Part shown: piece by piece, positions 1 to 64,000 of the stretch | How positions within the stretch are numbered: the first letter of the stretch is position 1 | Layout: each line of letters begins with the position of its first letter | NCBI GenBank assembly: GCA_017651185.1 | Contig: JAGCDJ010000022.1 | Span: 26,688 to 90,687, forward strand | Length of the DNA stretch: 64,000 bases | Source: Bacteroidales bacterium | GTDB lineage: Bacteria; Bacteroidota; Bacteroidia; Bacteroidales; ML635J-15 | Direction: 5' to 3' | Notes under the pieces: model-generated | Databases searched by the model: none | Told to the model about the DNA's origin: nothing | What the model saw: the letters and a program-made list of their open reading frames with translations, nothing else | Translations under genes and position numbers: made by a program

Positions 1-197
1 TCGCGGTCCATGTCACCAGTGCAAAAACGATAGACAGGGAAACGCAACTCCCACACATCGCGACTGCTATCTGTCTCCAAGACAACATTATACAATGAGT
101 CGTTGACCTTTTCGAGCGAAAAACCGCCATTGTCGGTTGCCGTAGCACACGAGACAAAAAGTGTCGCCACTATTGATATTACGAGTACTAACCTCAT
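1..197 (-). CDS. hypothetical lipoprotein, N-terminal fragment (gene continues past the left edge)
   Basis: Not in the ORF track because it is open at position 1. The reverse complement from the ATG at 197-195 reads MRLVLVISIVATLFVSCATATDNGGFSLEKV..., a signal peptide plus lipobox-like VSC. A TACCTTTG promoter-type motif lies on the same strand at 211-204. Confidence 0.45.
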   Translation of the reverse strand, partial: MRLVLVISIVATLFVSCATATDNGGFSLEKVNDSLYNVVLETDSSRDVWELRFPVYRFCTGDMDR

Positions 198-388
198 TGG
201 GTACAAAGGTAAGAAAAATTTCAAAAAACGCGTAATGTCATGCAGAACTTGTTTCAGCATCTGTTTACGCGTTTTTTTTGTTTCTATGACTGTGCCGTTT
301 CTAAGTTTCTAAGTTTCTGTGTCAATAAACATCTTTTTCCAATCAAAAAGCAAAAACAATTCATTATATTCGCAAAAAATTTAAAATT

Positions 389-1555
389 ATGATTTACGAT
401 TTCACTTATCAAAATCCGACTAAAATACATTTCGGTAAAAATGCGATTGAACATCTTCCTGAAGAATTGAAAAATTTCGGAAGCAACATTTTGCTAGTTT
501 ATGGCAAAAACTCAATAAAAGCAACTGGTCTTTACGACAAAATAATGAAAATTTTAAGCGACTGTGACAAAAAGGTAACCGAACTTGCAGGAATAAACTC
601 CAATCCCCGTTACTCGCAGGTGATGGCAGGCGCAAAACTCGTTCGCGACAACAACATTGACCTCATTCTAGCCGTTGGTGGAGGAAGCGTTGTCGACTGC
701 TCGAAAGGCATTGCCGCATCGGCATACTACAACGGTGATGCATGGAAGCACTACTGGGAAGAACAAGGTCCACTTGAAAACAAAGTCGTACCCGTTGCAT
801 CAGTGCTTACAATGACAGGAACCGCCTCGGAAATGAATACTGGTTCGGTAATCACCAACGAGGACAAAAAGCTGAAACTCGGACGAGTATTCCCCTTCCC
901 CGACCTTTGCCCAAAATTTTCGATCCTAAACCCAGAATACACATATACCGTTCCTAAGATTCAGATGGTCAGTGGCATAGCCGACATTTTCTCTCACCTC
1001 ATGGAACAATATTTCGGTGGCGAGGACGACTGCACAAGCGACTACCTGCTCGAAGGCGTGATGCTGTCGCTCATAAATTCATCGCGCAAGGCAATCATAG
1101 ATCCACACGACTACGAAGCACGAAGCAATATAATGTGGTGTGCAACAATGGGATTGAACAAGATTCTTGCACTGTCGAAAATGCAGGACTGGGAAGTACA
1201 CATGATAGAACACCAGCTCGGTGCATACACCGACTGCCCGCACGGAATTGGTCTTGCAATAATATCGCCGGCATACTACCGCTACATATACAAATACGGT
1301 CTGCCGAAATTCGTTCGCTTCGCAAAGAACATCTGGCATGTAGATACAACAGGCAAAACCGATGAACAGATTGCCCTTGAAGGAATTGCATGCCTCGAAT
1401 CGTTCTTCCGTGAACTAGGAATTCCATCCACACTCCGCGAAGTTGGAACCACCGAAGACATGCTTCCGCTTATTGCAAAATCGACAATTCCAGGCGGCGG
1501 ATACAAGAAAATGGAAGCCGATGACATTTTAATCGTACTGAAAAATTGTTTCTAA
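389..1555 (+). CDS. iron-containing (group III) alcohol dehydrogenase, butanol-dehydrogenase-like
   Basis: 388-aa ORF with the GGGSVVDCSK motif and the histidine-rich HMIEHQLG...CPHGIGLA metal site typical of Fe-ADH. Confidence 0.9.
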   Translation: MIYDFTYQNPTKIHFGKNAIEHLPEELKNFGSNILLVYGKNSIKATGLYDKIMKILSDCDKKVTELAGINSNPRYSQVMAGAKLVRDNNIDLILAVGGGSVVDCSKGIAASAYYNGDAWKHYWEEQGPLENKVVPVASVLTMTGTASEMNTGSVITNEDKKLKLGRVFPFPDLCPKFSILNPEYTYTVPKIQMVSGIADIFSHLMEQYFGGEDDCTSDYLLEGVMLSLINSSRKAIIDPHDYEARSNIMWCATMGLNKILALSKMQDWEVHMIEHQLGAYTDCPHGIGLAIISPAYYRYIYKYGLPKFVRFAKNIWHVDTTGKTDEQIALEGIACLESFFRELGIPSTLREVGTTEDMLPLIAKSTIPGGGYKKMEADDILIVLKNCF

Positions 1556-1570
1556 CAAATAACAACGAAA

Positions 1571-2404
1571 ATGAAAAACTATTTCTTTAAAACAGCAACT
1601 ATTATAATTACCACGATTATTGTTGCATCATGTTCATCTAATGGCGACAAACCTGCCACAACCGAAACATCCGAAGCCGAAAATCATAAAATAGACACTC
1701 TAATTGCAATACAAGACAGTCCGCAACAAATGCCAGCCTATCTTTTTGCAGGACAATATGACGAATTGCTGAATGAGATTTTGCCAGAAGGAACAGCCGA
1801 ATCTTCGATTAATGCATTTCTGCTTGAGCGAGGCGACAAAATGGTGCTTTTTGATGCAGGACTTGGCGAAGAACGCAACGGACAACTGCTTGCAAAACTT
1901 GACTCACTAGGCATAAAAACCGAACAGATAACCGACATTTGCATAACTCATTTCCATGGTGACCACATCGGTGGATTGCTTACGGCAAATGGAGAGGCTG
2001 TTTTCAAAAATGCAAAATTGCATTTTTCCGACTTGGAATTGGAAGCATGGACAACAGGACCTCTTCAAGACAGAAACGAACAGGTAAACAGCATGCTTAC
2101 TGCATACGCAGACCGATATGAAACATTTCATGCCGGCGATACGATTATTGATGGAATCGTAACCATTGCTGCACCAGGACACACGCCAGGACATACATTG
2201 TTCGATATTGGCGATGCAATAATTGTTGGCGACCTTCTACACGCAGTTGACCTACAAATCGAACATCCCGAATTTTCGTCATTATATGATTTTAATCCGC
2301 TAGAGGCCAGAGAAACAAGAATATCGATGTTAGAAAAAATCCGCAACTCGCACAAGCCAATGGCTGGAATGCACTTTCCTGAACCGTTCATTATAAAACT
2401 ATAG
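1571..2404 (+). CDS. MBL-fold metallo-hydrolase, lipoprotein
   Basis: HxHxDH motif (ITHFHGDHIGG). The N-terminal signal ends in VASCSS (lipobox). Confidence 0.85.
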   Translation: MKNYFFKTATIIITTIIVASCSSNGDKPATTETSEAENHKIDTLIAIQDSPQQMPAYLFAGQYDELLNEILPEGTAESSINAFLLERGDKMVLFDAGLGEERNGQLLAKLDSLGIKTEQITDICITHFHGDHIGGLLTANGEAVFKNAKLHFSDLELEAWTTGPLQDRNEQVNSMLTAYADRYETFHAGDTIIDGIVTIAAPGHTPGHTLFDIGDAIIVGDLLHAVDLQIEHPEFSSLYDFNPLEARETRISMLEKIRNSHKPMAGMHFPEPFIIKL

Positions 2405-2410
2405 TCGAAC

Positions 2411-2878
2411 ATGACAAAAGAGGAAAAATACGAAACCCTTCTTGCGCAGGTAAAAGCATTCGCAGATGCAGAAAATGACGGAATCGCTCTTATGGCAAAT
2501 GTTGCCGCCATCATACACGAAACAATGGACTTCTGGTGGACTGGCTTCTACCGAGTTGTAGGGCAAGAACTTGTGCTAGGACCGTTCCAAGGACCAGTCG
2601 CATGCACCCGAATAGCTTTCGGACGAGGAGTTTGCGGAACATCGTGGAAAGAAAAACGCACGATAGTTGTCGATGATGTAGAACAATTCAAAGGGCACAT
2701 TGCATGCAGCAGCGCATCGAAAAGCGAGATTGTTGTACCTATTTTCAGCAACGACGAAGTAGTTGCCGTTCTTGACATCGACAGCGAAAAACTCGCGACA
2801 TTTGACGATACCGATAAAAAATACCTAGAAAAGATTACAACACTCTATTTGTCGCCAAAATCGACATTCTTAAGATAG
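2411..2878 (+). CDS. GAF domain protein, YebR / free methionine-R-sulfoxide reductase-like
   Basis: 155 aa. The conserved block FYRV...LVLGPFQGPVACTRIAFGRGVCGT...IACSSASKSEIVVPI matches the single-GAF fRMsr family pattern. Confidence 0.8.
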   Translation: MTKEEKYETLLAQVKAFADAENDGIALMANVAAIIHETMDFWWTGFYRVVGQELVLGPFQGPVACTRIAFGRGVCGTSWKEKRTIVVDDVEQFKGHIACSSASKSEIVVPIFSNDEVVAVLDIDSEKLATFDDTDKKYLEKITTLYLSPKSTFLR

Positions 2879-3450
2879 TCGGCGGCAACACACATTTCCT
2901 TGTACCACTCTTCGCCATATTTGCGGATTAGTGGTTCTTTCAAATACTCGAAAATCTTGACATTGCGCTCGTTACCGAGTTTTACCGCATCCTTGCAAAT
3001 GTTCCACACATCGTAGTTTACCGCCTCAAACGATGCATACCTCTTAACCCTTATCGGATACAGGTGGCATGAAATCGGCTTGCGGAAATCGACAAGACCT
3101 TCCTCCCACGCCTTTTCTATCTCGCAATAAATGATGCCATCGGCATTGCGGTTGGCAAAAACACAAGCACCAGCTTTGCCAATAATAGAAGTAGTAAGCT
3201 CGCCCTCAATATCCAGCATTGAAACGCCATTCTCATCAATGACAGCTTTCGCCTCATCAGATAGGCGTGGATATATTGTCGGAAGGATTTCCTTCAGTTT
3301 TTCTTCCTCTGCCTTTTCGAGAGGAGCACCCGAGTCACCTTCAACACAACATATTCCCTTGCATTTGGCAATGTCGCAAGCGAAGCACTTCCGAAAGACA
3401 TCAAAATGAACTACCTTGTCATCAATCTCAATCATAGCATCAAATTTCAA
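2845..3450 (-). CDS. DUF3109-like cysteine-rich protein
   Basis: 201 aa. The N-terminus FRKCFACDIAKCKGICCVEGDSGAPL resembles the Bacteroidota DUF3109 family. Its 3' end overlaps the convergent GAF gene by 34 nt. Confidence 0.65.
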   Translation of the reverse strand: MKFDAMIEIDDKVVHFDVFRKCFACDIAKCKGICCVEGDSGAPLEKAEEEKLKEILPTIYPRLSDEAKAVIDENGVSMLDIEGELTTSIIGKAGACVFANRNADGIIYCEIEKAWEEGLVDFRKPISCHLYPIRVKRYASFEAVNYDVWNICKDAVKLGNERNVKIFEYLKEPLIRKYGEEWYKEMCVAADYLKNVDFGDK

Positions 3451-4348
3451 TTTCTAATCCATCGCGAGCCTCGATAGCATCGGGAAAAACCGACCTTGCC
3501 TCCGTCATAATTTCTAAAGTCGGATAACGAGTAGAAAAATGTCCGAGTACCAAGCGTTTAGCATATATGCTCTTTGCAAGTTCTGTAGCCTGAATAGTCG
3601 TTGTATGGCATGTCAGCTTTGCAAGTTCGGCATCTTTATCCATAAAAGTTGCCTCGTGGTAAAGCAAATCGACATTTGCAGCGAAATCGGCAAGCCGCTT
3701 CAGCGGCAGAGTGTCGGAACAATAGACATAAGTTTTAGGAACAGGCGGAAGTATAGTTGCATCATCGCTTTTCAAAACGGAACCATTGTCCAGAACAACA
3801 TCCTCACCCCTTTTCAGGTTGACAATCTGTGCAATCGACAGGTTGTAGTCCTCAATTAATTCCTTACGGATGTTTCTCTCCTTTTCTCTCTCTCGGAAAA
3901 GGAATCCCCATGTTGGCTTAGTATGCACAAGTGGAAAACTGAACACTTCAAGGTTTTTGTCGCTGTGGATAAGATTTATTCCATCGGGATTTAGATAGTT
4001 GTAATTGACCTTAAAACCAAGATCGTGGTCTAGAGAAGCGAAAAGGTTGGAACATATTTGTTCGAGCTTTTCGGGACAATATATGTTAAGTTCAGTCTTG
4101 CGACCAAGCATCGAAAATGTAGAAAGCAGTCCGAACAGACCGAAAATGTGGTCGCCATGTATGTGCGAAATGAAAATATTCCTTAGTCTTCCGAAAGACA
4201 AGGAATATTCTCGCATTCTTATCTGCGCACCTTCACCACAATCAATAAGATACGGAGTAGCATTATACATTACGACCTGCGATGAAGTCTGCCGATGCAC
4301 TGTCGGCAATGCAGAGCTGCTTCCCAGTATCCTAATGGAAAAGGACAT
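3440..4348 (-). CDS. rnz: ribonuclease Z
   Basis: 302 aa. N-terminus MSFSIRILGSSSALPT, HIHGDH metallo-beta-lactamase motif, and the length and layout of short-form RNase Z. Confidence 0.88.
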   Translation of the reverse strand: MSFSIRILGSSSALPTVHRQTSSQVVMYNATPYLIDCGEGAQIRMREYSLSFGRLRNIFISHIHGDHIFGLFGLLSTFSMLGRKTELNIYCPEKLEQICSNLFASLDHDLGFKVNYNYLNPDGINLIHSDKNLEVFSFPLVHTKPTWGFLFREREKERNIRKELIEDYNLSIAQIVNLKRGEDVVLDNGSVLKSDDATILPPVPKTYVYCSDTLPLKRLADFAANVDLLYHEATFMDKDAELAKLTCHTTTIQATELAKSIYAKRLVLGHFSTRYPTLEIMTEARSVFPDAIEARDGLEIEI

Positions 4349-5004
4349 TATTCAACTGTAGGTTTTTCCTCTTCAACGACTTCGGCCTCTGCCTCTACGG
4401 TTTCCACCTCAACATTTTGACCATCTGTAAGCAGATTTTCGTTGAACAACTTTATAACCTTGCGAACCATGAACGACTCGAAAAGCAAAACCAATCCGAG
4501 CAAAATCATCAGTACGCCAAGAGCTATTGCCATTACCTTGTTGCCAAATTCCGGGTCGCGAATGAACATGTAGCCAAGTACTGCTACAGCAATCAGAACG
4601 AGCAACGATGAAATCAAGTAAACCAGCGAAAGTTTGGATTTCTTTTCGCGGTAAACCAAAGTTACTATCAACATTCCCACTGCAAAAAGAAGAATTATTG
4701 CTCCGAGAATTATTGCAAAAATCCTTGTCAACTGTGCTGCGAAACAGAATAAAAGTACGCCACCAATTAGAGCAAAGGCGAACATTACTATCATTAATGT
4801 CTTTTCGAGCTTTGAATCACCATCTTTACTCTTAACTATACGCATTACAAGCATGAACAAACTCATGAGAGCAATAGCACCACCGGCAATCTGAATCAGG
4901 TGTTCGAAGAAATCTTCGCCGCACACTATTGCGACAACACCAATTATTGCAAGGACAATACCACTGATTGTCATGGAATTAGCAACAAATAACGACTTTT
5001 TCAT
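4348..5004 (-). CDS. multi-pass membrane protein (DUF308/HdeD-like?) with acidic C-terminal tail
   Basis: 218 aa. About 6 hydrophobic helices with repeated G-x3-I/L-x2-G patterns and a C-terminal EVETVEAEAEVVEEE tail. The family assignment is tentative. Confidence 0.55.
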   Translation of the reverse strand: MKKSLFVANSMTISGIVLAIIGVVAIVCGEDFFEHLIQIAGGAIALMSLFMLVMRIVKSKDGDSKLEKTLMIVMFAFALIGGVLLFCFAAQLTRIFAIILGAIILLFAVGMLIVTLVYREKKSKLSLVYLISSLLVLIAVAVLGYMFIRDPEFGNKVMAIALGVLMILLGLVLLFESFMVRKVIKLFNENLLTDGQNVEVETVEAEAEVVEEEKPTVE

Positions 5005-5093
5005 ATTTATAAAAATTTACTATGTTATATTCAACGAAAAAAGCCCCAAAGACATAAATCTCGGAGCTAAATATCTTTTTCACACAATAAGAA

Positions 5094-5444
5094 TTAGAAT
5101 CTCTTTTCTTTGATTCTAGCCTTCTTACCAGTAAGTTCGCGCAGGTAGTAAATCTTAGCCCTACGAACTCTACCGTACTTGTTAACATCAATAGAATCAA
5201 TAAACGGAGATGCGAACGGGAAAACTCTTTCTACACCGAATGTACCCGACATCTTGCGCACTGTGAAAGTTGCTGTGCGACCTGTTCCGTTAAGCTGTAT
5301 CACTACGCCTCTGAACTGCTGGATTCTCTCCTTGTTACCTTCCTTAATCTTATAGCTTACTGTGATAGTATCACCTGCCTTGAACTTTGGGAACTCCTTT
5401 ACCTGTTCCAAATTCTGTTCAACAATATTCATTAAATTCATCAC
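5094..5444 (-). CDS. rplS: 50S ribosomal protein L19
   Basis: 116 aa. [30 protein letters not shown] is the canonical L19 core. Confidence 0.95.
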
Positions 5445-5592
5445 GAAAACTTTTTATTATTCCTTAAAATTTTTGGACTGCAATATTAGTGCTTTTTTTT
5501 CACATAGAATAATTTTTTGCCCGCTTTTTTAAAAATTGTTACTAACAATTTATTTACAACACTACGCTTTTGATTATCAACAAGTTAACAAA

Positions 5593-7632
5593 TTATTTCA
5601 TAAACTTTATTATCAGTATTTCGCAGATAATGAAAAGCAATGCAAGCAAAACGAAGTATTTCCAAAGTGATTTTCCTTCGGAAATTTCCTTAAAGTCGGA
5701 CAAAGTTCGCTCCATATTGTCGAACCTGAAGATGGATGCACGACCTGAAAATTTCTGCGTGTTTATGTCCTCAAGTCCCTCTTCGGTCAGATAGTCCTGC
5801 ATGGATTCGTTTCGGCTGTAGTTGAGCGCAAGGCAAGAAACAGTATCTCCATTCGCGCATAGTCCATATATGCCCGATGATTTCAAACTGCTTGGCATAA
5901 AGACATTCAGCACGCCAGAATTGTAGCGTACATCGACAAGCGAAGTTTCACCCTTCGCATCATATATATTATAGGTATTGCCTATTTCATAATTGTCGAT
6001 ACGAGTTGGAACTATTGTTTCCGCCCCTATTGTCGCATAAAGTGAAATAACCAACTGACTATTCATTGCCATGTTGTAAAGCGCAGGTGAAAAGACAACG
6101 CTTTTTGCAAAATCGGCATTCACCTTGTCGATTGGCGCGGCGAACACATACAATTTTCCACCGCCATAGTCGCCAGCCACAAGCACAGGACTTGCATTTT
6201 CGAGCGTCAGCACCGGCGAAAATGCCGCCTTCGAGAACAACGACATCTTATGCGTAAGTTCCATGCTTGGCAAACTGCCCTGCTTTTCCTCCTTTGCAAA
6301 GACGTTTCGGAAAAGACTATTATTGTAATCAATGCCATACAATTTGACTTCGCGAGCTGTTGTACCATCAAACTTGCCTAAGGCAAACAATTCGAGGAAA
6401 CTATTGAGCGATTCATAATTAATCGTGCTACCCGGAATCAAGCAAACAGAACCTCCACCATTTACAAAGGTTTTAAGTCGTTCTGCCAAGCCAGATGACA
6501 TTTCCGACACAGAATTCAGCACTACCAAATCGTAGTCGTTGACATTCACATCCGACTCATGTCCCTGCTTCACCTGATTGAAAAGGAAATTGCCTTCATC
6601 GTTGCCGAACAATGCATTTAGATAACGGCTTTCGTCATTAGCATTTATCGCCAAAATCCTTGTCTTATCGGATATTGCATAACTGAAATACAAGATGTTA
6701 TCGTAAACAATCGGGTAATCGGAAATTTCGAGCCGTGCGGCAACATTTCCAGCAGTTGTGTTCTGGTAAGCAACATCGACATCCACCGACTCGCCAGCCT
6801 CGACATTGAAACTTGTCATCGCCTTGAGCGAATCGTTTATGTACAACTGCAAAGGAATGTCGTAGAACCCTTCGTTAGACTTGTTTGCAATCCTCACAGT
6901 CAGCAATTCGTTCTGTCCAACCCTATGCACTGGACTGTCGAACCAGCATGTATCAACATACAAGTTGTTAACCTTCGTTGGATTAAGCGACAGCAGCACG
7001 ATATTGATATTACTGTCGAGTTCGGTTTCGATGTCATCGAACATATACTTTTGCATGTCGGAAATAACATACAGCGAAGCACTTTCTCCGTTTCGAGCAT
7101 AGACATTCGCCTTAGAAATCAAATCGTTAACCCTCAACGAATTTGCTGTTATCGAACAATCATCAATGCTTGTCACCACCTGGTCGCGGTTGAGAGTTGC
7201 ACGGTAATCGGAATTGCAATCGTTCGACATGAACACATAGTTCATTGATGGCGAATTGGAATACACCAAATCCTTTGCTATCTGCTTTGCCTGGTCGAAC
7301 ATCTTTCCGTTTCCTGCATCGGCGTCCATGCTGAACGAATTGTCAATGTATATTATTGAAAGGTCGGAAATCTTGTCGTTTGACTTTTCTCCAGTCGGAA
7401 TGTAAGGACCAGCAAAAACGAATACCAGCATCGCAATCGTAAGCATTCGTGCAATGAGAATGAGTATCTGCTTCAGCTTGGTCTTTGTGCGCGTCTCCTT
7501 CTTTATGTCCTCGATGAATGAAGTGTTACTGAAATACACAACTTTTGGTTTACGGAAGTTTATCAGGTGAATTATCACCGGAATAGCCATCGCAAACAAA
7601 GCCCAGAGGAAAGAAAGATTTAAGAATGACAT
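5593..7632 (-). CDS. BatA-domain (N-terminal double-transmembrane) protein
   Basis: 679 aa. The N-terminus MSFLNLSFLWALFAMAIPVIIHLINFRKPKVVYFSNTSFI matches the BatA N-terminal double-TM domain. A C-terminal TM helix is present. Confidence 0.75.
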   Translation of the reverse strand: MSFLNLSFLWALFAMAIPVIIHLINFRKPKVVYFSNTSFIEDIKKETRTKTKLKQILILIARMLTIAMLVFVFAGPYIPTGEKSNDKISDLSIIYIDNSFSMDADAGNGKMFDQAKQIAKDLVYSNSPSMNYVFMSNDCNSDYRATLNRDQVVTSIDDCSITANSLRVNDLISKANVYARNGESASLYVISDMQKYMFDDIETELDSNINIVLLSLNPTKVNNLYVDTCWFDSPVHRVGQNELLTVRIANKSNEGFYDIPLQLYINDSLKAMTSFNVEAGESVDVDVAYQNTTAGNVAARLEISDYPIVYDNILYFSYAISDKTRILAINANDESRYLNALFGNDEGNFLFNQVKQGHESDVNVNDYDLVVLNSVSEMSSGLAERLKTFVNGGGSVCLIPGSTINYESLNSFLELFALGKFDGTTAREVKLYGIDYNNSLFRNVFAKEEKQGSLPSMELTHKMSLFSKAAFSPVLTLENASPVLVAGDYGGGKLYVFAAPIDKVNADFAKSVVFSPALYNMAMNSQLVISLYATIGAETIVPTRIDNYEIGNTYNIYDAKGETSLVDVRYNSGVLNVFMPSSLKSSGIYGLCANGDTVSCLALNYSRNESMQDYLTEEGLEDINTQKFSGRASIFRFDNMERTLSDFKEISEGKSLWKYFVLLALLFIICEILIIKFMK

Positions 7633-7703
7633 TTACGATTTACGATTTTTGATTGACGATTTTATTCCTTTTAGTCATGCGGAACTTGTTTCAGCATCTG
7701 TTC

Positions 7704-8438
7704 CTATTTTTTTATCAGCAAATTCTCAATTCCACAGCTGTCGTTGAATGTACTAATGTCAACACCGCCATCGATACCATCTATGGTGCCGACATACGAA
7801 TCGGTCTGCCAGAGAGTATATTTGCTTGTACTAGGAATTGTCGGATTAGACATCCAGAACATATAGTCGGAAAAATCCTTTTTCAACCTCTTGTGATATA
7901 CGCCAACTGAACAACAAATTATAGGTTTCACACCGCAATATTCCTCCACCTTACCCAAGAACGACTTCAGTGCAGCAGAAAACTCTTCCTTTGACGACCT
8001 CTTGAATTCACATTCAGCAAAAACCGCAGGTACAAGGTCCTGATCGTCGACTTTTACGGTCTTCTTGAAGTTCTTGAACTGGTCTTCAGGAGTTGAAGTC
8101 ATACGGAAATAATGAGCAGAACCAACCTTCAGACCTGCCTTGCGTGCCGCCTTTAACGACTTCTTGTATTTAGAATCCTGCACAGATGCGCCATCGGTTG
8201 CCTTAAGATATACAAACTGCACCAACGAATCCTGAGCCACCTTGTCCCAGTCGTTTACTTTGTTTTCGTGTGACAACAAAATACCATCATAAATAGTGGA
8301 GTCGCCCATATAGTTGGGTTCTTCTTGTCTAATCTCCGCGTATGACTTAGTTGTAGAATCTCCTGTCTCGGCAGAACCACCACACGAGGCAAAAAATACA
8401 ACCAAACATAAAACTACAAATACCAACAAGTTCTTCAT
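7704..8438 (-). CDS. GH25-type lysozyme/muramidase lipoprotein
   Basis: ORF 7704..8501. The internal ATG at 8438 gives MKNLLVFVVLCLVVFFASCGG (signal + lipobox). FVYLKATDGASVQDSKYKKSLKAARKAGLKVGSAHYF resembles the GH25 core. Confidence 0.65.
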   Translation of the reverse strand: MKNLLVFVVLCLVVFFASCGGSAETGDSTTKSYAEIRQEEPNYMGDSTIYDGILLSHENKVNDWDKVAQDSLVQFVYLKATDGASVQDSKYKKSLKAARKAGLKVGSAHYFRMTSTPEDQFKNFKKTVKVDDQDLVPAVFAECEFKRSSKEEFSAALKSFLGKVEEYCGVKPIICCSVGVYHKRLKKDFSDYMFWMSNPTIPSTSKYTLWQTDSYVGTIDGIDGGVDISTFNDSCGIENLLIKK

Positions 8439-8566
8439 TTCAATATTTTTTTTGCAAAGATACAGCAAAGATTTGTATTGGCAAAAAGCACAAAATGCCA
8501 CAACAAAAAAAATCCCGCTCCAAAATTGGAACGGGACTTTTTATTATTGTAATTCGTTTTGAATTA

Positions 8567-9220
8567 TTATTCTGCTACTTCAGAATTCTTAATCTTAATC
8601 CAACCAACAATATTCAATACCAATGCTGCGATTGATCCAAGACCACCGATAAAACCGAGGAAAGGAATTGCACCTACAACACCACAGCAGAGAGCGATTA
8701 TTGCAGCGATGAACAAAAGCTTAGCACCGTCCTTGCCAGGGAATGTTTCAGAAGCTTTGAGCTTTGAGTAAGCAATGAGGGTGAAAATGTAAGCGATAAC
8801 ACTGAGAACCAAGCAAGCGAGACCGATTACTACTGACAATGTACCGATTACTGCCAAATCACCTGACAACAAAACGAGGAAAATGCAAAGACCAATCAAT
8901 GATGATATAAGGCTTAAAAGAACTGCAGAACGCAATTTCTTTACTGCAGGAACATCATTCTCGTGTACAGCATTAGCCAAACCACCAAGAGTAATGTAAT
9001 AATAAATATTAGCAGCAACCACTAAAAGAGGAATAATAAGCACTGTCAAAATAGCCATAAATGGCATTGATGTACCTGCTGCTATTGCTGCGCCTAATTC
9101 CAAAGATGCTGTTGCAGCAACAAATGAAGTAAAAATAGAAGCTAAAATACCAAGGGCGGCTGTGATAACTACTGCCATAAACACCTTGTTCACTGCATTT
9201 TTATATGCTAACTTATCCAT
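8567..9220 (-). CDS. hypothetical multi-pass membrane protein
   Basis: 217 aa, almost entirely hydrophobic helices. No recognisable motif. Confidence 0.55.
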   Translation of the reverse strand: MDKLAYKNAVNKVFMAVVITAALGILASIFTSFVAATASLELGAAIAAGTSMPFMAILTVLIIPLLVVAANIYYYITLGGLANAVHENDVPAVKKLRSAVLLSLISSLIGLCIFLVLLSGDLAVIGTLSVVIGLACLVLSVIAYIFTLIAYSKLKASETFPGKDGAKLLFIAAIIALCCGVVGAIPFLGFIGGLGSIAALVLNIVGWIKIKNSEVAE

Positions 9221-9358
9221 AAAATTTTTTCTCGGTTATATCCCATCGAGCCATCGGTTTTAATAATTAACAAACATAATGCAAAGTTAAAGAAATCTTA
9301 AATCGCCACAAAATAAAATCGTAAATATTTTTATCAACAAACAATTGTGGAATATTTA

Positions 9359-10051
9359 TCAAAGACCTTTTGCCAACCACAGCAACAACATGACTACAAG
9401 AGCTATAACAATCACAATAATAGATGGTTTTCGCTGCGCCGACCTCAGTTTTTCCTCATACTCCTCGGAACCAATTTTTTCTTCAGGGAATTGGCTACTA
9501 ACCTTTTCCTCAACCACCTCATCAATAACATCTCCCAAAATATGACGAGTGCCGGGAGTATAATGCCGCGAAAGCAATCCTCTTTTATATTCTGTCTCCA
9601 TCTGGTCAACCAGTTTTTCAACTTCTCCCCTGCGTGCCTCATATTTTTTCAACCATTCATCATACGAATATTCCTTCAAACCGTTCTTCTTGCAAATATC
9701 GGTCTCATCATTGTTCCAGCATAGCGCTCCCTTTCCCTCGTATACCTTCAGAATCTGCTTGTTGGCAATGTCGGCGACGACAATAAGCGGAGTCCACCTT
9801 GCGTACTTCTCGGGAAGCAATCCCACTTCGTACTCAAAAAATCCATAGCAAGCCGAAAGCAGAAGTCTTTCGCCATCGTCACTCCAAATGTATTCGTGAA
9901 GTCCCATCAAAAAATAGAACGGCAGTACAAAATGCTCAGAATAGTCCTTGTTTAGATACACATGAATGTTCCTGTACATTTCTTGTCCAACTGCTTCCTC
10001 GCCTATAGCTTCTTCGAAACCAATATTGTACCAACTTGATTCGTTTGCCAT
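9359..10051 (-). CDS. hypothetical tail-anchored protein
   Basis: 230 aa. A soluble acidic N-terminal part and a single C-terminal TM helix (PSIIVIVIALVVMLLLWLA). No family recognised. Confidence 0.5.
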   Translation of the reverse strand: MANESSWYNIGFEEAIGEEAVGQEMYRNIHVYLNKDYSEHFVLPFYFLMGLHEYIWSDDGERLLLSACYGFFEYEVGLLPEKYARWTPLIVVADIANKQILKVYEGKGALCWNNDETDICKKNGLKEYSYDEWLKKYEARRGEVEKLVDQMETEYKRGLLSRHYTPGTRHILGDVIDEVVEEKVSSQFPEEKIGSEEYEEKLRSAQRKPSIIVIVIALVVMLLLWLAKGL

Positions 10052-10122
10052 GAAAAATATTTTGAGACAAATCTACGGATAATTTTCGGGAAAACAAAAA
10101 TGGAAAACTACAATATTTTGCT

Positions 10123-10130
10123 TAACTTTG
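10123..10130 (+). promoter_or_regulatory. Bacteroidota -7 promoter motif (TAACTTTG)
   Basis: Matches the TAnnTTTG consensus, 25 nt upstream of the sirtuin ATG at 10155. Confidence 0.45.
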
Positions 10131-10154
10131 CCCCGTTAACAAAGACATTCAACT

Positions 10155-10898
10155 ATGAACAATATTGAAGAAGCGGCTAAACTCATCACCAATGCAAAAT
10201 GTCTGTGCGTGTTCACCGGTGCTGGCGTATCGAAGGAAAGCGGAATTCCGACCTTCCGCGGAAGCGAGGACAGCGTTTACGAACAGTACGACCAGTCGAT
10301 GCTAGAACTCAACACATACATACATCGCACAGAAGAAGCATGGCCAGTAGTAAACAAGGTATTCTACAAGTATTTCAAAGAAGCCCAACCAAATAAGGCG
10401 CATACAACGCTTGCAAAATGGGAAAATGATGGCATGGTAAAGGCAGTCATCACACAGAACATCGACTCGCTGCATCAGGCGGCAGGAAGCAAGCATGTGA
10501 TTGAATTCCACGGAGGGAAAGGACATTTCGTCTGCCTCAAGTGCGGAAAGAAATATCCAACCGCTTCACTCAAGCTCACAAATGAAGTTCCTCGCTGCGA
10601 CTGTGGCGGAAAACTGAAGCCCGGATTCATATTCTTCGGCGAAGGAATTCCCGAAGATGCCTACACAGAATCGTTCGACCTTGCAGGAAAGTGCGATGTG
10701 ATGCTCGTCATCGGAACTACGGGTGAAGTTCAGCCTGCGGCATATCTCCCGCATGTAGCAAAACAGCACGGGGCAAAAATCATCGAGGTCAACCCGCAAC
10801 ATTCGGCATACACGGGCAGAATCACCGACATATACCTCGAAATGGGCGCAGTTGAAGCAATGACAAAGATTGACGAAGAAATACAAAAACTGAAATAA
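10155..10898 (+). CDS. cobB: NAD-dependent protein deacylase, Sir2 family
   Basis: GAGVSKESGIPTFRG NAD-binding motif, QNIDSLH motif, and a CxxC...CxC zinc ribbon (CLKCGKKY...CDCGGKLKP). Confidence 0.9.
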   Translation: MNNIEEAAKLITNAKCLCVFTGAGVSKESGIPTFRGSEDSVYEQYDQSMLELNTYIHRTEEAWPVVNKVFYKYFKEAQPNKAHTTLAKWENDGMVKAVITQNIDSLHQAAGSKHVIEFHGGKGHFVCLKCGKKYPTASLKLTNEVPRCDCGGKLKPGFIFFGEGIPEDAYTESFDLAGKCDVMLVIGTTGEVQPAAYLPHVAKQHGAKIIEVNPQHSAYTGRITDIYLEMGAVEAMTKIDEEIQKLK

Positions 10899-10900
10899 AG

Positions 10901-11845
10901 ATGAAGATAGTACAAGTAGAATCACTCGGTGTCTCGAAACAGGAACTCGATGATGCAAAACAGGAATTTGAAAAACTGGGACACCAATATATATATTATA
11001 CCGACATCCCCAAAAGCGAAGATGAACTTATTGCCCGCATGAAGGATGCCGACATAGTGAACATCAGCAACATAAAGCTAACAGCAAAAACTATAGAATC
11101 GTGTCCGAACCTGAAATACCTGAATGTTGCATTCACTGGTACCGACCATGTTGACATTGAGTGCTGCAAGAAGCATGGCATAAAGGTCAGCAATGCGGCT
11201 GGATATTCCACCGAAGCCGTTTCGGAACTTGCAGTAGGTCTTGCCGTAGCACTTATGCGCAACTTCAGCCAGATGGACAACAACACACGCAAGCTCGGCA
11301 ACCGCAACAACTATCTCGGCACCGAACTCTGCGGAAAGACTGTCGGTATTGTCGGCACGGGAGCCATAGGACTTGCTACTGCACGCATATTCAAGGCATT
11401 CAGTTGCAAAATACTCGCATATAGCAGAACACAAAAGAACATAGATGGCATAACCTACACCACATTGGATGAACTTTTTGCAAAATCAGACATCATTAGC
11501 TTGCACATTCCTGCAAATCCACAGACAAAAGGTTTGATAAGCAAGGATTTGCTTGCAAAGATGAAAGAAACGGCAATAATAATAAACACCGCTCGCGGAC
11601 CAGTGATGGACAATGCCGCACTTGCAGAACTGCTGAAGACAGGAAAGATTGCAGGCGCAGGAATCGACGTCTACGAAACCGAACCGCCTCTGCCCGAGAA
11701 TCATCCGCTCCTCTCCGCTCCCAACACGATACTATTGCCTCACGTCGGCTACGCCTCAAAGGAAGCAATGCAGAAAAGATTTGTCATAGTGAAGTCAAAT
11801 TTGCATTCGTATTTGCAAGGGAAACAGGTGAATGTGATATTATAA
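10901..11845 (+). CDS. D-isomer-specific 2-hydroxyacid dehydrogenase family protein
   Basis: Rossmann motif GIVGTGAIG, RGPVMD...GAGIDVYETEP, and the catalytic-His region LPHVGYASKEA. Confidence 0.88.
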   Translation: MKIVQVESLGVSKQELDDAKQEFEKLGHQYIYYTDIPKSEDELIARMKDADIVNISNIKLTAKTIESCPNLKYLNVAFTGTDHVDIECCKKHGIKVSNAAGYSTEAVSELAVGLAVALMRNFSQMDNNTRKLGNRNNYLGTELCGKTVGIVGTGAIGLATARIFKAFSCKILAYSRTQKNIDGITYTTLDELFAKSDIISLHIPANPQTKGLISKDLLAKMKETAIIINTARGPVMDNAALAELLKTGKIAGAGIDVYETEPPLPENHPLLSAPNTILLPHVGYASKEAMQKRFVIVKSNLHSYLQGKQVNVIL

Positions 11846-11863
11846 GAGACAAAACACCGAATT

Positions 11864-11903
11864 TAAAAAAATAGCGGTTGGAACACTAACCGCTATTTTT
11901 TTT
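11864..11903. terminator. bidirectional rho-independent terminator
   Basis: 9-bp stem ATAGCGGTT/AACCGCTAT (11871-79 / 11888-96), flanked by an A-run upstream and a T-run downstream. It sits between convergent genes. Confidence 0.7.
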
Positions 11904-11918
11904 AGTCAATCATAACCT

Positions 11919-12857
11919 CTATCGGCAAACAGGTCTTACGCTACGTCCCGCAAAGCGAACATAACCATTAACGGTACAATAACTAGAACTAAAATTAAGG
12001 TATCTTGCGCTAAACGGATACGAGGTATAAAGCGAACTAGACCAATAACTACCGTAACCGCTATTATAACTTTCTTCATAATAACCTACAGCCGGCATAA
12101 AAATACTGCTGCCATTTGGACCAGTAAATAAATTTCCGTTTACACCATTTTGCGTTGTCCATGTTACCGTGCATTTTTCATTCAATTCCAACATCTCTGT
12201 TTCGGTTGGCATTCTCCATCCAGCACCGCAAATTGCAGTAGCGACATCATCAGATGACTGAAGGGTCGTCAAATTATCTGTAAAGCCATTGTAACCATAT
12301 TCTGGGTTGTTGCAATATTTGGTCAATGTAGAAAGATCTCCGTGGCAATATGTGTAGTTGCTCCAGGTGAATCCATCTTTAAGATAAGTTTCACCCCATG
12401 CGTAATATCCGCCAAAATCTTCCGGGGTTTCTGCACCAACATTGCATGTTGCCCACTTAGTGCCGCTTGGCAAACCCAAGTCCACCCAATCATATCCATT
12501 CAATTGCCCTTGGGTTGGACCAGAAGCACCTCCGCCAGAACCACTGCCAGAACCTCCACCTGCTTGCCACATTGCATACAATATCATATCGGCAGTTACA
12601 GTTATCGTCTGCCCATCAGCGTAACTGTCACCTATGCCTGCAGGTGTTGTGTTCCAACCCGAGAAACTATAGCCATCCCGTGTGAACGCATTAATATCCA
12701 AGGCCTGCGATTTGCCTTCCGTAAAAGTCTGTGGAGTCATAACTCCATTGCCTCCGTTAGGCAAAAATGTTACGGTATAGGTCTCTTTCTTGCAACCAGA
12801 CATTGCAAAAACAGCAATAATAACAACTGCTAAAATCATAAAAGTTTTACTTCTCAT
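11919..12857 (-). CDS. surface lipoprotein with a Listeria-Bacteroides-type repeat and a FISUMP/DUF1566-like C-terminal domain
   Basis: ORF 11919..13052. The internal ATG at 12857 gives MRSKTFMILAVVIIAVFAMSGCKK (lipobox). YTVTFLPNGGNG...GYSFSGWNT...ADMILYAMW fits the flg_new repeat. A GGGSGSGSGGG linker follows, then GYYAWGE...GWRMPTETEMLEL...GRSVRPV, a FISUMP-like pattern. Confidence 0.65.
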   Translation of the reverse strand: MRSKTFMILAVVIIAVFAMSGCKKETYTVTFLPNGGNGVMTPQTFTEGKSQALDINAFTRDGYSFSGWNTTPAGIGDSYADGQTITVTADMILYAMWQAGGGSGSGSGGGASGPTQGQLNGYDWVDLGLPSGTKWATCNVGAETPEDFGGYYAWGETYLKDGFTWSNYTYCHGDLSTLTKYCNNPEYGYNGFTDNLTTLQSSDDVATAICGAGWRMPTETEMLELNEKCTVTWTTQNGVNGNLFTGPNGSSIFMPAVGYYEESYNSGYGSYWSSSLYTSYPFSARYLNFSSSYCTVNGYVRFAGRSVRPVCR

Positions 12858-13069
12858 ACATTCAAGCCCTAGTAATTTTGTGTCGAGCGCAACTTTTTCG
12901 TCCACCATCACCCAATGGACATTTTTCACAAAAGAAGCGTGGAGATGAATAAAACGCTTCGTAACAAATATCGTTGCAAATGTAATGAATAAAAAAGCAT
13001 ATAACAAATAAAAACATATCGAAACAATTAGAAACATAGAAATCCAAAACAAATCTTTGATTTTTTACT

Positions 13070-13077
13070 TACCTTTG
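13070..13077 (+). promoter_or_regulatory. Bacteroidota -7 promoter motif (TACCTTTG)
   Basis: TAnnTTTG match 21 nt upstream of the lgt ATG at 13098. Confidence 0.5.
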
Positions 13078-13097
13078 CGCCAACAAAATTCATTTCT

Positions 13098-13997
13098 ATG
13101 AACTTACTATATTTTGTCTGGGATGCCGACCCAGTGATGTTTTCAATCGGCGAACACGGAATAAGATGGTACGGACTACTGCTTGCAGTTGGATTCCTGC
13201 TCGGGTACATTGTACTTGGACGGATAATGAAGAAGGAAGGCTACGAACAAAAGCAAACCGACAAATTTGCCATATACATCATTTTGGGTTGTGTCATCGG
13301 ACTTCGCCTTGGGCACTGCCTGTTCTACAACCCGGGCTACTACCTCTCCCATCCGCTCGAAATACTGAAAGTATGGGAAGGCGGACTAGCAAGCCATGGT
13401 GGAGCAATCGGTATACTGCTTGCAATATGGCTATACTCGCGCCGCTCCAAAATGCCATATTTAGAATCTCTTGACAAGGTCGTAGTTGTGGTTCCGTTAG
13501 CAGGCACATTTGTACGCGTGGGAAATTTCATCAACAGTGAAATCCTTGGAGTCCCAACAACCTTGCCGTGGGGTGTAAAGTTCATGCGAAACATAGACGA
13601 CCTAAACGAAGCATACATAGTTTCCAACGGTGCTTGTCCCGACCTTGGCGTAGATTGTCTGTCGGACTTTATGATTGCTCGACATCCTACACAGCTTTAC
13701 GAAGCATTCTTCTACATTGCAATGTTCTTCGTATTCTTCCTAATATACAGCAAAATTGCCAAGAACTGGAAGCACGGCACTTTCCTCGGTTGGTTTGTGC
13801 TTGTTCTTTTCGGTTTCCGCTTCCTAATTGAATACACCAAGACCGAGCAAGCAGAATTTATATGGAACGCACCTATAACAATGGGACAACTGCTGAGTAT
13901 ACCTTTTATTATATTCGGAATCGTACTTGTTGTAAGACAGTATTGGAAAAAAGGGAAAACCGAACCTATTGCAAGTATGAAAAAGGATAAAAAATAA
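13098..13997 (+). CDS. lgt: prolipoprotein diacylglyceryl transferase
   Basis: 299 aa. The N-terminus ...PVMFSIGEHGIRWYGLLLAVGFLLGY and the GGLASHGG motif are typical of Lgt. Confidence 0.9.
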   Translation: MNLLYFVWDADPVMFSIGEHGIRWYGLLLAVGFLLGYIVLGRIMKKEGYEQKQTDKFAIYIILGCVIGLRLGHCLFYNPGYYLSHPLEILKVWEGGLASHGGAIGILLAIWLYSRRSKMPYLESLDKVVVVVPLAGTFVRVGNFINSEILGVPTTLPWGVKFMRNIDDLNEAYIVSNGACPDLGVDCLSDFMIARHPTQLYEAFFYIAMFFVFFLIYSKIAKNWKHGTFLGWFVLVLFGFRFLIEYTKTEQAEFIWNAPITMGQLLSIPFIIFGIVLVVRQYWKKGKTEPIASMKKDKK

Positions 13998-14125
13998 TAT
14001 ATAGGGCAGGTTTCAAACCTGCCCCAACATATACCATCACATTCATTATCAGACCTATGCCCAGCAAACATTGGGGTGTTAATTTTTTTTGCAAAAAATT
14101 AACTTGTGCATTGCTATAAATGCAA

Positions 14126-14133
14126 TACCTTTG
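14126..14133 (+). promoter_or_regulatory. Bacteroidota -7 promoter motif (TACCTTTG) ahead of metK
   Basis: TAnnTTTG match. It implies a ~105-110-nt leader before the metK ATG at 14251. Confidence 0.45.
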
Positions 14134-14250
14134 CAGTGAAATTTTGTGGAAAGATTTGGATGCTTGCAACCACGGAAAAAAATGCTAAAAACACAAATTC
14201 CCAGTTACATCCTTATCGTTCCTGTTATTAATGTTTAAAATTATTGACAG

Positions 14251-15510
14251 ATGAACTATTATTTTACATCAGAATCAGTGTCGGAAGGACATCCCGACAA
14301 AGTAGCAGACCAGATATCGGACTCGATACTAGATGAATTTCTGGCACAGGACCCGAAATCGAAAGTCGCATGCGAAACACTTGTAACCACTGGCTTGGTT
14401 GTTGTCGCTGGCGAAGTAAAGTCAACCGCATACGTTGATGTCCAGAGCGTAGTACGCAAAGTTGTCAACAACATAGGTTACACCAAGGGCGAATATCGCT
14501 TCGATGGCAATTCGTGCGGTGTTATGTCGGCAATACACGAACAGTCTCCCGACATCAACCAGGGCGTTGAAAAAGGCAAAGGTCTTCACGAAGAACAAGG
14601 AGCAGGCGACCAGGGAATGATGTTCGGCTACGCATGCAAGGACACCGACACCTACATGCCTCTCCCACTCGACCTTGCACACAGAATGCTTAAAAAATTG
14701 TCGGAAATCCGCCGCGAAGGCAAAGAAATGACTTACCTCCGTCCCGATGCAAAATCGCAGATAACCATTGAATACGACGAAAAGCACAATCCTGTAAGAA
14801 TCGACACCATTGTTATTTCAACCCAGCACGATGAGTTCGACAAGAACGAAAAGAAGATGCTCGACAAGATTGAAAAGGATGTCCGCAAGATTTTAATACC
14901 TAGAGTCATAGCCGATTTGCCAACACGCACACAGAAACTTTTCAAGAAAGACTTCAAGTTGTTTGTCAACCCGACAGGAAAATTCGTCATTGGCGGACCT
15001 CACGGCGACAGCGGACTTACAGGACGCAAGATTATCGTTGACACCTACGGTGGCAAAGGCGCACACGGCGGTGGAGCATTCAGCGGAAAAGACCCCTCAA
15101 AGGTTGACCGCTCGGCAGCATACGCAGCACGTCACATTGCCAAGAACCTTGTAGCAGCAGGAGTTGCTAACGAAATCCTCATTCAGGTTGCTTACGCAAT
15201 AGGCGTTGCAGAACCAGTCGGCATTTATGTCAACACATACGGAACTGCAAATGTCAAGATGAGCGATGCCGAAATCGCCGAGAAGGTAAAGAAAATCTTC
15301 CCGCTCACTCCCGAAGCAATACAGAAGCGCCTCAAGCTGTTGAATCCTATTTACGCAGAAACCGCAGCATACGGACATTTCGGTCGCGAGCCAAAGGTTG
15401 TAAAGAAAACTTTCATGGCCGACGGCAAGAAAATTGAAAAGGAAGTCGAACTTTTCACATGGGAAAAACTTGACTACGTTGACAAGGTGAAAAAAGGATT
15501 CGGAATTTAA
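14251..15510 (+). CDS. metK: S-adenosylmethionine synthetase
   Basis: 419 aa. [32 protein letters not shown] and [16 protein letters not shown] are canonical MetK motifs. Confidence 0.97.
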
Positions 15511-15533
15511 CTACAAATTTGACTGACAGGTAT

Positions 15534-15570
15534 TATGCAAGCCATATTTGATGGCTTGCATATTTCTTTT
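15534..15570 (+). terminator. rho-independent terminator after metK
   Basis: Perfect 12-bp stem TATGCAAGCCAT/ATGGCTTGCATA (15534-45 / 15551-62), a 5-nt loop, then TTTCTTTTT. Confidence 0.8.
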
Positions 15571-15690
15571 TCACCACTGCTCCAACATAACAACATACTA
15601 ACTATCAACAAAATACAAAACAAAGCAAACATTTACCAATTATTTTTTGAAAAAAGAGGAAAGAAAATTCGTAGGTTCGAAAAAATGTAG

Positions 15691-15698
15691 TACCTTTG
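15691..15698 (+). promoter_or_regulatory. Bacteroidota -7 promoter motif (TACCTTTG) for rpsF-rpsR-rplI
   Basis: TAnnTTTG match 55 nt upstream of the rpsF ATG. Confidence 0.5.
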
Positions 15699-15752
15699 CC
15701 GAGCAAAAATTTTAAAGTATTTTATTTATTAACAAATTGATTTTTAAAGATT

Positions 15753-16097
15753 ATGATTAATCAGTACGAAACCGTTTTCATTGCAACTCCCGTTTTGTCT
15801 GAGCCACAGATGAAGGAAACGGTTGAAAAATTCAAAAAGTACATCTCCGAAAATGGAGAATTGGTACACGAAGAGGACTGGGGTCTTAGAAAAATGGCTT
15901 ACTCCATCCAGAAGAAAACAACAGGCTTTTACCACTTGTTTGAGTTCAAGGCCGATGGTTCATTCATCAACAAGCTCGAAACCGAGTACAGACGTGATGA
16001 AAAGATCATGCGCTTCCTTACCTTCAAGATGGACAAGCATGCAGTTGCTTACAGCGAAAAGAAAAGAAGAGAACAAGAATCTAAAAAGGAGGAATAA
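15753..16097 (+). CDS. rpsF: 30S ribosomal protein S6
   Basis: [17 protein letters not shown]...[18 protein letters not shown] is the canonical S6 sequence. Confidence 0.95.
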
Positions 16098-16099
16098 TT

Positions 16100-16369
16100 A
16101 TGGCACAGAACAATTCAGAAATCAGATATTTAACTCCTTTGGCAGTTGAAGTAAAGAAGAAAAAATACTGCCGTTTCCTTAGAAGCCGCATTAAATATGT
16201 TGACTACAAGGATCCGCAGTTCCTCAAGAAGTTCTTGAACGAACAGGGTAAGATTTTGCCACGTCGTCTCACCGGAACATCACTGAAGTATCACCGTAAA
16301 GTCGCTCAGGCAGTTAAGAGAGCTAGACACCTCGCATTGTTGCCATACGTAACCGACATGATGAAATAA
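16100..16369 (+). CDS. rpsR: 30S ribosomal protein S18
   Basis: 89 aa. KKKYCRF...IKYVDYKD...[15 protein letters not shown]...[19 protein letters not shown] is the canonical S18 sequence. Confidence 0.95.
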
Positions 16370-16386
16370 TTAAAGGAGGAATAGAA

Positions 16387-16842
16387 ATGGAAATCATACT
16401 GAAACAAGACGTAGAAAACTTAGGTCACAGAGACGAAATAGTTAATGTAAAACCAGGATACGGAAGAAACTATCTCATTCCTCAGGGTTACGCAATTCTT
16501 GCAACCGAAACTGCAAAGAAAATCCATGCAGAAAACATGAAGCAGAGAGCACACAAGGAAGCTAAGCTCCGCGAAGAAGCTGAAGCTCTCGCTGCTAAGA
16601 TGGAAGGTCTCGAACTTACTATCGCTACAAAGACTTCATCAACTGGAAAGATTTTCGGTTCAATCAACACCATTATGTTGGCAGAAGCTCTTGCAGCAAA
16701 GGGATTCGAAATCGACCGCAAGAACATCCTCATGAAGGACAAGGCGATAAAGGAAGTTGGAAAGTACAATGCTTCTGTTCGTCTCTACAAGAACATCAAG
16801 GCAAACTTCAGTTTCAACGTAATTACCGAAGAAGCAGAATAA
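16387..16842 (+). CDS. rplI: 50S ribosomal protein L9
   Basis: MEIILKQDVENLGHRDEIVNVKPGYGRNYLIPQGYA is the canonical L9 N-domain. Confidence 0.95.
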   Translation: MEIILKQDVENLGHRDEIVNVKPGYGRNYLIPQGYAILATETAKKIHAENMKQRAHKEAKLREEAEALAAKMEGLELTIATKTSSTGKIFGSINTIMLAEALAAKGFEIDRKNILMKDKAIKEVGKYNASVRLYKNIKANFSFNVITEEAE

Positions 16843-16867
16843 TACTTGAATTTATATCAAACAAAAA

Positions 16868-16888
16868 GGCGACAAATGTCGCCTTTTT
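16868..16888. terminator. bidirectional rho-independent terminator
   Basis: GGCGAC/GTCGCC stem (16868-73 / 16878-83) with AAAAA upstream and TTTTT downstream. It sits between convergent rplI and the AraC gene. Confidence 0.75.
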
Positions 16889-16903
16889 GTGTTTTTTATG
16901 CAT

Positions 16904-17842
16904 CTACCCTTTTTGCACAGACTCCCTATACTGCATTGGCGATTGATGTACGACCTGACGGAAATAACGGCAGAAGAAAGAATCGCTAGGGAAATTTAGA
17001 ACATCGGCAATCTGCTGCACACTCATATCGGTGGAATTCAGCAAGACCTTCGCCTCAACTATAACACGCTCCCTAATAAGTTGTATCGGAGTCTTCCCAG
17101 ATGCCAAATGAATCACCTTCGAGAAATATTTTGGAGAAACACAACACCGATCCGCATAAAACGACACTGTACGCTCCCTACCTGCGTACAACTGAAGATC
17201 ATCCATGAACTGAAGATACAGCTCTTGTTCGCGCCTGTTCTCAAACCCTTCGTTGCCACACAACGACATCTTCTTCATCAACGAAAGAAAGGCACCTGTA
17301 GCAATAAGCAAGTAACCCCGAACAACATCGCCACGATAGGCAGGATCGGTCGACAAATAGAACCTACGTACATCCTTATAGAGTTCAATCTGCCGCTGCA
17401 TTTCCTCTTTGCCGATATGGATGAGCAACGGAACAGAACGGTGCATTATGTACGACCCAGCATTTATTGCCGAGGAACCGAAAAAGTCCTCTCCAGCACT
17501 ATCGGCAAAAGCCATGCCCACCACCCGCAAGTCGTCGCTACTTGATACTAGTTCAACCATCGAACCTCCCTGAACAATAAAGATATCGTTGCTTTCAACG
17601 ACAAACTCGCTACGGTTGACAATAGTCCTCACACTTCCGCCACAACAAAGCAAGGCTGATGTAAATGTAAGTTTCATAGGAAATGAAATAGGACGTGAAT
17701 ACATGCTGAAATCCAGCAGATTATAATTGCCGTCGAGGTTATCGCCTATAAATATCGACTCGCCTAACGACATATTCTCGCTAACTTTGTTGAAAAAACC
17801 TAGCAATATCTGATCGAATGGTTGTTGCATACCGATTTTCAA
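16904..17842 (-). CDS. AraC family transcriptional regulator
   Basis: 312 aa. The C-terminal double HTH (SPKYFSKVIHLASGKTPIQLI...VQQIADVLNFPSDSFFCRYFRQVVHQSPMQYR) is typical of AraC/XylS. Confidence 0.85.
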   Translation of the reverse strand: MKIGMQQPFDQILLGFFNKVSENMSLGESIFIGDNLDGNYNLLDFSMYSRPISFPMKLTFTSALLCCGGSVRTIVNRSEFVVESNDIFIVQGGSMVELVSSSDDLRVVGMAFADSAGEDFFGSSAINAGSYIMHRSVPLLIHIGKEEMQRQIELYKDVRRFYLSTDPAYRGDVVRGYLLIATGAFLSLMKKMSLCGNEGFENRREQELYLQFMDDLQLYAGRERTVSFYADRCCVSPKYFSKVIHLASGKTPIQLIRERVIVEAKVLLNSTDMSVQQIADVLNFPSDSFFCRYFRQVVHQSPMQYRESVQKG

Positions 17843-17944
17843 TTTTTCACAAAGTTAAGAAAATTTACGCAAAACACCACACAAAAGCGAAAAATAGAAC
17901 ATTGGTAACGAAAGATAAGAAATAAATAATGTAGTTTTTGAACA

Positions 17945-17952
17945 TACTTTTG
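17945..17952 (+). promoter_or_regulatory. Bacteroidota -7 promoter motif (TACTTTTG) facing the MMPL gene
   Basis: TAnnTTTG match in the divergent AraC/MMPL intergenic region, ~120 nt upstream of the ATG at 18074. Confidence 0.35.
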
Positions 17953-18073
17953 CAAATTGTAAAATACAACATATATATTCATGCTTAATATTGGTAATCA
18001 AGTAATTATAACATCGGAAAGTTCAAGTTCCGACAACTTGGCCATATAAACGTTGCGAGAGAGGGAATACAGC

Positions 18074-21000
18074 ATGAAGAAAATCGATTTTGCAGGATTA
18101 CTTGTCAAGAAACGCTTGATATTCATGCTATCGGCATTTGCCATAGCCATCTTCTGCATACTTTTGATTCCTCGCACCAACATAAACTCCAACATGGCTC
18201 ACTATCTGCCAGACGATTCGCAAATGAAACATGGCATCGAACTGATGACAGAAGAGGCAGGAGACGATGGACTAGGTTCGGGCATGATACGCGTTATGTT
18301 TCTCTCGCTTCCCGACAGTTTGCGTTCTTCCACCAAGGACAAGCTCTCGAAAATAGAAGGTATCTCAAGCGTAATATACATAGGAGGCAGTGAGGAATAC
18401 AACCACGGAGATACGGTTCTATATGAAATCCTAGGCAATGGCAAATACAGCCAGCACGACCTTGCAAAAGAAATAAGAGCGACTTTTAACGAAAGTGCGA
18501 TTGTTGAAACAAGCGAAGCAGAAACCACAGCTCCGACAAGCGTCATGCTTATAGCACTAGTCCTGTTGGTATCAGTACTGCTAATTATGTGCGAATCGTG
18601 GCTTGAACCTCCGATATTCCTTGTCGCAATAGGCGTTGGCGTAGCAATAAACATGGGAACTAACGCTCTGCTCGAAAGCGTATCGGCAACGACAAACTCC
18701 ATTGCATCAATTCTACAGCTAGTACTCTCAATCGACTACTCGATAATCCTGATGAACCGCTATAGACAGGAAAAATCTAATGGCGGAGACAAGACAGATG
18801 CGATGTCACGCGCACTGAAAAGAGCAGCGTCACCAATATTGAGCAGCGCATTCACCACTATTGTAGGACTGCTTGCACTAGTATTCATGAAACTGAAAAT
18901 CGGTGCCGACATGGGCATTGTGCTTGCAAAAGGCGTATTATGCAGTTTAGTGGCAATATTCACAGTACTACCGTGGATTGTTCTCGCCCTCGACAATCCA
19001 ATAGAAAAAGCGAAAAAGCGCGTACTTAATTTCCACACCGAACGTCTAGCAGGATTCAGCATGAAGTTCCGCATTCCACTAGCAATCGGTTTTGCAACAA
19101 TATTCACTGGCGCCTACCTGCTTCACAAACACACAGACATTTCGTTCATGGCAAAGCAGAAATCGGTAATATCGGAAGTATTTCCTCAGAAAAACATAAC
19201 TGTGCTGATGTACGAAAATTCCGATTCTCTGCAAATTATATCAATTTCCGACACACTCTCAAAAAATCCGCACATAAAGTCGTTCATATCCTACCCCTCG
19301 CTCATGCAAAAGAAACATTCTGCAAGGGAAATTAAGGCAATGGTTGAAAATATGGCATCGCTTGCCACCGAGAACAACAGCGGATTCGACCTCAACAGCA
19401 TTGACCCAAACTTGATTATCAATGCGATATACTATATTGGAGCAGGAAAACTGGCAGAAGAAAAAATTGGAATTCACGACTTTGCCATACTGCTGTCGAA
19501 ACTAACAGCAGACAGCACGTTAACAGCAAACATTGACACATCAACAGACACAACCGAAAACTTTGCGGAAAAACTAGGAATACTTGTTTCTCTTACCGAT
19601 ACAAGCATAACGAACAACAAGCTAAGTCCAGAAGAAATATCGGAACTGCTTGGCATCGACACAGAACTCATCACACTGATATGTCCACGTGGAAGCAAGA
19701 TGACAATGCGTGAAGTAATAAGTACTTCAAGAGAATTTATAAACAGCAGCATCGTGGTAGCAAACGAAGTTTCGCACCCTCACGAGACCACATCTGCACA
19801 AACCGTGCAAAGCGATTCCAACGAAAAAATAACAGAAGAAAACACCGTTGATTCACAATCCGAAGAGCATGTCGCCCACATCGACGATAACGACAAAATA
19901 TACACCGACACCATAGCAATCAGACAGCAATACTCATCTGCCGAAATCGCACAAATCATAGGCATGAAGGAAAAGAGCGCATCGCTTATATACACGCTTT
20001 ACGGCAGAAACAAAGGCACAAAGGTAAAAACGATGTCGCTATACGAATTTATATGCTTCATCAACCACGACTTGTCCAAGAGGAAAATATTTGCTTCGCA
20101 AGTTGACGAAGAAAGTCGCAAATGGTTAACACACAAGGAAGAATTAATGTTCAATGCTCTCAATGCAAAAACAGAGGAAACAATTGAAGAAGAGAAAACC
20201 ATAGAAACCAACGAATATCAGGTTGAAACATATACAGAAGACGACGAACCAATTGATGCTATTGGATTTTCTATGCCGGTAATCGATACTGAAACTCTGG
20301 CAATGCTCGACAAAGCGGAACGCATAATGGACATTGCCGACGAAGACAGCACATTCAGTGCCAAAGAAATGCATAACCTTTTCGCATCGCTTGACAATGA
20401 GGTGAAAATCGACGACATAGAACTCGCCTACCTGTACTACGGATGTCAGAATTTTGACGACGACAACATAAAAATGTCAGCAGAAGACATAATTGGCGTC
20501 GTAAACGACTCCATAGTTGACAATCCGAAATTTGCCACAATTGTCAATGATGAAATGAAAAACGAGATGGCAAAACTTGATGCAACTATCGATGAAAACC
20601 TTGGAAGACTACGAGGAGGAAGATTCTCGCAAACCATAATATTCTCAGATTATCCCACCGAATCCGATGAAACCGACGATTTTGTAACTTCACTTAGCGA
20701 AATTTGCAATAACAATCTCAGAGGAGAACACTATTTGATAGGAGAATCTGTCATGATGCACGAAATGCGCAATCAGTTCGACTACGAAATGCTACTAGTC
20801 ACGCTAATTACAGTACTGTCAATATTCCTCATAGTTGCAATCACATTCCGCTCGTTAGCAGTACCTGCAATACTGGTAATGACGGTGATGTCGGCAGTAT
20901 ACATAAACGTGTACCTCAGCGGACTGAACGGAGAACTGCTGTACCTCGCCTACCTTATAATGCAGAGCATACTCATGGGGGCAACAATCGACTACGGAAT

Positions 21001-21295
21001 ACTTTTCACGAGCAACTACCGAGAAGCCCGCTCCTCAATGAACATCGGAAATTCGCTCCGCTCGGCATACAGGTTGTCAACACACACGATTTTTACATCG
21101 GGAATGATAATGACTCTCGCACCTCTCGCCATGTCGCTGATGCTTGACGACCCGACAACGATAATGATACTGCAATGCATTGCCGCTGGCGCTTTTGCCG
21201 CCGTACTACTAATAGTATTCGTCTTACCAGGACTGCTAGCTGCATTCGACAGGTTTATCGTTAAGAAAACGAAGGATATCGAGGCCACAGAATAG
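18074..21295 (+). CDS. MMPL/RND-superfamily transporter with a very large second extracytoplasmic loop
   Basis: ORF 18053..21295, with ATG at 18074 (MKKIDFAGLL...) preferred. There are two bundles of hydrophobic helices (about aa 160-370 and 890-1070) with MMPL-like motifs (SIDYSIILMNRY, GATIDYGILF). They are separated by a ~500-aa acidic soluble region. Confidence 0.78.
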   Translation: MKKIDFAGLLVKKRLIFMLSAFAIAIFCILLIPRTNINSNMAHYLPDDSQMKHGIELMTEEAGDDGLGSGMIRVMFLSLPDSLRSSTKDKLSKIEGISSVIYIGGSEEYNHGDTVLYEILGNGKYSQHDLAKEIRATFNESAIVETSEAETTAPTSVMLIALVLLVSVLLIMCESWLEPPIFLVAIGVGVAINMGTNALLESVSATTNSIASILQLVLSIDYSIILMNRYRQEKSNGGDKTDAMSRALKRAASPILSSAFTTIVGLLALVFMKLKIGADMGIVLAKGVLCSLVAIFTVLPWIVLALDNPIEKAKKRVLNFHTERLAGFSMKFRIPLAIGFATIFTGAYLLHKHTDISFMAKQKSVISEVFPQKNITVLMYENSDSLQIISISDTLSKNPHIKSFISYPSLMQKKHSAREIKAMVENMASLATENNSGFDLNSIDPNLIINAIYYIGAGKLAEEKIGIHDFAILLSKLTADSTLTANIDTSTDTTENFAEKLGILVSLTDTSITNNKLSPEEISELLGIDTELITLICPRGSKMTMREVISTSREFINSSIVVANEVSHPHETTSAQTVQSDSNEKITEENTVDSQSEEHVAHIDDNDKIYTDTIAIRQQYSSAEIAQIIGMKEKSASLIYTLYGRNKGTKVKTMSLYEFICFINHDLSKRKIFASQVDEESRKWLTHKEELMFNALNAKTEETIEEEKTIETNEYQVETYTEDDEPIDAIGFSMPVIDTETLAMLDKAERIMDIADEDSTFSAKEMHNLFASLDNEVKIDDIELAYLYYGCQNFDDDNIKMSAEDIIGVVNDSIVDNPKFATIVNDEMKNEMAKLDATIDENLGRLRGGRFSQTIIFSDYPTESDETDDFVTSLSEICNNNLRGEHYLIGESVMMHEMRNQFDYEMLLVTLITVLSIFLIVAITFRSLAVPAILVMTVMSAVYINVYLSGLNGELLYLAYLIMQSILMGATIDYGILFTSNYREARSSMNIGNSLRSAYRLSTHTIFTSGMIMTLAPLAMSLMLDDPTTIMILQCIAAGAFAAVLLIVFVLPGLLAAFDRFIVKKTKDIEATE

Positions 21296-22033
21296 CTACT
21301 GCTTCACAAAAGTATAAGTAATCTTCCCGCCTTCGGTCTTGTTGCCAGAAATCTTTGAGAACGAAGATTTTAGTGCTGCAGTGCGTGCTGCATTAGTCAG
21401 GCATTCCACATCGGAAGTCAGATTTGACGAAACGACCTCCGCCGACGAAACCTTTCCGCTTGATGCCACCGAAATCCTGACAACAACCACTCCACTACCC
21501 TCACAAGTAAACACGGGCACATGCAAATATGAGGTTTCGCGCTGCTTATTATCAAGTTCGGCATACACCAATGCCGGACCCGACTTCACCATATTGCGCG
21601 GTTTATTGTCGGATTGGTACTGCTCCATGCGCAACTGGTCGATATAATCCTCGTAGGTTCTGTTCTGTGCATCATCATAGTTATCACCGTACTTCTCGCG
21701 CAAAAACTGCTCCTCGTACCTTGCCTTCATATCTGCTTCCGACATCGACTGTCCCGATGATGACTGATAAGGGCGGGTACCCGAATAGTTTGAACCTGCA
21801 ATTCCTAGATTCTGCAAATACTGGTTAATCTGCTCGTCGGTCATCATGTCGTCCTCGGCATCCGACTGCTGCGACTTGTCATCCATCTCAAAATCCTGAG
21901 GGTCAATTATGATATAACTTTCAGGTTCCTTTTGTATTACACCAATCTTGCATGCAAGACACACGCATATAACAATCAAGTGAAAAAGGATTGTTCCAAG
22001 TATTCCGTTAATATTTCTGCGAAAGAAGGACAA
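21296..22033 (-). CDS. TonB-C-terminal-domain-like protein
   Basis: 245 aa. It has an N-terminal TM anchor, a Q/D/E-rich linker, and a C-terminal ~80 aa (GSGVVVVRISVASSGKVSSAEVVSS...NAARTAALKSSFS) resembling the TonB_C fold. Confidence 0.5.
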   Translation of the reverse strand: MSFFRRNINGILGTILFHLIVICVCLACKIGVIQKEPESYIIIDPQDFEMDDKSQQSDAEDDMMTDEQINQYLQNLGIAGSNYSGTRPYQSSSGQSMSEADMKARYEEQFLREKYGDNYDDAQNRTYEDYIDQLRMEQYQSDNKPRNMVKSGPALVYAELDNKQRETSYLHVPVFTCEGSGVVVVRISVASSGKVSSAEVVSSNLTSDVECLTNAARTAALKSSFSKISGNKTEGGKITYTFVKQ

Positions 22034-22085
22034 TGCTAAAAGTTTTGCACAAAAGTAAATAAAAATAGTCTACAGAAAAGTAATG

Positions 22086-23207
22086 CTACTCCTTGTCATT
22101 AATTTTGGGCAATGGTAGGAAATCGCTAATTTTTAGTATCAAACTCGGCGTTGGGTCACCTTCGGCAGGAACCAGCATAAGTCCCAGCTCGAATTCTTCG
22201 TCTTCGGTATAATTGGCGACATAAATCAAAGAACCATCGTCAAGCCAATGCATAGCCGGACCATCGTCAACCGAAATATCTGTACCCTCCAAAATCATCT
22301 GGAATTTTCCATCGAGACTAGCAATGCAATATGGTCCATGTGGGAAATCGCCCCAACCAGTAACAGCACCAAAGACAACCCTGTCGCCCTTGGGAGAAAT
22401 TCCGCTAAAATTGAATTCTTCAGGAGTCGACTCAAACTTCAACTTGTCGGTAAGGCAAACTCCGCCGTCTCCCTCCGATCCGTAATAGTAGTTATACGAC
22501 GAGCCTTCACTTTCTTCATCGTCATCATCAGCACCAGCCTCGTAAAAACTGGAGTAAGTAATTTCTTCATCATCTTCGTCTTCCACATCGTTTGATGAGC
22601 TTTCAAAATAACGATACAGTTTTTCTGTATTCTGGGAAGTCACAAACTTGTGCAATTCATTGTCGTAGACCTTTATCTTCGTGAACCAGTAGCCGTCCCA
22701 GCTGAAATCGTAGTTCACACCGAAATATCTGCCGTCGTCACTCACCCTCAGCGCCGAATATGTACCGTATGTCTCGGTTATGCAATCATTACAGGACAAG
22801 TCCCAGTTGACAATGTGTTTGGGCGTTGGCTCTTCCGAATCGAAATCGATATATTTCAACACCATCATACTATCCTTGCATACCGTATAATACAAGCCAA
22901 GGGTACCTGGCACAAAACTGTAATTTACGATTTCATCCGTTTCTCCTTCATACACTATCGAATCCATGCGTTCAATACTGAAAAAACAGAACTTATTTCC
23001 TCTAAAATACATGAAATCACAATTGGCAATCTTCAGCGAGGTATCTTCCACTATGCTGTCCTCGACAATGCTGTCGGCAACAACCTTATCATCCTTTTGC
23101 GCTTCTGCCTTGTCCTTCGACTTGCACGAAAACAAAACAACAGACATCATCAATACTACACCGAACAAAAAACCGCTTGCCAGATATTTTTCAAAATTCT
23201 TTATCAT
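22086..23207 (-). CDS. hypothetical lipoprotein
   Basis: 373 aa. The signal peptide ends in LFSCKSK (lipobox). An internal acidic stretch DVEDEDDEE...DDDDEESE is present. No family recognised. Confidence 0.6.
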   Translation of the reverse strand: MIKNFEKYLASGFLFGVVLMMSVVLFSCKSKDKAEAQKDDKVVADSIVEDSIVEDTSLKIANCDFMYFRGNKFCFFSIERMDSIVYEGETDEIVNYSFVPGTLGLYYTVCKDSMMVLKYIDFDSEEPTPKHIVNWDLSCNDCITETYGTYSALRVSDDGRYFGVNYDFSWDGYWFTKIKVYDNELHKFVTSQNTEKLYRYFESSSNDVEDEDDEEITYSSFYEAGADDDDEESEGSSYNYYYGSEGDGGVCLTDKLKFESTPEEFNFSGISPKGDRVVFGAVTGWGDFPHGPYCIASLDGKFQMILEGTDISVDDGPAMHWLDDGSLIYVANYTEDEEFELGLMLVPAEGDPTPSLILKISDFLPLPKINDKE

Positions 23208-23247
23208 ACCTATTTATAATTAATCAAACAATGTTTAAATATTTTTG

Positions 23248-23255
23248 CAAAAATA
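23248..23255 (-). promoter_or_regulatory. Bacteroidota -7 promoter motif (TATTTTTG) for the 22086..23207 gene
   Basis: It lies inside the palindrome TATTTTTGCAAAAATA (23240-23255), so the motif also reads on the + strand at 23240-23247. The minus-strand copy is ~40 nt upstream of the ATG at 23207. Confidence 0.4.
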
Positions 23256-23332
23256 AACATTTTCGGGGAAACAAAACACAAGAAACCCAGAAAGCGCCGT
23301 AAAGACGTGCCATGCGCGTCTCAACAGAAACG

Positions 23333-23405
23333 CAAAAACACAGAGACAGATGCTGCCCTTCGACAGGCTCAGGGAGCAGTTCAGCATGACATTCTGTGTT
23401 TTTTG
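23333..23405. terminator. long imperfect hairpin with U-tracts on both strands (bidirectional terminator-like)
   Basis: AACACAGA/TCTGTGTT (23337-44 / 23393-400), ATGCTG/CAGCAT (23350-55 / 23382-87) and CCCT/AGGG (23356-59 / 23371-74), flanked by AAAAA and TTTTTT. Confidence 0.45.
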
Positions 23406-23575
23406 AACCCTTAGCTCAGCGAAGCTAATCATCAAACATCTTAAAACAACTAGAACGGCGTAGCCCTCAACGAAGTTAACCTTTAGCTCGGCGTAAGCCA
23501 AACTTAGAAACGGCTTTAGCCATTGAAACGCCGAAGGCATAGAAACAGGCGTACTTCGACAAGCTCAGCACTAGC
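23356..23575. repeat. cluster of degenerate ~20-bp motifs (CTTCGACARGCTCAGSR and CCYTTAGCTCRGCGWAAGCYA types)
   Basis: CCCTTCGACAGGCTCAGGGAGC (23356-) resembles ACTTCGACAAGCTCAGCACTAGC (23553-). CCCTTAGCTCAGCGAAGCTAA (23408-) resembles CCTTTAGCTCGGCGTAAGCCAA (23480-). Confidence 0.5.
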
Positions 23576-23579
23576 ACCC

Positions 23580-24548
23580 CTAAAATCCCAACTTTATCTT
23601 GTCCTTTATCTTCTTCACCACCTCGTATGTCTTGAGAATGGTATCTACGTTGACTTCAGGCGACTTATTGTAAAGGATTGATTTTGCAAACGATGTAAAC
23701 TCATCGTAATATACATTGTTGGGTCTTACCATAATCTGCTCTACGCTCAAATCACCAACCGACTGGCTGAAAAACGATGGATCATCAACATCGCCACGCT
23801 TTTTCACAAGTGAGGCCTTGTTTGCAAGCATATCGATATTGGTATAGCTGTCGCGGCAGTAGAATGTCATTTTGTGCGAATCTTCCTCGGCAATACGGCT
23901 GGCAACGAAATGCGCCACGCAACCGTTGTAGAACTCAATGCGAGCGTTAATTATATCGGGTGCAACTGACGGCATCTGCGTTATGGCAGAAGCACTTGCG
24001 TAAATGTTCTTCACATTCGACTTCACTACGCTAAGCACAATGTCGACATCGTTGATGAGCATGTCCATCAGCACCGAGCAGTATTCGCTGTTGGAATTGA
24101 AGCGCCTGTGGTTTACCGACTGTATGAATCGCGGCGAAACAATGAACGGCTTTGCCGAAAGGAAAGTGTTGTTGAAACGATGGTGGAATCCCGCCTGAAC
24201 CTTTACGTTGGCTTCATCCACTATGCTCGACAGCTTGGTAACATCGGTACTGCAATATGACGATGCAGGTTCGAAAAACACATGCTTCGACGACTTTACC
24301 AATGTTTTTATCTCTTCTAGGCTTGTTGCTGGGGAAACGGCGATTACTGCATCGACATTATTTAGGAAAGCACCTTCCTCATCGAACTCGCGCAGATGCA
24401 ACTTGGTGTCGCTATGCTCTGGCTTTGCAGAGTACATACCAACGACATCAAGTTCGGCCACATCGAGAATGTTCTCCACCATTCCCACAGTGCTCGAATC
24501 AATGCTTCCGTAAACGCCAGTCCTTATCATTCTTAAAATTTGATGCAC
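23580..24548 (-). CDS. Gfo/Idh/MocA family oxidoreductase
   Basis: 322 aa. An N-terminal Rossmann-like region (MIRTGVYGS..., alternative start 24530), then VFFEPA...VQAGFHHRFNNTF...FIQSVNHRRF, resembling the family core. Confidence 0.72.
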   Translation of the reverse strand: MHQILRMIRTGVYGSIDSSTVGMVENILDVAELDVVGMYSAKPEHSDTKLHLREFDEEGAFLNNVDAVIAVSPATSLEEIKTLVKSSKHVFFEPASSYCSTDVTKLSSIVDEANVKVQAGFHHRFNNTFLSAKPFIVSPRFIQSVNHRRFNSNSEYCSVLMDMLINDVDIVLSVVKSNVKNIYASASAITQMPSVAPDIINARIEFYNGCVAHFVASRIAEEDSHKMTFYCRDSYTNIDMLANKASLVKKRGDVDDPSFFSQSVGDLSVEQIMVRPNNVYYDEFTSFAKSILYNKSPEVNVDTILKTYEVVKKIKDKIKLGF

Positions 24549-24681
24549 AAAAATATCTTGGCTTTCGTTCTCATTTTCAACCTTTCGACATCTTTTTTCA
24601 ACTGCATGATGTTAAAGCGAAAAAAACAGACAAAAAAAGAAATTTTACTATCTTTGCCGAATAACAATAAGAGGTTTTATT

Positions 24682-25008
24682 ATGAAAATAAAGTGCATTC
24701 TAATGATTATTGCGTTCGCATTTGCTCTCGTTTCGTGCGAAAACGAAAACAGCACCCAGATTCCAAGACCAATAAAAAAGTTAATCAAAGAACAACGCAA
24801 AGGTTGTCTTGAATCTGTACTGAAATATAATTACCAAGGACAAACAGTGTATTATTTCGATTCATCATGTCCCGATTTTTATGAAACAATCTACGATGAA
24901 AATGGAAACATCGTATGCCAGATGGGTGGAATTTCGGGAAATGGCGACAATAAATGCCCCTGCTTCTTTGACGATGCAACATTAGTGGAAGAAATTTGGA
25001 GAAGGTAA
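24682..25008 (+). CDS. small Cys-rich lipoprotein (DUF6970-like?)
   Basis: 108 aa. MKIKCILMIIAFAFALVSCENE (lipobox) and 6 further Cys (CLESV...SSCPDF...IVCQMGGISGNGDNKCPCF). Confidence 0.65.
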   Translation: MKIKCILMIIAFAFALVSCENENSTQIPRPIKKLIKEQRKGCLESVLKYNYQGQTVYYFDSSCPDFYETIYDENGNIVCQMGGISGNGDNKCPCFFDDATLVEEIWRR

Positions 25009-25031
25009 AAAACATTAAAACTCATAAAACT

Positions 25032-25604
25032 ATGAAAAGACACATTGCATTTATACTAGCATCATTAATTATTTCAGCATTTGTATTCCAGTCATGTCAG
25101 ATTCATTGCTCTGCTTTCCCAGAATGGCTCTGCAAATATGCGCCATACGAAGAAGGCAACATCGTTACTTTCAAGAACGAAAATGATTCTGTAATAAAAT
25201 TAAAAGTTGAAAACAAGGATAAAACTGAAAAATATAGTTTTCGACAAAATTGCAAATGTACATGCGGTTGCCATTTATTTGTTGATTTGAAAAGTGAAGG
25301 AAAAGAAGATTTCCGAATGTCAATCGACTGTGAATTGGTGGTTGGAAGAGAATCTCTCGAAAATACTGAAAAAGTAGCAATGTTTTTTCAAATTGGCATG
25401 GGGAATGGAAATATGTGGGACGTAGCACAAAAATCTTTTGACAGCATAAATCCGAACGATCCTGGCAACGAGCAACTTGGAGATACTATTTCATTGCAAA
25501 ACAAAACTGACAACAAATTTTCTAGTATGACTGTTGTAAAGGGCAAAGGTCTTGCCGAGTTTTACGACAAGGAGAACAACTGCACTTGGAGACTGGTGGA
25601 ATAG
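25032..25604 (+). CDS. hypothetical lipoprotein; its C-terminus is repeat copy 1
   Basis: ORF 24996..25604. The internal ATG at 25032 gives MKRHIAFILASLIISAFVFQSCQ (lipobox). It ends ...GLAEFYDKENNCTWRLVE. Confidence 0.62.
   Translation: MKRHIAFILASLIISAFVFQSCQIHCSAFPEWLCKYAPYEEGNIVTFKNENDSVIKLKVENKDKTEKYSFRQNCKCTCGCHLFVDLKSEGKEDFRMSIDCELVVGRESLENTEKVAMFFQIGMGNGNMWDVAQKSFDSINPNDPGNEQLGDTISLQNKTDNKFSSMTVVKGKGLAEFYDKENNCTWRLVE
25560..25604 (+). repeat. direct repeat copy 1 (in-frame gene 3' end, FYDKENNCTWRLVE*)
   Basis: TTTTACGACAAGGAGAACAACTGCACTTGGAGACTGGTGGAATAG. Confidence 0.9.
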
Positions 25605-25698
25605 CACATCGAAAAAAATATAAAGTTTTTTTTGTTTCGTGATTTGTAATATAAAATTTGTAGTATATTTGTCGCATAAAAAAAAAACAATTATTATC

Positions 25699-26130
25699 AT
25701 GAAACGAATAGCATTAATATTTACAATTTTGATTTTAGTTTTTATAAATGTATCATGCAATAAGAACAAATGCGAAATTGCGGCAGTTAGATTGTGTTAT
25801 CCAGAAATAAAGGATAATGAAAATCTAAAAATTCATATAATTCGAACAGAGATGAACGATCTGGCATCGATTATTGATACCGTAAACCTTGAAGTAAATC
25901 ATAATTATTTCCCACTAGAACTCACTGGTTATGAACAACACGATGGTTATATCGGACATTTTGACAACTACATTGTATATATTGAAAATACCGAATATAG
26001 AGATACTGTTACAGACATTAAAATAGAGTGGGAAGAGCCATGCAAAGTTGCTAGTTGCCAATATAGATTTAATGGTGAACTTCACAATGGTAATGGAGGA
26101 CAGATAAACATTTATCCAAGGGTAAAATAA
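25699..26130 (+). CDS. hypothetical lipoprotein
   Basis: ORF 25639..26130 (GTG). The internal ATG at 25699 gives MKRIALIFTILILVFINVSCNKNK (lipobox). No family recognised. Confidence 0.6.
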   Translation: MKRIALIFTILILVFINVSCNKNKCEIAAVRLCYPEIKDNENLKIHIIRTEMNDLASIIDTVNLEVNHNYFPLELTGYEQHDGYIGHFDNYIVYIENTEYRDTVTDIKIEWEEPCKVASCQYRFNGELHNGNGGQINIYPRVK

Positions 26131-26190
26131 TGACAGTCTATCAGCAACTGGGTGTTTCAAAATAATCGTTGTATCACCTCGCGCAAAAAG

Positions 26191-26235
26191 TTCTACGACA
26201 TGGAGAACAACTGCACTTGGAGAATGGTGGAATAA
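26191..26235 (+). repeat. direct repeat copy 2 (intergenic relic; would read FYDMENNCTWRMVE*)
   Basis: TTCTACGACATGGAGAACAACTGCACTTGGAGAATGGTGGAATAA. About 40/45 identical to copy 1. It lies 61 nt after the stop of the preceding gene, and the upstream in-frame stretch is closed by TGA at ~26131 with no start codon. Confidence 0.85.
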
Positions 26236-26296
26236 TACACAATAATTTGTACATAACTCCGTTATCCTATTATCATTAATCAAATTTCACAATATT

Positions 26297-26887
26297 ATGA
26301 AGAAAATAATCTTATTAATATCAATTCTTGCAGTAATAATTTGTTTTACCCGTTGTGTAAATTCCGATCCTTGTAAAGGTTGTGATGAAATGCCAGAAGA
26401 AACAGATGGTACAGGGCTTATTGTAGGTCTTGGGGAAAAAACATATCACGATTCAAGTTACATGATTAACAATATACCGATATGGTATGGCTTAGTGGAT
26501 GTAGTAACATCAGAAACACATAATGCCAGCAAAATAAGACACGTAAACGGAGATTCAATAGATTTTTCCAAATACTCGGTGTTATGTATGGGTGCACAAT
26601 GTGGTGGCTGTAATATAAGGTACTTGAGAGATGTTTCCGTTGACAAGGAAGCAAAAAAATACATATATACGGTTACAATGCTTGAGTGCGGAAACTACGC
26701 AGATCTTTTAAATCCATCAGACAATATTGTCATCATTCCCAAGATTGAAGATGGTTATACCGTTGAAATTCAACTAAAGGTAGCCTATTGGATTCGCCAT
26801 AAAATTAAAAATGAACGTTTGAATTGGACATACATATTCAAGGAAGATACTGACGGAAGTTGGCTTGGAAGCGAAACAAAGCATTAA
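26297..26887 (+). CDS. hypothetical Cys-rich lipoprotein
   Basis: 196 aa. MKKIILLISILAVIICFTRCVNSDPCKGC (signal with Cys). No family recognised. Confidence 0.6.
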   Translation: MKKIILLISILAVIICFTRCVNSDPCKGCDEMPEETDGTGLIVGLGEKTYHDSSYMINNIPIWYGLVDVVTSETHNASKIRHVNGDSIDFSKYSVLCMGAQCGGCNIRYLRDVSVDKEAKKYIYTVTMLECGNYADLLNPSDNIVIIPKIEDGYTVEIQLKVAYWIRHKIKNERLNWTYIFKEDTDGSWLGSETKH

Positions 26888-26896
26888 TAACGAATA

Positions 26897-26940
26897 GTTT
26901 TAACAAGGAGAACAACTGCACTTGGAGACTGGTGGAATAG
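26897..26940 (+). repeat. direct repeat copy 3 (intergenic relic, out of frame with the preceding gene)
   Basis: GTTTTAACAAGGAGAACAACTGCACTTGGAGACTGGTGGAATAG. The last 36 nt are identical to copy 1, with a 2-nt deletion near the 5' end. It starts 10 nt after the stop at 26887. Confidence 0.88.
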
Positions 26941-26999
26941 TCATTATCCCCATCGCACAAAAAAATCAAAAAAATATTTGCCACTTCGACAAAAAGCAG

Positions 27000-27007
27000 T
27001 ACTTTTG
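27000..27007 (+). promoter_or_regulatory. Bacteroidota -7 promoter motif (TACTTTTG) for tRNA-Arg
   Basis: TAnnTTTG match 16 nt upstream of the tRNA 5' end. Confidence 0.5.
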
Positions 27008-27022
27008 CAGTCCGAAAATGAT

Positions 27023-27096
27023 GGTCCAGTAGCTCAGCTGGATAGAGCAACGGCCTTCTAAGCCGTAGGCCACAGGTTCGAATCCTGTCTGGATCA
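27023..27096 (+). tRNA. tRNA-Arg (anticodon UCU)
   Basis: Manual cloverleaf: acceptor GGTCCAG/CTGGATC, D-arm GCTC..GAGC, anticodon arm ACGGC-CTTCTAA-GCCGT, T-arm ACAGG-TTCGAAT-CCTGT, discriminator A. Confidence 0.92.
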
Positions 27097-27100
27097 CAAA

Positions 27101-27124
27101 AGCACTGGGGACAGTGCTTTTTTT
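27101..27124 (+). terminator. rho-independent terminator after tRNA-Arg
   Basis: AGCACTG/CAGTGCT stem with a GGGA loop, followed by TTTTTTT. Confidence 0.75.
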
Positions 27125-27149
27125 GTTAAACAATAGACAAAAGGTGAAT

Positions 27150-28121
27150 ATGCTGCCTAGTTTTCAGGAAATATCGCGCGGAATCGGAATCGACCTCGAC
27201 AGCTACGAAAAACTGCTTGCCGACACAATCGGTTCAGACAGCAGCAGCTTCAAATACCTGATTGACAAAACTTTCGCAGCAAAAGGCAAACGCATACGCC
27301 CGATGCTCGTTTATCTGTCGGCAAAGATTTTCGGCACGGCAAACATACACACCGACAGGGCAGCACTGATAGTCGAAATCCTTCACAACGCCACGCTTAT
27401 CCACGACGACATTGTTGACGAAGCCGAACTGCGCCGCAATCAGCCTACTCTCAACGCCACACAAGGCAACAAAGTGGCAGTTCTCACTGGCGACTACCTC
27501 ATGGCAAAGGCTATCGGCATGGCTGCATCAAACGGCGAACACGCAATCATTGACATGCTTATGCCAACCGTCTGCACAATGAGCGAAGGCGAACTCTTGC
27601 AACTCGACACCACCGATTTCTGCACCGACGAAAAACGCTACTTCGACATCATTTTCAGGAAAACCGTTTCGCTCATAGCTTCGTGCATGAAAATAGGTGC
27701 ATACACCGCAGGTGCAAACGAACAGCAAATTTCAGCAATCGGCAAAATCGGAGAAAAAATAGGCTACATCTTCCAGATAAAGGATGATATGCTCGACTAT
27801 TCCGCCAACGGCAAAACCGGCAAGGAAAGCGGCAACGACATCAAGGAAAACAAGGTTACAATGCCGCTAATATGCGCGTGGAACAACATGTCGCAAAGCG
27901 AACAAGCCGATTTTCAGCAACTTTGGAATAGCCCTCGCACAGCCGAAAACATTGAGCAGATTCGCAAGGCAGTCATCGCAAAAGGCGGAATGGAAGGCAG
28001 TCACAAACGTACAATCGAAATCAAGGAAGAAGTTTTCGCCCTTATCGGTACTCTGCCTCAAAGCAAATACTGCACTTATTTAAAGCAAATTACGGAATAC
28101 ATTATCGAACGCGAAAATTAA
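27150..28121 (+). CDS. polyprenyl diphosphate synthase (long-chain, octaprenyl-type)
   Basis: ORF 27114..28121 (GTG inside the terminator), with ATG at 27150 preferred. The first and second Asp-rich motifs are LIHDDIVDE and FQIKDDMLD. Confidence 0.88.
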   Translation: MLPSFQEISRGIGIDLDSYEKLLADTIGSDSSSFKYLIDKTFAAKGKRIRPMLVYLSAKIFGTANIHTDRAALIVEILHNATLIHDDIVDEAELRRNQPTLNATQGNKVAVLTGDYLMAKAIGMAASNGEHAIIDMLMPTVCTMSEGELLQLDTTDFCTDEKRYFDIIFRKTVSLIASCMKIGAYTAGANEQQISAIGKIGEKIGYIFQIKDDMLDYSANGKTGKESGNDIKENKVTMPLICAWNNMSQSEQADFQQLWNSPRTAENIEQIRKAVIAKGGMEGSHKRTIEIKEEVFALIGTLPQSKYCTYLKQITEYIIEREN

Positions 28122-28128
28122 TAACACC

Positions 28129-29073
28129 ATGAAGCAAGTTGAAATAACCCACGCCAAGAACGGATTCGGAAAAGCACTGGCCGACCTCGCCGACACCGAC
28201 AAAAGGATTGTCTGCCTCGGACTCGACATCACCAACTCTGTGGGCATGAACTTTTTCAAGGAACGCCATCCCGAAAGGTTCTTCTCGATGGGCATAGCCG
28301 AACAAAATGCAGCAGCAACAGCCGCTGGACTTGCACTTTCGGGAAAAATCCCAGCATTTTCGACCTACGCTGTGTTCTCGGCACTCAGAAGCATCGACCA
28401 GATAAGGGTTTCGGTGTGCTACAACAACCTTCATGTAATAATCGGTGGCGCACATGCAGGTATTTCCGTTGGTCCAGATGGTGCAACTCACCAGGCCCTC
28501 GAAGACCTTGCCATCATGCGTTCGATGCCAAACATGACTGTGCTAAGTCCCTGCGACGAAAATCAGACCTACTTGGCAACCGTTGCAGCAGTAAAGCAAC
28601 TCAACACTCCTTGCTACATTCGCTACGGACGCGAAGCCGTTCCCAACTTTACCGACAAGAACGACAAGTTTGAAATCGGCAAGGCACAATGGCTACGTCA
28701 CGGCAAGGATTTAGGCATAATAGCCACCGGCTCAATGGTTTGGACAGCCTTAGAAACAGCAGAACGACTTGAAACCCAAGGGATTTCCGCAGCCGTAATG
28801 AATATTCACACCATAAAACCAATCGACAAGCAGGCGATAGTTGACATTGCCAACGAAACAGGCAGAATCGTCACCATCGAGGAACACCAGATCACAGGCG
28901 GACTTGGCGGAGCTGTTGCCGAAGTCCTTGGCGAACACCGCCCTACCCCGATTAAAATTATCGGTATGCCAGATTGTTTTGGTGAATCGGGAAAGCCGGC
29001 GGAACTGCTACACAAGTTTGGGCTTGATGCAGAAGCCATTACAGCAAAGATATTGGAATTCATTCACAAATAA
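28129..29073 (+). CDS. transketolase family protein, C-terminal (pyrimidine-binding + C-domain) subunit
   Basis: 314 aa. GIAEQNAAATAAGLA, GGAHAGISVGPDGATHQALEDLAIMRSMPNM and a C-terminal TK_C region. The length matches the split-transketolase B subunit. Confidence 0.88.
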   Translation: MKQVEITHAKNGFGKALADLADTDKRIVCLGLDITNSVGMNFFKERHPERFFSMGIAEQNAAATAAGLALSGKIPAFSTYAVFSALRSIDQIRVSVCYNNLHVIIGGAHAGISVGPDGATHQALEDLAIMRSMPNMTVLSPCDENQTYLATVAAVKQLNTPCYIRYGREAVPNFTDKNDKFEIGKAQWLRHGKDLGIIATGSMVWTALETAERLETQGISAAVMNIHTIKPIDKQAIVDIANETGRIVTIEEHQITGGLGGAVAEVLGEHRPTPIKIIGMPDCFGESGKPAELLHKFGLDAEAITAKILEFIHK

Positions 29074-29083
29074 ACCGACGGCA

Positions 29084-29506
29084 ATGTGCAAGATAACAGT
29101 TAATAACCTTGACGAGCTTCGCGATGCTGCCAAACGTTTCCTTGAAATAGTTGGCGATGCGAAGATTTTTGCATTCTATGGAGAAATGGGTGTAGGCAAG
29201 ACCACATTCCTGAAGGAACTTTGCCGCGAAATGGAAGTCGAGGACGAAATCACCAGTCCCACCTTTGCCATCGTAAACGAGTACTACTCAAAGAAATACG
29301 GACAGATTTTCCATTTCGACTTCTACCGCATCGACGACCTTCGCGAAGTCTATGACATGGGCTTCGAGGAATACCTAGAAAGCGGTGCCTACATCTTCAT
29401 GGAATGGTCGGAAAAAATTGACAACATCCTCCCCGACGGTATTACCAAAGTCATTATCACACAAGACGATAAGAAGGTTAGAACGATAGAGGTGATTCTC
29501 AATTGA
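29084..29506 (+). CDS. tsaE: tRNA t6A37 biosynthesis ATPase TsaE
   Basis: ORF 28841..29506 overlaps the transketolase gene. The internal ATG at 29084 gives a 140-aa protein with the P-loop GEMGVGKTTF and SPTFAIVNEY...HFDFYR, as in TsaE/YjeE. Confidence 0.85.
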   Translation: MCKITVNNLDELRDAAKRFLEIVGDAKIFAFYGEMGVGKTTFLKELCREMEVEDEITSPTFAIVNEYYSKKYGQIFHFDFYRIDDLREVYDMGFEEYLESGAYIFMEWSEKIDNILPDGITKVIITQDDKKVRTIEVILN

Positions 29507-29696
29507 TAATGGACAATTGACAATGGACAATTTCAACTGTCAAGGAATACTTGACTGTTCAACAGTAAGGCAATATTCGGATTTGCCCCACTATTTCGAA
29601 TACATATTCTCGAAAATCAAACAATAAAATCATCGCATTGAAATATTTTTTCTAATTTTGGCGATGTAAAATAAATTTGGACACTACACGGCTATA

Positions 29697-31031
29697 ATGG
29701 TAGAAACAAACCGCATAGAATTCAAAAGCCAATTGACTGATGACCTTGATATTGAGAAGGAAGTCATTTCTTTTCTGAATTATCGGGAAGGCGGTATCAT
29801 ATATATCGGCATTGATAAAGATGGTCATCCTATTGGCGTGGACAACATTGACGCTGCCGTTCTGAAGATTAAGGACAGGATTCGCCTGAATGTCAAGCCG
29901 TCGCCTATGGGTTTGTTTGATGTTCTGGTCGAGAATATTGATGGCGTCGATGTGATTAAAATTTTCTTGGCATCGGGAACGGAAAAGCCATATTACAAAA
30001 CAAAGTACGGCATGAGTACGCGTAGTTGCTACATTCGCGTTGGAACCGCTTCGGAACCAATGCCGACGGCTATGATTGAAGACCTTTTCTCTCATAGGGT
30101 ACGCAATTCGCTGAGAAATATTCCGTCACCACGGCAAAAACTGACATTCCGCCAACTTCATATCTATTATGATTCGAAGGGCTTAGTGCTGAACAATGCA
30201 TTTGAACAGACATTGGACCTTCTTACCGATGATGGTAGATACAATTATGTAGCGTTTCTTTTGGCCGACGAAAACAATGTTTCGATAAAAGTTGCCAAAT
30301 ATTCGGGAACCGAGCGTTTTGATTTGATTTCGAACAACGAATACGGGTATTGCAGTTTGCTCAAGGCTACCGATTTGGTTCTAGATAAATTAAATACCGA
30401 AAACTACATATTCACCCGAAAAACCGAAAAATTCAGGGTTGACACACCTATGTGGGACAAGCTGGCTGTTCGTGAGGCCGTGATAAACGCCATTGTACAC
30501 AACGATTACACTAACGAGGTTGCTCCCAAGTTTGAGATTTTTTCCGATCGGCTTGAGATAACCTCATACGGAACAATTCCTATTGGCTTGACTAAAGATG
30601 AATTTTTTAGTGGGGTAAGCATTCCGCGCAACAAGGAACTGATGCGAGTTTTCCGTGATGTTGAAATGGTGGAGGCATTGGGTTCGGGCATGCCGGTTAT
30701 ACTGCGAAAGTATGGCCGTGAAGCATACGAATTTTCGGAACATTTCATTCATTTGGTAATGCCAGCGAATGAAAATGTCCCTAAAAACGAGCCTAAAAAC
30801 GAGCCTAAAAATGATACCAAAAATGATACCAAAAATGATACCAAAAATGATACCAAAAAACGGCGCGAACTCATTGTAAATCTGATAAAAAGGGACAATA
30901 ACATTTCTATAGCAGAAATTGCAAAAAAAGTAGGAGTTAAACCATTGACCATAAAGCGAGAACTTGCCGAAATGCGGCACATAGTTCAGCATGTTGGGCC
31001 AACCCGTGGCGGACATTGGGAATTTTTGTAG
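29697..31031 (+). CDS. AlbA_2 (divergent AAA / Schlafen-like) + HATPase_c_4-type ATP-binding protein with C-terminal wHTH
   Basis: 444 aa. The N-terminus ETNRIEFKSQL...EVISFLNYREGGIIYIGIDKDG is the AlbA_2 signature. The middle region AVREAVINAIVHNDY is the HATPase_c_4-like part. The C-terminus ISIAEIAKKVGVKPLTIKRELAEM is HTH-like. Confidence 0.78.
   Translation: MVETNRIEFKSQLTDDLDIEKEVISFLNYREGGIIYIGIDKDGHPIGVDNIDAAVLKIKDRIRLNVKPSPMGLFDVLVENIDGVDVIKIFLASGTEKPYYKTKYGMSTRSCYIRVGTASEPMPTAMIEDLFSHRVRNSLRNIPSPRQKLTFRQLHIYYDSKGLVLNNAFEQTLDLLTDDGRYNYVAFLLADENNVSIKVAKYSGTERFDLISNNEYGYCSLLKATDLVLDKLNTENYIFTRKTEKFRVDTPMWDKLAVREAVINAIVHNDYTNEVAPKFEIFSDRLEITSYGTIPIGLTKDEFFSGVSIPRNKELMRVFRDVEMVEALGSGMPVILRKYGREAYEFSEHFIHLVMPANENVPKNEPKNEPKNDTKNDTKNDTKNDTKKRRELIVNLIKRDNNISIAEIAKKVGVKPLTIKRELAEMRHIVQHVGPTRGGHWEFL
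30780..30857 (+). repeat. in-frame 12-bp tandem repeat (about 6.5 units) encoding PKNE-PKNE-PKND-TKND-TKND-TKND-TK
   Basis: CCTAAAAACGAG x2, CCTAAAAATGAT x1, ACCAAAAATGAT x3, and a partial ACCAAA, inside the 29697..31031 CDS. Confidence 0.92.
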
Positions 31032-31285
31032 CAATAAATAATAAACTGAATAATAAGGATAACAAAAAACAAATGATATAACTTAACTTAAAATATTAAC
31101 ATTCTGAGCTTTACGCTCTTATTCTCTTTCAAGCAAAATCGTCAAATCTTTACGAACACGAGAATATGTTTGCGAAATATTCACGTCCTATTGCATGAGT
31201 TGTTTCGGGGTTATTAGTGTTCAAAGTTGTTTTACGATGCAGACTAAACATATAAGCAAAAAAACGAAATAATTCATGCTTTTTT

Positions 31286-31519
31286 ATGGATCCAACCGAC
31301 AAAATACACATAGGGAAACTAATCAGGCAAGTTCTTGCAGAGCAAGGACGGAATATAACTTGGCTTGCAAAGCAAGTAGGATGTTCGCGCGAAAACCTAT
31401 ACAAAATATTTAAACGCGAATGGATTCATACAGACATGCTACAGAAAATCAGCTTGGCACTTGGCTACGATTTCTTCAAGGTGTATTCAGACTGGTACAA
31501 ACGCAAAAACGTGAACTAA
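31286..31519 (+). CDS. small helix-turn-helix protein
   Basis: 77 aa. IGKLIRQVLAEQGRNITWLAKQVGCSRENLYKIFKRE fits an XRE-like HTH. Confidence 0.55.
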   Translation: MDPTDKIHIGKLIRQVLAEQGRNITWLAKQVGCSRENLYKIFKREWIHTDMLQKISLALGYDFFKVYSDWYKRKNVN

Positions 31520-31630
31520 AGTTCCAATTTGTTGAACTAATAATCAACAAAATTTGATATAAATAGCACCATAGTAACATAAAACCATGGGAATACTATG
31601 CGTAATTTTGTCAAAAATAGTAAATGTACA

Positions 31631-33856
31631 ATGGAAGCAGAAAAGAATAGAAAGAATTTTGTCGTGAATAAAATAACGACATTTATAATGTTAGGATTTG
31701 TCGCAATGTTGGCTTGTCAATGTGGTTCTGTTGAAAAACCTGTAGATATAAAAGACTACACACCTTCTAAAGAATTTGAACCTGCGTGGAAAAAAATGCA
31801 ACAGAATACAAATTCGAGTGCAAATACAAGTATAAATGTAAATACAAATGGGTATGACATAGAGGAAACAGTAAGAGCTATGAATGCTTTGGAAGTTGCT
31901 CAGTGTCAATCTGAAGATTTCCTATCATATCTTGAATATGTTGCAAAACAGGATTTTAGTCGTGTAGCGCCAGATGTACTTGAACAAAAGAAAAAACTAT
32001 TTCCAATACTGCAACTACTATTTGATTTGCAGAAACAGTATGAGGAATTTGATGATGTATGGATGTTGATGCGCAGTGCTACAAGCGGAGCAAGTGCTTT
32101 TGCCTCGGAGATAAATCCAGTTGGTGTGCTTGGTGCTATGATGACTGGAGGTGGTTCTTTGAGCAGCAATGTTGGCAGTGGATTAGATAAAGCACAGACT
32201 GCCGCTTTTGATGAATATGAGAAACAAAAGGATTTGAAGCGCAAATTAGAACGAGAAATAGAGGAAATTAGGCTCTCATATATTGAATATTTGGAAGACT
32301 ATGCGCCAGTTTATTATAAGTATATGCAAGAGTGGGATGCTCTATGCCTAAAAAAGGATAAAGCGTACATTGATCTATATGGCGGACGTCCGTTGGAAGC
32401 TTACAATCAAACACAAAACATTTTGAAAGAATATCCGACAAACCGGGAAGCATTGCTGCTAAATGGAATGTCTCTTATTTTGATGGCAAATCAACCACAA
32501 TCTGGACAACAATACGAAACATCTTTGCCGGAAACACTTTCTTCAAATGTAGAGGATCATAAGATTATCAATCCTGAAAAAAGAAATGAACTATTAAGTG
32601 AAGCAGAAAAAACATTAGACAACTATGTTGATTTATATCCTTCTCGCTCTGCACCCGCATTAGTGCTAAAAGGCTTACTATATAGAGAACTTGGGGATGT
32701 GGCAAAGGCTGTTTCATGCTTTGATCAAGCATCAATAGAATATCCTCGTCAAGCCGCAGCATTGACCGACTTGCTTGATAGTTACAAGGCCAGAACATAT
32801 CTGAATAAAACTGTAGAAGGAAAATATCTACTAAGACTCTATCGCTCAACGATGGAAGGATTCGGTATTTTCAGTCCAAACTTGCTTAAGGCCCACTACT
32901 ATGCTGAACATGGAGATACCGAACATTGTAAAAATGAAATATTCAATCACTTTTTCCGTCGTGGCAATCAAGACGTTTACGACTGCTTGCTGAGCGATAT
33001 GCAGTATTGTGAAGACAATTTGTACAGTAGCTTCAGGCAGATTCTTTTAGAACAATCGTTCATTGACATCACAGTAGAACCAACAACGGATTGGAAATTC
33101 TCTGACAATGATGACGAAATCAAGGTGACCATTAACAACCGCTCTGACATTGATTTGGAAAATGTGCGCATTTTCCTATGTCTCCACTACACAGACATGT
33201 ACAAGGACGAGTATGATGTACAAAAACTTCCATCGATCAACATAATCAAGCACAATGATAAAACAGAGATTGGTGTGCTTGAACTTAACTATGAGGACAA
33301 GAAGTACAATGACATCACACGCATACGCGCCATTGCTATGACAGATGACAAAATCTGTTGGATTGACAATGTGGACTATAAGTATATGAAAGCTTCGGAA
33401 AATGCTGCCCGCAATTCAAGTAGCTCAAACAAATCAAACACAGCCAATCTTTCGGTTAAACAGCAACTTCTGAAAGACTTTGATATTGATAGCGAAAAAC
33501 TAGTATCATTAATTGAAAATGGCATTAATGTACATGGAACAACTGGCGGTGGTAGTCTTTGGAGCGGTGTTAAGAATTTCGTATCGGGAAAAGATAATGA
33601 TTTGCGGATAGAACTACCGCGTATGCTAGCCATAATTGATCCAGTGTTTTCCCTATATCAATTAAATGACAACGAAAAGACGGTACGTCCTTCGGAGAAT
33701 TACCTTTCTGGGTCAAATATCCATCTGAAATTTGACTATGAACCTAAGCAAAATGACATGATCCCGCTATACATATATAGCGACTTCGCCAATTTCAAAG
33801 TCACAATCAATTTTGAAAATGGAAAACCAGTGGTGAAAAATGTTGAACAGATGTAA
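31631..33856 (+). CDS. large hypothetical lipoprotein with TPR-like central region
   Basis: ORF 31598..33856. The internal ATG at 31631 gives MEAEKNRKNFVVNKITTFIMLGFVAMLACQCGS (lipobox-like). TPR-like segments (EAYNQTQNILKEYPTNREALLLNG; LLYRELGDVAKAVSCFDQASIEYP). No family recognised. Confidence 0.6.
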   Translation: MEAEKNRKNFVVNKITTFIMLGFVAMLACQCGSVEKPVDIKDYTPSKEFEPAWKKMQQNTNSSANTSINVNTNGYDIEETVRAMNALEVAQCQSEDFLSYLEYVAKQDFSRVAPDVLEQKKKLFPILQLLFDLQKQYEEFDDVWMLMRSATSGASAFASEINPVGVLGAMMTGGGSLSSNVGSGLDKAQTAAFDEYEKQKDLKRKLEREIEEIRLSYIEYLEDYAPVYYKYMQEWDALCLKKDKAYIDLYGGRPLEAYNQTQNILKEYPTNREALLLNGMSLILMANQPQSGQQYETSLPETLSSNVEDHKIINPEKRNELLSEAEKTLDNYVDLYPSRSAPALVLKGLLYRELGDVAKAVSCFDQASIEYPRQAAALTDLLDSYKARTYLNKTVEGKYLLRLYRSTMEGFGIFSPNLLKAHYYAEHGDTEHCKNEIFNHFFRRGNQDVYDCLLSDMQYCEDNLYSSFRQILLEQSFIDITVEPTTDWKFSDNDDEIKVTINNRSDIDLENVRIFLCLHYTDMYKDEYDVQKLPSINIIKHNDKTEIGVLELNYEDKKYNDITRIRAIAMTDDKICWIDNVDYKYMKASENAARNSSSSNKSNTANLSVKQQLLKDFDIDSEKLVSLIENGINVHGTTGGGSLWSGVKNFVSGKDNDLRIELPRMLAIIDPVFSLYQLNDNEKTVRPSENYLSGSNIHLKFDYEPKQNDMIPLYIYSDFANFKVTINFENGKPVVKNVEQM

Positions 33857-33969
33857 CATTTTGGATATTGATTATCCTGCGCAAGTGCTATATCACTTAA
33901 CATTCTCCACGTTTTAGTTAAGATATGTTATCAAGGATTTTCTAGATGGTTTGCATATCAAAATTTCAA

Positions 33970-34010
33970 CATAGTCGGAATCGCATAAAAATATCACGAT
34001 TCCGACTATG
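33970..34010. repeat. perfect 14-bp inverted repeat (stem-loop)
   Basis: CATAGTCGGAATCG (33970-83) and CGATTCCGACTATG (33997-34010) with a 13-nt AT-rich loop. No clear U-tract on the + strand. Confidence 0.85.
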
Positions 34011-34042
34011 ATGATTTAATGGCAAAATGTACTTGCCCATAT

Positions 34043-34129
34043 TTTTACCTATGTTTTGGAACAATATTCTCCACATTTTACCTATGTTTTGAAACATTTT
34101 TACCCAAATTTTACCTATGTTTTGAAACA
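34043..34129 (+). repeat. three 33-bp-phased copies of a 21-bp motif TTTTACCTATGTTTTGRAACA
   Basis: Cores at 34043-63 (one mismatch), 34076-96 and 34109-29. The 12-bp spacers differ. A degenerate related segment ATTCTCCACGTTTTA lies at 33902-16 (compare ATTCTCCACATTTTA at 34066-80). Confidence 0.88.
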
Positions 34130-34382
34130 AATTATTATCTTTATTTAGCAATTAACACCTGATATACAAGTGTTTAAAACCAATAGAAAAGCATACCATG
34201 AAAATGTGTGCAAAAAAAATGAAGAAAACACCTAAACATTATGAAACGGAAAACAAATCTTTAGCTCATTGCTAAATAGCATAATTATCTGGAAATGAAC
34301 AATAAAGAAACAGCACTACAATCTCCTGTGTTCTCCCTATAAAAAAAACACCAATATTGAACTTCCTATCGAAAAAAATTGT

Positions 34383-34390
34383 ATCTTTGC
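34383..34390 (+). promoter_or_regulatory. Bacteroidota -7 promoter motif (TATCTTTG) for tRNA-Leu
   Basis: TAnnTTTG match 12 nt upstream of the tRNA 5' end. Confidence 0.5.
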
Positions 34391-34401
34391 GCCGCAATTC
34401 G

Positions 34402-34483
34402 CGGATGTGGCGTAATTGGTAGCCGCGCTAGACTTAGGATCTAGTGCCGAAAGGCGTGGGGGTTCGAGTCCCTTCATCCGTAC
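34402..34483 (+). tRNA. tRNA-Leu (anticodon UAG), type II with long variable arm
   Basis: Manual fold: acceptor GCGGATG/CATCCGT (G1-U72 wobble), anticodon arm CTAGA-CTTAGGA-TCTAG, variable arm TGCCGAAAGGCGT, T-loop TTCGAGT. Confidence 0.85.
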
Positions 34484-34489
34484 AAGCAA

Positions 34490-34519
34490 CCGCATTTACA
34501 AAAATGATGCGGTTTTTTA
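34490..34519 (+). terminator. rho-independent terminator after tRNA-Leu
   Basis: ACCGCAT/ATGCGGT stem (34490-96 / 34508-14) followed by TTTTTT. Confidence 0.7.
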
Positions 34520-34564
34520 GATTATAAGAATTTGTATTTTTAGTAATTATTAAAAAACGACCTA

Positions 34565-35911
34565 ATGGAAGTTGTAAAAAACCAAATTGACGATTTAAAC
34601 CTTACTTTAAACATCAGCATAAGTAAGGAAGACATTGCAGAAAGCGTAGAAAAGACCTTGAAGAATTACCGCCAGAAAGCGGAAATCAAGGGTTTCAGAA
34701 AAGGCAACGCACCTATGGGACTTATAAGGAAAATGTACGGTCAGGCAGTTTTGGCCGACGAACTTAACAAGTCAGTAGGAAAAGCACTCAGCGATTACAT
34801 TGAAAACGAAAAACTTAACATCCTCGGCGAACCATTGCCAAACGAAGGTACAAAGACCATAGACCTTGCAAAGGACGAAAAGTTTGAATTCGCATTCGAC
34901 CTCGGTCTTGCACCAGAATTTGAAATCAAACTCTCGAAGAGAGACAAACTCAACAAGTACATTGTTAAAGCAGAGGAAAAGGACATCGAAAAGTACATTG
35001 AAGGTTACAGAAGCCAGTACGGCAAGTACGAAGACGTTAAAAAGGCAACAGAAAAAGCACTTATCACAGGAAGTCTCACCCAAATTGCAGAAGATGGTTC
35101 TGAAATTGAAGGCGGCATAAAGAACGATGAAGCAAACCTCGCAATCGAATTCATAAAGGATGCTAAGATCAAGAAACAATTCATCGGTTCTACTGTTGAT
35201 ACAATCATTGACTTCGACATCAAGAAGGCATTCGAGGAAGAAGGCAAGATTGCCATTATGCTGAAGACGAAGAAGGAAGAAGTTGCAAATATGACACCTA
35301 ACTTCCGTCTTGTAGTTAAGACCGTAAAGGAATACAAGCAGGCAGAAATTGGTCAGGATTTGTTCGACAAGTGCTTCGGCAAGGATACAGTAAAGAACGA
35401 AGAAGAATTCAGAACTCGCATCGCTGAAGATATCACTGCATCATTCAAGCGCGAAAGCAAGTACAAGATGATGCTCGACATCAAGGAAAAGCTCCTCAAG
35501 AAACTCGACCTCAAGCTTCCGGAAGAATTCCTGAAACGCTGGGTTAAGGTTACAAACGAAAAGCTCACCGAAGAAGAAATCAACAACGAATTCCCGAAGT
35601 TCCTCGACGACCTCCGCTGGACTCTCATTAAGAACAAAGTCGCTAAGGGCAACGACATAAAGGTTGAGAAGGAAGAACTTGAAAAGGCAGCAAAGGACAT
35701 GGTTCTCATGCAGTTCGCACAGTACGGAATGTCTTATATTCCTGACGAATATGCCGACAAGTACGCAAAGGAACTCCTTCAGAAGGAAGACGAAGTTCGC
35801 CGTATCTACGAACACGAACTCGAAGACAAGGTTGTTGACTTCCTTGCTGAACTTGTAAAGCTCGAAGATAACGAAATTTCAGTTGACGAATTTATGAAGC
35901 TGTTCAAATAA
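34565..35911 (+). CDS. tig: trigger factor
   Basis: 448 aa. The N-terminal ribosome-binding region has GFRKGNAPMGLIRKMYG (the GFRxGxxP signature). The length and domain order are typical. Confidence 0.93.
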   Translation: MEVVKNQIDDLNLTLNISISKEDIAESVEKTLKNYRQKAEIKGFRKGNAPMGLIRKMYGQAVLADELNKSVGKALSDYIENEKLNILGEPLPNEGTKTIDLAKDEKFEFAFDLGLAPEFEIKLSKRDKLNKYIVKAEEKDIEKYIEGYRSQYGKYEDVKKATEKALITGSLTQIAEDGSEIEGGIKNDEANLAIEFIKDAKIKKQFIGSTVDTIIDFDIKKAFEEEGKIAIMLKTKKEEVANMTPNFRLVVKTVKEYKQAEIGQDLFDKCFGKDTVKNEEEFRTRIAEDITASFKRESKYKMMLDIKEKLLKKLDLKLPEEFLKRWVKVTNEKLTEEEINNEFPKFLDDLRWTLIKNKVAKGNDIKVEKEELEKAAKDMVLMQFAQYGMSYIPDEYADKYAKELLQKEDEVRRIYEHELEDKVVDFLAELVKLEDNEISVDEFMKLFK

Positions 35912-35935
35912 ACAGATTCTCAAAACAAACAAAAA

Positions 35936-35959
35936 AGGTCTCCACAAGAGACCTTTTTT
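35936..35959. terminator. bidirectional rho-independent terminator
   Basis: AGGTCTC/GAGACCT stem with a CACAA loop, preceded by AAAAAA and followed by TTTTTT. It sits between convergent tig and the YkgJ-like gene. Confidence 0.8.
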
Positions 35960-35967
35960 ATTTGCTG

Positions 35968-36441
35968 TTATTTCTTAAGCAATTCGTAATCATTTACCTT
36001 CAACCGATTTAGAATATTCCGCACAATTGGACAAGTTTCAGCATTCAACTCGCATATTTTCAATATACTCTTGATATTCTTTGAATCAGTATGCGGATAT
36101 TCGCGACATGCCTTTGTGCGTGAATTGTAGAGCATGCAGTAATTGTCGGGCATAAGGAAAGGGCAAGGCATTTCCTTGAAAACATAGTCGCCATCCTCAT
36201 CAACGCGAAGATACTGGGCGACAAAGGCAGATTCTTTCATTTTCAAATGAGTAGCCATGCGGGCAATGTCGTTTTGTATGAAGCGCGGACCAAGGGAACG
36301 ACAACAGTTGGCACATTGCAGACAATCTATTTTCTCCGACTCTTCATCATGCAGACGATGGAACAAAGCATCCAACTTTTTGCCATCCAAGCGCTTTAGA
36401 CGTTTTATCAAATCAGAGTATTCGCCGTCCATGCTATTCAT
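35968..36441 (-). CDS. YkgJ-family (UPF0153) cysteine-cluster protein
   Basis: 157 aa. CLQCANCCRSLGP and later CPFL...C...C motifs are typical of the zinc/iron-chelating YkgJ family. Confidence 0.72.
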   Translation of the reverse strand: MNSMDGEYSDLIKRLKRLDGKKLDALFHRLHDEESEKIDCLQCANCCRSLGPRFIQNDIARMATHLKMKESAFVAQYLRVDEDGDYVFKEMPCPFLMPDNYCMLYNSRTKACREYPHTDSKNIKSILKICELNAETCPIVRNILNRLKVNDYELLKK

Positions 36442-37702
36442 GTTTTACCACCCTGTGCGACACCGAAACGCCCTCAGACTTTATGCCCACAATGTAAACT
36501 CCATTGGGCAAATCCGAAACATCTCGTACAACAACCTCATCATCAGCGACCTGAACAGCAAACGAAAGTACAACCCTTCCAAGCAAAGAGTATACATTTA
36601 CATCAACCTCGCGTGGCTTTTCTGTTCTCAGTCGCACTATAAGTTCATCATTCACAGGATTTTGCACAACAGACTGGAATCCTGCCTCGGTACTTTCCGA
36701 TGCATATCCAACATCGCCAAAGGCCAACTCGGCGACAACTGGCAGGTGGTCGCTCATATTGTACAAGGCATCAATCACATTGCTTGGCAAGGTACTGTTA
36801 GTAGGAGAACTTATCGAAGCATTGAACCTGTTACCATCTTGACCTACCGCCCAATACGAATCCTCGCAATAGGTTATGCCCTTTGTTCCATTTATAATGC
36901 TGGATGACATAAGGATGAAGTCGAAGCGGTCGTCCATGCCACCGCCCGAAAAGCAATCATTTCCACCATCGCCACTACGGGTTGATTGGGTATGATATTC
37001 GCTGAAATTCCAGTTATTGTTCCACTCTCCCATCTCGTTTACCGGATCGTAAAATGCAATAGGCAAATACGATGGATTTACAAGATTCTGGAATGCCGGC
37101 TCTGATGCACGATACACATTGAAGTCGCCACATACAATGAAATTATCGTTGTTGCCCTGCGTAGTAAGATAATTCATTAGCTGCTGTATTTCGGTACCAC
37201 GGTCGGCGGCATACTCTGTCCCTGCCTTCAAATGTACGATTGCAACCTTCAAGGTATCGCCCTGCTGCTTGTGCTTTAGTTTATATATGTTTATCTCACG
37301 TATATCAGTATCAACCTTTGTCTGCGCTACAAGCAAAAATTTTGTCTGGTCGTAAAAAAGAGCATTGTTAAGGTATGTATTGCCAGATGCATTTGCTGCT
37401 TTCCATCTTGTCACCCCGTTAACATTCAACGAATTGCCAAGAATATACGAAATAGAATATGCCAAACTGGGATTTCTACCGCCAACTTCGCAACAGCAGA
37501 GAATATCGGGCTGCTGGTTGGCAACAATTGTAGCCAAATAACCCGCCTTTGCCACATGAGAATTGTTTTCTGTCGTACAATAATTCGGATAATTATTGAA
37601 ATTCAACAAGTTATAACTCATAACCTTGATTCTTCCCTGCGAAAATCCTTGCAGGAAAACCAAGATTGCAACAACTAACAATATTCCGAACCTAGAGCGC
37701 AT
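36434..37702 (-). CDS. endonuclease/exonuclease/phosphatase (EEP) family protein with T9SS C-terminal sorting domain
   Basis: 422 aa. A signal peptide, EEP-like motifs (KVMSYNLLNF, CCEVGG, GDFNVY, SDHLPVV), and a C-terminal ~80 aa beta-rich tail (VNVYSLLGRVV...NGVYIVGIKSEGVSVSHRVVKHE) of the T9SS CTD type. Confidence 0.8.
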   Translation of the reverse strand: MRSRFGILLVVAILVFLQGFSQGRIKVMSYNLLNFNNYPNYCTTENNSHVAKAGYLATIVANQQPDILCCCEVGGRNPSLAYSISYILGNSLNVNGVTRWKAANASGNTYLNNALFYDQTKFLLVAQTKVDTDIREINIYKLKHKQQGDTLKVAIVHLKAGTEYAADRGTEIQQLMNYLTTQGNNDNFIVCGDFNVYRASEPAFQNLVNPSYLPIAFYDPVNEMGEWNNNWNFSEYHTQSTRSGDGGNDCFSGGGMDDRFDFILMSSSIINGTKGITYCEDSYWAVGQDGNRFNASISSPTNSTLPSNVIDALYNMSDHLPVVAELAFGDVGYASESTEAGFQSVVQNPVNDELIVRLRTEKPREVDVNVYSLLGRVVLSFAVQVADDEVVVRDVSDLPNGVYIVGIKSEGVSVSHRVVKHE

Positions 37703-37711
37703 GATTTCAAA

Positions 37712-40591
37712 TTAATTCATCACAGTTTTCTGCTTTACTTCTACAATCTTACCGTATTTAGCAAGTTCCTTCATGTCAATTTTCTTCTTGTTGCCGACAA
37801 TGGTAATAAGAATCGGACGACCATGAATATTACGTTTGTAGAAATCAACTATGTTGTCAAATTCCAGTGACTTATAAATTTCATACTGCTTTATGCGCGG
37901 GTCTTCCTTGTAGCCGAAAAGTCTCCATTTTTCAACAGTCTCGGTAACTTCGCGTTCATCGGGTTTAGATGTCAGCAACGACTGCATCAAATAATCCTTC
38001 ACGCCACGCATACGCTTCTCTTTCATCGGCATATCGTTTATTAGTCCTGTCATTACAGAAATAGCATCAATGGTCTTGTCGGCCTGTGTGCCGATGAAAG
38101 CCATGAACTTGGATTTATCCTTTTGTGTCAACCCCGTACGGCTAACAGCATACGCTGTATATGCCATCGAGCGGAATTCCCTAATCTCTTGGAATACAAG
38201 CGACGACATTCCTGTACCGAAATACTGGTTGAATGCATCCATATTTGCCATCTGCTTTTCATCCAGAACCTCGCCCTCGATGTAAAAGTAAATTTTGCTC
38301 TGAGCCGCCTTCGAATCGTTGATAAACATTATTGTATTCTCGGAATATTGCTTTGTTGGCAGAATCTTCGGGAATTCTCCATTTACTTCAACAGAACCAA
38401 AATCCATTGTTTTCACCAATGAAATTACATCGTCCGACTTCAAACTACCAGAATAATGCACAGTATACGGATTTTTCTTCACCTGCGACAAAACTGACAT
38501 CATTTCATCGGATGTTATTTTCGATACTTCTTTTGCACTGGTACGACGCAAATACTTTGAATTTTCACCAAATATACCATATTGAATCAAAGCAGAAGCA
38601 ATATCATCTGTTGACTTACGCTCCATCTTGCGGTTCATGGCATCTTCTTCAGTTATCCTTTCTAGCTTTGAATCATCTGGATTTGCATCTGTGAGCAAAC
38701 TCAAAACCAAACTAACCGACTCCTTGAAGAACTTGTTAAAACCATCAATATAAACAGTAAAATAGTTATCATCGGCAGAAATTGAGAACGAAGCCGCATA
38801 TTTCTGAAGTTCCTTGTTGAACTCGTCGTTAGTGTATTTTGACGTACCTATATACTGAAGATATGAAGCCAACTGGTCGTATTTCGGATTGTCTTTCAAT
38901 CCAGTCTTGAACTTTATCTCCATATTGAAAATGTCATTCTGGTTGAACTTTGAATAATACATGTCAACACCTTTTTCAATAGCAAAATACTCATAGTCAT
39001 TGCCTTCCTTAACAAACTTGGGCGACATAGTTTTCACTGGCATTTCCTCAAATTTCATGGCATAATCGGATGATACCTCAGCGTTTTCGGGCACTACCGG
39101 GTCAAAACCTGGCTTGTCCAACTTGTCCTTGTCGGGGAATCCCATTTTTGAATGATATGACAAATAGTTGTCGTTCAAATACTTTTCTGCTACCTCCTTG
39201 ATATTTTCGGGCGTTATGCTCTCGATATATTTCGGATAGGCAAGTACATCATCCCATTCCACACCGGTAAGGAAACATTCTCCCATCCTATATGCACGCA
39301 TCTCAGGATCTTCCATTTCTGACTCAAAATCCTTTATCATTTCAAGTTTTATTGCCTCCAACTGCTCCTTGTCAACTTCCTCGGTACGCAGACGCTTTAT
39401 CTCGTTAACAACCAATGCTTCAGCATCTTCGAACTTCTGTCCCAGAATTTTTGGAACATACAAAACCATCATTCCTCCATGGTCGATGCGTTCATTGTTG
39501 ATTGCCATTGCCGCCAACAACTTCCTATCATTCATAAGTTTATCGAGATAACCTGTTGATGAAGAATTGTTTAGCAAAGTCTGGCATACGGAAAGCACAT
39601 ATCTATCCTTGTCGCTCATTGTAACCGTACGATAACCTAGTACACCCATACGGACAGGTGTCAAAGACACTTCAACAGACTCAACACCATTGAAAGGTTT
39701 TTCCTCATATTTGGGATACTCAGGAACATCCCCCCTGCGCCATTCTCCAAAATACTTTTCAATCATCGGTTTAATTTCCGAAACCTTAAAGTTTCCTGTC
39801 ATTATCAAAGCCATATTGTTTGCGACATAATAAGTGTCGTACATTTTCTGCATGGTCGTAAGCGACGGATTCTTAATATGGTCTGCTTTTCCTATGACGG
39901 TCTGAGTTCCATACGGATGGTTCTTGTAGAAATACGACAAGAACGACTCCATAAGGTTGGACGTAAACTCATCGGAATACATGTTCTTTTCCTCGAAAAC
40001 TGTTTCCAACTCCGACTGGAACAACCTGAAAACCGGATGTTTAAAGCGGTGCGAGTACAACTCCATCCATTTTTCCATCTGTCCCACCGGAAATGCATTG
40101 AAATAAGCAACAACCTCATCCGATGTGAAGGCGTTTACCATTGTTGCTCCCATTCCATCGAGCAGTTTGTCAAGTTCGTTTGGAATAGCAAACTTTCCTG
40201 CCTTCAACGACAAGGCATTGATTTCCTTCTGGATTTCCTTGCGACGAGTATCATCGGTAGTTGCAGCAAGTTCGTCATATTTCATCGTAATGCTGTCCAA
40301 ATAAACCTTTTCCGCCTTATAGTCAATGGTTCCTATTTCATCAGTTCCCTTAAACATCATGTGTTCAAGGTAATGCGATGTACCAGTATGGTCTTTAGGA
40401 TCATATTTTCCACCTGTCTTGATGGCAACTGCACCAAGAACTACTGAAGCTTTCGGGTCCTCGTTAAGATAAACATTAAGTCCGTTGGACAACTCGTAAT
40501 GAACAACTTCAAGACTTTTGTTTTTTTGTGAAAAAGCGAACGTACTACAAACTATCGCCAGGAACAAAAAAGTTATTTTTTTCATATTCAA
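37712..40591 (-). CDS. M16 (pitrilysin/insulinase) family zinc peptidase
   Basis: 959 aa. A signal peptide and the inverted zinc motif HxxEH in GTSHYLEHMMFKGT. The size fits a two-module M16 enzyme. Confidence 0.88.
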   Translation of the reverse strand: MNMKKITFLFLAIVCSTFAFSQKNKSLEVVHYELSNGLNVYLNEDPKASVVLGAVAIKTGGKYDPKDHTGTSHYLEHMMFKGTDEIGTIDYKAEKVYLDSITMKYDELAATTDDTRRKEIQKEINALSLKAGKFAIPNELDKLLDGMGATMVNAFTSDEVVAYFNAFPVGQMEKWMELYSHRFKHPVFRLFQSELETVFEEKNMYSDEFTSNLMESFLSYFYKNHPYGTQTVIGKADHIKNPSLTTMQKMYDTYYVANNMALIMTGNFKVSEIKPMIEKYFGEWRRGDVPEYPKYEEKPFNGVESVEVSLTPVRMGVLGYRTVTMSDKDRYVLSVCQTLLNNSSSTGYLDKLMNDRKLLAAMAINNERIDHGGMMVLYVPKILGQKFEDAEALVVNEIKRLRTEEVDKEQLEAIKLEMIKDFESEMEDPEMRAYRMGECFLTGVEWDDVLAYPKYIESITPENIKEVAEKYLNDNYLSYHSKMGFPDKDKLDKPGFDPVVPENAEVSSDYAMKFEEMPVKTMSPKFVKEGNDYEYFAIEKGVDMYYSKFNQNDIFNMEIKFKTGLKDNPKYDQLASYLQYIGTSKYTNDEFNKELQKYAASFSISADDNYFTVYIDGFNKFFKESVSLVLSLLTDANPDDSKLERITEEDAMNRKMERKSTDDIASALIQYGIFGENSKYLRRTSAKEVSKITSDEMMSVLSQVKKNPYTVHYSGSLKSDDVISLVKTMDFGSVEVNGEFPKILPTKQYSENTIMFINDSKAAQSKIYFYIEGEVLDEKQMANMDAFNQYFGTGMSSLVFQEIREFRSMAYTAYAVSRTGLTQKDKSKFMAFIGTQADKTIDAISVMTGLINDMPMKEKRMRGVKDYLMQSLLTSKPDEREVTETVEKWRLFGYKEDPRIKQYEIYKSLEFDNIVDFYKRNIHGRPILITIVGNKKKIDMKELAKYGKIVEVKQKTVMN

Positions 40592-41473
40592 CTATTTATA
40601 TTTCTTTTTAAAATCTTTTTTCTTCAATACATTAGTGGAGACAATAGAGACTTCTTTCTTTGGCACCCCATCCAAATTGGTTCCTATCCCCGACAAGCGC
40701 CCCACAACATCTTCGCCGACAGAAATTTCCCCGAAAACCGTATAACGGCCTTCGTACATAGGAACACCACCATCTTTAAGGTATCTTTCAATATTTTTTT
40801 CCGAAATAGAGAACAATTCTATGCCATCCTTATCAATCTGTGGCCTTACAATATTCATTAACTCAGCATACCTTTCATTGTACTGCTTCATGGTTTGCAT
40901 GGTTTGCAACGCTTTCATGCTATCCTTCAATGCAGCATTTTCGGGACGAGACAAATACTCCTCTATATATAATTTATAGGTATCTCGATTCTTAATGGCT
41001 ATGGTAGTCCTAATCTCATGAATATCCAATTTTTTGCCACCATCAATTATGAAAAAAAGACATGCATCCGAGGATTTTTCTGGATTTTCGGCACCATCAA
41101 CACTCTTCATCGCAATTGTATAGCGCAAAGGCAGTATCTTCTCGTTAAATTCAGATGGCAAAGTTCGACCACCATTCAAGTCGGCAGACAACAAGTCCTT
41201 CTCTCGGTTTCCCCTGCGCAATCCAAACGAATATTCTGTATTTCTAACTGCCGAGTACATAAGAGTACCGTCGTAAAAGTTTGAACTGCATTTTCCTATA
41301 AAATTATCACGATGCGCTGGTGTACCCTCGTACAGACCGACAACAAGACTGCCTTCTGTTGTTTCTAACTCAACATAATTTTTAATTTTCAACGGATTAC
41401 GCAAAGCACTACATGACTGCAAAAAAACTGCACCAAGCACACCTACGAAAAGTATCCGCAATATTTTTTTCAC
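40592..41473 (-). CDS. cyclophilin-type peptidyl-prolyl isomerase, lipoprotein
   Basis: 293 aa. The signal ends in LQSCS. Cyclophilin blocks include TTEGSLVVGLYEGTPAHRDNFI and YTVFGEISVGEDVV. Confidence 0.8.
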   Translation of the reverse strand: MKKILRILFVGVLGAVFLQSCSALRNPLKIKNYVELETTEGSLVVGLYEGTPAHRDNFIGKCSSNFYDGTLMYSAVRNTEYSFGLRRGNREKDLLSADLNGGRTLPSEFNEKILPLRYTIAMKSVDGAENPEKSSDACLFFIIDGGKKLDIHEIRTTIAIKNRDTYKLYIEEYLSRPENAALKDSMKALQTMQTMKQYNERYAELMNIVRPQIDKDGIELFSISEKNIERYLKDGGVPMYEGRYTVFGEISVGEDVVGRLSGIGTNLDGVPKKEVSIVSTNVLKKKDFKKKYK

Positions 41474-41538
41474 AAATTAAAATTTATATTGTTTTTTTTA
41501 TTAATATTGTCGGCGTAAAATTAGAAAAAAATTTACGA

Positions 41539-41958
41539 ATGGATATGAAAAAAAATGTTGTAATATTTCTGGCTTTAGCCATAACATTAGGCGCTATGAT
41601 ATTAATCGGCGGATGCCGCAAACCTGTTGCGCCCAAAGCAATCGTAAGAATTGTTGACACCGACAAGCAACCTGTAGAAAATGCAATGGTCATAATTAAG
41701 GCAAACAATTCGGACAGTGCACATACGGTTGTTTATTTCAAAGACGAGACAAAATCGGTAGCCGACACGCAGTATACCACTTCTAGCGGCGTACTCGAAT
41801 ACGAATTCAAGTATGAATCAATACTGAAGGTAGAAGCAACCAAGGCAGCAGACAGAACTCACCCATTCATCAGAAGAGGCATGGGCGTTCTTGTGCTTGA
41901 AAACAACAAGACTGCCGACGTTACTATTGAAATCAACGAACAGACCGTATTCAACTAG
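41539..41958 (+). CDS. small lipoprotein with CarboxypepD_reg-like beta domain
   Basis: ORF 41413..41958. The internal ATG at 41539 gives MDMKKNVVIFLALAITLGAMILIGGCRKP (lipobox). IVRIVDTDKQPVENAMVIIKAN resembles carboxypeptidase-regulatory-like folds. Confidence 0.55.
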   Translation: MDMKKNVVIFLALAITLGAMILIGGCRKPVAPKAIVRIVDTDKQPVENAMVIIKANNSDSAHTVVYFKDETKSVADTQYTTSSGVLEYEFKYESILKVEATKAADRTHPFIRRGMGVLVLENNKTADVTIEINEQTVFN

Positions 41959-41966
41959 GATTTAAT

Positions 41967-43202
41967 ATGAAAAGAGTTTTATTTGCCATAGCATTTGTGG
42001 CACTTAGTGCTTGTGTATTTGCTCAAGTTACAATAAATTCGAGCAATTATTACAAACCCGGAAGCACAACTATTGACATATATACAGTGCAAAACGATGC
42101 AACAGATTCTGTATCAACAACCAATATTTTAACTACGCCATTAAATTTTGGCAATTCGCTCGAAACACAATTTAGTGTGTACGGGATTGTTGACACTGTT
42201 ACATATGCAGAACCTGCTACCGAAGGCAAATTCACAGATGAGACATGCTCGTTTGAAGACGGAAATGGAATGCGTATGCATTTGAAAGTTACCGACGAAA
42301 AAGCCGTATGCCTAGGCGTAAGCGGAGCGTTGGCACAATTAGGTCTCAACGATGCCATAGATGTTCAGTTCGAAGAAGCAATGGATGTCATAACTTTCCC
42401 AGCCCAATTGAACTCGCAGACCAACAGCAATGCTCACGGATTGTATCTTGAACACATCAGCGCATTGCAAAATGCATTCAACGATATGGAAATGGGTGAT
42501 ATGGTCTACAGTTTTGTTACAGCAGAATACGACTCAATAAAAGTTGACATACAAGTAACCTTCAATTCCGTTTTCGAACAGACAGGAACTTTAACTCTTT
42601 CTGGAAATAGGATGATGCGAGGCAATTACGTATATCTTCGTGAAAACAGACAATTCTCGTACATAACGAATTTGTATATGCACAGGATTGATGCTTCCGA
42701 ATTTACTATCATAAGCGATTGTACGCTCACAAATCCATTGTTCCAAATGTATTTTGGAAGCGCAACTATAAATCTTGGAGAAGCATTGAACGAACTTATG
42801 GGTATGTCGTTCCCGATGACTTCAACAAGCATAATGCAAAACTACTGGAGAGCAGACGACAACTATCCAATAGTTGAAATGACAACCAATGCTGACTTAA
42901 GTTACACCAAACATCTTTCTATAAGATATGGAGAAAACAATGACGATGACAATTTCATAAATGAGACAGAAACCGTTATCAGTATTTTCCCAAACCCCAC
43001 AACCGACATTCTCTACATTGCAGTTGAAGACATGGACAAAGGAAGCATGAATATATATTCGGCAAATGGTGCACTTGTAAAGGAAGTTAATTTGAACGGC
43101 AACCATAACAGCATAAATGTAAATGACTTGCACAATGGATGCTATTTCTTCAGGATTTTCTACGGAGACAAAGAAATAAAAGGTAATTTTGCAAAGAATT
43201 GA
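41967..43202 (+). CDS. secreted protein with T9SS type-A C-terminal sorting domain
   Basis: 411 aa. A signal peptide. The C-terminus ISIFPNPTTDILYIAVEDMDKGSMNIYSANGALVKEVNLNG...NGCYFFRIFYGDKEIKGNFAKN is a classic Por/T9SS CTD. Confidence 0.78.
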   Translation: MKRVLFAIAFVALSACVFAQVTINSSNYYKPGSTTIDIYTVQNDATDSVSTTNILTTPLNFGNSLETQFSVYGIVDTVTYAEPATEGKFTDETCSFEDGNGMRMHLKVTDEKAVCLGVSGALAQLGLNDAIDVQFEEAMDVITFPAQLNSQTNSNAHGLYLEHISALQNAFNDMEMGDMVYSFVTAEYDSIKVDIQVTFNSVFEQTGTLTLSGNRMMRGNYVYLRENRQFSYITNLYMHRIDASEFTIISDCTLTNPLFQMYFGSATINLGEALNELMGMSFPMTSTSIMQNYWRADDNYPIVEMTTNADLSYTKHLSIRYGENNDDDNFINETETVISIFPNPTTDILYIAVEDMDKGSMNIYSANGALVKEVNLNGNHNSINVNDLHNGCYFFRIFYGDKEIKGNFAKN

Positions 43203-43211
43203 TAAAGGTCT

Positions 43212-43285
43212 GGGGTATTAGCTCAGTTGGCTAGAGTGCATGGCTGGCAGCCATGAGGTCATCGGTTCGACCCCGATATACTCCA
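43212..43285 (+). tRNA. tRNA-Ala (anticodon GGC), CCA encoded at 43286-43288
   Basis: Manual fold: acceptor GGGGTAT/ATACTCC with the diagnostic G3-U70 pair, anticodon arm CATGG-CTGGCAG-CCATG, T-arm ATCGG-TTCGACC-CCGAT. Confidence 0.9.
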
Positions 43286-43294
43286 CCAGAAGGA

Positions 43295-43317
43295 AGCGGC
43301 TGATTAGCCGCTTTTTT
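43295..43317 (+). terminator. rho-independent terminator after tRNA-Ala
   Basis: AGCGGCT/AGCCGCT stem with a GATT loop, followed by TTTTTT. Confidence 0.8.
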
Positions 43318-43428
43318 CGTATGATACCACAAGATTTAAGTCTCCTCTCGAGTTAAAACATATATACCTAACAACCAACATATTAATTGTTTATTAATAT
43401 TTTTATATGAAATTCGGACAATTTTTAG

Positions 43429-43436
43429 TACCTTTG
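43429..43436 (+). promoter_or_regulatory. Bacteroidota -7 promoter motif (TACCTTTG) at the head of the biosynthetic operon
   Basis: TAnnTTTG match 38 nt upstream of the ATG at 43474. I found no other obvious promoter-sized gap in the next 20 kb. Confidence 0.5.
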
Positions 43437-43473
43437 CAGTTTTAAAAATTTTCATGTTCATAGAAATGTTGTT

Positions 43474-45012
43474 ATGGCAATATTTACTGACAGATTGACA
43501 CTTAATGAGGTTGAAAAAATTCTATTTTCAGCCGAAAATATCAATATATCCAAAGAATGGATAGACCGCGTTGAGGCCTGCTATCATTTTCTGGAAAAAT
43601 TTGCTGCAGAAAAGGTCATATACGGAATCAACACAGGCTTCGGTCCTATGGCACAATGGCGCGTTGACGACAAATATCTCTCGGATTTACAATACAATAT
43701 CATCCGTAGCCATGCCACTGGCGCAGGCGAACCATTGGACGACATTTACGTAAAGTCGGCAATGATTGCCCGTCTCGGCACTGTATTGCAATGCCGTTCG
43801 GGTGTTCACCCAGATGTTGCCAGACTACTCATTTCGTTCATAAACGAAGGCATATATCCATTCATTCCTGTACACGGAAGCGTAGGCGCAAGCGGAGACC
43901 TCGTACAACTGGCACACATAGCCCTTTGCCTCATCGGTGAAGGCGAAGTCCACTACAAAGGCGAATGGCGCAAATCAGCCGACGTGATGAAGCAACTCGG
44001 ACTTACCCCATTGAAGGTTCACATTCGCGAAGGTCTGTCAATCACCAACGGCACTTCCGTTATGACGGGAATTAGCGTTGTAAACCAGATACACGCCGAA
44101 AATCTTCTTGACTGGGCAACACTCGCCGCCGTATGGATGAACGAAATCGCTTCTTCGTTCGACGACTACATGGCACTAGAGGAAAACGAATGCCGCCGCC
44201 ACGAAGGGCAGCAAGTAATCGCTCGCCGTATGCGTGAAATATCGGAAGGTTCAAAATGCATGAAAAAACGTGCTCATGAACTATACGACTATGGTCACAA
44301 GGACGTAAAAGTGTTCGAACACAAAGTTCAAGCATACTATTCGCTTCGTTGCACACCGCAGATTTTAGGTCCAATATACGACACTCTGAAATATGCCCGC
44401 AATATAATCGAAGACGAACTCAACTCGGCTTGCGACAATCCAATAGTTGACCCCGAATCGCAATACGTTTACCACGGAGGCAACTTCCATGGCGATTACA
44501 TTTCGCTTGAGGAAGATAAAGTCAAGATAGCACTTGTTCGTCTTGCTATGACATCCGAACGACAGCTCAACTACCTGTTCCACGACAGAATAAACGGCAT
44601 TTTGCCGCCATTCCTGAACCTTGGAACTCTCGGACTGAACTACGGAATGCAGGCTTGCCAGTTCACAGCAACTTCAACAACAGCAGAATGCCAGACACTC
44701 GCAATGCCGAACTATGTGCACAGCATCCCGAACAACAACGACAACCAGGACATAGTAAGCATGGGAACCAACACTGCATTGATTTGCAAGCACGTAGTTG
44801 AAAACTGCTTCCAAATTATGGCAATCCAGTATATAGCTTTAGCTCAAGCAACCGACTGCCTAAAGATAGCAGACAAACTTTGTCCTACTTCACGCAAAGT
44901 TTATGAAGAAGTACGTAAAATCGTACCTCTGTTCATCGAGGACACTCCTTTCTACAAGGACATTGCAAACATAGAAAACTATTTGAAAACTAATAAATTG
45001 AATTTGAAATAA
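43474..45012 (+). CDS. aromatic amino acid ammonia-lyase (HAL/TAL/PAL family, MIO-dependent)
   Basis: 512 aa. The MIO-forming triad sits in GSVGASGDLVQLAHIAL, with YGINTGFGPMA and NNDNQDIVSMG blocks. Context suggests tyrosine ammonia-lyase as in flexirubin clusters, but the selectivity-switch position reads S-H (IIRSHATGAG). Confidence 0.85.
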   Translation: MAIFTDRLTLNEVEKILFSAENINISKEWIDRVEACYHFLEKFAAEKVIYGINTGFGPMAQWRVDDKYLSDLQYNIIRSHATGAGEPLDDIYVKSAMIARLGTVLQCRSGVHPDVARLLISFINEGIYPFIPVHGSVGASGDLVQLAHIALCLIGEGEVHYKGEWRKSADVMKQLGLTPLKVHIREGLSITNGTSVMTGISVVNQIHAENLLDWATLAAVWMNEIASSFDDYMALEENECRRHEGQQVIARRMREISEGSKCMKKRAHELYDYGHKDVKVFEHKVQAYYSLRCTPQILGPIYDTLKYARNIIEDELNSACDNPIVDPESQYVYHGGNFHGDYISLEEDKVKIALVRLAMTSERQLNYLFHDRINGILPPFLNLGTLGLNYGMQACQFTATSTTAECQTLAMPNYVHSIPNNNDNQDIVSMGTNTALICKHVVENCFQIMAIQYIALAQATDCLKIADKLCPTSRKVYEEVRKIVPLFIEDTPFYKDIANIENYLKTNKLNLK

Positions 45013-45740
45013 TGAAATACGCTCTCATCACCGGTGCTTCTCGTGGTTTGGGCAGGGCTGTCGCCTTGCGCCTCGCCAAAGACGGGTTTGCTGTAATAAT
45101 CAACTACCAGTCGAACAAGGAAGCTGCCGAAGAAACTTTGAAACTTGTCCAGGAAGCTGGCGGAAATGGAGAACTCCTCCCCTTCGATGTTGCCGATTCG
45201 AAAGCAATCGAAACAGCATTGGAATCGTGGCAATCCACCCATCCCGACGAATATATTTCCGTATTGGTAAACAACGCAGGCATAAGAAAAGACAACCTGA
45301 TGATATTCATGCAGGAAACCGAATGGAACAATGTCGTCGACACCACACTGAACGGATTTTTCTACATCACACGCCGACTGTTGAAAGACATGATAACCCA
45401 CAGAAACGGACGTATTATAAACATGTCGTCGCTATCGGGACTAAAGGGTTTGCCAGGACAGACAAACTATTCGGCAGCAAAAGCAGCACTCATTGGTGCA
45501 ACAAAGGCATTGGCACAGGAAGTTGCAGCTAGAAAAATAACCGTCAACGCAATTGCACCAGGTTTCATTTCAACCGACATGACAAAGGAACTAAACGAGG
45601 CAGAACTAAAAAAACTCATACCGATGGGACGTTTCGGAAAACCAGAGGAAGTCGCTAGTTTGACATCGTTCCTTGCATCTGACGAAGCTGCATACATCAC
45701 AGGACAGGTAATTTCAATAAACGGAGGCTTATACACATAA
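45012..45740 (+). CDS. 3-oxoacyl-ACP reductase (SDR, FabG-like)
   Basis: ALITGASRGLGRA cofactor motif and the YSAAKAA catalytic motif. The start overlaps the previous stop (TAATG). Confidence 0.88.
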   Translation: MKYALITGASRGLGRAVALRLAKDGFAVIINYQSNKEAAEETLKLVQEAGGNGELLPFDVADSKAIETALESWQSTHPDEYISVLVNNAGIRKDNLMIFMQETEWNNVVDTTLNGFFYITRRLLKDMITHRNGRIINMSSLSGLKGLPGQTNYSAAKAALIGATKALAQEVAARKITVNAIAPGFISTDMTKELNEAELKKLIPMGRFGKPEEVASLTSFLASDEAAYITGQVISINGGLYT

Positions 45741-45758
45741 AAACAAGAAATTAATATT

Positions 45759-46985
45759 ATGACAAGAAGAGTAGTCATCACAGGCATAGGCATCTGGTCA
45801 TGCATTGGCAAGAACAAAGAAGAAGTAACCGCTTCATTGCGCGAAGGCCGTTCGGGTATCGGCATCGACCCACAACGTACAGAATACGGCTATCGTTCGC
45901 CACTGACAGGAATCGTTGAAAAGCCACAACTTAAAGGCAAACTCGACCGAAAACTTAGAATGTACCTCGCCGAAGAAGGCGAATACGCATACGTAGCCGC
46001 ACTCGAAGCATTCCAGCAGGCAAATATTGACGATGAATACCTACAGAACAACGAAGTTGGCGTAATTTTCGGCAACGATTCCTCTGCAAAGGCTGTCATC
46101 GAATCGCACGAGATGGCAATTGAGAAAAAAGACACCACCTTGATTGGTTCGGCTGCAATATTCCAGTCGATGAACTCGACTGTGACTATGAACCTGTCAA
46201 CCATTTTCCACCTCAAAGGAATAAACATGACAGTGAGCGCAGCATGCGCAAGCGGATCTCACTCAATTGGGTTAGGCGCATTGTTGATTCGTAATGGACT
46301 TCAGGACATGGTACTTTGCGGCGGTGCACAGGAAACCAATTACCTTTCGATGGGCAGTTTCGATGGCATTAGCGCATTCTCAACTCGCATCGATGAACCT
46401 ACAAAGGCCTCCCGTCCGTTCGACCGCAATCGCGACGGACTTGTTCCGAGTGGTGGCGCAGCGGCACTGGTACTCGAAGACTACGACCATGCAGTAGCTC
46501 GTGGAGCTACAATATTAGCCGAAGTTTGCGGATACGGATTCTCGTCGAATGGAGAAAGCCATATTTCGCAACCAAGCGAAGAAGGTTGCATGCGTGCAAT
46601 GTTGCGTGCCATGAAGGAAGCTGACGTAAAAGCAGAAGACATCGACTATGTAAACGCTCACGCAACATCCACCCCACAAGGCGACATGTTCGAGGCTTTG
46701 GCTTTGAAACAATTGTTTGGAAAGACACAAACGCCAATCTCTTCAACAAAATCGATGACAGGACATGAATGCTGGATGGCTGGCGCAAGCGAAATCGTTT
46801 ACTGCATACTAATGATGCAGAACGGCTTTATCGCTCCGAATATAAACTTCGAAAATCCCGACGAATATTCCGACGGACTGAACATTGTGACCAAGGCTAC
46901 AGACAAGCGACTTAACACCATACTCTCCAATTCATTCGGATTTGGAGGCACAAATTCTGCATTATTAATCAAAAAAATAAAGTAA
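45759..46985 (+). CDS. beta-ketoacyl-ACP synthase (KAS I/II type, stand-alone)
   Basis: 408 aa. Active-site Cys in VSAACASGSHSI, with His motifs VNAHATSTPQGD and GHECWMAGA (a Cys-His-His triad). Confidence 0.88.
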   Translation: MTRRVVITGIGIWSCIGKNKEEVTASLREGRSGIGIDPQRTEYGYRSPLTGIVEKPQLKGKLDRKLRMYLAEEGEYAYVAALEAFQQANIDDEYLQNNEVGVIFGNDSSAKAVIESHEMAIEKKDTTLIGSAAIFQSMNSTVTMNLSTIFHLKGINMTVSAACASGSHSIGLGALLIRNGLQDMVLCGGAQETNYLSMGSFDGISAFSTRIDEPTKASRPFDRNRDGLVPSGGAAALVLEDYDHAVARGATILAEVCGYGFSSNGESHISQPSEEGCMRAMLRAMKEADVKAEDIDYVNAHATSTPQGDMFEALALKQLFGKTQTPISSTKSMTGHECWMAGASEIVYCILMMQNGFIAPNINFENPDEYSDGLNIVTKATDKRLNTILSNSFGFGGTNSALLIKKIK

Positions 46986-46987
46986 AT

Positions 46988-47551
46988 ATGAAACAGACAT
47001 TATTGGTATTAGTTATTATTCTTACAGGAATAGCAACTGCAACAGCAAAACCAGACGTAACGGTTATCAAGGGTTCTCTCGTAGAACTTAAAAAGTCTAA
47101 CGCTAAGATTTTTGTCCGCTGGGACTACACCAACAGCACAATCGAAGGCAAGGAAGTAAACGCTTATTTGAAGGAACGTGGCGATGACTGGGTTCGCGAC
47201 TACGATGCCGAAATTGCAAGGGCTGAAAGTAACTTCAGAGAACGCCTCGACGATGAATCGAAAGATGTTCAAACGACAACCGAAGAAAGTTCTGCCGAAT
47301 ATACCATTGTTATGAAAGTTAAAGACTTTAACTACGGTATAACCGGATTGGCAGTCGCTGTAGGTTTTGGTGCTGGAGATTCTCATCTTTATGGTACAAT
47401 GGAGATTTACAAGAAAGGACAGTCGGAACCAATAGCAATCCTCGATGTTGATGGAGTTCCAGGTGCTGGATTTGGCAACGAGATTCGTCGTGTAGAGGCA
47501 TACCGCGAATTGGCAGAAAACCTTGCCAAACTTATTAAGAAAGCAAAATAG
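46988..47551 (+). CDS. secreted protein of unknown function
   Basis: 187 aa. The signal peptide is MKQTLLVLVIILTGIATATA. No catalytic motif recognised. It is embedded in the biosynthetic operon. Confidence 0.6.
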   Translation: MKQTLLVLVIILTGIATATAKPDVTVIKGSLVELKKSNAKIFVRWDYTNSTIEGKEVNAYLKERGDDWVRDYDAEIARAESNFRERLDDESKDVQTTTEESSAEYTIVMKVKDFNYGITGLAVAVGFGAGDSHLYGTMEIYKKGQSEPIAILDVDGVPGAGFGNEIRRVEAYRELAENLAKLIKKAK

Positions 47552-47558
47552 TAAACGA

Positions 47559-48659
47559 ATGGACTTATTTCCAGAATTAGAAAAAAAATATACCCGCGAA
47601 CAACTTTCCGCCCGCGAAGCACAACGGCAGGCAGAATGGATTGCTTGGGGACCAGTGGTTTTCCAGGCATCAAGGTTAATGGTGAAATTCGGCATTCTCG
47701 ACCTACTTCGCGACAGCGACAATGGAATGACGCAGGAGGAAATTGTAAAAGCTACAGGACTTTCTCCATACGCAGTAAAGGTGCTTATGGAAGCATCGCT
47801 ATGCATAGGCACTGTGCTGATTGACAAGGATACCGACAGGTTCAGCATTTCGAAAACCGGGTGGTTCCTGCTGACCGACAAACTAGTAAGGGTAAATATG
47901 GATTTCAACCACGACGTAAACTACGAAGGTTGGTTCAAACTCGAAGAGTCGCTGCTCGAAGGTAAACCCGCAGGACTGAAGCATTTCGGTGACTGGCCGA
48001 CTGTTTACGAAGGTTTGTCGCAACTGCCAGAACAAGTGCAGAAAAGTTGGTTTGGTTTCGACCACTTCTATTCCGACAACTCGTTTGCTCAGGCCTTGGA
48101 AATTGTATTTTCCAACAAGCCGAAAACTCTGCTCGATGTTGGCGGCAATACAGGACGCTGGGCTTTGCAATGCGTCGGTTACGACAATGATGTAAATGTC
48201 ACCATTATGGATTTGCCTCAGCAACTGGAAATGATGCGCAAGTTTACGGCAGGTCAAAAAGGTGCAGAACGCATCGACGGATACGGCATAAATCTGCTCG
48301 ACAAAGCAGCCGCCTTCCCTACCGACAAGCACTACGATGCAATATGGATGAGCCAGTTCCTCGACTGCTTCAGCGAAAATGAAATACTAAGCATTTTGTC
48401 AAGAGCTGCCAAAATAATGGATGACAAAAGCCGTGTTTACATTATGGAAACATTCTGGGACAGACAGAAATACGAACCTGCAGCATTTTGTCTTACAATG
48501 ACAAGCTTGTACTTCACCGCAATAGCCAACGGCAACAGCAAGATGTATCATTCAGAGGATATGGCAAGACTTGTTCGTGAAGCAGGTATGGAAGTAGAAA
48601 AAATACATGACAATTTAGGTCATGGACATAGTATAATGATTTGTAAACGTAATAAATAA
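47559..48659 (+). CDS. SAM-dependent O-methyltransferase (family-2 type with N-terminal wHTH/dimerisation domain)
   Basis: ORF 47523..48659 (TTG), with ATG at 47559 (MDLFPELEKK) preferred. SAM motif I is LLDVGGNTGRWA, and the N-terminus is FGILDLLRDSDNGMTQEEIVKATG. Confidence 0.82.
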   Translation: MDLFPELEKKYTREQLSAREAQRQAEWIAWGPVVFQASRLMVKFGILDLLRDSDNGMTQEEIVKATGLSPYAVKVLMEASLCIGTVLIDKDTDRFSISKTGWFLLTDKLVRVNMDFNHDVNYEGWFKLEESLLEGKPAGLKHFGDWPTVYEGLSQLPEQVQKSWFGFDHFYSDNSFAQALEIVFSNKPKTLLDVGGNTGRWALQCVGYDNDVNVTIMDLPQQLEMMRKFTAGQKGAERIDGYGINLLDKAAAFPTDKHYDAIWMSQFLDCFSENEILSILSRAAKIMDDKSRVYIMETFWDRQKYEPAAFCLTMTSLYFTAIANGNSKMYHSEDMARLVREAGMEVEKIHDNLGHGHSIMICKRNK

Positions 48660-48664
48660 ATTAT

Positions 48665-48907
48665 ATGGATAGAAAAGAAATTGAAGCAAAAGTAAAAGAA
48701 TTCTTGATTGAAGACCTTGAAATTGAAGAAGATAAGATAAAACCAGAAGCACGTTTAAAGGAAGATATAGGTATCGACAGTCTCGATTTCGTCGACATCG
48801 TAGTCATAGTCGAAAGAAAATTCGGCTTTAAGATTAAGACGGAAGAGATGGTTAACATAAAGACTTTCAGTCAGTTCTGCGATTATATAGAGCAAAAGAC
48901 GGCCTAA
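48665..48907 (+). CDS. acyl carrier protein
   Basis: 80 aa. The phosphopantetheine site is GIDSLDFVDIV. Confidence 0.85.
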   Translation: MDRKEIEAKVKEFLIEDLEIEEDKIKPEARLKEDIGIDSLDFVDIVVIVERKFGFKIKTEEMVNIKTFSQFCDYIEQKTA

Positions 48908-48910
48908 GTA

Positions 48911-49807
48911 ATGGCTGAAGAGCTGCAACATAACGAATGGTCTGGAAAAACCGATGGGCAACCGTGGATGCAACGTTCTCTCATCGGTATGTTCCGCGTA
49001 TTGCCAATATGGGTAATATACGGATTTATGGCTGTTTTTATTGTTCCGTTCTACATGATATTCAGCAGAAAAGGTTATAAAGCCACATACTCATTCTTCC
49101 GCAAACGCTTCCAATACGGGCGATGGAAATCATTTTGCAAGGTTTACGCAAACCATTTCCGCTTCGGACAGGTAATATTGGATAGATTTGGCGTATATGC
49201 TGGCAAGAAATACAAGTTCGACATCGAAGGACAGGATTTTTTGGATGAACTTGAAAACCATCCCGAAGGTTTTGTTCTGCTAAGCAGCCATGTTGGCAAT
49301 TACGAAATTGCTGGGTACTCATTAAAAACCAAAGCAAAAAGGTTCAATGCACTGGTATTTGCAGGAGAAACCGCTACCGTTATGGAAAATCGCAGGAGAA
49401 TACTATCGCAAAACAACATGAACATGATTCCCGTGATGGCCGACATGTCACATCTGTTCGCACTGAACACAGCAATCGACAACGGAGAAATAGTCAGTAT
49501 GCCTGCCGACCGTATTTTTGGTTCACAAAAAGCAGCCGAATGTACTTTCTTTGGAGAAACAGCAAGATTTCCATTGGGTGCCTTTGCTTTGTCGGCACAG
49601 AAAAACGTTCCTGTTCTAGCAATTTTTATAATGAAAGAAAGCACAAGGAAATATCACGCATACGTCCGGAAAATCATGTGCGACAGATCGGCAAAAATTC
49701 GCGAACAAATGAACCAAATGGCACAGAATTTTGCAGAAAACTTAGAGGAAATCGTCAGGAAATACCCGACGCAATGGTTCAACTATTTTGATTTTTGGAA
49801 ACAATGA
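48911..49807 (+). CDS. LpxL/HtrB-type (lysophospholipid/lipid A-like) acyltransferase
   Basis: 298 aa. An N-terminal TM segment and LLSSHVGNYEIAG (an Hx4E variant of the Hx4D/E motif). It occupies the position of ApeD-like acyltransferases in aryl-polyene clusters. Confidence 0.72.
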   Translation: MAEELQHNEWSGKTDGQPWMQRSLIGMFRVLPIWVIYGFMAVFIVPFYMIFSRKGYKATYSFFRKRFQYGRWKSFCKVYANHFRFGQVILDRFGVYAGKKYKFDIEGQDFLDELENHPEGFVLLSSHVGNYEIAGYSLKTKAKRFNALVFAGETATVMENRRRILSQNNMNMIPVMADMSHLFALNTAIDNGEIVSMPADRIFGSQKAAECTFFGETARFPLGAFALSAQKNVPVLAIFIMKESTRKYHAYVRKIMCDRSAKIREQMNQMAQNFAENLEEIVRKYPTQWFNYFDFWKQ

Positions 49808-50241
49808 AAGCAATCGACGAATTGACAATAGAAGAACTCATTCCACAGAGACCGCCATTCGTAATGATTGACAGGCTGGTGTCGAGCGACGATGTGTATT
49901 CGGTAACGGAACTCACTATACGTGAAGACAATCTATTTGTCGAAGATGGACGTTTTTCCGCATCGGGACTGATTGAAAACATTGCCCAAACCTGCGCCGC
50001 AAGAATAGGATACATAAACCTAAGTCATGGTCAAACTGTCAAAATAGGCGTTATTGGGTCAATAAGCAACCTGAACATTGAACGCACGCCAAAAGTTGGA
50101 GAAAAACTGACAACCACCATAAAACTATTGGAAGAAGTTTTCCAAATGACTTTGGTCGAAGCGACAACAACTTGCAACAACGAAGAAATCGTGCACGCCA
50201 ACATGAAAATTGCCTTGACTGACATTGACTCAAAAAACTGA
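49804..50241 (+). CDS. hot-dog fold 3-hydroxyacyl-ACP dehydratase (FabZ/ApeI-like)
   Basis: ORF 49795..50241 (TTG). The ATG at 49804 forms an ATGA overlap with the upstream stop. LIPQRPPFVMIDRLV matches the FabZ-like N-terminal motif. Confidence 0.75.
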   Translation: MKAIDELTIEELIPQRPPFVMIDRLVSSDDVYSVTELTIREDNLFVEDGRFSASGLIENIAQTCAARIGYINLSHGQTVKIGVIGSISNLNIERTPKVGEKLTTTIKLLEEVFQMTLVEATTTCNNEEIVHANMKIALTDIDSKN

Positions 50242-50246
50242 CAACT

Positions 50247-50681
50247 ATGGAAAAGGAAAAGATATTATCGGTAACCAAACCTTTTGAAATCCGCTTCAGC
50301 GAAGTCGATTCAATGGGTGTCGTATGGCACGGGCACTACTCGGTTTACTTCGAGGATGCAAGGGAGGAATTTGGCAAGAAATACGATTTGGGGTACCTTA
50401 TGATGTACGGCAAAGGTTTCTTCGAACCCATAGTTGACCTTTCTATAAAATACAAGAAACCATTGATTTACGGAATGAAACCTGAAATTACAATTACCTA
50501 CCGCCCTACCGATGCTGCAAAAATCGTATTCGATTACGAAATTCGCAACAGGGAAACTGGTGAAATACATGTGACAGGCCGTACAATCCAGGTTTTCATG
50601 AACAAAGACAACTACCAACTCGTACTGACGAATCCTGATTTCTACGAGGAATGGAAAAAAAGATGGGAGGTCGCAATATGA
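50247..50681 (+). CDS. 4HBT/YbgC-type acyl-CoA/ACP thioesterase
   Basis: 144 aa. IRFSEVDSMGVVWHGHYSVYFEDAREEF is the 4HBT hot-dog thioesterase signature. Confidence 0.82.
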   Translation: MEKEKILSVTKPFEIRFSEVDSMGVVWHGHYSVYFEDAREEFGKKYDLGYLMMYGKGFFEPIVDLSIKYKKPLIYGMKPEITITYRPTDAAKIVFDYEIRNRETGEIHVTGRTIQVFMNKDNYQLVLTNPDFYEEWKKRWEVAI

Positions 50682-51796
50682 TTGTAAGCATTGCAAATAA
50701 CATAACCTCGCCATTGGGCATGACCACTGCCAAAAACTACGCTGCTGTTAAAGCCGGCAAATCGGCACTTAAGCATTACGAAGGACACTGGGGATTGCCC
50801 GAAGCATTTGTCGCATCGCTAATCGACAGAAGCAAATTCACAGACACCAGATATACTATTGTTGAACAGGTTGTAATACATTCTGTTACAAAAGCATTGG
50901 AAAGTGCGAACATAGATACAGCATCACCCAGAGTATTGTTTATCTTTTCCACCACCAAAGGCAATGTATTTTTGCTCGACAAGCGTGAAAAAGGATTTCC
51001 GCAAGAGCGCGTAAGACTTGGCATGATGGCTCGACAGATTGCCTCACATTTCCACAATCCAAATGAACCTATTGTGGTTTCAAATGCTTGCATATCGGGA
51101 GTTTGCGCACAAATTGAAGCAATGAGGCATCTCGAAAGTGGAAATTACGACTATGTAATAGTTTCAGGTGTTGATATACAGTCGGCATTCATAGTGTCTG
51201 GATTCCAGTCGTTCAAGGCACTTTCGCCTGAGGAATGCAAGCCATTCGATGCAAATCGTCACGGATTGAACCTTGGAGATGCCGCTGCAACAATAATATA
51301 CACAAGAAAAGACACTGTTTCCGCAAACGAATGGTGCGCTTACCGTGGCGCCATCCGCAACGACGCAAACCACATATCTGGTCCATCACGCACAGGCGAA
51401 GGCAGTTACAGGGCACTTAAATATGTCCTCGGTGACATCGACACACAAAAAATAGCATTCGTAAACGCTCACGGAACCGCAACACCTTACAACGATGAAA
51501 TGGAGTCTATCGCCATCGACAGAGCAGGACTATCGAATGTTCCTGTCAACTCACTCAAAGGTTACTACGGACATACAATGGGCGCCGCTGGCGTACTCGA
51601 AACCATAATTTCGATGCATGCAATAGACGACAACAACATATTGGCAACCAGAGGTTTTAATACTTTGGGCGTAAGTCGTGAAATAAAAGTCACAAACCAA
51701 AACCAACCGACAGAAAAAACGGCTTTCATAAAGTTGTTGTCGGGATTCGGCGGTTGCAACGCTGCACTGCTAATGACGAAAGGAGGCCTGTTATGA
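50678..51796 (+). CDS. beta-ketoacyl synthase (KAS I/II type)
   Basis: ORF 50651..51796. The ATG at 50678 forms an ATGA overlap. Cys in SNACISGVCAQ, with His motifs VNAHGTATPYND and GHTMGAAG. Confidence 0.82.
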   Translation: MIVSIANNITSPLGMTTAKNYAAVKAGKSALKHYEGHWGLPEAFVASLIDRSKFTDTRYTIVEQVVIHSVTKALESANIDTASPRVLFIFSTTKGNVFLLDKREKGFPQERVRLGMMARQIASHFHNPNEPIVVSNACISGVCAQIEAMRHLESGNYDYVIVSGVDIQSAFIVSGFQSFKALSPEECKPFDANRHGLNLGDAAATIIYTRKDTVSANEWCAYRGAIRNDANHISGPSRTGEGSYRALKYVLGDIDTQKIAFVNAHGTATPYNDEMESIAIDRAGLSNVPVNSLKGYYGHTMGAAGVLETIISMHAIDDNNILATRGFNTLGVSREIKVTNQNQPTEKTAFIKLLSGFGGCNAALLMTKGGLL

Positions 51797-52347
51797 TGAT
51801 ACTGCATAGAGTTTACATATCACCAGACAAAGTTATCGTCAACGGAAAAGCATTGGAACTTACCGAAAAAGGTTCTGCCCTACTAACACAAATCTACCGC
51901 AGTCATATTGGCAACTATCCGAAGTTTTTCAAAATGGATACCTTGTGCAAACTGGGTTTTGTTGCATCAGAATTGCTGCTCAATGCCGAAGGAAATAGAA
52001 ATTTCGAGCCAAGAGAAGACCGCGCTGTCATACTTTTCAACAAAAGCGCATCGTTACAGGCCGATACAAACTACCAGTCCACAATACAGGATTCCGAAAA
52101 TTTCTTCCCAAGTCCAGCGGCATTCGTTTATACATTGCCAAACATTGTGACTGGCGAAATTGCTATCCGAAACAAGTATTTCGGAGAAACTTCTTTTATT
52201 GTAATCGAAGAAAACGATGAAAAACTCATAGAACAAAACCTGTCGGTTGCATTCCAAGACACCGATACAAAAAGTATAATAGGTGGTTGGCTCGACTGTA
52301 CAGACGAAGAACATTTTGAAGCGAATATATTTTTAATGGAAAAATAA
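51793..52347 (+). CDS. short KS-associated protein (truncated ketosynthase-like / partner subunit)
   Basis: ORF 51754..52347. The ATG at 51793 forms an ATGA overlap with the KS stop. It is 184 aa with no Cys-His-His triad recognisable. The call rests on position and weak KS N-terminal-like character. Confidence 0.5.
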   Translation: MMILHRVYISPDKVIVNGKALELTEKGSALLTQIYRSHIGNYPKFFKMDTLCKLGFVASELLLNAEGNRNFEPREDRAVILFNKSASLQADTNYQSTIQDSENFFPSPAAFVYTLPNIVTGEIAIRNKYFGETSFIVIEENDEKLIEQNLSVAFQDTDTKSIIGGWLDCTDEEHFEANIFLMEK

Positions 52348-52360
52348 ATTAATAAAAGTT

Positions 52361-52618
52361 ATGGACGATTTGATTTACAAACTGAAACAGGAAATTATCG
52401 AAGCATTGAACCTCGAAGACATGACTCCTGAAGACATTGATGAAAACGCATCTCTGTTTGGCGAAGGTCTTGGACTTGACTCAATTGATGCACTCGAACT
52501 CATAGTGCTGATGGAAAAGAACTACGGCATAAAACTGCAGGATCCGAACCAAGGCAAGGAAATTTTCAAGTCAGTAAAGGTGATGGCAGAGTTCATCCAA
52601 CAGAACAGGACAAAATAA
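52361..52618 (+). CDS. acyl carrier protein
   Basis: 85 aa. The phosphopantetheine site is LGLDSIDALELIV. Confidence 0.85.
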   Translation: MDDLIYKLKQEIIEALNLEDMTPEDIDENASLFGEGLGLDSIDALELIVLMEKNYGIKLQDPNQGKEIFKSVKVMAEFIQQNRTK

Positions 52619-53818
52619 ATGACTGCTCCGATTTACATAACAGGTTGCGGCGTAGTTTCGGCAATCGGACTAAACCAAAAGGAATCTTTAGAAACCTTAA
52701 TGGGCGAACATTCCGGTGTAGGTCAACTTACCTACCTTAAAACCGAACACAAGGAGTTTCCCGTAGGCGAGGTCAAACTGTCGGATGCCGAAATGCGCAA
52801 TCGTCTGGGAATAAGCGACAACGCCATAACTACGCGTACTGCACTTATGGGAATGCTTGCTCTTGACGAAGCACTGAAACAAGCAGAGATTACCCCCGAA
52901 ATGCTCCCTGAAATCGGTTTCATATCGGGAACAACAGTCGGTGGCATGGACATGAGCGAGCAATTCTACCTCGACTACATAAACAACGATGCACATAAGG
53001 AATACATTTCTGTACACGACTGCGGAAATTGCTCGGAAATGACAGCCAAGCATTTCGGCGATTTTGCATTTGTAACAACGCTTTCCACGGCTTGTTCATC
53101 GGCAGCAAACGCAATAATATTGGGAGCAAACATGATACGCTGTGGCGAGGCGGAAATTGTAATCGTTGGCGGTAGCGAATGCATAACAAAGTTCCACCTT
53201 AACGGCTTCAACTCGCTTATGATTCTCGACACAAAGCCGTGCCGTCCGTTCGATGCTACAAGAAACGGGCTCAATCTTGGTGAAGGTGCCGCATATTTGG
53301 TTCTTGAGTCGGAGAAAAGTGCAAAAAAACGCAATGCAAAAATTCAAGCAGTGCTTTCGGGATACGGCAATGCCTGCGACGCTTTCCACCAAACAGCATC
53401 GTCTCCAGACGGAGAAGGCGCATACAGAGCAATGAAGGAAGCCCTCGAAATGGCAGGAGTAAAAACAACCGAAGTTGATTACATAAACGCTCACGGCACA
53501 GGAACACCAAACAACGATGTCAGCGAAAGCCAGGCAATGATGCGTCTTTTCGGAAATAACATACCCCCTGCCTCATCGACCAAACCATTTACAGGACACA
53601 CTACGAGCGCATCGGGTTCAATAGAAGCGGTTTTCTGCATTCTTGCATTGCAAAACGGATTCCTGCCAGTCAACTTGAACTACTCACAGGCAATGGACGA
53701 TGGAATAATACCAGTTCACCAGTCTACAAAAAAAGACTTAAAGCATATTCTGTGCAATGCATTCGGCTTTGGTGGTAACGATTCTTCATTATTACTTTCA
53801 AAATTTGAGCAGAAATGA
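52619..53818 (+). CDS. beta-ketoacyl-ACP synthase II-like KS
   Basis: 399 aa. Cys in LSTACSSAANAI, with His motifs INAHGTGTPNND and GHTTSASG. Confidence 0.88.
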   Translation: MTAPIYITGCGVVSAIGLNQKESLETLMGEHSGVGQLTYLKTEHKEFPVGEVKLSDAEMRNRLGISDNAITTRTALMGMLALDEALKQAEITPEMLPEIGFISGTTVGGMDMSEQFYLDYINNDAHKEYISVHDCGNCSEMTAKHFGDFAFVTTLSTACSSAANAIILGANMIRCGEAEIVIVGGSECITKFHLNGFNSLMILDTKPCRPFDATRNGLNLGEGAAYLVLESEKSAKKRNAKIQAVLSGYGNACDAFHQTASSPDGEGAYRAMKEALEMAGVKTTEVDYINAHGTGTPNNDVSESQAMMRLFGNNIPPASSTKPFTGHTTSASGSIEAVFCILALQNGFLPVNLNYSQAMDDGIIPVHQSTKKDLKHILCNAFGFGGNDSSLLLSKFEQK

Positions 53819-54843
53819 CGAACAAAGAGATATATGTACTTTCTGCAAAGCAGATTTCGATACAGCAGCCACTGAGCGAGGAGTGGATGACAAATCCGAA
53901 CATGTACGAACCGGCGTTTTACCGTTCCATCGACCCAAGTTTCAAGGAATATGTATCACCTATCGAAGCACGACGCATGGGAAAAATCCTAAAGCGCGCA
54001 CTTGCAACATCAAAGGAAGCACTGAAAGCATCTGGAATTGAAACTGTTGACGCAATAGTCACCGGAACCGGATACGGATGCATCGAAAACACCGAATTTT
54101 TCCTTGATGCACTATCAAAAGAAGGCGAACAACTGCTGAAACCGACATATTTCATGCAATCGACCCACAACACAATAAGTTCGCTGATTGCAATACAAAC
54201 CAAGAACCACGGGTACAACGCAACCTACGCACACAAGGGAATATCGTTCGACAGCGCACTTTACGACGCTTATTTGCAATTCAAACTAAATAAGATTAAT
54301 TCGGCATTGGTTGGTGGTCACGACGAAATGACCGAAACCTTTTATCACATCTTGAAAAAAGGTGGTGTAATGGGTTTCGACAACGAAATTTGTGGTGAGG
54401 CGGCAGTTTCGGTGGTATTGTCCGACATGCAGGAAAATGCATTGTGCAAACTTACAGGACACAAGATAATGCATCAGCAAGGCATTGACTCGTTGAAGGG
54501 AAAAGTTGCAAGGTTCCTGCAGGAAAATGGCAAAACATGCTCCGACATCGACTTCATACTCACTGGCATAAGTGGCTACAAAGAAAACGATGAAGCTTAC
54601 ATGTCAGAAACAAAAGCACTTTTTGGCGACAGACCTTTGCTGAAATACAAAAATCTGTTCGGAGATAGTTTCACTGCTTCGGGAATCGGCTTTTATGTAG
54701 CAGCACAATGCCTGAAATCGGGTTTTGTACCTCGTAACTTGTTCGTAAACGAAAAGAACATTACCGATAAGAAACCTAACAACATTTTAATTTTCAACCG
54801 TTCCGATGGAACGAACTATTCATTAACGCTATTGGAGAAATAA
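53815..54843 (+). CDS. ketosynthase-like chain-length-factor-type partner (no active-site Cys motif)
   Basis: 342 aa. The start overlaps the KS stop (ATGA). It has a thiolase-fold-like sequence but lacks the TACSS/HGTGT/GH motifs, as in the ApeC-type CLF of aryl-polyene systems. Confidence 0.62.
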   Translation: MTNKEIYVLSAKQISIQQPLSEEWMTNPNMYEPAFYRSIDPSFKEYVSPIEARRMGKILKRALATSKEALKASGIETVDAIVTGTGYGCIENTEFFLDALSKEGEQLLKPTYFMQSTHNTISSLIAIQTKNHGYNATYAHKGISFDSALYDAYLQFKLNKINSALVGGHDEMTETFYHILKKGGVMGFDNEICGEAAVSVVLSDMQENALCKLTGHKIMHQQGIDSLKGKVARFLQENGKTCSDIDFILTGISGYKENDEAYMSETKALFGDRPLLKYKNLFGDSFTASGIGFYVAAQCLKSGFVPRNLFVNEKNITDKKPNNILIFNRSDGTNYSLTLLEK

Positions 54844-54845
54844 CC

Positions 54846-55199
54846 GTGTGGAAGATTTTTGGATTAGTATCGCTGCAAACGTTTTTCCTCGCAGGAGGAC
54901 AGGTTCTGCTTAAACTTGGTTTGGAAAAACTAGGCAAATTTGAGTGGTCGTGGGCATATTTCAAGACAGTCCTGACCGACTGGTGGCTACTTGCCTGTGG
55001 CATTAGTTTCGGAGCAGCGACTATCCTATGGTTCTACATACTGAAAAAATTCCCCTTCAGTCAAGCATACCCCCTGACTAGCTTATCGTTCGTATTCGGA
55101 ATGATTGCTGCATGGTTAGTTTTTGGTGAAAGTATTCCATTTTCTCGATGGATTGGTCTGATTCTTGTCGTAGCAGGTTGTTTCTTAATTTTAAAATGA
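54846..55199 (+). CDS. small 4-TM EamA/DMT (ArnE/F-like) membrane protein
   Basis: 117 aa with a GTG start. It has four hydrophobic helices and ends IGLILVVAGCFLILK, like half-size EamA transporters. Confidence 0.55.
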   Translation: MWKIFGLVSLQTFFLAGGQVLLKLGLEKLGKFEWSWAYFKTVLTDWWLLACGISFGAATILWFYILKKFPFSQAYPLTSLSFVFGMIAAWLVFGESIPFSRWIGLILVVAGCFLILK

Positions 55200-55200
55200 G

Positions 55201-55800
55201 ATGAAAAGAATAACTCTAATTATAATTGCCTTAGTCGCAAGCATTATCAGTTTCGCACAATCGAACGACGAAATAATGGCAAAATTGACGCAAGCAGCAG
55301 CTTCGATGAAATCGATGCAATGCAACTTCACTCAGAACAAGACAATGTCAATGCTTGCGGAACCAACGATTTCAAAAGGCAGAATGTGCTATGTGGCGCC
55401 AGACAAAATGAAATGGGAATACACCGACCCCTACCCATTTGCAATCAATGTTGACGGCGAAAAAATGACAAAGATTGCAGACGGCAAAGAGGAAATTCTT
55501 GATACCAAAAACAGAATGTACCAAGGCATGATGAAAATTATCATGAGTAGCGCCACTGGCAAAAATCTATTCGACAAATCAGCATTCGACGTTACAATTT
55601 CCGATGACGGCAACTTCTGGCGTGCCAACATGAAACCTAAAAAGAGCGACATGAAACGAATGTTCAGCACAATGACATTCTATTTTGAAAAGAAAAGAGA
55701 CATCATAAACAAGGTTATCCTCACCGAAGCCAACGGCGACAATACCACTATACAGTTTACCGACATCATACTGAACGCAAACACCGAATCATGCAAATGA
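55201..55800 (+). CDS. LolA-like outer-membrane lipoprotein carrier family protein
   Basis: 199 aa. A signal peptide, then MQCNFTQNKTMSMLAEPTISKGRMCYVAPDKMKWEYTDPYP, which matches the LolA-family N-terminal pattern. Confidence 0.75.
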   Translation: MKRITLIIIALVASIISFAQSNDEIMAKLTQAAASMKSMQCNFTQNKTMSMLAEPTISKGRMCYVAPDKMKWEYTDPYPFAINVDGEKMTKIADGKEEILDTKNRMYQGMMKIIMSSATGKNLFDKSAFDVTISDDGNFWRANMKPKKSDMKRMFSTMTFYFEKKRDIINKVILTEANGDNTTIQFTDIILNANTESCK

Positions 55801-56168
55801 TATACAACCTATATACCACCATCAATGTCGAAGACACCGAAAACGGATTTGTTGCTGAAATAGAAACAAATCCGTCTCACATAATATACAAGGCACATTT
55901 TCCTGAAAATCCAATTACTCCGGGAGTGTGCATCATAAAGACTGCAGGAGAACTTCTCGAAAACAAAATAAACCGTAAATTGTGGCTAAAAACCGTTAAG
56001 AATGTAAAATTTCTGTCGGTAATAATTCCAGACGAAGGCAAAAGAATAAAATATGCCTTCTCAAACTTCAAGGAAGAGGAAAATGGCTGCAAGGTGCAGG
56101 TTCAAGTGAACGACGAAACAACAATTTACGCCAAAATATCACTATTATTCAGCTATGAAAGAATCTGA
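55791..56168 (+). CDS. hot-dog fold dehydratase (FabA/FabZ / ApeP-like)
   Basis: 125 aa (alternative ATG at 55797 forming an ATGA overlap). YKAHFPENPITPGVCIIKTAGELL is the FabZ-type active-site region. Confidence 0.72.
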   Translation: MQMIYNLYTTINVEDTENGFVAEIETNPSHIIYKAHFPENPITPGVCIIKTAGELLENKINRKLWLKTVKNVKFLSVIIPDEGKRIKYAFSNFKEEENGCKVQVQVNDETTIYAKISLLFSYERI

Positions 56169-56904
56169 CGCATTGAAACTGTGCGTAATAATGCCGACCT
56201 ACAACAACGGGGGAACTCTGCGAGATGTCGCGGAACGCGTGTTGGCGTTTACAAATGATTTAATCATTGTAAACGACGGATGCACAGACAATACACCAGA
56301 AATACTAGCATCAATGGGCGAAAAAATCACTGTCGTTGACTACGGCAAGAACCGTGGCAAAGGATATGCACTGAAAAAAGGTTTCGAAAAGGCCAAAGAA
56401 CTCGGTTTCGACTATGCCATTACCATCGACTCCGACGGTCAGCATTTTCCCGAAGATATTCCCCTGTTTATTGAAGCAATAAAGCGAAACAAAGGAGCAT
56501 TGGTTGTCGGAAGCAGAAATCTGAAACAAGAAAACATGCCCGGAGGAAATACTTTTGCAAATAAGTTCTCAAACTTCTGGTTCAGAGTTCAAACTGGCAT
56601 TAATTTACCCGACACGCAGACTGGATACAGATTGTATCCGCTCAAAAACATGCCAAGTCTTTGTATGCTTACATCGCGATACGAAGCAGAATTAGAGTTG
56701 CTTGTTTTCTCTGCTTGGCGCAACATACCGCTGATTCCCATCAAGATAAATGTATTCTATCCCAAAGCCGAGGAACGCATTTCGCATTTCAGACCTTTCT
56801 GGGACTTTTTCAGAATCAGCGTACTGAACACAATACTATGCTTCGTGGCGATTTTCTACGGATGGCCGTCACGACTAATAAGGAAATGGAGGTCGCATGA
56901 ATAG
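56155..56904 (+). CDS. family-2 glycosyltransferase with C-terminal membrane segment
   Basis: 249 aa. VIMPTYNNGGTL...IVNDGCTDNT...ITIDSDGQH are GT2 motifs, with a C-terminal hydrophobic helix LNTILCFVAIFYGW. Confidence 0.85.
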   Translation: MKESDALKLCVIMPTYNNGGTLRDVAERVLAFTNDLIIVNDGCTDNTPEILASMGEKITVVDYGKNRGKGYALKKGFEKAKELGFDYAITIDSDGQHFPEDIPLFIEAIKRNKGALVVGSRNLKQENMPGGNTFANKFSNFWFRVQTGINLPDTQTGYRLYPLKNMPSLCMLTSRYEAELELLVFSAWRNIPLIPIKINVFYPKAEERISHFRPFWDFFRISVLNTILCFVAIFYGWPSRLIRKWRSHE

Positions 56905-59900
56905 ATTTTTCCTTTCAATATACGACTACCTGTCAAAGCGCAAAGTCCTTTCAATAATCATATTATTGACAATTACCGCATTGTGTGTACTTTCCGCTTT
57001 GCAACTCGACTACAAGGAAAACATTGCCGACTTTCTGCCTACCGACCCTGAAAAGGAAAAATACACTTCGGTTTACAACGACTTGAGCAATCAAGGACAA
57101 ATAACCGTAATCTTCTCATCTGACGACACAGACGAACTGATGTCGGCAGTTGACGACTTTGAAGCAAACTGGGAGGAGGCTGATACCGCACAACTGGTAA
57201 GCGACCTAAGGTGCAAAATTGACGACGGACAAGTATTCGACGCCATCGATTTCATACGCGAGAACCAGCCATTGTTTCTTACCGAAAACGACTTCCAGAG
57301 AATGGATTCGCTACTTGCCGACACCAGCCATGTAGCCACCTGCCTGCAAAACATAAAGCGAATGTTGTCGTTTCCGACTGCAAGTTTCATTGTCGAAGGA
57401 ATAAAAGCAGACCCGCTAAACCTATATTCTCCAACCTTACAGCGACTGACTGCACTGAATGCCACCGAAGGTTTTGTAATAAACGACGAATACCTGATGA
57501 ACGAAAACGGAGACAAGGCTTTTGCATTCTTCTCCTCTCCTTTCGCAGGTAGCGACACAAAAAACAATGCCATACTGGTCGAACTGATAAACAATGTCAT
57601 TGACACAACAACAAAAAGCCATCAGGGAGTAAAAATTTCGGCTGTTGGCGCTCCAACCATAGCCGTCACCAATGCCCAGCAGATAAAAAGAGACAGTTTC
57701 CTATCCATCGCACTCGCTTTAGTGCTGATTTTTGGCATACTGATGTTCACAATGGCAAGGAAACGAAACCTTATTTGGCTTGGTATATCAATTCTTTTCG
57801 GCTGGATTTTCGCGTTAGCAATCATTGCCTTATTCAAGACAAGCATATCGATAATTGTCATTGGCATCGGCTCGGTAATTTTGGGCATTGCGGTAAACTA
57901 TCCGCTCCACTATCTCGACCACATCAAGCAGCAACCCGACAAGCGCGAAGCACTAAAAGATGTAATCCAACCGCTAGTCATCGGAAACATCACAACCGTT
58001 GCTGCGTTCGCCTGCCTAATCTTCGTAAAGGCAGAAGCAATGCACGACCTTGGTCTTTTCGGTGCACTAATGCTTATCGGCACGATACTTTTCGTAATGG
58101 TCTTCCTGCCGTTGCTGGCTGTCGTTCCGAAAAAGAAACACAAACTTTTCGTCGATAGCGGAAAAGAACCTAACGAAAAATGGCGGAAGGCAAAGATTTT
58201 CGCCTTCTGGCCTTTGGTAATCGTAACCATCATCCTCGGCTACTACAGCCAAGAAACGACCTTCGATTCCGACCTGCACAACATCAACTACATGACAGAG
58301 CAACAAAAGGAAGACATTGCCCTGCTCAACGAATCAATGCAAAAGGAAGGCAAGACAGACCTTATTTATGTAGTATCGGAAAGCAGCGACTTGCAACAAG
58401 CACTGCAACAAAACGAAAAAATAATTGACAACCTGAAAAAATCTATTCCGCAGAATGTAAATGTTAGCATTTCTGGTCCCGATGGACTATTGCCGTCAAC
58501 CGAGAAGCAAAAGGAATCGATTGAAAGATGGAATGACTTCTGGCAACAGCATGCCGAAATAGTCAACGAAATAAACACAGAAGCCATAGCAAACGGTTTT
58601 ACTGCCAGTGCATTCGCACCATTTACAGACAATCTCGAAAAGCAATACGACACGAAGTCGCAAAGTGAAATGCAACCGCTAATGGAACTATGCAAAACCT
58701 ATACCTTGCAGCACGATTCATTGACTCGCGTTGTAAACTTTGTGCGCGTGCCTGCCGAATTTTCCGACTCTTTGAAACAACAGCTTCGCCAAACATTGCC
58801 AGACAATGGTTTTGCATTCAGCATGTCGGATATTGGAAGCAATCTGGTTACAGTTCTGTCCGAGGATTTTGACTACATTCTGTATGTATGTAGCATTGTC
58901 GTATTCTTCTTCCTATGCATCTCGTTCGGACGACTCGAATTGTCAATACTTGCCTTCCTGCCACTTACCATCGGCTGGGCTTGGATATTGGGTTTGATGT
59001 ACTTCTTCGGAATAAAATTCAACATCGTAAACATAATTCTGGCGACATTCATATTCGGACAAGGCGACGACTACACCATTTTCATAACCGAAGGACTGCT
59101 GTACGAATACTCCTACGGCAAAAAGATGCTTAAAAACTACCGCAACAGCGTTATTCTTTCCGGAATATTGATGTTTATCGGCATTGGAACGCTTATTTTT
59201 GCCAAACACCCTGCAATGAAGTCGCTGGCCGAAGTCGCAATAGTAGGCATGATGACTGTTGTATTGATGGCATGCTACCTACCGCCTGTCATTTTCAACT
59301 GGTTGACAAAGAAGAAAGGTCAGCTTCGCGATGTACCGGTAACAATCAAGCGACTTTTGTACACTTTTGTTTCACTCCTTGTATTTTTCGTATCAGCATT
59401 TGTTTTGGTAACACCATTTACTATATTATACAAGCTTATCGGTCGCGACAGCGAACGTAAACGTCTATGGTACCATAAACTTATAGTTGTTTTCAACAGA
59501 TTTGCAATATTACGTCTTCCTGGTGTAAAGTATTCGCTAGATAATCCTTACGGTGAAGATTTTGAAAAACCGGCAGTCATAATTGCCAACCACCAGTCAC
59601 ACCTCGACTTGTCGTGCATAATGATGCAGTCGCATAAGATAGTTATACTTACCAACGACTGGGTATGGAAAGATCCAATATACGGATTGATTATCAGATA
59701 TGCTGAATTTTATCCGGTATCGGATGGTTACGACAAGAATATAGAACGTCTGAAAAACCTTGTCTCAAGAGGCTACTCGGTTGTTATTTTCCCCGAAGGC
59801 ACACGTTCGGTAACCGGAGAAATCATGCGATTCCACAAGGGAGCATTCCAATTGGCACAATCCCTCAACATCGACATTCTGCCTATATTCATACATGGAG

Positions 59901-60421
59901 CCAACCATGCCATGCCCAAAAATGACATTATCCTGCGCGAAGGCGCACTTCATATTGAAATCGGACAAAGGTATTCGGCAGAAAAAGTACAAGCAGTTAC
60001 CGCAAGAGAGTTGACCTCTTACTTCCACAAATACTATCTAGAACATTTCGAAGAAATACGCAACAAGTGTGAAGACACAGAATACGTATCGAAATATGTA
60101 CGATACAAATATATCTACAAGGGCAACGATGTGGAACGCTCGAGCCGTGCAAACATTAAGAAGATAAAGGCACATTCGGAAGAAATCAACACCTTGCAAG
60201 GCAATAGCATAGCAATAAGGAACAGCGGATACGGAGAACTTGCATGGACAATTGCACTCGTTCACAGGCAAACGCAAGTTTATGCATTGGAAACCGATGT
60301 GGACAAGTTCCTGATTGCCTCGCATTGCACCTGCATTCCGGAGAACCTACATTTCGTTAACGACGAAAACGAATTGCCAACCTGTGAACTAACAATTGAT
60401 AGCCAAACGTTTCTGAAATGA
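56897..60421 (+). CDS. fusion protein: MMPL/RND-type exporter + PlsC-type acyltransferase + truncated class-I methyltransferase-like tail
   Basis: 1174 aa. Residues ~1-805 carry two hydrophobic bundles with large loops (MMPL-like, GQGDDYTIFI). Residues ~815-1045 carry NHQSHLD (Hx4D) and FPEGTRS acyltransferase motifs. Residues ~1100-1174 carry IAIRNSGYGELA...VYALETD, which resembles SAM motif I plus the acidic post-I residue, but the protein ends ~60 aa later. Confidence 0.8.
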   Translation: MNRFFLSIYDYLSKRKVLSIIILLTITALCVLSALQLDYKENIADFLPTDPEKEKYTSVYNDLSNQGQITVIFSSDDTDELMSAVDDFEANWEEADTAQLVSDLRCKIDDGQVFDAIDFIRENQPLFLTENDFQRMDSLLADTSHVATCLQNIKRMLSFPTASFIVEGIKADPLNLYSPTLQRLTALNATEGFVINDEYLMNENGDKAFAFFSSPFAGSDTKNNAILVELINNVIDTTTKSHQGVKISAVGAPTIAVTNAQQIKRDSFLSIALALVLIFGILMFTMARKRNLIWLGISILFGWIFALAIIALFKTSISIIVIGIGSVILGIAVNYPLHYLDHIKQQPDKREALKDVIQPLVIGNITTVAAFACLIFVKAEAMHDLGLFGALMLIGTILFVMVFLPLLAVVPKKKHKLFVDSGKEPNEKWRKAKIFAFWPLVIVTIILGYYSQETTFDSDLHNINYMTEQQKEDIALLNESMQKEGKTDLIYVVSESSDLQQALQQNEKIIDNLKKSIPQNVNVSISGPDGLLPSTEKQKESIERWNDFWQQHAEIVNEINTEAIANGFTASAFAPFTDNLEKQYDTKSQSEMQPLMELCKTYTLQHDSLTRVVNFVRVPAEFSDSLKQQLRQTLPDNGFAFSMSDIGSNLVTVLSEDFDYILYVCSIVVFFFLCISFGRLELSILAFLPLTIGWAWILGLMYFFGIKFNIVNIILATFIFGQGDDYTIFITEGLLYEYSYGKKMLKNYRNSVILSGILMFIGIGTLIFAKHPAMKSLAEVAIVGMMTVVLMACYLPPVIFNWLTKKKGQLRDVPVTIKRLLYTFVSLLVFFVSAFVLVTPFTILYKLIGRDSERKRLWYHKLIVVFNRFAILRLPGVKYSLDNPYGEDFEKPAVIIANHQSHLDLSCIMMQSHKIVILTNDWVWKDPIYGLIIRYAEFYPVSDGYDKNIERLKNLVSRGYSVVIFPEGTRSVTGEIMRFHKGAFQLAQSLNIDILPIFIHGANHAMPKNDIILREGALHIEIGQRYSAEKVQAVTARELTSYFHKYYLEHFEEIRNKCEDTEYVSKYVRYKYIYKGNDVERSSRANIKKIKAHSEEINTLQGNSIAIRNSGYGELAWTIALVHRQTQVYALETDVDKFLIASHCTCIPENLHFVNDENELPTCELTIDSQTFLK

Positions 60422-63408
60422 AAAAATGCATTGTCATAGGAAGTGGACTTGGTGGACTATCCACAGGTGTAATTCTAGCGAAAAACGGCTACGATGTAAC
60501 CATATTCGAGCAAGCCAAGCAGATTGGCGGTTGCTTGCAGTGTTTCTGGCGCACTGGCGTTAAGTTTGAGACTGGTATGCATTTCGTTGGCAGTCTCGAC
60601 GACGGAGAGGTGCTTTCCAACTATTTCAACTTCCTTGGAATCAAGGACAAGGTTGAAGTTTCGCGGATGGATACGCACTCGTACAATACCATTTCGCTCG
60701 ATGGTGAGCGCTTTTCCATTGCAAACGGTCACGAGCAGATGATTGAAAGTCTGGCACAACGCTTTCCAAACGAAAAGGATAATCTTCGTCGTTTCTGGCA
60801 ACTTGTGGATACGGTTGCTCAGGAGTCGCCATACTACGACCTAAGCCGTATCGACAGGAATCCGCATCTCGACTTGCGGTTGTTTACAACAAGCATCAAC
60901 GAGGTAATCGATGAGGTGATAACTGACCCTACTTTACGCAATGTGCTTGTGGGCGACATGTCGCTTTATGCTGCGCAACGCGACCGCACACCGTTTTCTA
61001 CATACGCCTTTGTGTCAAACTTCTACAACCGAAGCGCATTTAGGATTGTGGGCGGAAGCGACAACATAGCAAAGGCACTTGCCGAAGTGATAAAGTCGAA
61101 CGGAGGCAAGATTTATACAGGATGTCGCGTCGTAAGGGCGCATAGCAATAATGGTTCGATAACCAGTGTGGAACTGGAAAACGGAGAATTGGTAGAAGGC
61201 GACATATTTATTTCCGATGTGCATCCGATGCAGTTGAGCGGTATGTTTACAGGAAAGGAATTGCGTCCGTCGTTCTATTCGCGTATAGAGTCGATAAAGA
61301 ATACCCCGTCGGTGTTTTCACTTTTCCTGAAGTTCAAGTCGGGAGTGCCCTATATGAATACCAATTTCTACGGCTATTCGTGCAAGTCGCCGTGGGATAT
61401 GGAAAACTATGACGATACAACTTGGCCGCGTGGCTATTTGTATATGCACCATTGCCACGAGAAAGAGCAGAAGTATGCTCGCAGTGGCGTCATCTTGGTA
61501 TATATGCTTGCCGACGAACTTGCCGAATGGTCGCAGACCAAGGTTGGAAACAGAGGCGAATCGTACGAGGTGTTTAAGCGTGCCAAGACAGAAAAACTGC
61601 TTGATGCCGTCGAAAGGGATTTTCCCGAGATAAGGTCGCAAATAGAAGAATATTACACGGCAACACCGCTTACTTACCGCGACTACACCTTGTCGCCGGG
61701 CGGTTCGATGTACGGTATGGCAAAGGACTTGACTTTGGGCTTGGCAGGGCGCGTGTCGTACAAGACTAAGTTGCCGAATTTCTATTTGGTGGGACAGAAC
61801 ATTAATGCACACGGAATACTTGGCGTACTCGTCGGAACTTTGAACGTTTGTTCGGCTCTGCTTGGCGAAGATGTAGTTAAGAAACAGATGTTGGAGGCAA
61901 ATAATTCGGTTATTTCAGCAAAGCAAAAGTCAGTGCTGATTATCGGTGGCGGTCTTGGCGGTCTTGTTACCGGTGCCTTGCTTGCCAAGGAGAACTACAA
62001 GGTGACAGTTCTGGAGAAGAATGCCATAATAGGTGGCGGTTTGCAGACAATCAGGCGCAAAGGAGTGGATTTTGCAACTGGAATGCATATTTTCGGCGGT
62101 TTCAACAAGGATGGCAACCTTTACAAACTATTTGACTACCTTGGCATTGCAGACAAACTGAACCTTATGCCTACCGACGAAAAAGCCTGCGACATTGTTA
62201 CAATTGCCGACGACAATGCTACATATTATCTTCCCAAAGGCAAGGAAAACCTTGTGAATTACCTTTCAGGAATCTTCCCCGACGAAGCCGAAAACATTAG
62301 GCAGTACATCGACAAACTGTTTGAACTTTCGCAGGAGGAAGACCTTTTCTATATTCGCGAAAGGTCGATGGAACCGAATTTTACATCTTTGAGCGAAGAT
62401 TTCAAAAATCCATATAACCAACTAATTGACAAATACATACACAATCCAAAGTTAAAAAGAGTGCTTTGTTACCTGAAACCGCTTTTCGGTGGCGAGGAAG
62501 ATACTACTCCGGCATTCTTCAATGCTCTGCTAAGTGTACTGCACATTGGAGGTACATTCCAGTTTGTTGGTAGCGGTCTGCAGATGGTCGATATGCTGAA
62601 AAAAATTATAAAGGAGGCTGGTGGTGAAGTAGTTTCAAGCGAGGAAGTTACAAAAATTGAGGTAGAAGACCACGCGGTTACAAGGGTTATCACAAAGAAT
62701 GGCAATTCTTACATAGCCGACAGTTATATTTCCGATGTCCACCCCGATGTGCTGATGAAAATCATCAGTGGCGACGCATTCCCTGCAGCTTTCCGTAAAC
62801 GATTGAAACTGATTCCCGAATCGACTTCAAGCTTCAAGGTTTACATTAAGTTCAAGAAAAATGCCTTCCCATTCCTAAACCATGCTAACTATTATTACAA
62901 CAGTAGCATAGAATATCCGAATGGCATAATGTATGTTACCCCGCCAGTCGAGAACCAAGGCGAATTTGCCGAGACTATGGCAATAATCAGTCTTATGGAC
63001 TTCGACGAGGTCAAGAGGTGGGAGGATACCCAGACTGGTCATCGTGGCGAGGAATACGAACAGTGGAAAAAGGCGACGACAGAAAAGATTTTCGACGTGA
63101 TGGAGATAATTTATCCGCATTTCCGTGACTGCGTCGATTTCTCGTTTGCATCGTCACCGCTTACAATACGCGATTTTCTCGGCAACAAGGAAGGCTCGAT
63201 ATATGGATTCCAGAAGGATAGCCGCAATCTGATGCTTTCGCAGATGGCGGTTGCAACCAAGGTAAAGAATTTGTTCCTGACGGGACAGAACGTGAACATT
63301 CACGGATTCTGCGGAGTGTCGCTTACTGCAATCGAGACTGCCGAGGCCCTTGTCGGACACAATGTGATAGTAAAAAAAATCAACGAACATTGCAATAATA
63401 ACAAATAA
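60418..63408 (+). CDS. tandem-duplicated CrtI/phytoene-desaturase-like FAD oxidoreductase (two complete modules in one ORF)
   Basis: 996 aa. The first dinucleotide motif is KCIVIGSGLGGLSTGVILAKNGYDVTIFE (aa 3-31). The second is SVLIIGGGLGGLVTGALLAKENYKVTVLE (aa ~505-533). Both halves end with a related motif (FYLVGQNINAHGILGV / LFLTGQNVNIHGFCGV). Confidence 0.85.
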   Translation: MKKCIVIGSGLGGLSTGVILAKNGYDVTIFEQAKQIGGCLQCFWRTGVKFETGMHFVGSLDDGEVLSNYFNFLGIKDKVEVSRMDTHSYNTISLDGERFSIANGHEQMIESLAQRFPNEKDNLRRFWQLVDTVAQESPYYDLSRIDRNPHLDLRLFTTSINEVIDEVITDPTLRNVLVGDMSLYAAQRDRTPFSTYAFVSNFYNRSAFRIVGGSDNIAKALAEVIKSNGGKIYTGCRVVRAHSNNGSITSVELENGELVEGDIFISDVHPMQLSGMFTGKELRPSFYSRIESIKNTPSVFSLFLKFKSGVPYMNTNFYGYSCKSPWDMENYDDTTWPRGYLYMHHCHEKEQKYARSGVILVYMLADELAEWSQTKVGNRGESYEVFKRAKTEKLLDAVERDFPEIRSQIEEYYTATPLTYRDYTLSPGGSMYGMAKDLTLGLAGRVSYKTKLPNFYLVGQNINAHGILGVLVGTLNVCSALLGEDVVKKQMLEANNSVISAKQKSVLIIGGGLGGLVTGALLAKENYKVTVLEKNAIIGGGLQTIRRKGVDFATGMHIFGGFNKDGNLYKLFDYLGIADKLNLMPTDEKACDIVTIADDNATYYLPKGKENLVNYLSGIFPDEAENIRQYIDKLFELSQEEDLFYIRERSMEPNFTSLSEDFKNPYNQLIDKYIHNPKLKRVLCYLKPLFGGEEDTTPAFFNALLSVLHIGGTFQFVGSGLQMVDMLKKIIKEAGGEVVSSEEVTKIEVEDHAVTRVITKNGNSYIADSYISDVHPDVLMKIISGDAFPAAFRKRLKLIPESTSSFKVYIKFKKNAFPFLNHANYYYNSSIEYPNGIMYVTPPVENQGEFAETMAIISLMDFDEVKRWEDTQTGHRGEEYEQWKKATTEKIFDVMEIIYPHFRDCVDFSFASSPLTIRDFLGNKEGSIYGFQKDSRNLMLSQMAVATKVKNLFLTGQNVNIHGFCGVSLTAIETAEALVGHNVIVKKINEHCNNNK

Positions 63409-63445
63409 CATATACTTTTGTAATTTAGAAGAAAACGAATCATTT

Positions 63446-64000
63446 ATGGATAAAGTAAAACTGAAACTGATTTACCCGAAATGGAACAAACTGCCCGGAC
63501 AGACAACCTTCAACCTGCCGCCTCACGGACCGGTGGCATTTGCCGCAACTTTGCCCGAATACGTTGACATTTCGTTTACCGACGAAAACGTTGAGGCAAT
63601 TGACTTCGACGAGGAATGCGACCTTGTGGCACTATCGATGATGCTTACAACACAAGTAAAGCGCGGATGGGCGATTGCCGACGAATATCACAAGCGCGGC
63701 AAAAAGGTCATCGCTGGCGGTATTTCCACTATGCTTCACGCAGAGGAAATGGTAAACCATGTTGACAGCGTATTCCTTGGCGAATCGGAAGGTCGTTCCG
63801 AGCAGGTTATTATCGACTGGAAAAACGGCTGCCTGAAAAAGATATACAACTATATGGGCAACCAGCCACCAATCGAATCGGTAGGTCCTTGCCGCCGCGA
63901 CCTTTACAAGCGCGAACTGTATAACCACAAGGGCGTGCAGATGGTTGACCTGTTCCACGCTTCGCGCGGATGCCGTTTCAGTTGCTATCCATGTGCTGTG
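63446..64000 (+). CDS. B12-binding-domain radical SAM protein (N-terminal 185 aa; continues past the right edge)
   Basis: Not in the ORF track because it is open at 64000. The ATG at 63446 reads MDKVKLKLIYPKWNKLPG...DLVALSMMLTTQVKRGWAIADEYHKRGKKVIAGG (a B12-binding-like Rossmann region) and reaches ASRGCRFSCYPC (Cx3Cx2C). Confidence 0.75.
   Translation, partial: MDKVKLKLIYPKWNKLPGQTTFNLPPHGPVAFAATLPEYVDISFTDENVEAIDFDEECDLVALSMMLTTQVKRGWAIADEYHKRGKKVIAGGISTMLHAEEMVNHVDSVFLGESEGRSEQVIIDWKNGCLKKIYNYMGNQPPIESVGPCRRDLYKRELYNHKGVQMVDLFHASRGCRFSCYPCAV

Follow-up and report, generated by a model that had tools for sequence, protein, structure and literature searches.

A strain-variable lipoprotein gene array in rumen Bacteroidales whose joints originate in the 3' coding sequence of a resident gene family

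Introduction

In the orphan toxin/immunity modules found downstream of rhs and cdiA, fragments of conserved coding sequence punctuate the array and provide the homology by which a module enters or leaves the main gene. In Borrelia hermsii, vmp genes undergo gene conversion anchored at UHS and DHS blocks; the UHS is 61–62 bp long and extends 26 bp into the coding region, while the DHS is 214 bp long and contains an inverted repeat (PMC6011951). A third system, rAID-1 arrays (for recombinase-associated acquired interbacterial defence), has been described in Bacteroidales (Ross et al., bioRxiv 10.1101/471110; PMC12247911).

Here we analyse an array of lipoprotein genes within a 64 kb stretch of Bacteroidales DNA (the window). 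An earlier note, made from the sequence alone, had described four dissimilar lipoprotein genes punctuated by three copies of a direct repeat (R) next to a tRNA-Arg gene, and had proposed cassette exchange, either anchored in homology or of an integron-like or recombinase-associated kind, in an array of immunity-type genes. All comparisons were made between assemblies. The related set comprises more than 20 rumen Bacteroidales contigs (identified by L numbers), and the slot compared across contigs is that between the MocA-like gene and tRNA-Arg, the flanks of which are 88–98 % identical.

Results

Anatomy of the array

The array contains four co-directional ORFs, g1–g4 (Table 1), each starting with a signal peptide followed by a Cys, in agreement with the lipobox character already ascribed to them. 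The G+C content is 0.27–0.37 within positions 24600–26999 and 0.44–0.51 in the flanks, confirming that the region is AT-rich. The gene upstream is Gfo/Idh/MocA-like and divergently oriented. All array copies possess a start codon and leader of their own. Motifs of the −7-like type are present only ahead of g1 (TATCTTTG, 24649–24656), g3 (Table 1) and the tRNA (TACTTTTG, 27000–27007). The same arrangement was found again in three independent assemblies and is therefore not an assembly artefact.

Table 1. Coordinates of the array features within the window
Feature	Position	Strand	Description
g1	24682..25008	+	108-aa lipoprotein, DUF6970 domain; opens array
g2	25032..25604	+	190-aa F2-family lipoprotein; N- and C-termini conserved, middle hypervariable
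R copy 1	25560..25604	+	Coding; last 14 codons of g2 plus stop
Leader A	25605..25698	+	Upstream of g3; −7-like motif TATATTTG at 25664–25671
g3	25699..26130	+	143-aa F3-family lipoprotein
Imperfect 18/19-nt direct repeat, left copy	26173..26190	+	TATCACCTCGCGCAAAAA
R copy 2 (R')	26191..26235	+	Non-coding 3' stub of F2 gene, joined to g3 trailer
Leader B	26236..26296	+	Upstream of g4
g4	26297..26887	+	196-aa F4-family lipoprotein
R copy 3	26897..26940	+	Non-coding stub travelling with g4
Imperfect direct repeat, right copy	26945..26963	+	TATCCCCATCGCACAAAAA; within region upstream of tRNA-Arg
tRNA-Arg(TCT)	27023..27097	+	Right border of array

The three direct copies of R, a repeat of about 45 nt, are real: the 36-mer AAGGAGAACAACTGCACTTGGAGACTGGTGGAATAG matches at 25569–25604 (no mismatches), 26200–26235 (three) and 26905–26940 (none), with a chance expectation of 0.00 in 100 shuffles. 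A repeat search of the window lengthens the copies to a 51-nt family with 90 % and 80 % identity. Copy 1 is, as previously read, the in-frame C-terminus of g2 (ending ...FYDKENNCTWRLVE and stop), and in the g2 model it encodes a terminal beta-hairpin with a pLDDT of about 90. The earlier note had placed copies 2 and 3 out of frame or behind stops with no start codon. Copy 3 begins 9 nt past the g4 stop, lies out of frame and has lost 2 nt (AGTTTTA--AC versus AGTTTTACGAC). Copy 2 begins 60 nt past the g3 stop and, to correct the earlier reading, is in the g3 frame but behind two stops, TAA TGA. In L016, L017 and L026 an F2 gene is intact and ends in frame at the equivalent R before leader B. 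The junction after g4, in which AATAGTTTTAAC is followed directly by AAGGAG, is identical after g4 homologues at another locus (L016, L017, L019) and in L026.

The left copy of the 18/19-nt direct repeat borders a segment that is absent here from L004, L005, L006, L009 and L026, and in the alignment of the window with L006 both copies of this repeat align to one L006 sequence. A decayed R in the g3 trailer was considered and dismissed as not significant (1201 of 2000 shuffles scored as well).

No significant fold was detected in R, with or without flanks, on either strand (z-scores +0.6 to −1.6 against shuffles), which agrees with the earlier remark that it has no obvious hairpin, and the repeat search of the window revealed no inverted pair confined to a single copy. 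A role as terminator was rejected, as both hairpin and T-run are absent from R. A role as RNA element was likewise rejected, Rfam (E-value mode) having matched the tRNA only and R having no fold. Coding R shows no excess constraint at the DNA level: at third codon positions R diverges by 0.21 and the stretch just upstream by 0.27, indicating that R in F2 genes evolves as ordinary coding sequence.

The lipoprotein families

The array genes are small Cys-rich lipoproteins of an uncultured rumen Bacteroidales lineage, and F2 is the backbone of the array. F2 is lineage-restricted and comprises 24 protein clusters, all from Bacteroidales metagenome-assembled genomes or metagenomes, and R is the in-frame end of every F2 protein. 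F2 genes have a conserved 5' end (leader and signal peptide) and a conserved 3' end of about 85 nt, the last 45 nt of which are R. The middle of g2 (25209–25436) is replaced in L005 between flanks about 98 % identical. There are 23 representative clusters for g3 (E ≤ 0.001), which recurs in arrays of both main loci; an additional match to a 5404-aa protein (P0041) was judged spurious, as this is a eukaryote-like FN3-repeat protein and the score sums 28 weak stretches. F4, to which g4 belongs, comprises 13 clusters. The homologue search with g1 returned only two clusters, near-identical; g1 matches Pfam PF22311 (DUF6970; E = 1.9e-24), is missing at the same locus in L008 and L009, and has a DUF6970 counterpart adjoining F4 genes at an unrelated locus, L027.

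The gene bodies are indeed dissimilar. Hidden homology between F2, F3 and F4 was sought by profile–profile alignment (hhalign), which aligned the signal peptides only, and the homologous gene bodies that had been named as an alternative were not detectable. The C-termini of F4 (IFKEDSDGSWKLESE) and F2 (EFYDKENNCTWRLVE) show a marginal resemblance (p 0.01–0.06) that is absent for the window's own g4.

An immunity role for the array proteins, as suggested in the earlier note, is unsupported. NCBIfam and PADLOC gave nothing significant and Pfam only the DUF6970 match on g1, so that none yielded a usable defence or immunity annotation. PDB sequence and profile searches were empty. The models of g2 and g4 are both all-beta (pLDDT 77 and 83, respectively), and neither has a PDB structural match at E ≤ 0.001; the best Foldseek match of g4, the NigD-like 3qwn, is insignificant (E 0.04, TM 0.15).

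Variation between strains and loci

Throughout the related contigs, R marks the joints between three unrelated lipoprotein families: F2, F3 (g3-like) and F4 (g4-like). Cross-strain alignment of the slot confirmed the expected variability, revealing cassette gain, loss and re-ordering; array content differs between strains with 94–98 % identical flanks. The window, L001 and L003 carry g1-g2.R-g3-R'-g4-R. L005 and L006 carry g2.R-g3; in L005 this follows the 3' end of g1, and the L006 contig starts inside g2. The remaining arrangements are g4'-R-g3 (L004), R''-gX.R (L008), R''-gX.R-g3 (L009) and g1-F2.R-g4-R-F4-R-gX.R-g3 (L026). The segment R-B-g4-R, with R at both ends, occupies different positions in the window and L026, and the target of the window's R' holds no pre-existing R in L005 or L006. 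Related arrays are also strewn with other gene stubs, such as the 5' signal-peptide stubs of a Por_Secre_tail gene in L015.

Arrays are present at a minimum of four chromosomal loci, only one of which adjoins tRNA-Arg; the other sites include OmpA..rpsA and two further loci. The link to the tRNA drawn in the earlier note is not supported, and we regard their proximity as incidental: the array is located 5' of tRNA-Arg, equivalent arrays occur at loci without any tRNA, and the 3' 24-mer of the tRNA occurs once in the window with up to three mismatches allowed. With the tRNA 3' end single and no integrase, a tRNA-integrated island was rejected. Origin from a mobile element was also rejected, the array having no match among viral contigs, phage records or plasmids.

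Composition of the joints

The left and right partners of R re-assort freely across loci. Leader A follows R in L004, L005, L006, L009 and L026, with differing genes on the left. Across R, gX on the left is paired with right-hand partners A and C; g4 with C, F and B'; g4' with A and D; F2(180) with B, D, D' and E; and F2(189) with D, B' and G. Leader B and the first ~50 nt of signal-peptide codons are conserved in L008, L009, L010, L016, L017 and L026, and this block precedes g4, other F4 genes and the F2-type gene gX. The same slot, opened by leader and signal peptide and closed by R, is occupied by an F2-type gene in L008 and by the unrelated g4 in the window. Alignment of g4 with gX shows that leader B and ~50 nt of the ORF are shared, that the bodies are unalignable and that homology returns at R. 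This, with the re-assorting partners, supports the homology-anchored form of cassette exchange.

Some copies of R are chimeric. The stub at position 2785 of L026 has a left half like that of g4-linked R and a right half like that of B'-linked coding R (L016 6263), and the g4'-linked stub has window-type R in L004 but, in L016, R of the type found with F2(180) in L010. Crossovers thus appear to have taken place at varying positions in or beside R. F4 proteins are 34–50 % identical, yet their stubs agree at 29–35 of 36 positions and are 81–100 % identical to coding R; such similarity suggests that stubs are being renewed. The junction blocks of L026 (R, leader and signal-peptide codons, about 120–150 nt) are near-identical direct repeats and thus an ample substrate for RecA-type recombination. 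R is not the sole joint, as g3, and F4 in L010 and L027, moved without it.

Discussion

Proposed explanation and its rivals

Most likely, the R joints are sites at which lipoprotein genes are gained, lost and re-ordered by ordinary homologous recombination rather than by a dedicated integron-like machine. The locus is probably a hypervariable lipoprotein cassette array evolving by homologous recombination or gene conversion between conserved blocks. The anchors would be the junction blocks, and exchange may occur within the array, between loci and with DNA of other strains, so that arrays expand, contract and change order and gene middles are swapped. The F4 ancestor, including g4, sits in an F2-type slot extending from the signal-peptide codons to the last ~14 codons, where it presumably replaced an F2 body. 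R would thereby have been left as a non-coding 3' stub, which now accompanies F4 genes and continues to recombine with other copies of R. In the window, copy 3 would be such an F4-type stub. Copy 2 would be the 3' stub left by an F2 gene formerly located ahead of the R-leader B-g4-R block; a single illegitimate junction that placed this block downstream of g3 could have created the stub. RecA-type recombination is presumably the agent, and the array may be kept variable by diversifying selection acting on surface or periplasmic lipoproteins. Some observations sit less easily with this explanation. The 45-nt R is by itself a short substrate for homologous recombination, and some cassettes moved without R. 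On their left side the non-coding stubs all end within a span of about 20 nt (−13 to +7 relative to AAGGAG), although the synonymous sites of F2 genes stay equally conserved over another ~40 nt upstream; such clustering is not obviously expected of random illegitimate junctions. As few as two founding events may underlie the cluster.

The clustered left ends, with the sharp ends of R, could also mean that R serves a dedicated site-specific recombinase, encoded at some other place in the genome, as its attachment or crossover site; the enzyme would excise leader-gene-R circles and insert them at other R sites. The layout is cassette-like (gene followed by a ~45-nt site, co-directional, AT-rich), R-B-g4-R is bounded by R and placed differently in the window and L026, and the rAID-1 arrays have repetitive intergenic motifs (10.1101/471110). 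However, no recombinase, including Phage_integrase, is present among the 30 ORFs of at least 230 aa in the window, nor within about 5 kb of any of the more than 20 related arrays. R lacks an inverted repeat or hairpin, the apparent crossover positions vary by joint, coding R diverges like ordinary coding sequence and the target of the window's R' has no R in L005 and L006. We consider such an enzyme quite unlikely. It is also rather unlikely that R-bounded leader-lipoprotein gene-R units are true mobile cassettes, shuffled within and between several chromosomal arrays in an active and programmed way by an unlinked recombinase or by targeted gene conversion. Were this so, rumen Bacteroidales would possess a changeable set of surface or periplasmic lipoproteins, which might act in immunity or phage evasion, and the arrays would be a chromosomal counterpart, without an integrase, of integron or rAID arrays, or of vmp switching in Borrelia.

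Passive debris would require no continuing role for R in rearrangement: an old tandem array of F2 paralogues would have been partly overwritten by indels, with R copies as leftovers. This would fit the origin of R as the 3' end of a paralogous family, the presence of other gene stubs, the stability of the window arrangement in three assemblies and the stub junctions after F4 genes, which, with a common CGRATA motif, resemble one ancient event. The earlier note had pictured this case as a 36-mer confined to intact 3' ends at an invariant locus, but other genomes contain non-coding R stubs and the locus is variable even between strains with 94–98 % identical flanks. Equally old neutral debris, moreover, would be unrecognisable where the F4 proteins have diverged so far, whereas the stubs remain close to coding R. 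Together with the chimeric copies, the combinatorial partners and an incongruence between R and left-hand gene phylogenies suggested by the present small sample, this makes debris an unlikely explanation. Retention of R as a cis-acting element for the downstream unit, either a regulator site or a signal for RNA processing or stability, seems very unlikely. Every R is followed, always within 60–430 nt, by a leader and gene or by the tRNA, and the stubs retain a 30-nt core, AACAACTGCACTTGGAGACTGGTGGAATAR, in which the near-palindrome CAACTGCACTTG can be read. Set against this, there is no conserved RNA structure or Rfam match, the distance and sequence from R to the next start vary widely, F4 and g3 genes also occur without R upstream or downstream, and the coding copies show no excess synonymous conservation.

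Comparison with known systems

Recombination between conserved blocks, as favoured above, would formally resemble the UHS/DHS exchange of B. hermsii. In both systems two non-homologous lipoprotein families share one slot, the body being exchanged by recombination at homology blocks, and the 5' block consists of leader and first codons while the 3' block lies at or beyond the gene end; here a 5' block over the start codon and signal peptide and a 3' block flank the non-homologous bodies of g4 and gX. Unlike vmp genes, each copy here comes with a start and a leader of its own, and the array shows no sign of silent archives. Judging by the sequence, the array appears to have no single expression site and shows no sign of programmed switching. 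R is 45 nt long and lacks the inverted repeat of the 214-bp DHS, and the array is chromosomal, among housekeeping genes, whereas that of Borrelia is on linear plasmids.

The array fails on the defining features of both rAID-1 arrays and integrons, and the integron-like or recombinase-associated mechanism of the earlier note is not supported. It shares with rAID-1 the Bacteroidales host, co-directional short genes (about 100–300 codons), inter-gene repeats and strain-variable content, as well as low G+C content (≤41 % over at least two co-directional downstream genes in rAID-1; 0.27–0.37 over four genes here). However, the 5' XerD-like tyrosine recombinase that defines rAID-1 is absent; the gene upstream is the divergently oriented Gfo/Idh/MocA-like one. 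The proteins have no match to known immunity families of the T6SS or polymorphic-toxin kind, the repeat comes from the 3' coding sequence of a single resident gene family, and the arrays lie at several housekeeping loci. In integrons and CALINs, as here, each gene has behind it a short site associated with recombination, the order of cassettes is variable and some ORFs extend into the site, but in R both the imperfect palindrome and the folded bottom strand of attC are lacking, IntI and attI are absent, and crossover points do not look fixed. Islands targeted to a tRNA are marked by an integrase and, at their opposite border, by a direct repeat of the tRNA 3' end; neither was found here. The likeness to rhs and cdiA orphan modules lies in an array punctuated by pieces of conserved coding sequence. 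In those modules the conserved piece is on the 5' side of a variable toxin domain, whereas the piece seen here is the very 3' terminus of a lipoprotein gene, and toxin domains are absent.

Gut and rumen Bacteroidales are known for strain-variable small-gene arrays (rAID-1), and this locus is a clean sequence-level case of array turnover in which the joints are visible and come from the coding end of a resident family. Turnover here needs no adjacent recombinase. If the proteins are immunity or surface-variation factors, the locus would be a tractable model for turnover of a defence or surface repertoire by plain homologous recombination, and search criteria based on recombinases would overlook part of such gene space.

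The repeat and its origin

The array of four small lipoprotein genes (g1-g4) is lower in GC than its flanks (27-37% vs 44-51%), and all four products are cysteine-rich and carry a signal peptide and Cys. The direct repeat R, alignable over about 45-51 nt, is genuine, as the earlier note had it: its 36-nt core is present in three copies of the same orientation, against a chance expectation of 0 in the window.

Features of the lipoprotein array and related stretches (window coordinates unless a contig is named)
Feature	Position	Remarks
g1	24682-25008	carries DUF6970
g2	25032-25604	family F2
g2, middle replaced in L005	25209-25436	
g3	25699-26130	family F3
g4	26297-26887	family F4
R core, copy 1	25569-25604	0 mismatches; in-frame end of g2, ...FYDKENNCTWRLVE, stop
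R core, copy 2	26200-26235	3 mismatches; 60 nt beyond g3 stop, in g3 frame but behind TAA TGA
R core, copy 3	26905-26940	0 mismatches; 9 nt beyond g4 stop; out of frame, 2-nt deletion
tRNA-Arg(TCT)	27023-27097	end of array
In-frame stub, g3	26131-26235	..YPRVK, two stops, QSIS..FYDMENNCTWRMVE, stop
In-frame stub, g4'	L016 4220-4297	..SKEKW, one stop, PLNYIINTTGYKYNKENNCIWRLVE, stop
AlbA_2 protein gene	29697-31031	444 aa
Lyase/ketoacyl-synthase cluster	43474-54843	
Por_Secre_tail 5' stubs	L015 4640-5000, 5544-5871	intergenic; MKRLVLLGFILASTICMAQT..
Por_Secre_tail gene	L010 2014-2376	intact, 120 aa
Tandem repeats 5' of rpsA	L015 7078-7671; L010 5571-5995	
F4 and DUF6970 genes	L027 623-2078	

Among 5.8 billion proteins the F2 family has 24 clusters, every one of which comes from Bacteroidales MAGs or from rumen/gut metagenomes. 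Its proteins have a hypervariable middle between two conserved termini, an N-terminal signal peptide (...CSAFPEWLCKYAPYEEG...) and the C-terminal FSDMVIVKGKGLxEFYDKENNCTWRLVE with its stop; R thus corresponds to the final 14 codons of an F2 gene, and the segment it encodes forms the terminal beta-hairpin of the AlphaFold model (pLDDT 77). Comparison with L005, a related rumen contig, reveals that the middle of g2 alone is replaced, both gene ends being 91-99% identical. The L005 middle resembles the type in F2 proteins of other contigs, e.g. P0014, and g2 is thus a gene-conversion-like mosaic.

Two non-coding R copies (stubs) share the frame of the preceding gene, g3 in the window and the F4-type gene g4' in L016. 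The shared frame could be fortuitous or a relic of earlier fusions.

Array content and chromosomal sites

More than 20 related contigs came to light through exact-word scans and protein look-ups. Three mutually unalignable lipoprotein families recur in their arrays, F2, F3 and F4 (the last with several subtypes), and the arrays occupy at least four places on the chromosome: MocA-like gene to tRNA-Arg (window, L004-6, L008-9, L026), OmpA/PD40 to rpsA (L007, L010, L015-19), and, each with a single F2 gene, CN-hydrolase to SHOCT/EF-G (L011-14) and glyoxalase to Fer4 (L020-25). Adjacency to the tRNA is thus incidental; no duplication of the tRNA-Arg 3' end was found, and the part suggested for this gene is not supported.

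Arrays between the MocA-like gene and tRNA-Arg (R', R'', copies of R; gX, F2-type gene)
Locus	Order	Remarks
Window	g1-g2.R-g3-R'-g4-R	three independent assemblies
L005, L006	g2.R-g3	no R or g4 after g3; L005 adds 3' end of g1, L006 starts inside g2
L004	g4'-R-g3	
L008	R''-gX.R	
L009	R''-gX.R-g3	
L026	g1-F2.R-g4-R-F4-R-gX.R-g3	

Flanks of this site are 88-98% identical between contigs. Relative to L006, the window has about 775 nt extra, consisting of R', leader B (the segment ahead of g4), g4 and R. On either side of this extra DNA stands an imperfect 18/19-nt direct repeat of sequence that lies 5' of the tRNA. A second strain-variable spot may lie after TsaE, where the window encodes a protein with Schlafen AlbA_2 and HATPase_c_4 domains and L008 has a 445-aa ORF of different sequence.

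L015 contains 5' stubs of a Por_Secre_tail gene, reduced to signal-peptide codons, so R is not the sole gene stub in arrays. Upstream of rpsA, short tandem repeats of two types occur in a long intergenic stretch, as runs of ~10-nt units (AGGCTAACAG / CAGTCTGACGG) and several ~45-nt units (gaaacggcg..agccattcaaacagcgcagcga), with copy numbers that vary between contigs. In L027, where the genomic surroundings are unrelated, two F4-type genes adjoin a DUF6970 gene and no R is present; the association of F4 with DUF6970 therefore does not depend on the F2/R arrays. Elsewhere in the window, a gene cluster resembles loci for the synthesis of pigments of the aryl-polyene or flexirubin type; it encodes four proteins like ketoacyl synthases, together with an aromatic amino-acid lyase, a short-chain reductase, an O-methyltransferase and a lipid-A-type acyltransferase.

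R as a joint in a probable exchange of cassettes

Tabulation of the neighbours of every R shows that left-right pairing is combinatorial. Among the right-hand segments (A to G), gX is followed by leader A (with g3) or trailer C (with the tRNA), g4 by C, F or B', g4' by A or D, F2(180) by B, D, D' or E, and F2(189) by D, B' or G. The genes g4 and gX have leader B in common, together with about 50 nt of signal-peptide codons; their bodies are unalignable, and homology returns at R. The homology-anchored exchange of cassettes proposed in the earlier note is supported by this shared slot, the combinatorial partners of R and the varying content of the contigs.

Such exchange is reasonably likely to be driven by homologous recombination. 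In the simplest account, conserved junction blocks would undergo homologous recombination and gene conversion, and stubs would arise from occasional illegitimate joins. In L026, each junction block (R, leader and signal-peptide codons) measures about 120-150 nt, and the blocks are near-identical direct repeats of one another. Two points are awkward for this account: 45 nt is a short substrate where R alone is shared, and stub left ends cluster within about 20 nt, which may reflect just two founding events. That the array is passive debris is unlikely, since stubs are 29-35/36 identical behind F4 proteins only 34-50% identical; exchange with other copies of R thus renews them, and they are not decaying.

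An unlinked site-specific system is distinctly improbable. The L026 stub behind g4 joins a g4-linked left half to a B'-linked right half, and the stub linked to g4' is of window type in L004 and of the L010 F2(180) type in L016; crossovers therefore fell at differing points in or beside R. Nor is an integron-like or recombinase-associated array, as once suggested, supported: the 30 window ORFs of at least 230 aa are housekeeping or otherwise non-recombinase, no integrase was found within about 5 kb of any related locus, R has no attC-like structure, and there were no phage, plasmid or viral matches. There is only a slim chance that R acts as a cis-regulatory element; no folding was found, an Rfam search matched no family, and coding R is not more conserved than the conserved codons just upstream (third-codon-position value 0.21 vs 0.27).

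Comparison with known systems and possible function

The array resembles rAID-1 in its form, low GC and repeats, but lacks the defining recombinase and immunity homologues, and it does not qualify as an integron. Closest in logic is the UHS/DHS exchange of non-homologous Vsp and Vlp lipoproteins in Borrelia hermsii (PMC6011951), although nothing in the arrays points to silent archives or to programmed switching.

The predicted structures of g2 and g4 are all-beta, and comparison with PDB structures gave no significant neighbour. The best structural match of g4, a NigD-like 'immunity' protein, is not evidence (E 0.04, TM 0.15); as PADLOC, NCBIfam and PDB sequence searches were also empty, the immunity role once proposed is unsupported. 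The hypervariable F2 middle and the turnover of the arrays suggest diversifying selection on these exported lipoproteins.

Follow-up and report, generated by a model that had tools for sequence, protein, structure and literature searches.

The window analysed in this work, a stretch of 64,000 nucleotides from contig JAGCDJ010000022.1 of an uncultured rumen Bacteroidales, carries, between 43474 and 64000, 20 complete ORFs on the + strand, followed on the same strand by a 21st that starts at 63446 and is cut off by the window edge. Taking the gene-caller starts, the intergenic distances in this cluster range from -14 to +37 bp. Four-bp ATGA overlaps occur at 49804, 50678, 51793, 53815, 55797 and 60418, and there is a TAATG overlap at 45012, thus the tight one-strand packing described in the original prediction was reproduced, including all the overlaps listed there. 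The close spacing and the overlaps point to probable co-transcription of the cluster genes. The features of the region are as follows.

43212–43288, + strand: tRNA-Ala(GGC) (ARAGORN; Rfam RF00005, 61.9 bits)
43289–43318: terminator hairpin of the tRNA-Ala (-19.4 kcal/mol, z = -5.3), then a U-run
43429–43436, + strand: TAccTTTG, Bacteroidetes-type -7 promoter motif (consensus match only), ending 37 nt before the FlxA ATG
43474–45012, + strand: FlxA, tyrosine ammonia-lyase (TAL), an MIO enzyme (NF053541 FlxA_rubin_TAL, 839 bits, cutoff 700; PF00221)
45012–45740, + strand: FlxB, FabG-type SDR ketoreductase (NF053542 FlxB_rubin_SDR, 414 bits, cutoff 340)
45759–46985, + strand: FabB-like ketosynthase (KS), FlxC position (Pfam KS N and C domains; Cys163/His301/His triad)
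46988–47551, + strand: 187-aa secreted protein with a signal-peptide-like N-terminus
47559–48659, + strand: SAM methyltransferase, FlxJ family (NF053543, 625 bits, cutoff 560; gene-caller start 47559)
48665–48907, + strand: acyl carrier protein (ACP) 1, FlxD position (PF00550; DSL motif)
48911–49807, + strand: LpxL-type acyltransferase, FlxE position (PF03279, 68.7 bits)
49804–50241, + strand: ApeP-like hot-dog dehydratase, FlxF position (weak FabZ matches; precomputed PF22817 match on an identical gene)
50247–50681, + strand: 4HBT thioesterase, FlxH position (PF13279, PF03061)
50678–51796, + strand: ketosynthase with Cys-His-His triad, FlxI position (Pfam KS N and C domains)
51793–52347, + strand: 184-aa partner protein, FlxL position (the position matches flxL, "condensing enzyme" in PMC3992019 Table S4)
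52361–52618, + strand: ACP 2, FlxM position (PF00550; NF006617, 85 bits, cutoff 70)
52619–53818, + strand: ketosynthase, Cys159/His292/His, FlxN position (Pfam)
53815–54843, + strand: chain-length-factor-like KS partner, FlxO position (PF13723 Ketoacyl-synt_2)
54846–55199, + strand: 117-aa EamA/ArnE-ArnF-like small membrane protein (PF00892; weak ArnF and ArnE matches)
55201–55800, + strand: LolA2, periplasmic carrier (NF053544 LolA2_flexi, 153 bits, cutoff 125)
55797–56168, + strand: ApeI-like hot-dog dehydratase, FlxS position (PF07977, 26 bits; weak PF22818; precomputed ApeI-like match)
56155–56904, + strand: GT2 glycosyltransferase of the polyprenyl-phosphate-sugar synthase type, FlxT position (PF00535)
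56897–60421, + strand: MMPL/RND-type exporter fused to a PlsC-type acyltransferase, FlxU position (PF03176, PF01553)
60418–63408, + strand: fused pair of paralogous FlxV (CrtI/RetSat-like) flavoenzymes (Pfam, NCBIfam)
63413–63420, + strand: TActTTTG, second intergenic TAnnTTTG (consensus match only), 25 nt upstream of the radical SAM gene
63446–64000, + strand: 5' part of a B12-domain-type radical SAM gene (435-aa product; the full gene runs to window-equivalent 64753 on an identical contig)

All domain assignments of the original prediction were reproduced with Pfam or NCBIfam, and the motifs were checked; its gene list was correct in the domains that it named but lacked the 117-aa ORF at 54846–55199. 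FlxA has its ASG motif at residue 139, the two ACPs carry DSL/DSI motifs, and the MMPL-PlsC fusion has an HQSHLD motif at residue 899. The best PDB match of the FlxC-position ketosynthase is E. coli FabB (328 bits; 405 bits on the NCBI FabB model, cutoff 630), and the FlxN-position enzyme scores approximately 211 bits with FabF versus 166 bits with ApeO (6kxd). The FlxL-position protein has no family match in Pfam or NCBIfam, it can be aligned to the N-terminal part of ketosynthases only and is without catalytic residues; the motif check did not find the Cys and His motifs of the catalytic triad in the FlxO-position protein either. The GT2 is similar to PpgS, ArnC and dolichyl-P hexose transferases, in each case below the cutoffs. 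The 117-aa protein has four hydrophobic segments (4-TM), is kept in relatives, and is a putative lipid-linked sugar flippase. The two halves of the FlxV fusion share 30% identity, FlxV_a being the group of the N-terminal half and FlxV_b that of the C-terminal half, and there is a recombination breakpoint at the 5' end of the fusion gene. The 187-aa secreted protein has no family match in Pfam or NCBIfam; matches over at least half of its length were found in 4 of 80 related loci, with more than 70% identity in only two of these, so this is a variable accessory gene.

The locus had been described as a 20-kb single operon. In fact the cluster is approximately 27.8 kb long, its last 7.2 kb or so lying outside the window, 3' of the edge, which falls at the CxxxCxxC motif of the radical SAM gene. 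The identical contig and 26 related genomes placed the 3' limit, which the original prediction proposed to look for beyond 64000, after FlxY and an acyltransferase. Neither is the motif at 43429 the only clear TAnnTTTG, since a second, promoter-like match stands before the radical SAM gene at 63413; it must be noted that the + strand of the region has nine such matches versus 5 ± 2 expected by chance. Past FlxV there is a module consisting of the radical SAM enzyme, which was also examined by a structure model and fold search, a 120-aa protein and an esterase. FlxY, a PaaK-type ligase (706 bits, cutoff 520), lies approximately 5 kb past the window edge, so the ligase reported as missing is present; in most relatives it is directly 3' of the esterase gene.

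It is instructive to compare the locus with characterized clusters. By gene order, Table S4 annotation and family models it is almost collinear with flxA-flxY of Chitinophaga pinensis (MIBiG BGC0000839; Schoner et al. 2014, PMC3992019). The shared order is, in the 5' part, TAL, SDR, KS, ACP, LpxL-type acyltransferase, dehydratase, thioesterase, KS, KS-like protein and ACP, and in the 3' part KS, KS-like protein, LolA, dehydratase, GT2, exporter-acyltransferase, FlxV and FlxY. Both clusters have two ACPs and five condensing-enzyme-like genes; the KS pair thought to be extra is therefore canonical, the same five, FlxC, I, L, N and O, being found in identical order in C. pinensis (PMC3992019 Table S4). 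Absent here are FlxW (peptidase C45-type), the FlxK halogenase, the FlxP deacetylase, FlxG, FlxR/LolB2 and FlxX, FlxJ occupies an earlier position, FlxV is present as two fused copies, and no dar genes were found nearby. The radical SAM enzyme, the 120-aa protein, the secreted esterase, a 367-aa PlsC-like acyltransferase, the ArnE/F-like membrane protein and the 187-aa secreted protein are extra. Thus the core genes are largely collinear with a characterized flexirubin cluster, but the two loci are not near-identical, their accessory genes differ. The cluster of Flavobacterium johnsoniae UW101 (Fjoh_1074-1110, MIBiG BGC0000838) has the same core enzymes, including TAL, PaaK-type ligase, FlxV-type reductase, exporter-acyltransferase, GT2 and LolA; it also holds darA/darB, an ABC transporter, beta-barrel proteins and a halogenase, and is without a radical SAM gene.

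Aryl-polyene lipids (APELs) are the products of the proteobacterial ape clusters, known from E. coli CFT073 and Xenorhabdus doucetiae. These likewise have type II PKS-like KS/CLF proteins and two ACPs, and share with our locus the ApeI/ApeP-like dehydratases, KR, thioesterase, methyltransferase, LPLAT-type acyltransferase, glycosyltransferase, MMPL exporter and LolA-like carrier. No FlxV or radical SAM homologue has been reported in them. The ape systems load the starter with an ApeH-type adenylating enzyme, whereas here the starter would come from tyrosine via TAL, with activation by the PaaK-type ligase. In the ape systems it is a 4-hydroxyphenyl starter that is elongated (APEL preprint, bioRxiv 10.1101/2020.12.19.423268). 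Outside the Bacteroidales, the radical SAM protein has its closest relatives (65% and 53% identity) in other anaerobes, in "ladderane-type" lipid clusters with several radical SAM genes (NCBIfam TIGR04072 context). KS pairs, ACPs, LolA and dehydratases of the ApeI/ApeP type accompany them there, in one case also an aromatic ammonia-lyase and a CrtI-like enzyme. The number of additional radical SAM genes in these clusters is two or three, among them a true TIGR04072 member (380 bits, cutoff 360); our protein scores only approximately 40 bits on that model.

Taken together, the locus is most probably a flexirubin-family aryl-polyene cluster (type II PKS/FAS-like), extending from FlxA at 43474 to the acyltransferase approximately 7.2 kb beyond the window. 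Five proteins, FlxA, FlxB, FlxJ, LolA2 and FlxY, passed NCBI flexirubin equivalog models, the Pfam domains fit in the remaining cluster genes, and catalytic motifs are intact. With the near-collinearity to C. pinensis, this bears out the predicted flexirubin-branch cluster with a tyrosine ammonia-lyase start. In similarity to solved structures the KS proteins are closer to FabB/FabF than to ApeO, hence the polyene assignment rests on context and synteny, not on a KS tree.

We infer the following pathway, including the lipid anchor and the localisation of the product. FlxA would deaminate tyrosine to 4-coumarate, which FlxY would convert to the CoA thioester; the activities of the C. pinensis orthologues of both enzymes were shown biochemically (PMC3992019). 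After transfer of the starter to an ACP, the chain would be extended by the FlxN-FlxO and FlxI-FlxL pairs and the FabB-like FlxC, with reduction by FlxB and dehydration by the ApeP/ApeI-like hot-dog proteins in each extension, to yield a conjugated aryl-polyene acyl chain. FlxJ would methylate the product, the LpxL-type and PlsC-type acyltransferases would place the chain on a lipid or glycolipid anchor, for which the GT2 and the small membrane protein of ArnE/F type may provide the head group, and transport to the outer membrane would be the task of the MMPL fusion and LolA2. Candidates for tailoring are the fused FlxV flavoenzymes and the radical SAM/120-aa protein/esterase module. In Xenorhabdus, deletion of each of apeB to apeR alters the aryl-polyene lipid profile, and the product is APE-GalNAc-phosphate-diacylglycerol (bioRxiv 10.1101/2020.12.19.423268); this supports the view that the GT2, acyltransferase, MMPL and LolA genes take part in making a lipid anchor. 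As originally stated, known models do not allow the exact product to be deduced.

It could be argued that the cluster makes a canonical flexirubin, in which a dialkylresorcinol carries the aryl-polyene acid as an ester, with darA/darB elsewhere in the genome. The five Flx equivalog models are consistent with this, and because the dar genes of C. pinensis (Cpin_6843-6852) are far from its flx genes (Cpin_1853-1877), the absence of dar genes at the locus is not decisive. We nevertheless consider it unlikely: to our knowledge Bacteroidales are generally described as without flexirubin-type pigments, and no KS III, DarA-like or DarB ORF was found in 73.4 kb (the window plus 9.4 kb downstream), nor KS III or DarA-like ORFs in a human-gut relative or upstream of FlxA in clustered related loci. 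Moreover FlxW, which in C. pinensis was proposed to join the polyene to the resorcinol, is absent here and in all related loci examined.

The cluster begins 185 bp after the tRNA-Ala, its neighbours vary among related species and its 3' part was exchanged by recombination, all of which would suit a genomic island integrated at the 3' end of the tRNA gene, the "classic" geometry seen in the original prediction. This reading is largely refuted, and we regard it as very improbable. No integrase or other mobility gene adjoins the cluster, and the last 14–45 nt of the tRNA have no direct or inverted copy in the 73.4 kb. There is no compositional break (GC 0.41–0.47 inside versus 0.37–0.45 outside), and relatives share CutC as the neighbour downstream. 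Of 74 related loci, only two have a tRNA-Ala upstream of FlxA, both of the same species and with at least 97% identity. The tRNA-Ala, with its own strong terminator, is a neighbour outside the cluster. Hardly credible is a housekeeping fatty-acid or lipid A-type acylation system without polyene pigment, which the LpxL-, PlsC- and FabZ-like proteins and the nearness of FlxC to E. coli FabB and of FlxN to FabF among solved structures might suggest, but the KS proteins are all below the NCBI FabB/FabF equivalog cutoffs (405 vs. 630; 294 vs. 494), the framing TAL and PaaK-type FlxY have no role in fatty-acid synthesis, and the full set is syntenic with genetically and biochemically supported flexirubin clusters.

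The architecture of this flexirubin-family aryl-polyene cluster is common to rumen and gut Bacteroidales, it was found in 26 GTDB species, a Parabacteroides genome and a Prevotellaceae MAG. In one close contig (99.75% nucleotide identity) indels break the thioesterase and FlxI ORFs, therefore some strains may carry inactive copies. Because it is related gene for gene to flexirubin clusters already known, and occurs commonly in gut Bacteroidales, the cluster is largely ordinary and represents a widespread variant within a known family; the exception is the conserved radical-SAM module.

The flexirubin/aryl-polyene cluster that starts at FlxA (43474, + strand) is real and the main identification made in the original prediction was correct, but the cluster is far less unusual than was proposed: it is an ordinary instance of a widespread, automatically annotatable family. 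Four window proteins and FlxY pass NCBIfam equivalog models for flexirubin, and the gene order of the Chitinophaga pinensis flx cluster is kept. The models in question are those for the tyrosine ammonia-lyase FlxA (NF053541, 839 bits against a cutoff of 700), in which the ASG that forms the MIO group is present, the reductase (KR) FlxB (414 bits, cutoff 340), the FlxJ-family methyltransferase (625 bits, cutoff 560), LolA2 (LolA2_flexi, 153 bits, cutoff 125) and FlxY, the PaaK-type 4-coumarate-CoA ligase (NF053551, 706 bits, cutoff 520). The Cys-His-His triad is retained in the three ketosynthases (KS) at 45759, 50678 and 52619, the proteins at 51793 and 53815 are without it, both ACPs have the DSL/DSI serine, and two PlsC/LpxL-type acyltransferases retain the HX4D/E motifs. 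Compared with the published gene table (PMC3992019 Table S4), the core of the flx order (FlxC, FlxI, FlxL, FlxN and FlxO, two ACPs, the FlxB KR, two hot-dog dehydratases and a thioesterase) is present, as are the export and anchor genes (LolA2, an MMPL-PlsC fusion and a GT2); LolB2/FlxR was not found in the window. The set typical of the ape family can also be recognised, with KS and CLF-like partner, ACPs, ApeI/ApeP-type dehydratases, KR, MMPL and LolA. It must be noted that the terms ApeP-like and ApeI-like come from precomputed Pfam hits on identical genes, and that our own ApeI-like score (20.9) was under the Pfam cutoff of 28.5. Assigning the KSs by their scores against solved structures was uninformative, as FabB and FabF scored above ApeO: in pairwise comparison FlxN gave 211 bits with FabF and 166 bits with ApeO, and FlxC gave 328 bits with FabB and 177 bits with ApeO.

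The domains listed in the original prediction were reproduced with Pfam and NCBIfam, but a 117-aa EamA/ArnE-F-like gene with four TM segments, at 54846, had been missed. The 187-aa, the 184-aa (FlxL-position) and the 120-aa proteins have no Pfam or NCBIfam match. A second MMPL-family transporter, of 1080 aa, is encoded elsewhere in the window (16904-21295), where it adjoins a divergent AraC-type regulator; it appears to be unrelated to the cluster.

It is instructive to compare the locus with the cluster of C. pinensis, which begins with TAL, SDR, KS, ACP, a lipid A-type acyltransferase, a dehydratase-like protein, a hypothetical protein, thioesterase, KS, methyltransferase and halogenase, continues with a 'condensing enzyme', ACP, KS, a KS-like protein, deacetylase, LolA, a hypothetical protein, a dehydratase-like protein and GT2, and ends with the exporter/acyltransferase, the retinol-reductase-like FlxV, the peptidase-C45-like FlxW, holo-ACP synthase and FlxY (PMC3992019 Table S4). 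The shared genes stand in almost entirely the same order in the window, FlxJ being placed earlier. FlxW, the halogenase, the deacetylase, FlxG, FlxR and FlxX are missing from the window locus, whereas it has in addition a 187-aa secreted protein, the ArnE/F-like membrane protein, a second FlxV fused to the first and, at the 3' end, the radical SAM gene, the 120-aa gene, an esterase and a 367-aa acyltransferase. A radical SAM gene is listed in neither the C. pinensis nor the F. johnsoniae cluster. The pair of KS genes regarded earlier as extra turned out to be standard, since C. pinensis has the same five KS-type genes.

As had been described, the ORFs form a one-strand run to the window edge, comprising 20 complete + strand ORFs and the 5' end of a 21st. 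With starts taken from the gene calls on identical public contigs, the distances between ORFs are -14 to +37 bp, and every overlap named in the original prediction was confirmed in the sequence. The spacer between the upstream tRNA-Ala and FlxA (185 bp, AT-rich) contains TAccTTTG at 43429. This is not, as had been thought, the sole clear promoter motif: a second intergenic copy of the Bacteroidetes-type TAnnTTTG motif, at 63413-63420 in the 37-bp gap just 5' of the radical SAM gene, may be an internal promoter of the 3' module. There was no conspicuous + strand terminator in the cluster: a sigma-70 promoter and terminator scan, which is uninformative for Bacteroidota, gave counts close to the shuffled expectation. 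A search of the cluster for riboswitches and other RNA elements with Rfam at the gathering threshold returned the tRNA only.

ENA metagenome contigs carry the double-CrtI protein with exactly the sequence of the window. Among these, L002 has 13,583 bases in common with the window, without a difference, and the continuation beyond 64000 was read from it. The cluster is about 27.8 kb long, from 43474 to window-equivalent position ~71225, and its downstream part has the following order.

Genes at and beyond the window edge, in their order on L002
1. Radical SAM protein, complete, 435 aa (from 63446, + strand)
2. Protein of 120 aa
3. Secreted alpha/beta-hydrolase (esterase)
4. T9SS cargo protein
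5. Small antitoxin-like gene and PIN toxin
6. FlxY, AMP-binding enzyme of 431 aa (window-equivalent 68818-70113)
7. PlsC-like acyltransferase of 367 aa, then CutC

Because FlxY is present downstream of 64000, the ligase reported as missing was a window-edge effect. In 20 of 26 related genomes the esterase, FlxY and acyltransferase genes follow one another without intervening genes. The 2.9-kb insertion between esterase and FlxY (L002 15547-18344, window-equivalent ~65964-68761), which encodes a 648-aa T9SS cargo protein and a 67-aa/PIN toxin-antitoxin pair, is missing in 20 of the 26 and is common only to one other lineage, that of L006 (RUG12182).

The tRNA-Ala(GGC) just 5' of the cluster was confirmed by ARAGORN and Rfam at 43212-43288. 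Its position had been taken as genomic-island geometry, a reading we reject, as the tests for a repeat, a mobility gene, a compositional shift and a conserved junction were all negative. On neither strand of 73.4 kb, with 0-6 mismatches allowed, did we find a repeat of the final 14-45 nt of the tRNA. There is no integrase or mobility gene near the tRNA-proximal end, where the first gene of the cluster is FlxA, and GC content does not change at the cluster boundary; on the 5' side of the tRNA lie genes for trigger factor, an M16 peptidase, a PPIase and T9SS cargo proteins. Of 74 related loci with enough upstream sequence only two have tRNA-Ala 5' of FlxA, both with at least 97% FlxA identity and from the same species; in other lineages FlxA is preceded by a diacylglycerol-kinase-like gene and phosphoglycerate kinase, or by Rnf genes. 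Directly 3' of the tRNA there is a 13-bp hairpin with a U-run (-19.4 kcal/mol, z = -5.3), thus tRNA-Ala is a transcription unit of its own. The adjacency of tRNA-Ala and cluster appears to be incidental. A different part of the window, 29697-34483, looks more island-like than the flexirubin locus: it has a low GC content (0.376-0.389), encodes a Schlafen/AlbA_2-HATPase protein and a 752-aa ORF without Pfam match, and lies just 5' of a tRNA-Leu(TAG) at 34401.

The 3' part of the cluster has a history of its own. Sliding nucleotide identity switches sharply at ~60420-60500, the FlxU/FlxV junction. On the 5' side the window is 94-99% identical to L011, a red-deer MAG, and 47-67% to L006, and on the 3' side the values are 71-91% and 89-99%, respectively. 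The switch argues that the 3' module (FlxV fusion, radical SAM gene, 120-aa gene, esterase and T9SS/PIN insertion) was imported from another lineage by recombination; the exchanged segment reaches window-equivalent ~68000 (L002 10000-17600). If the cluster has a mobile aspect at all, it is this recombination and not integration at a tRNA. The two halves of the fused FlxV are 30% identical to each other. The N half is nearest to the first of two separate FlxV genes in a Prevotellaceae MAG (53%) and to the only FlxV in a Parabacteroides genome (42%). The C half is nearest to the second FlxV of the Prevotellaceae MAG (46%) and to the FlxV that occurs singly in two rumen relatives (69% and 61%). 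That the halves group with different separate genes points to a simple gene fusion, in which two old paralogues, elsewhere single or adjacent, were joined in this clade.

No protein of the cluster is as conserved as the radical SAM enzyme, which remains 90-99% identical in lineages whose neighbouring genes are 34-86% identical. Its CRFSCYPC (CxxxCxxC) motif, at residues 176-183, is invariant in an alignment of 74 sequences. Scores were under the Pfam cutoffs for both B12-binding (27.0 vs. 32.1) and Radical_SAM (27.8 vs. 29.5), all NCBIfam matches were far under cutoff, and a sequence search of the PDB gave marginal matches only, hence we turned to a structure model and fold search. The AlphaFold model, a confident one (pLDDT 93.9, pTM 0.91), matched best, among solved structures, the diol dehydratase AprD4 (TM 0.77/0.74), followed by the cobalamin-dependent methylases MgmA, TsrM, CysS and TokK. 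AprD4 is not known to use or bind cobalamin. These fold matches support, for the predicted structure, an architecture in which a Rossmann domain precedes a radical SAM barrel.

There are more than 6,000 homologues of this protein, the best 120 of which are all at least 80% identical and have source names including Bacteroidaceae, Prevotellaceae and Parabacteroides. When 1.84 billion cluster representatives were searched exhaustively, just two of full length were more than 50% identical, the others being at most 44%. These two, the closest relatives outside Bacteroidales, are in L117 (1-11275; 65%) and L119 (1-17580; 53%), both of which are lipid clusters that combine KS pairs, ACPs and ApeI/ApeP-like dehydratases with LolA and contain two or three additional radical SAM genes. 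L117 carries a true TIGR04072 'lipid biosynthesis B12/radical SAM' ('ladderane-type') protein, and L119 carries an aromatic ammonia-lyase, a CrtI-like enzyme and a 4CL-like ligase. This links the enzyme to aryl-polyene-like lipid pathways of anaerobes. Our literature search found no paper linking a radical SAM enzyme to flexirubin/aryl-polyene clusters in Bacteroidales, and none on the product of the Bacteroidales-type cluster or on its radical SAM gene.

What the cluster makes depends in part on the resorcinol genes. FlxW (peptidase C45/acyl-CoA:6-APA acyltransferase-like) is absent between FlxV and FlxY and within 10 kb on the window contig, and it is absent beside FlxV/FlxY and within 10 kb in the Parabacteroides and Prevotellaceae relatives. 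DarA/DarB and FlxW were not found in the whole window, in the 9.4 kb that follow it, 5' of FlxA in those related loci that were clustered, or in one human-gut relative. DarA/DarB are located inside the cluster in F. johnsoniae but distant from the flx genes in C. pinensis. Because FlxW is absent and the Dar genes were not found in the regions searched, an aryl-polyene lipid is, from the gene content, a more likely product than a dialkylresorcinol ester. A more specific possibility, which we put forward tentatively and consider rather doubtful, is that the gut and rumen Bacteroidales cluster makes not a flexirubin but a different aryl-polyene (glyco)lipid fit for anaerobic life, whose polyene or lipid partner is remodelled by the AprD4/B12-type radical SAM enzyme and the paired FlxV. 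Such remodelling would be, for example, C-methylation, dehydration, reduction or cyclisation, and the chemistry would be akin to that of the uncharacterised multi-radical-SAM 'ladderane-type' lipid clusters in which the closest relatives of the enzyme reside.

For an aryl-polyene lipid, the pathway would start with 4-coumarate formed by FlxA and its conversion by FlxY to 4-coumaroyl-CoA, as predicted from the C. pinensis enzymes, both of which have been assayed and of which FlxY is a PaaK-type 4-coumarate-CoA ligase (PMC3992019). The later steps are inferred from protein families. The KS/partner pairs, FlxB and the two hot-dog dehydratases would carry out iterative extension and dehydration on the ACPs to give the aryl polyene, FlxJ would methylate it, and the thioesterase and acyltransferases would transfer it to an anchor. 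The GT2 has sub-cutoff similarity to polyprenyl-phosphate sugar synthases such as ArnC and PpgS, which, together with the adjoining ArnE/F-like protein, suggests that a lipid-linked sugar may be made by the former and flipped by the latter. By analogy, this idea would fit Xenorhabdus, whose product is APE-GalNAc-phosphate-diacylglycerol and in which each ape gene deletion altered the lipid profile (bioRxiv 10.1101/2020.12.19.423268). Delivery of the lipid to the outer membrane would be the task of the MMPL fusion and LolA2.

Among the BGC classes of rumen genomes, aryl polyenes rank second in frequency, with 2,800 clusters in 8,160 genomes (PMC8241843), and the flexirubin gene-cluster cloud covers five of the six Bacteroidetes classes (PMC9248904). 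Flexirubin-like clusters are persistent in the human gut, and the aryl-polyene BGC of Bacteroides xylanisolvens is syntenic with the C. pinensis flexirubin cluster (PMC12940132). Our scan for fused FlxV, with one genome per GTDB species, identified 26 loci, all in uncultured Bacteroidales MAGs, from the gut of cattle, buffalo, deer, goat, yak and horse. FlxA had 445 relatives in JGI metagenomes, including human-gut contigs with about 75% identity. In a Parabacteroides genome and a Prevotellaceae MAG we found FlxU, one or two FlxV, the radical SAM gene, the 120-aa gene, an optional esterase, FlxY and the acyltransferase; since the gene order is the same, the architecture is order-wide and not peculiar to the window.

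Some variants were also seen. In one rumen lineage (L005, L006, L007 and L026) FlxA, with 77% identity, is located 3' of the cluster on the opposite strand and not at its head; the cluster is rearranged there. In human-gut relatives (FlxA ~75%), FlxA is not followed by FlxB, and a FlxF-type dehydratase and a FlxI-type KS are apparently fused in a 487-aa ORF (L107 9816-11279). In L033, a 99.75% identical contig from another sample, two indels split the thioesterase and FlxI ORFs (7010-9109, corresponding to window 50247-52347), and the FlxL-position ORF is one residue shorter (183 vs. 184 aa); the indels are due either to misassembly or to inactivation of the cluster in that strain.

For the window, the practical result of this work is a correction: the cluster is ordinary, the ligase exists and the neighbouring tRNA is meaningless. 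The nature of the product, the chemistry of the radical SAM enzyme and FlxV, and the involvement of resorcinol are questions of the whole Bacteroidales variant, not of this locus alone. The Bacteroidales version has a defined, conserved architecture, without the genes thought to attach the resorcinol and with a strongly conserved radical SAM enzyme, and thus offers chemical work a well-defined object in carriers that can be cultured, for instance Bacteroides or Parabacteroides.
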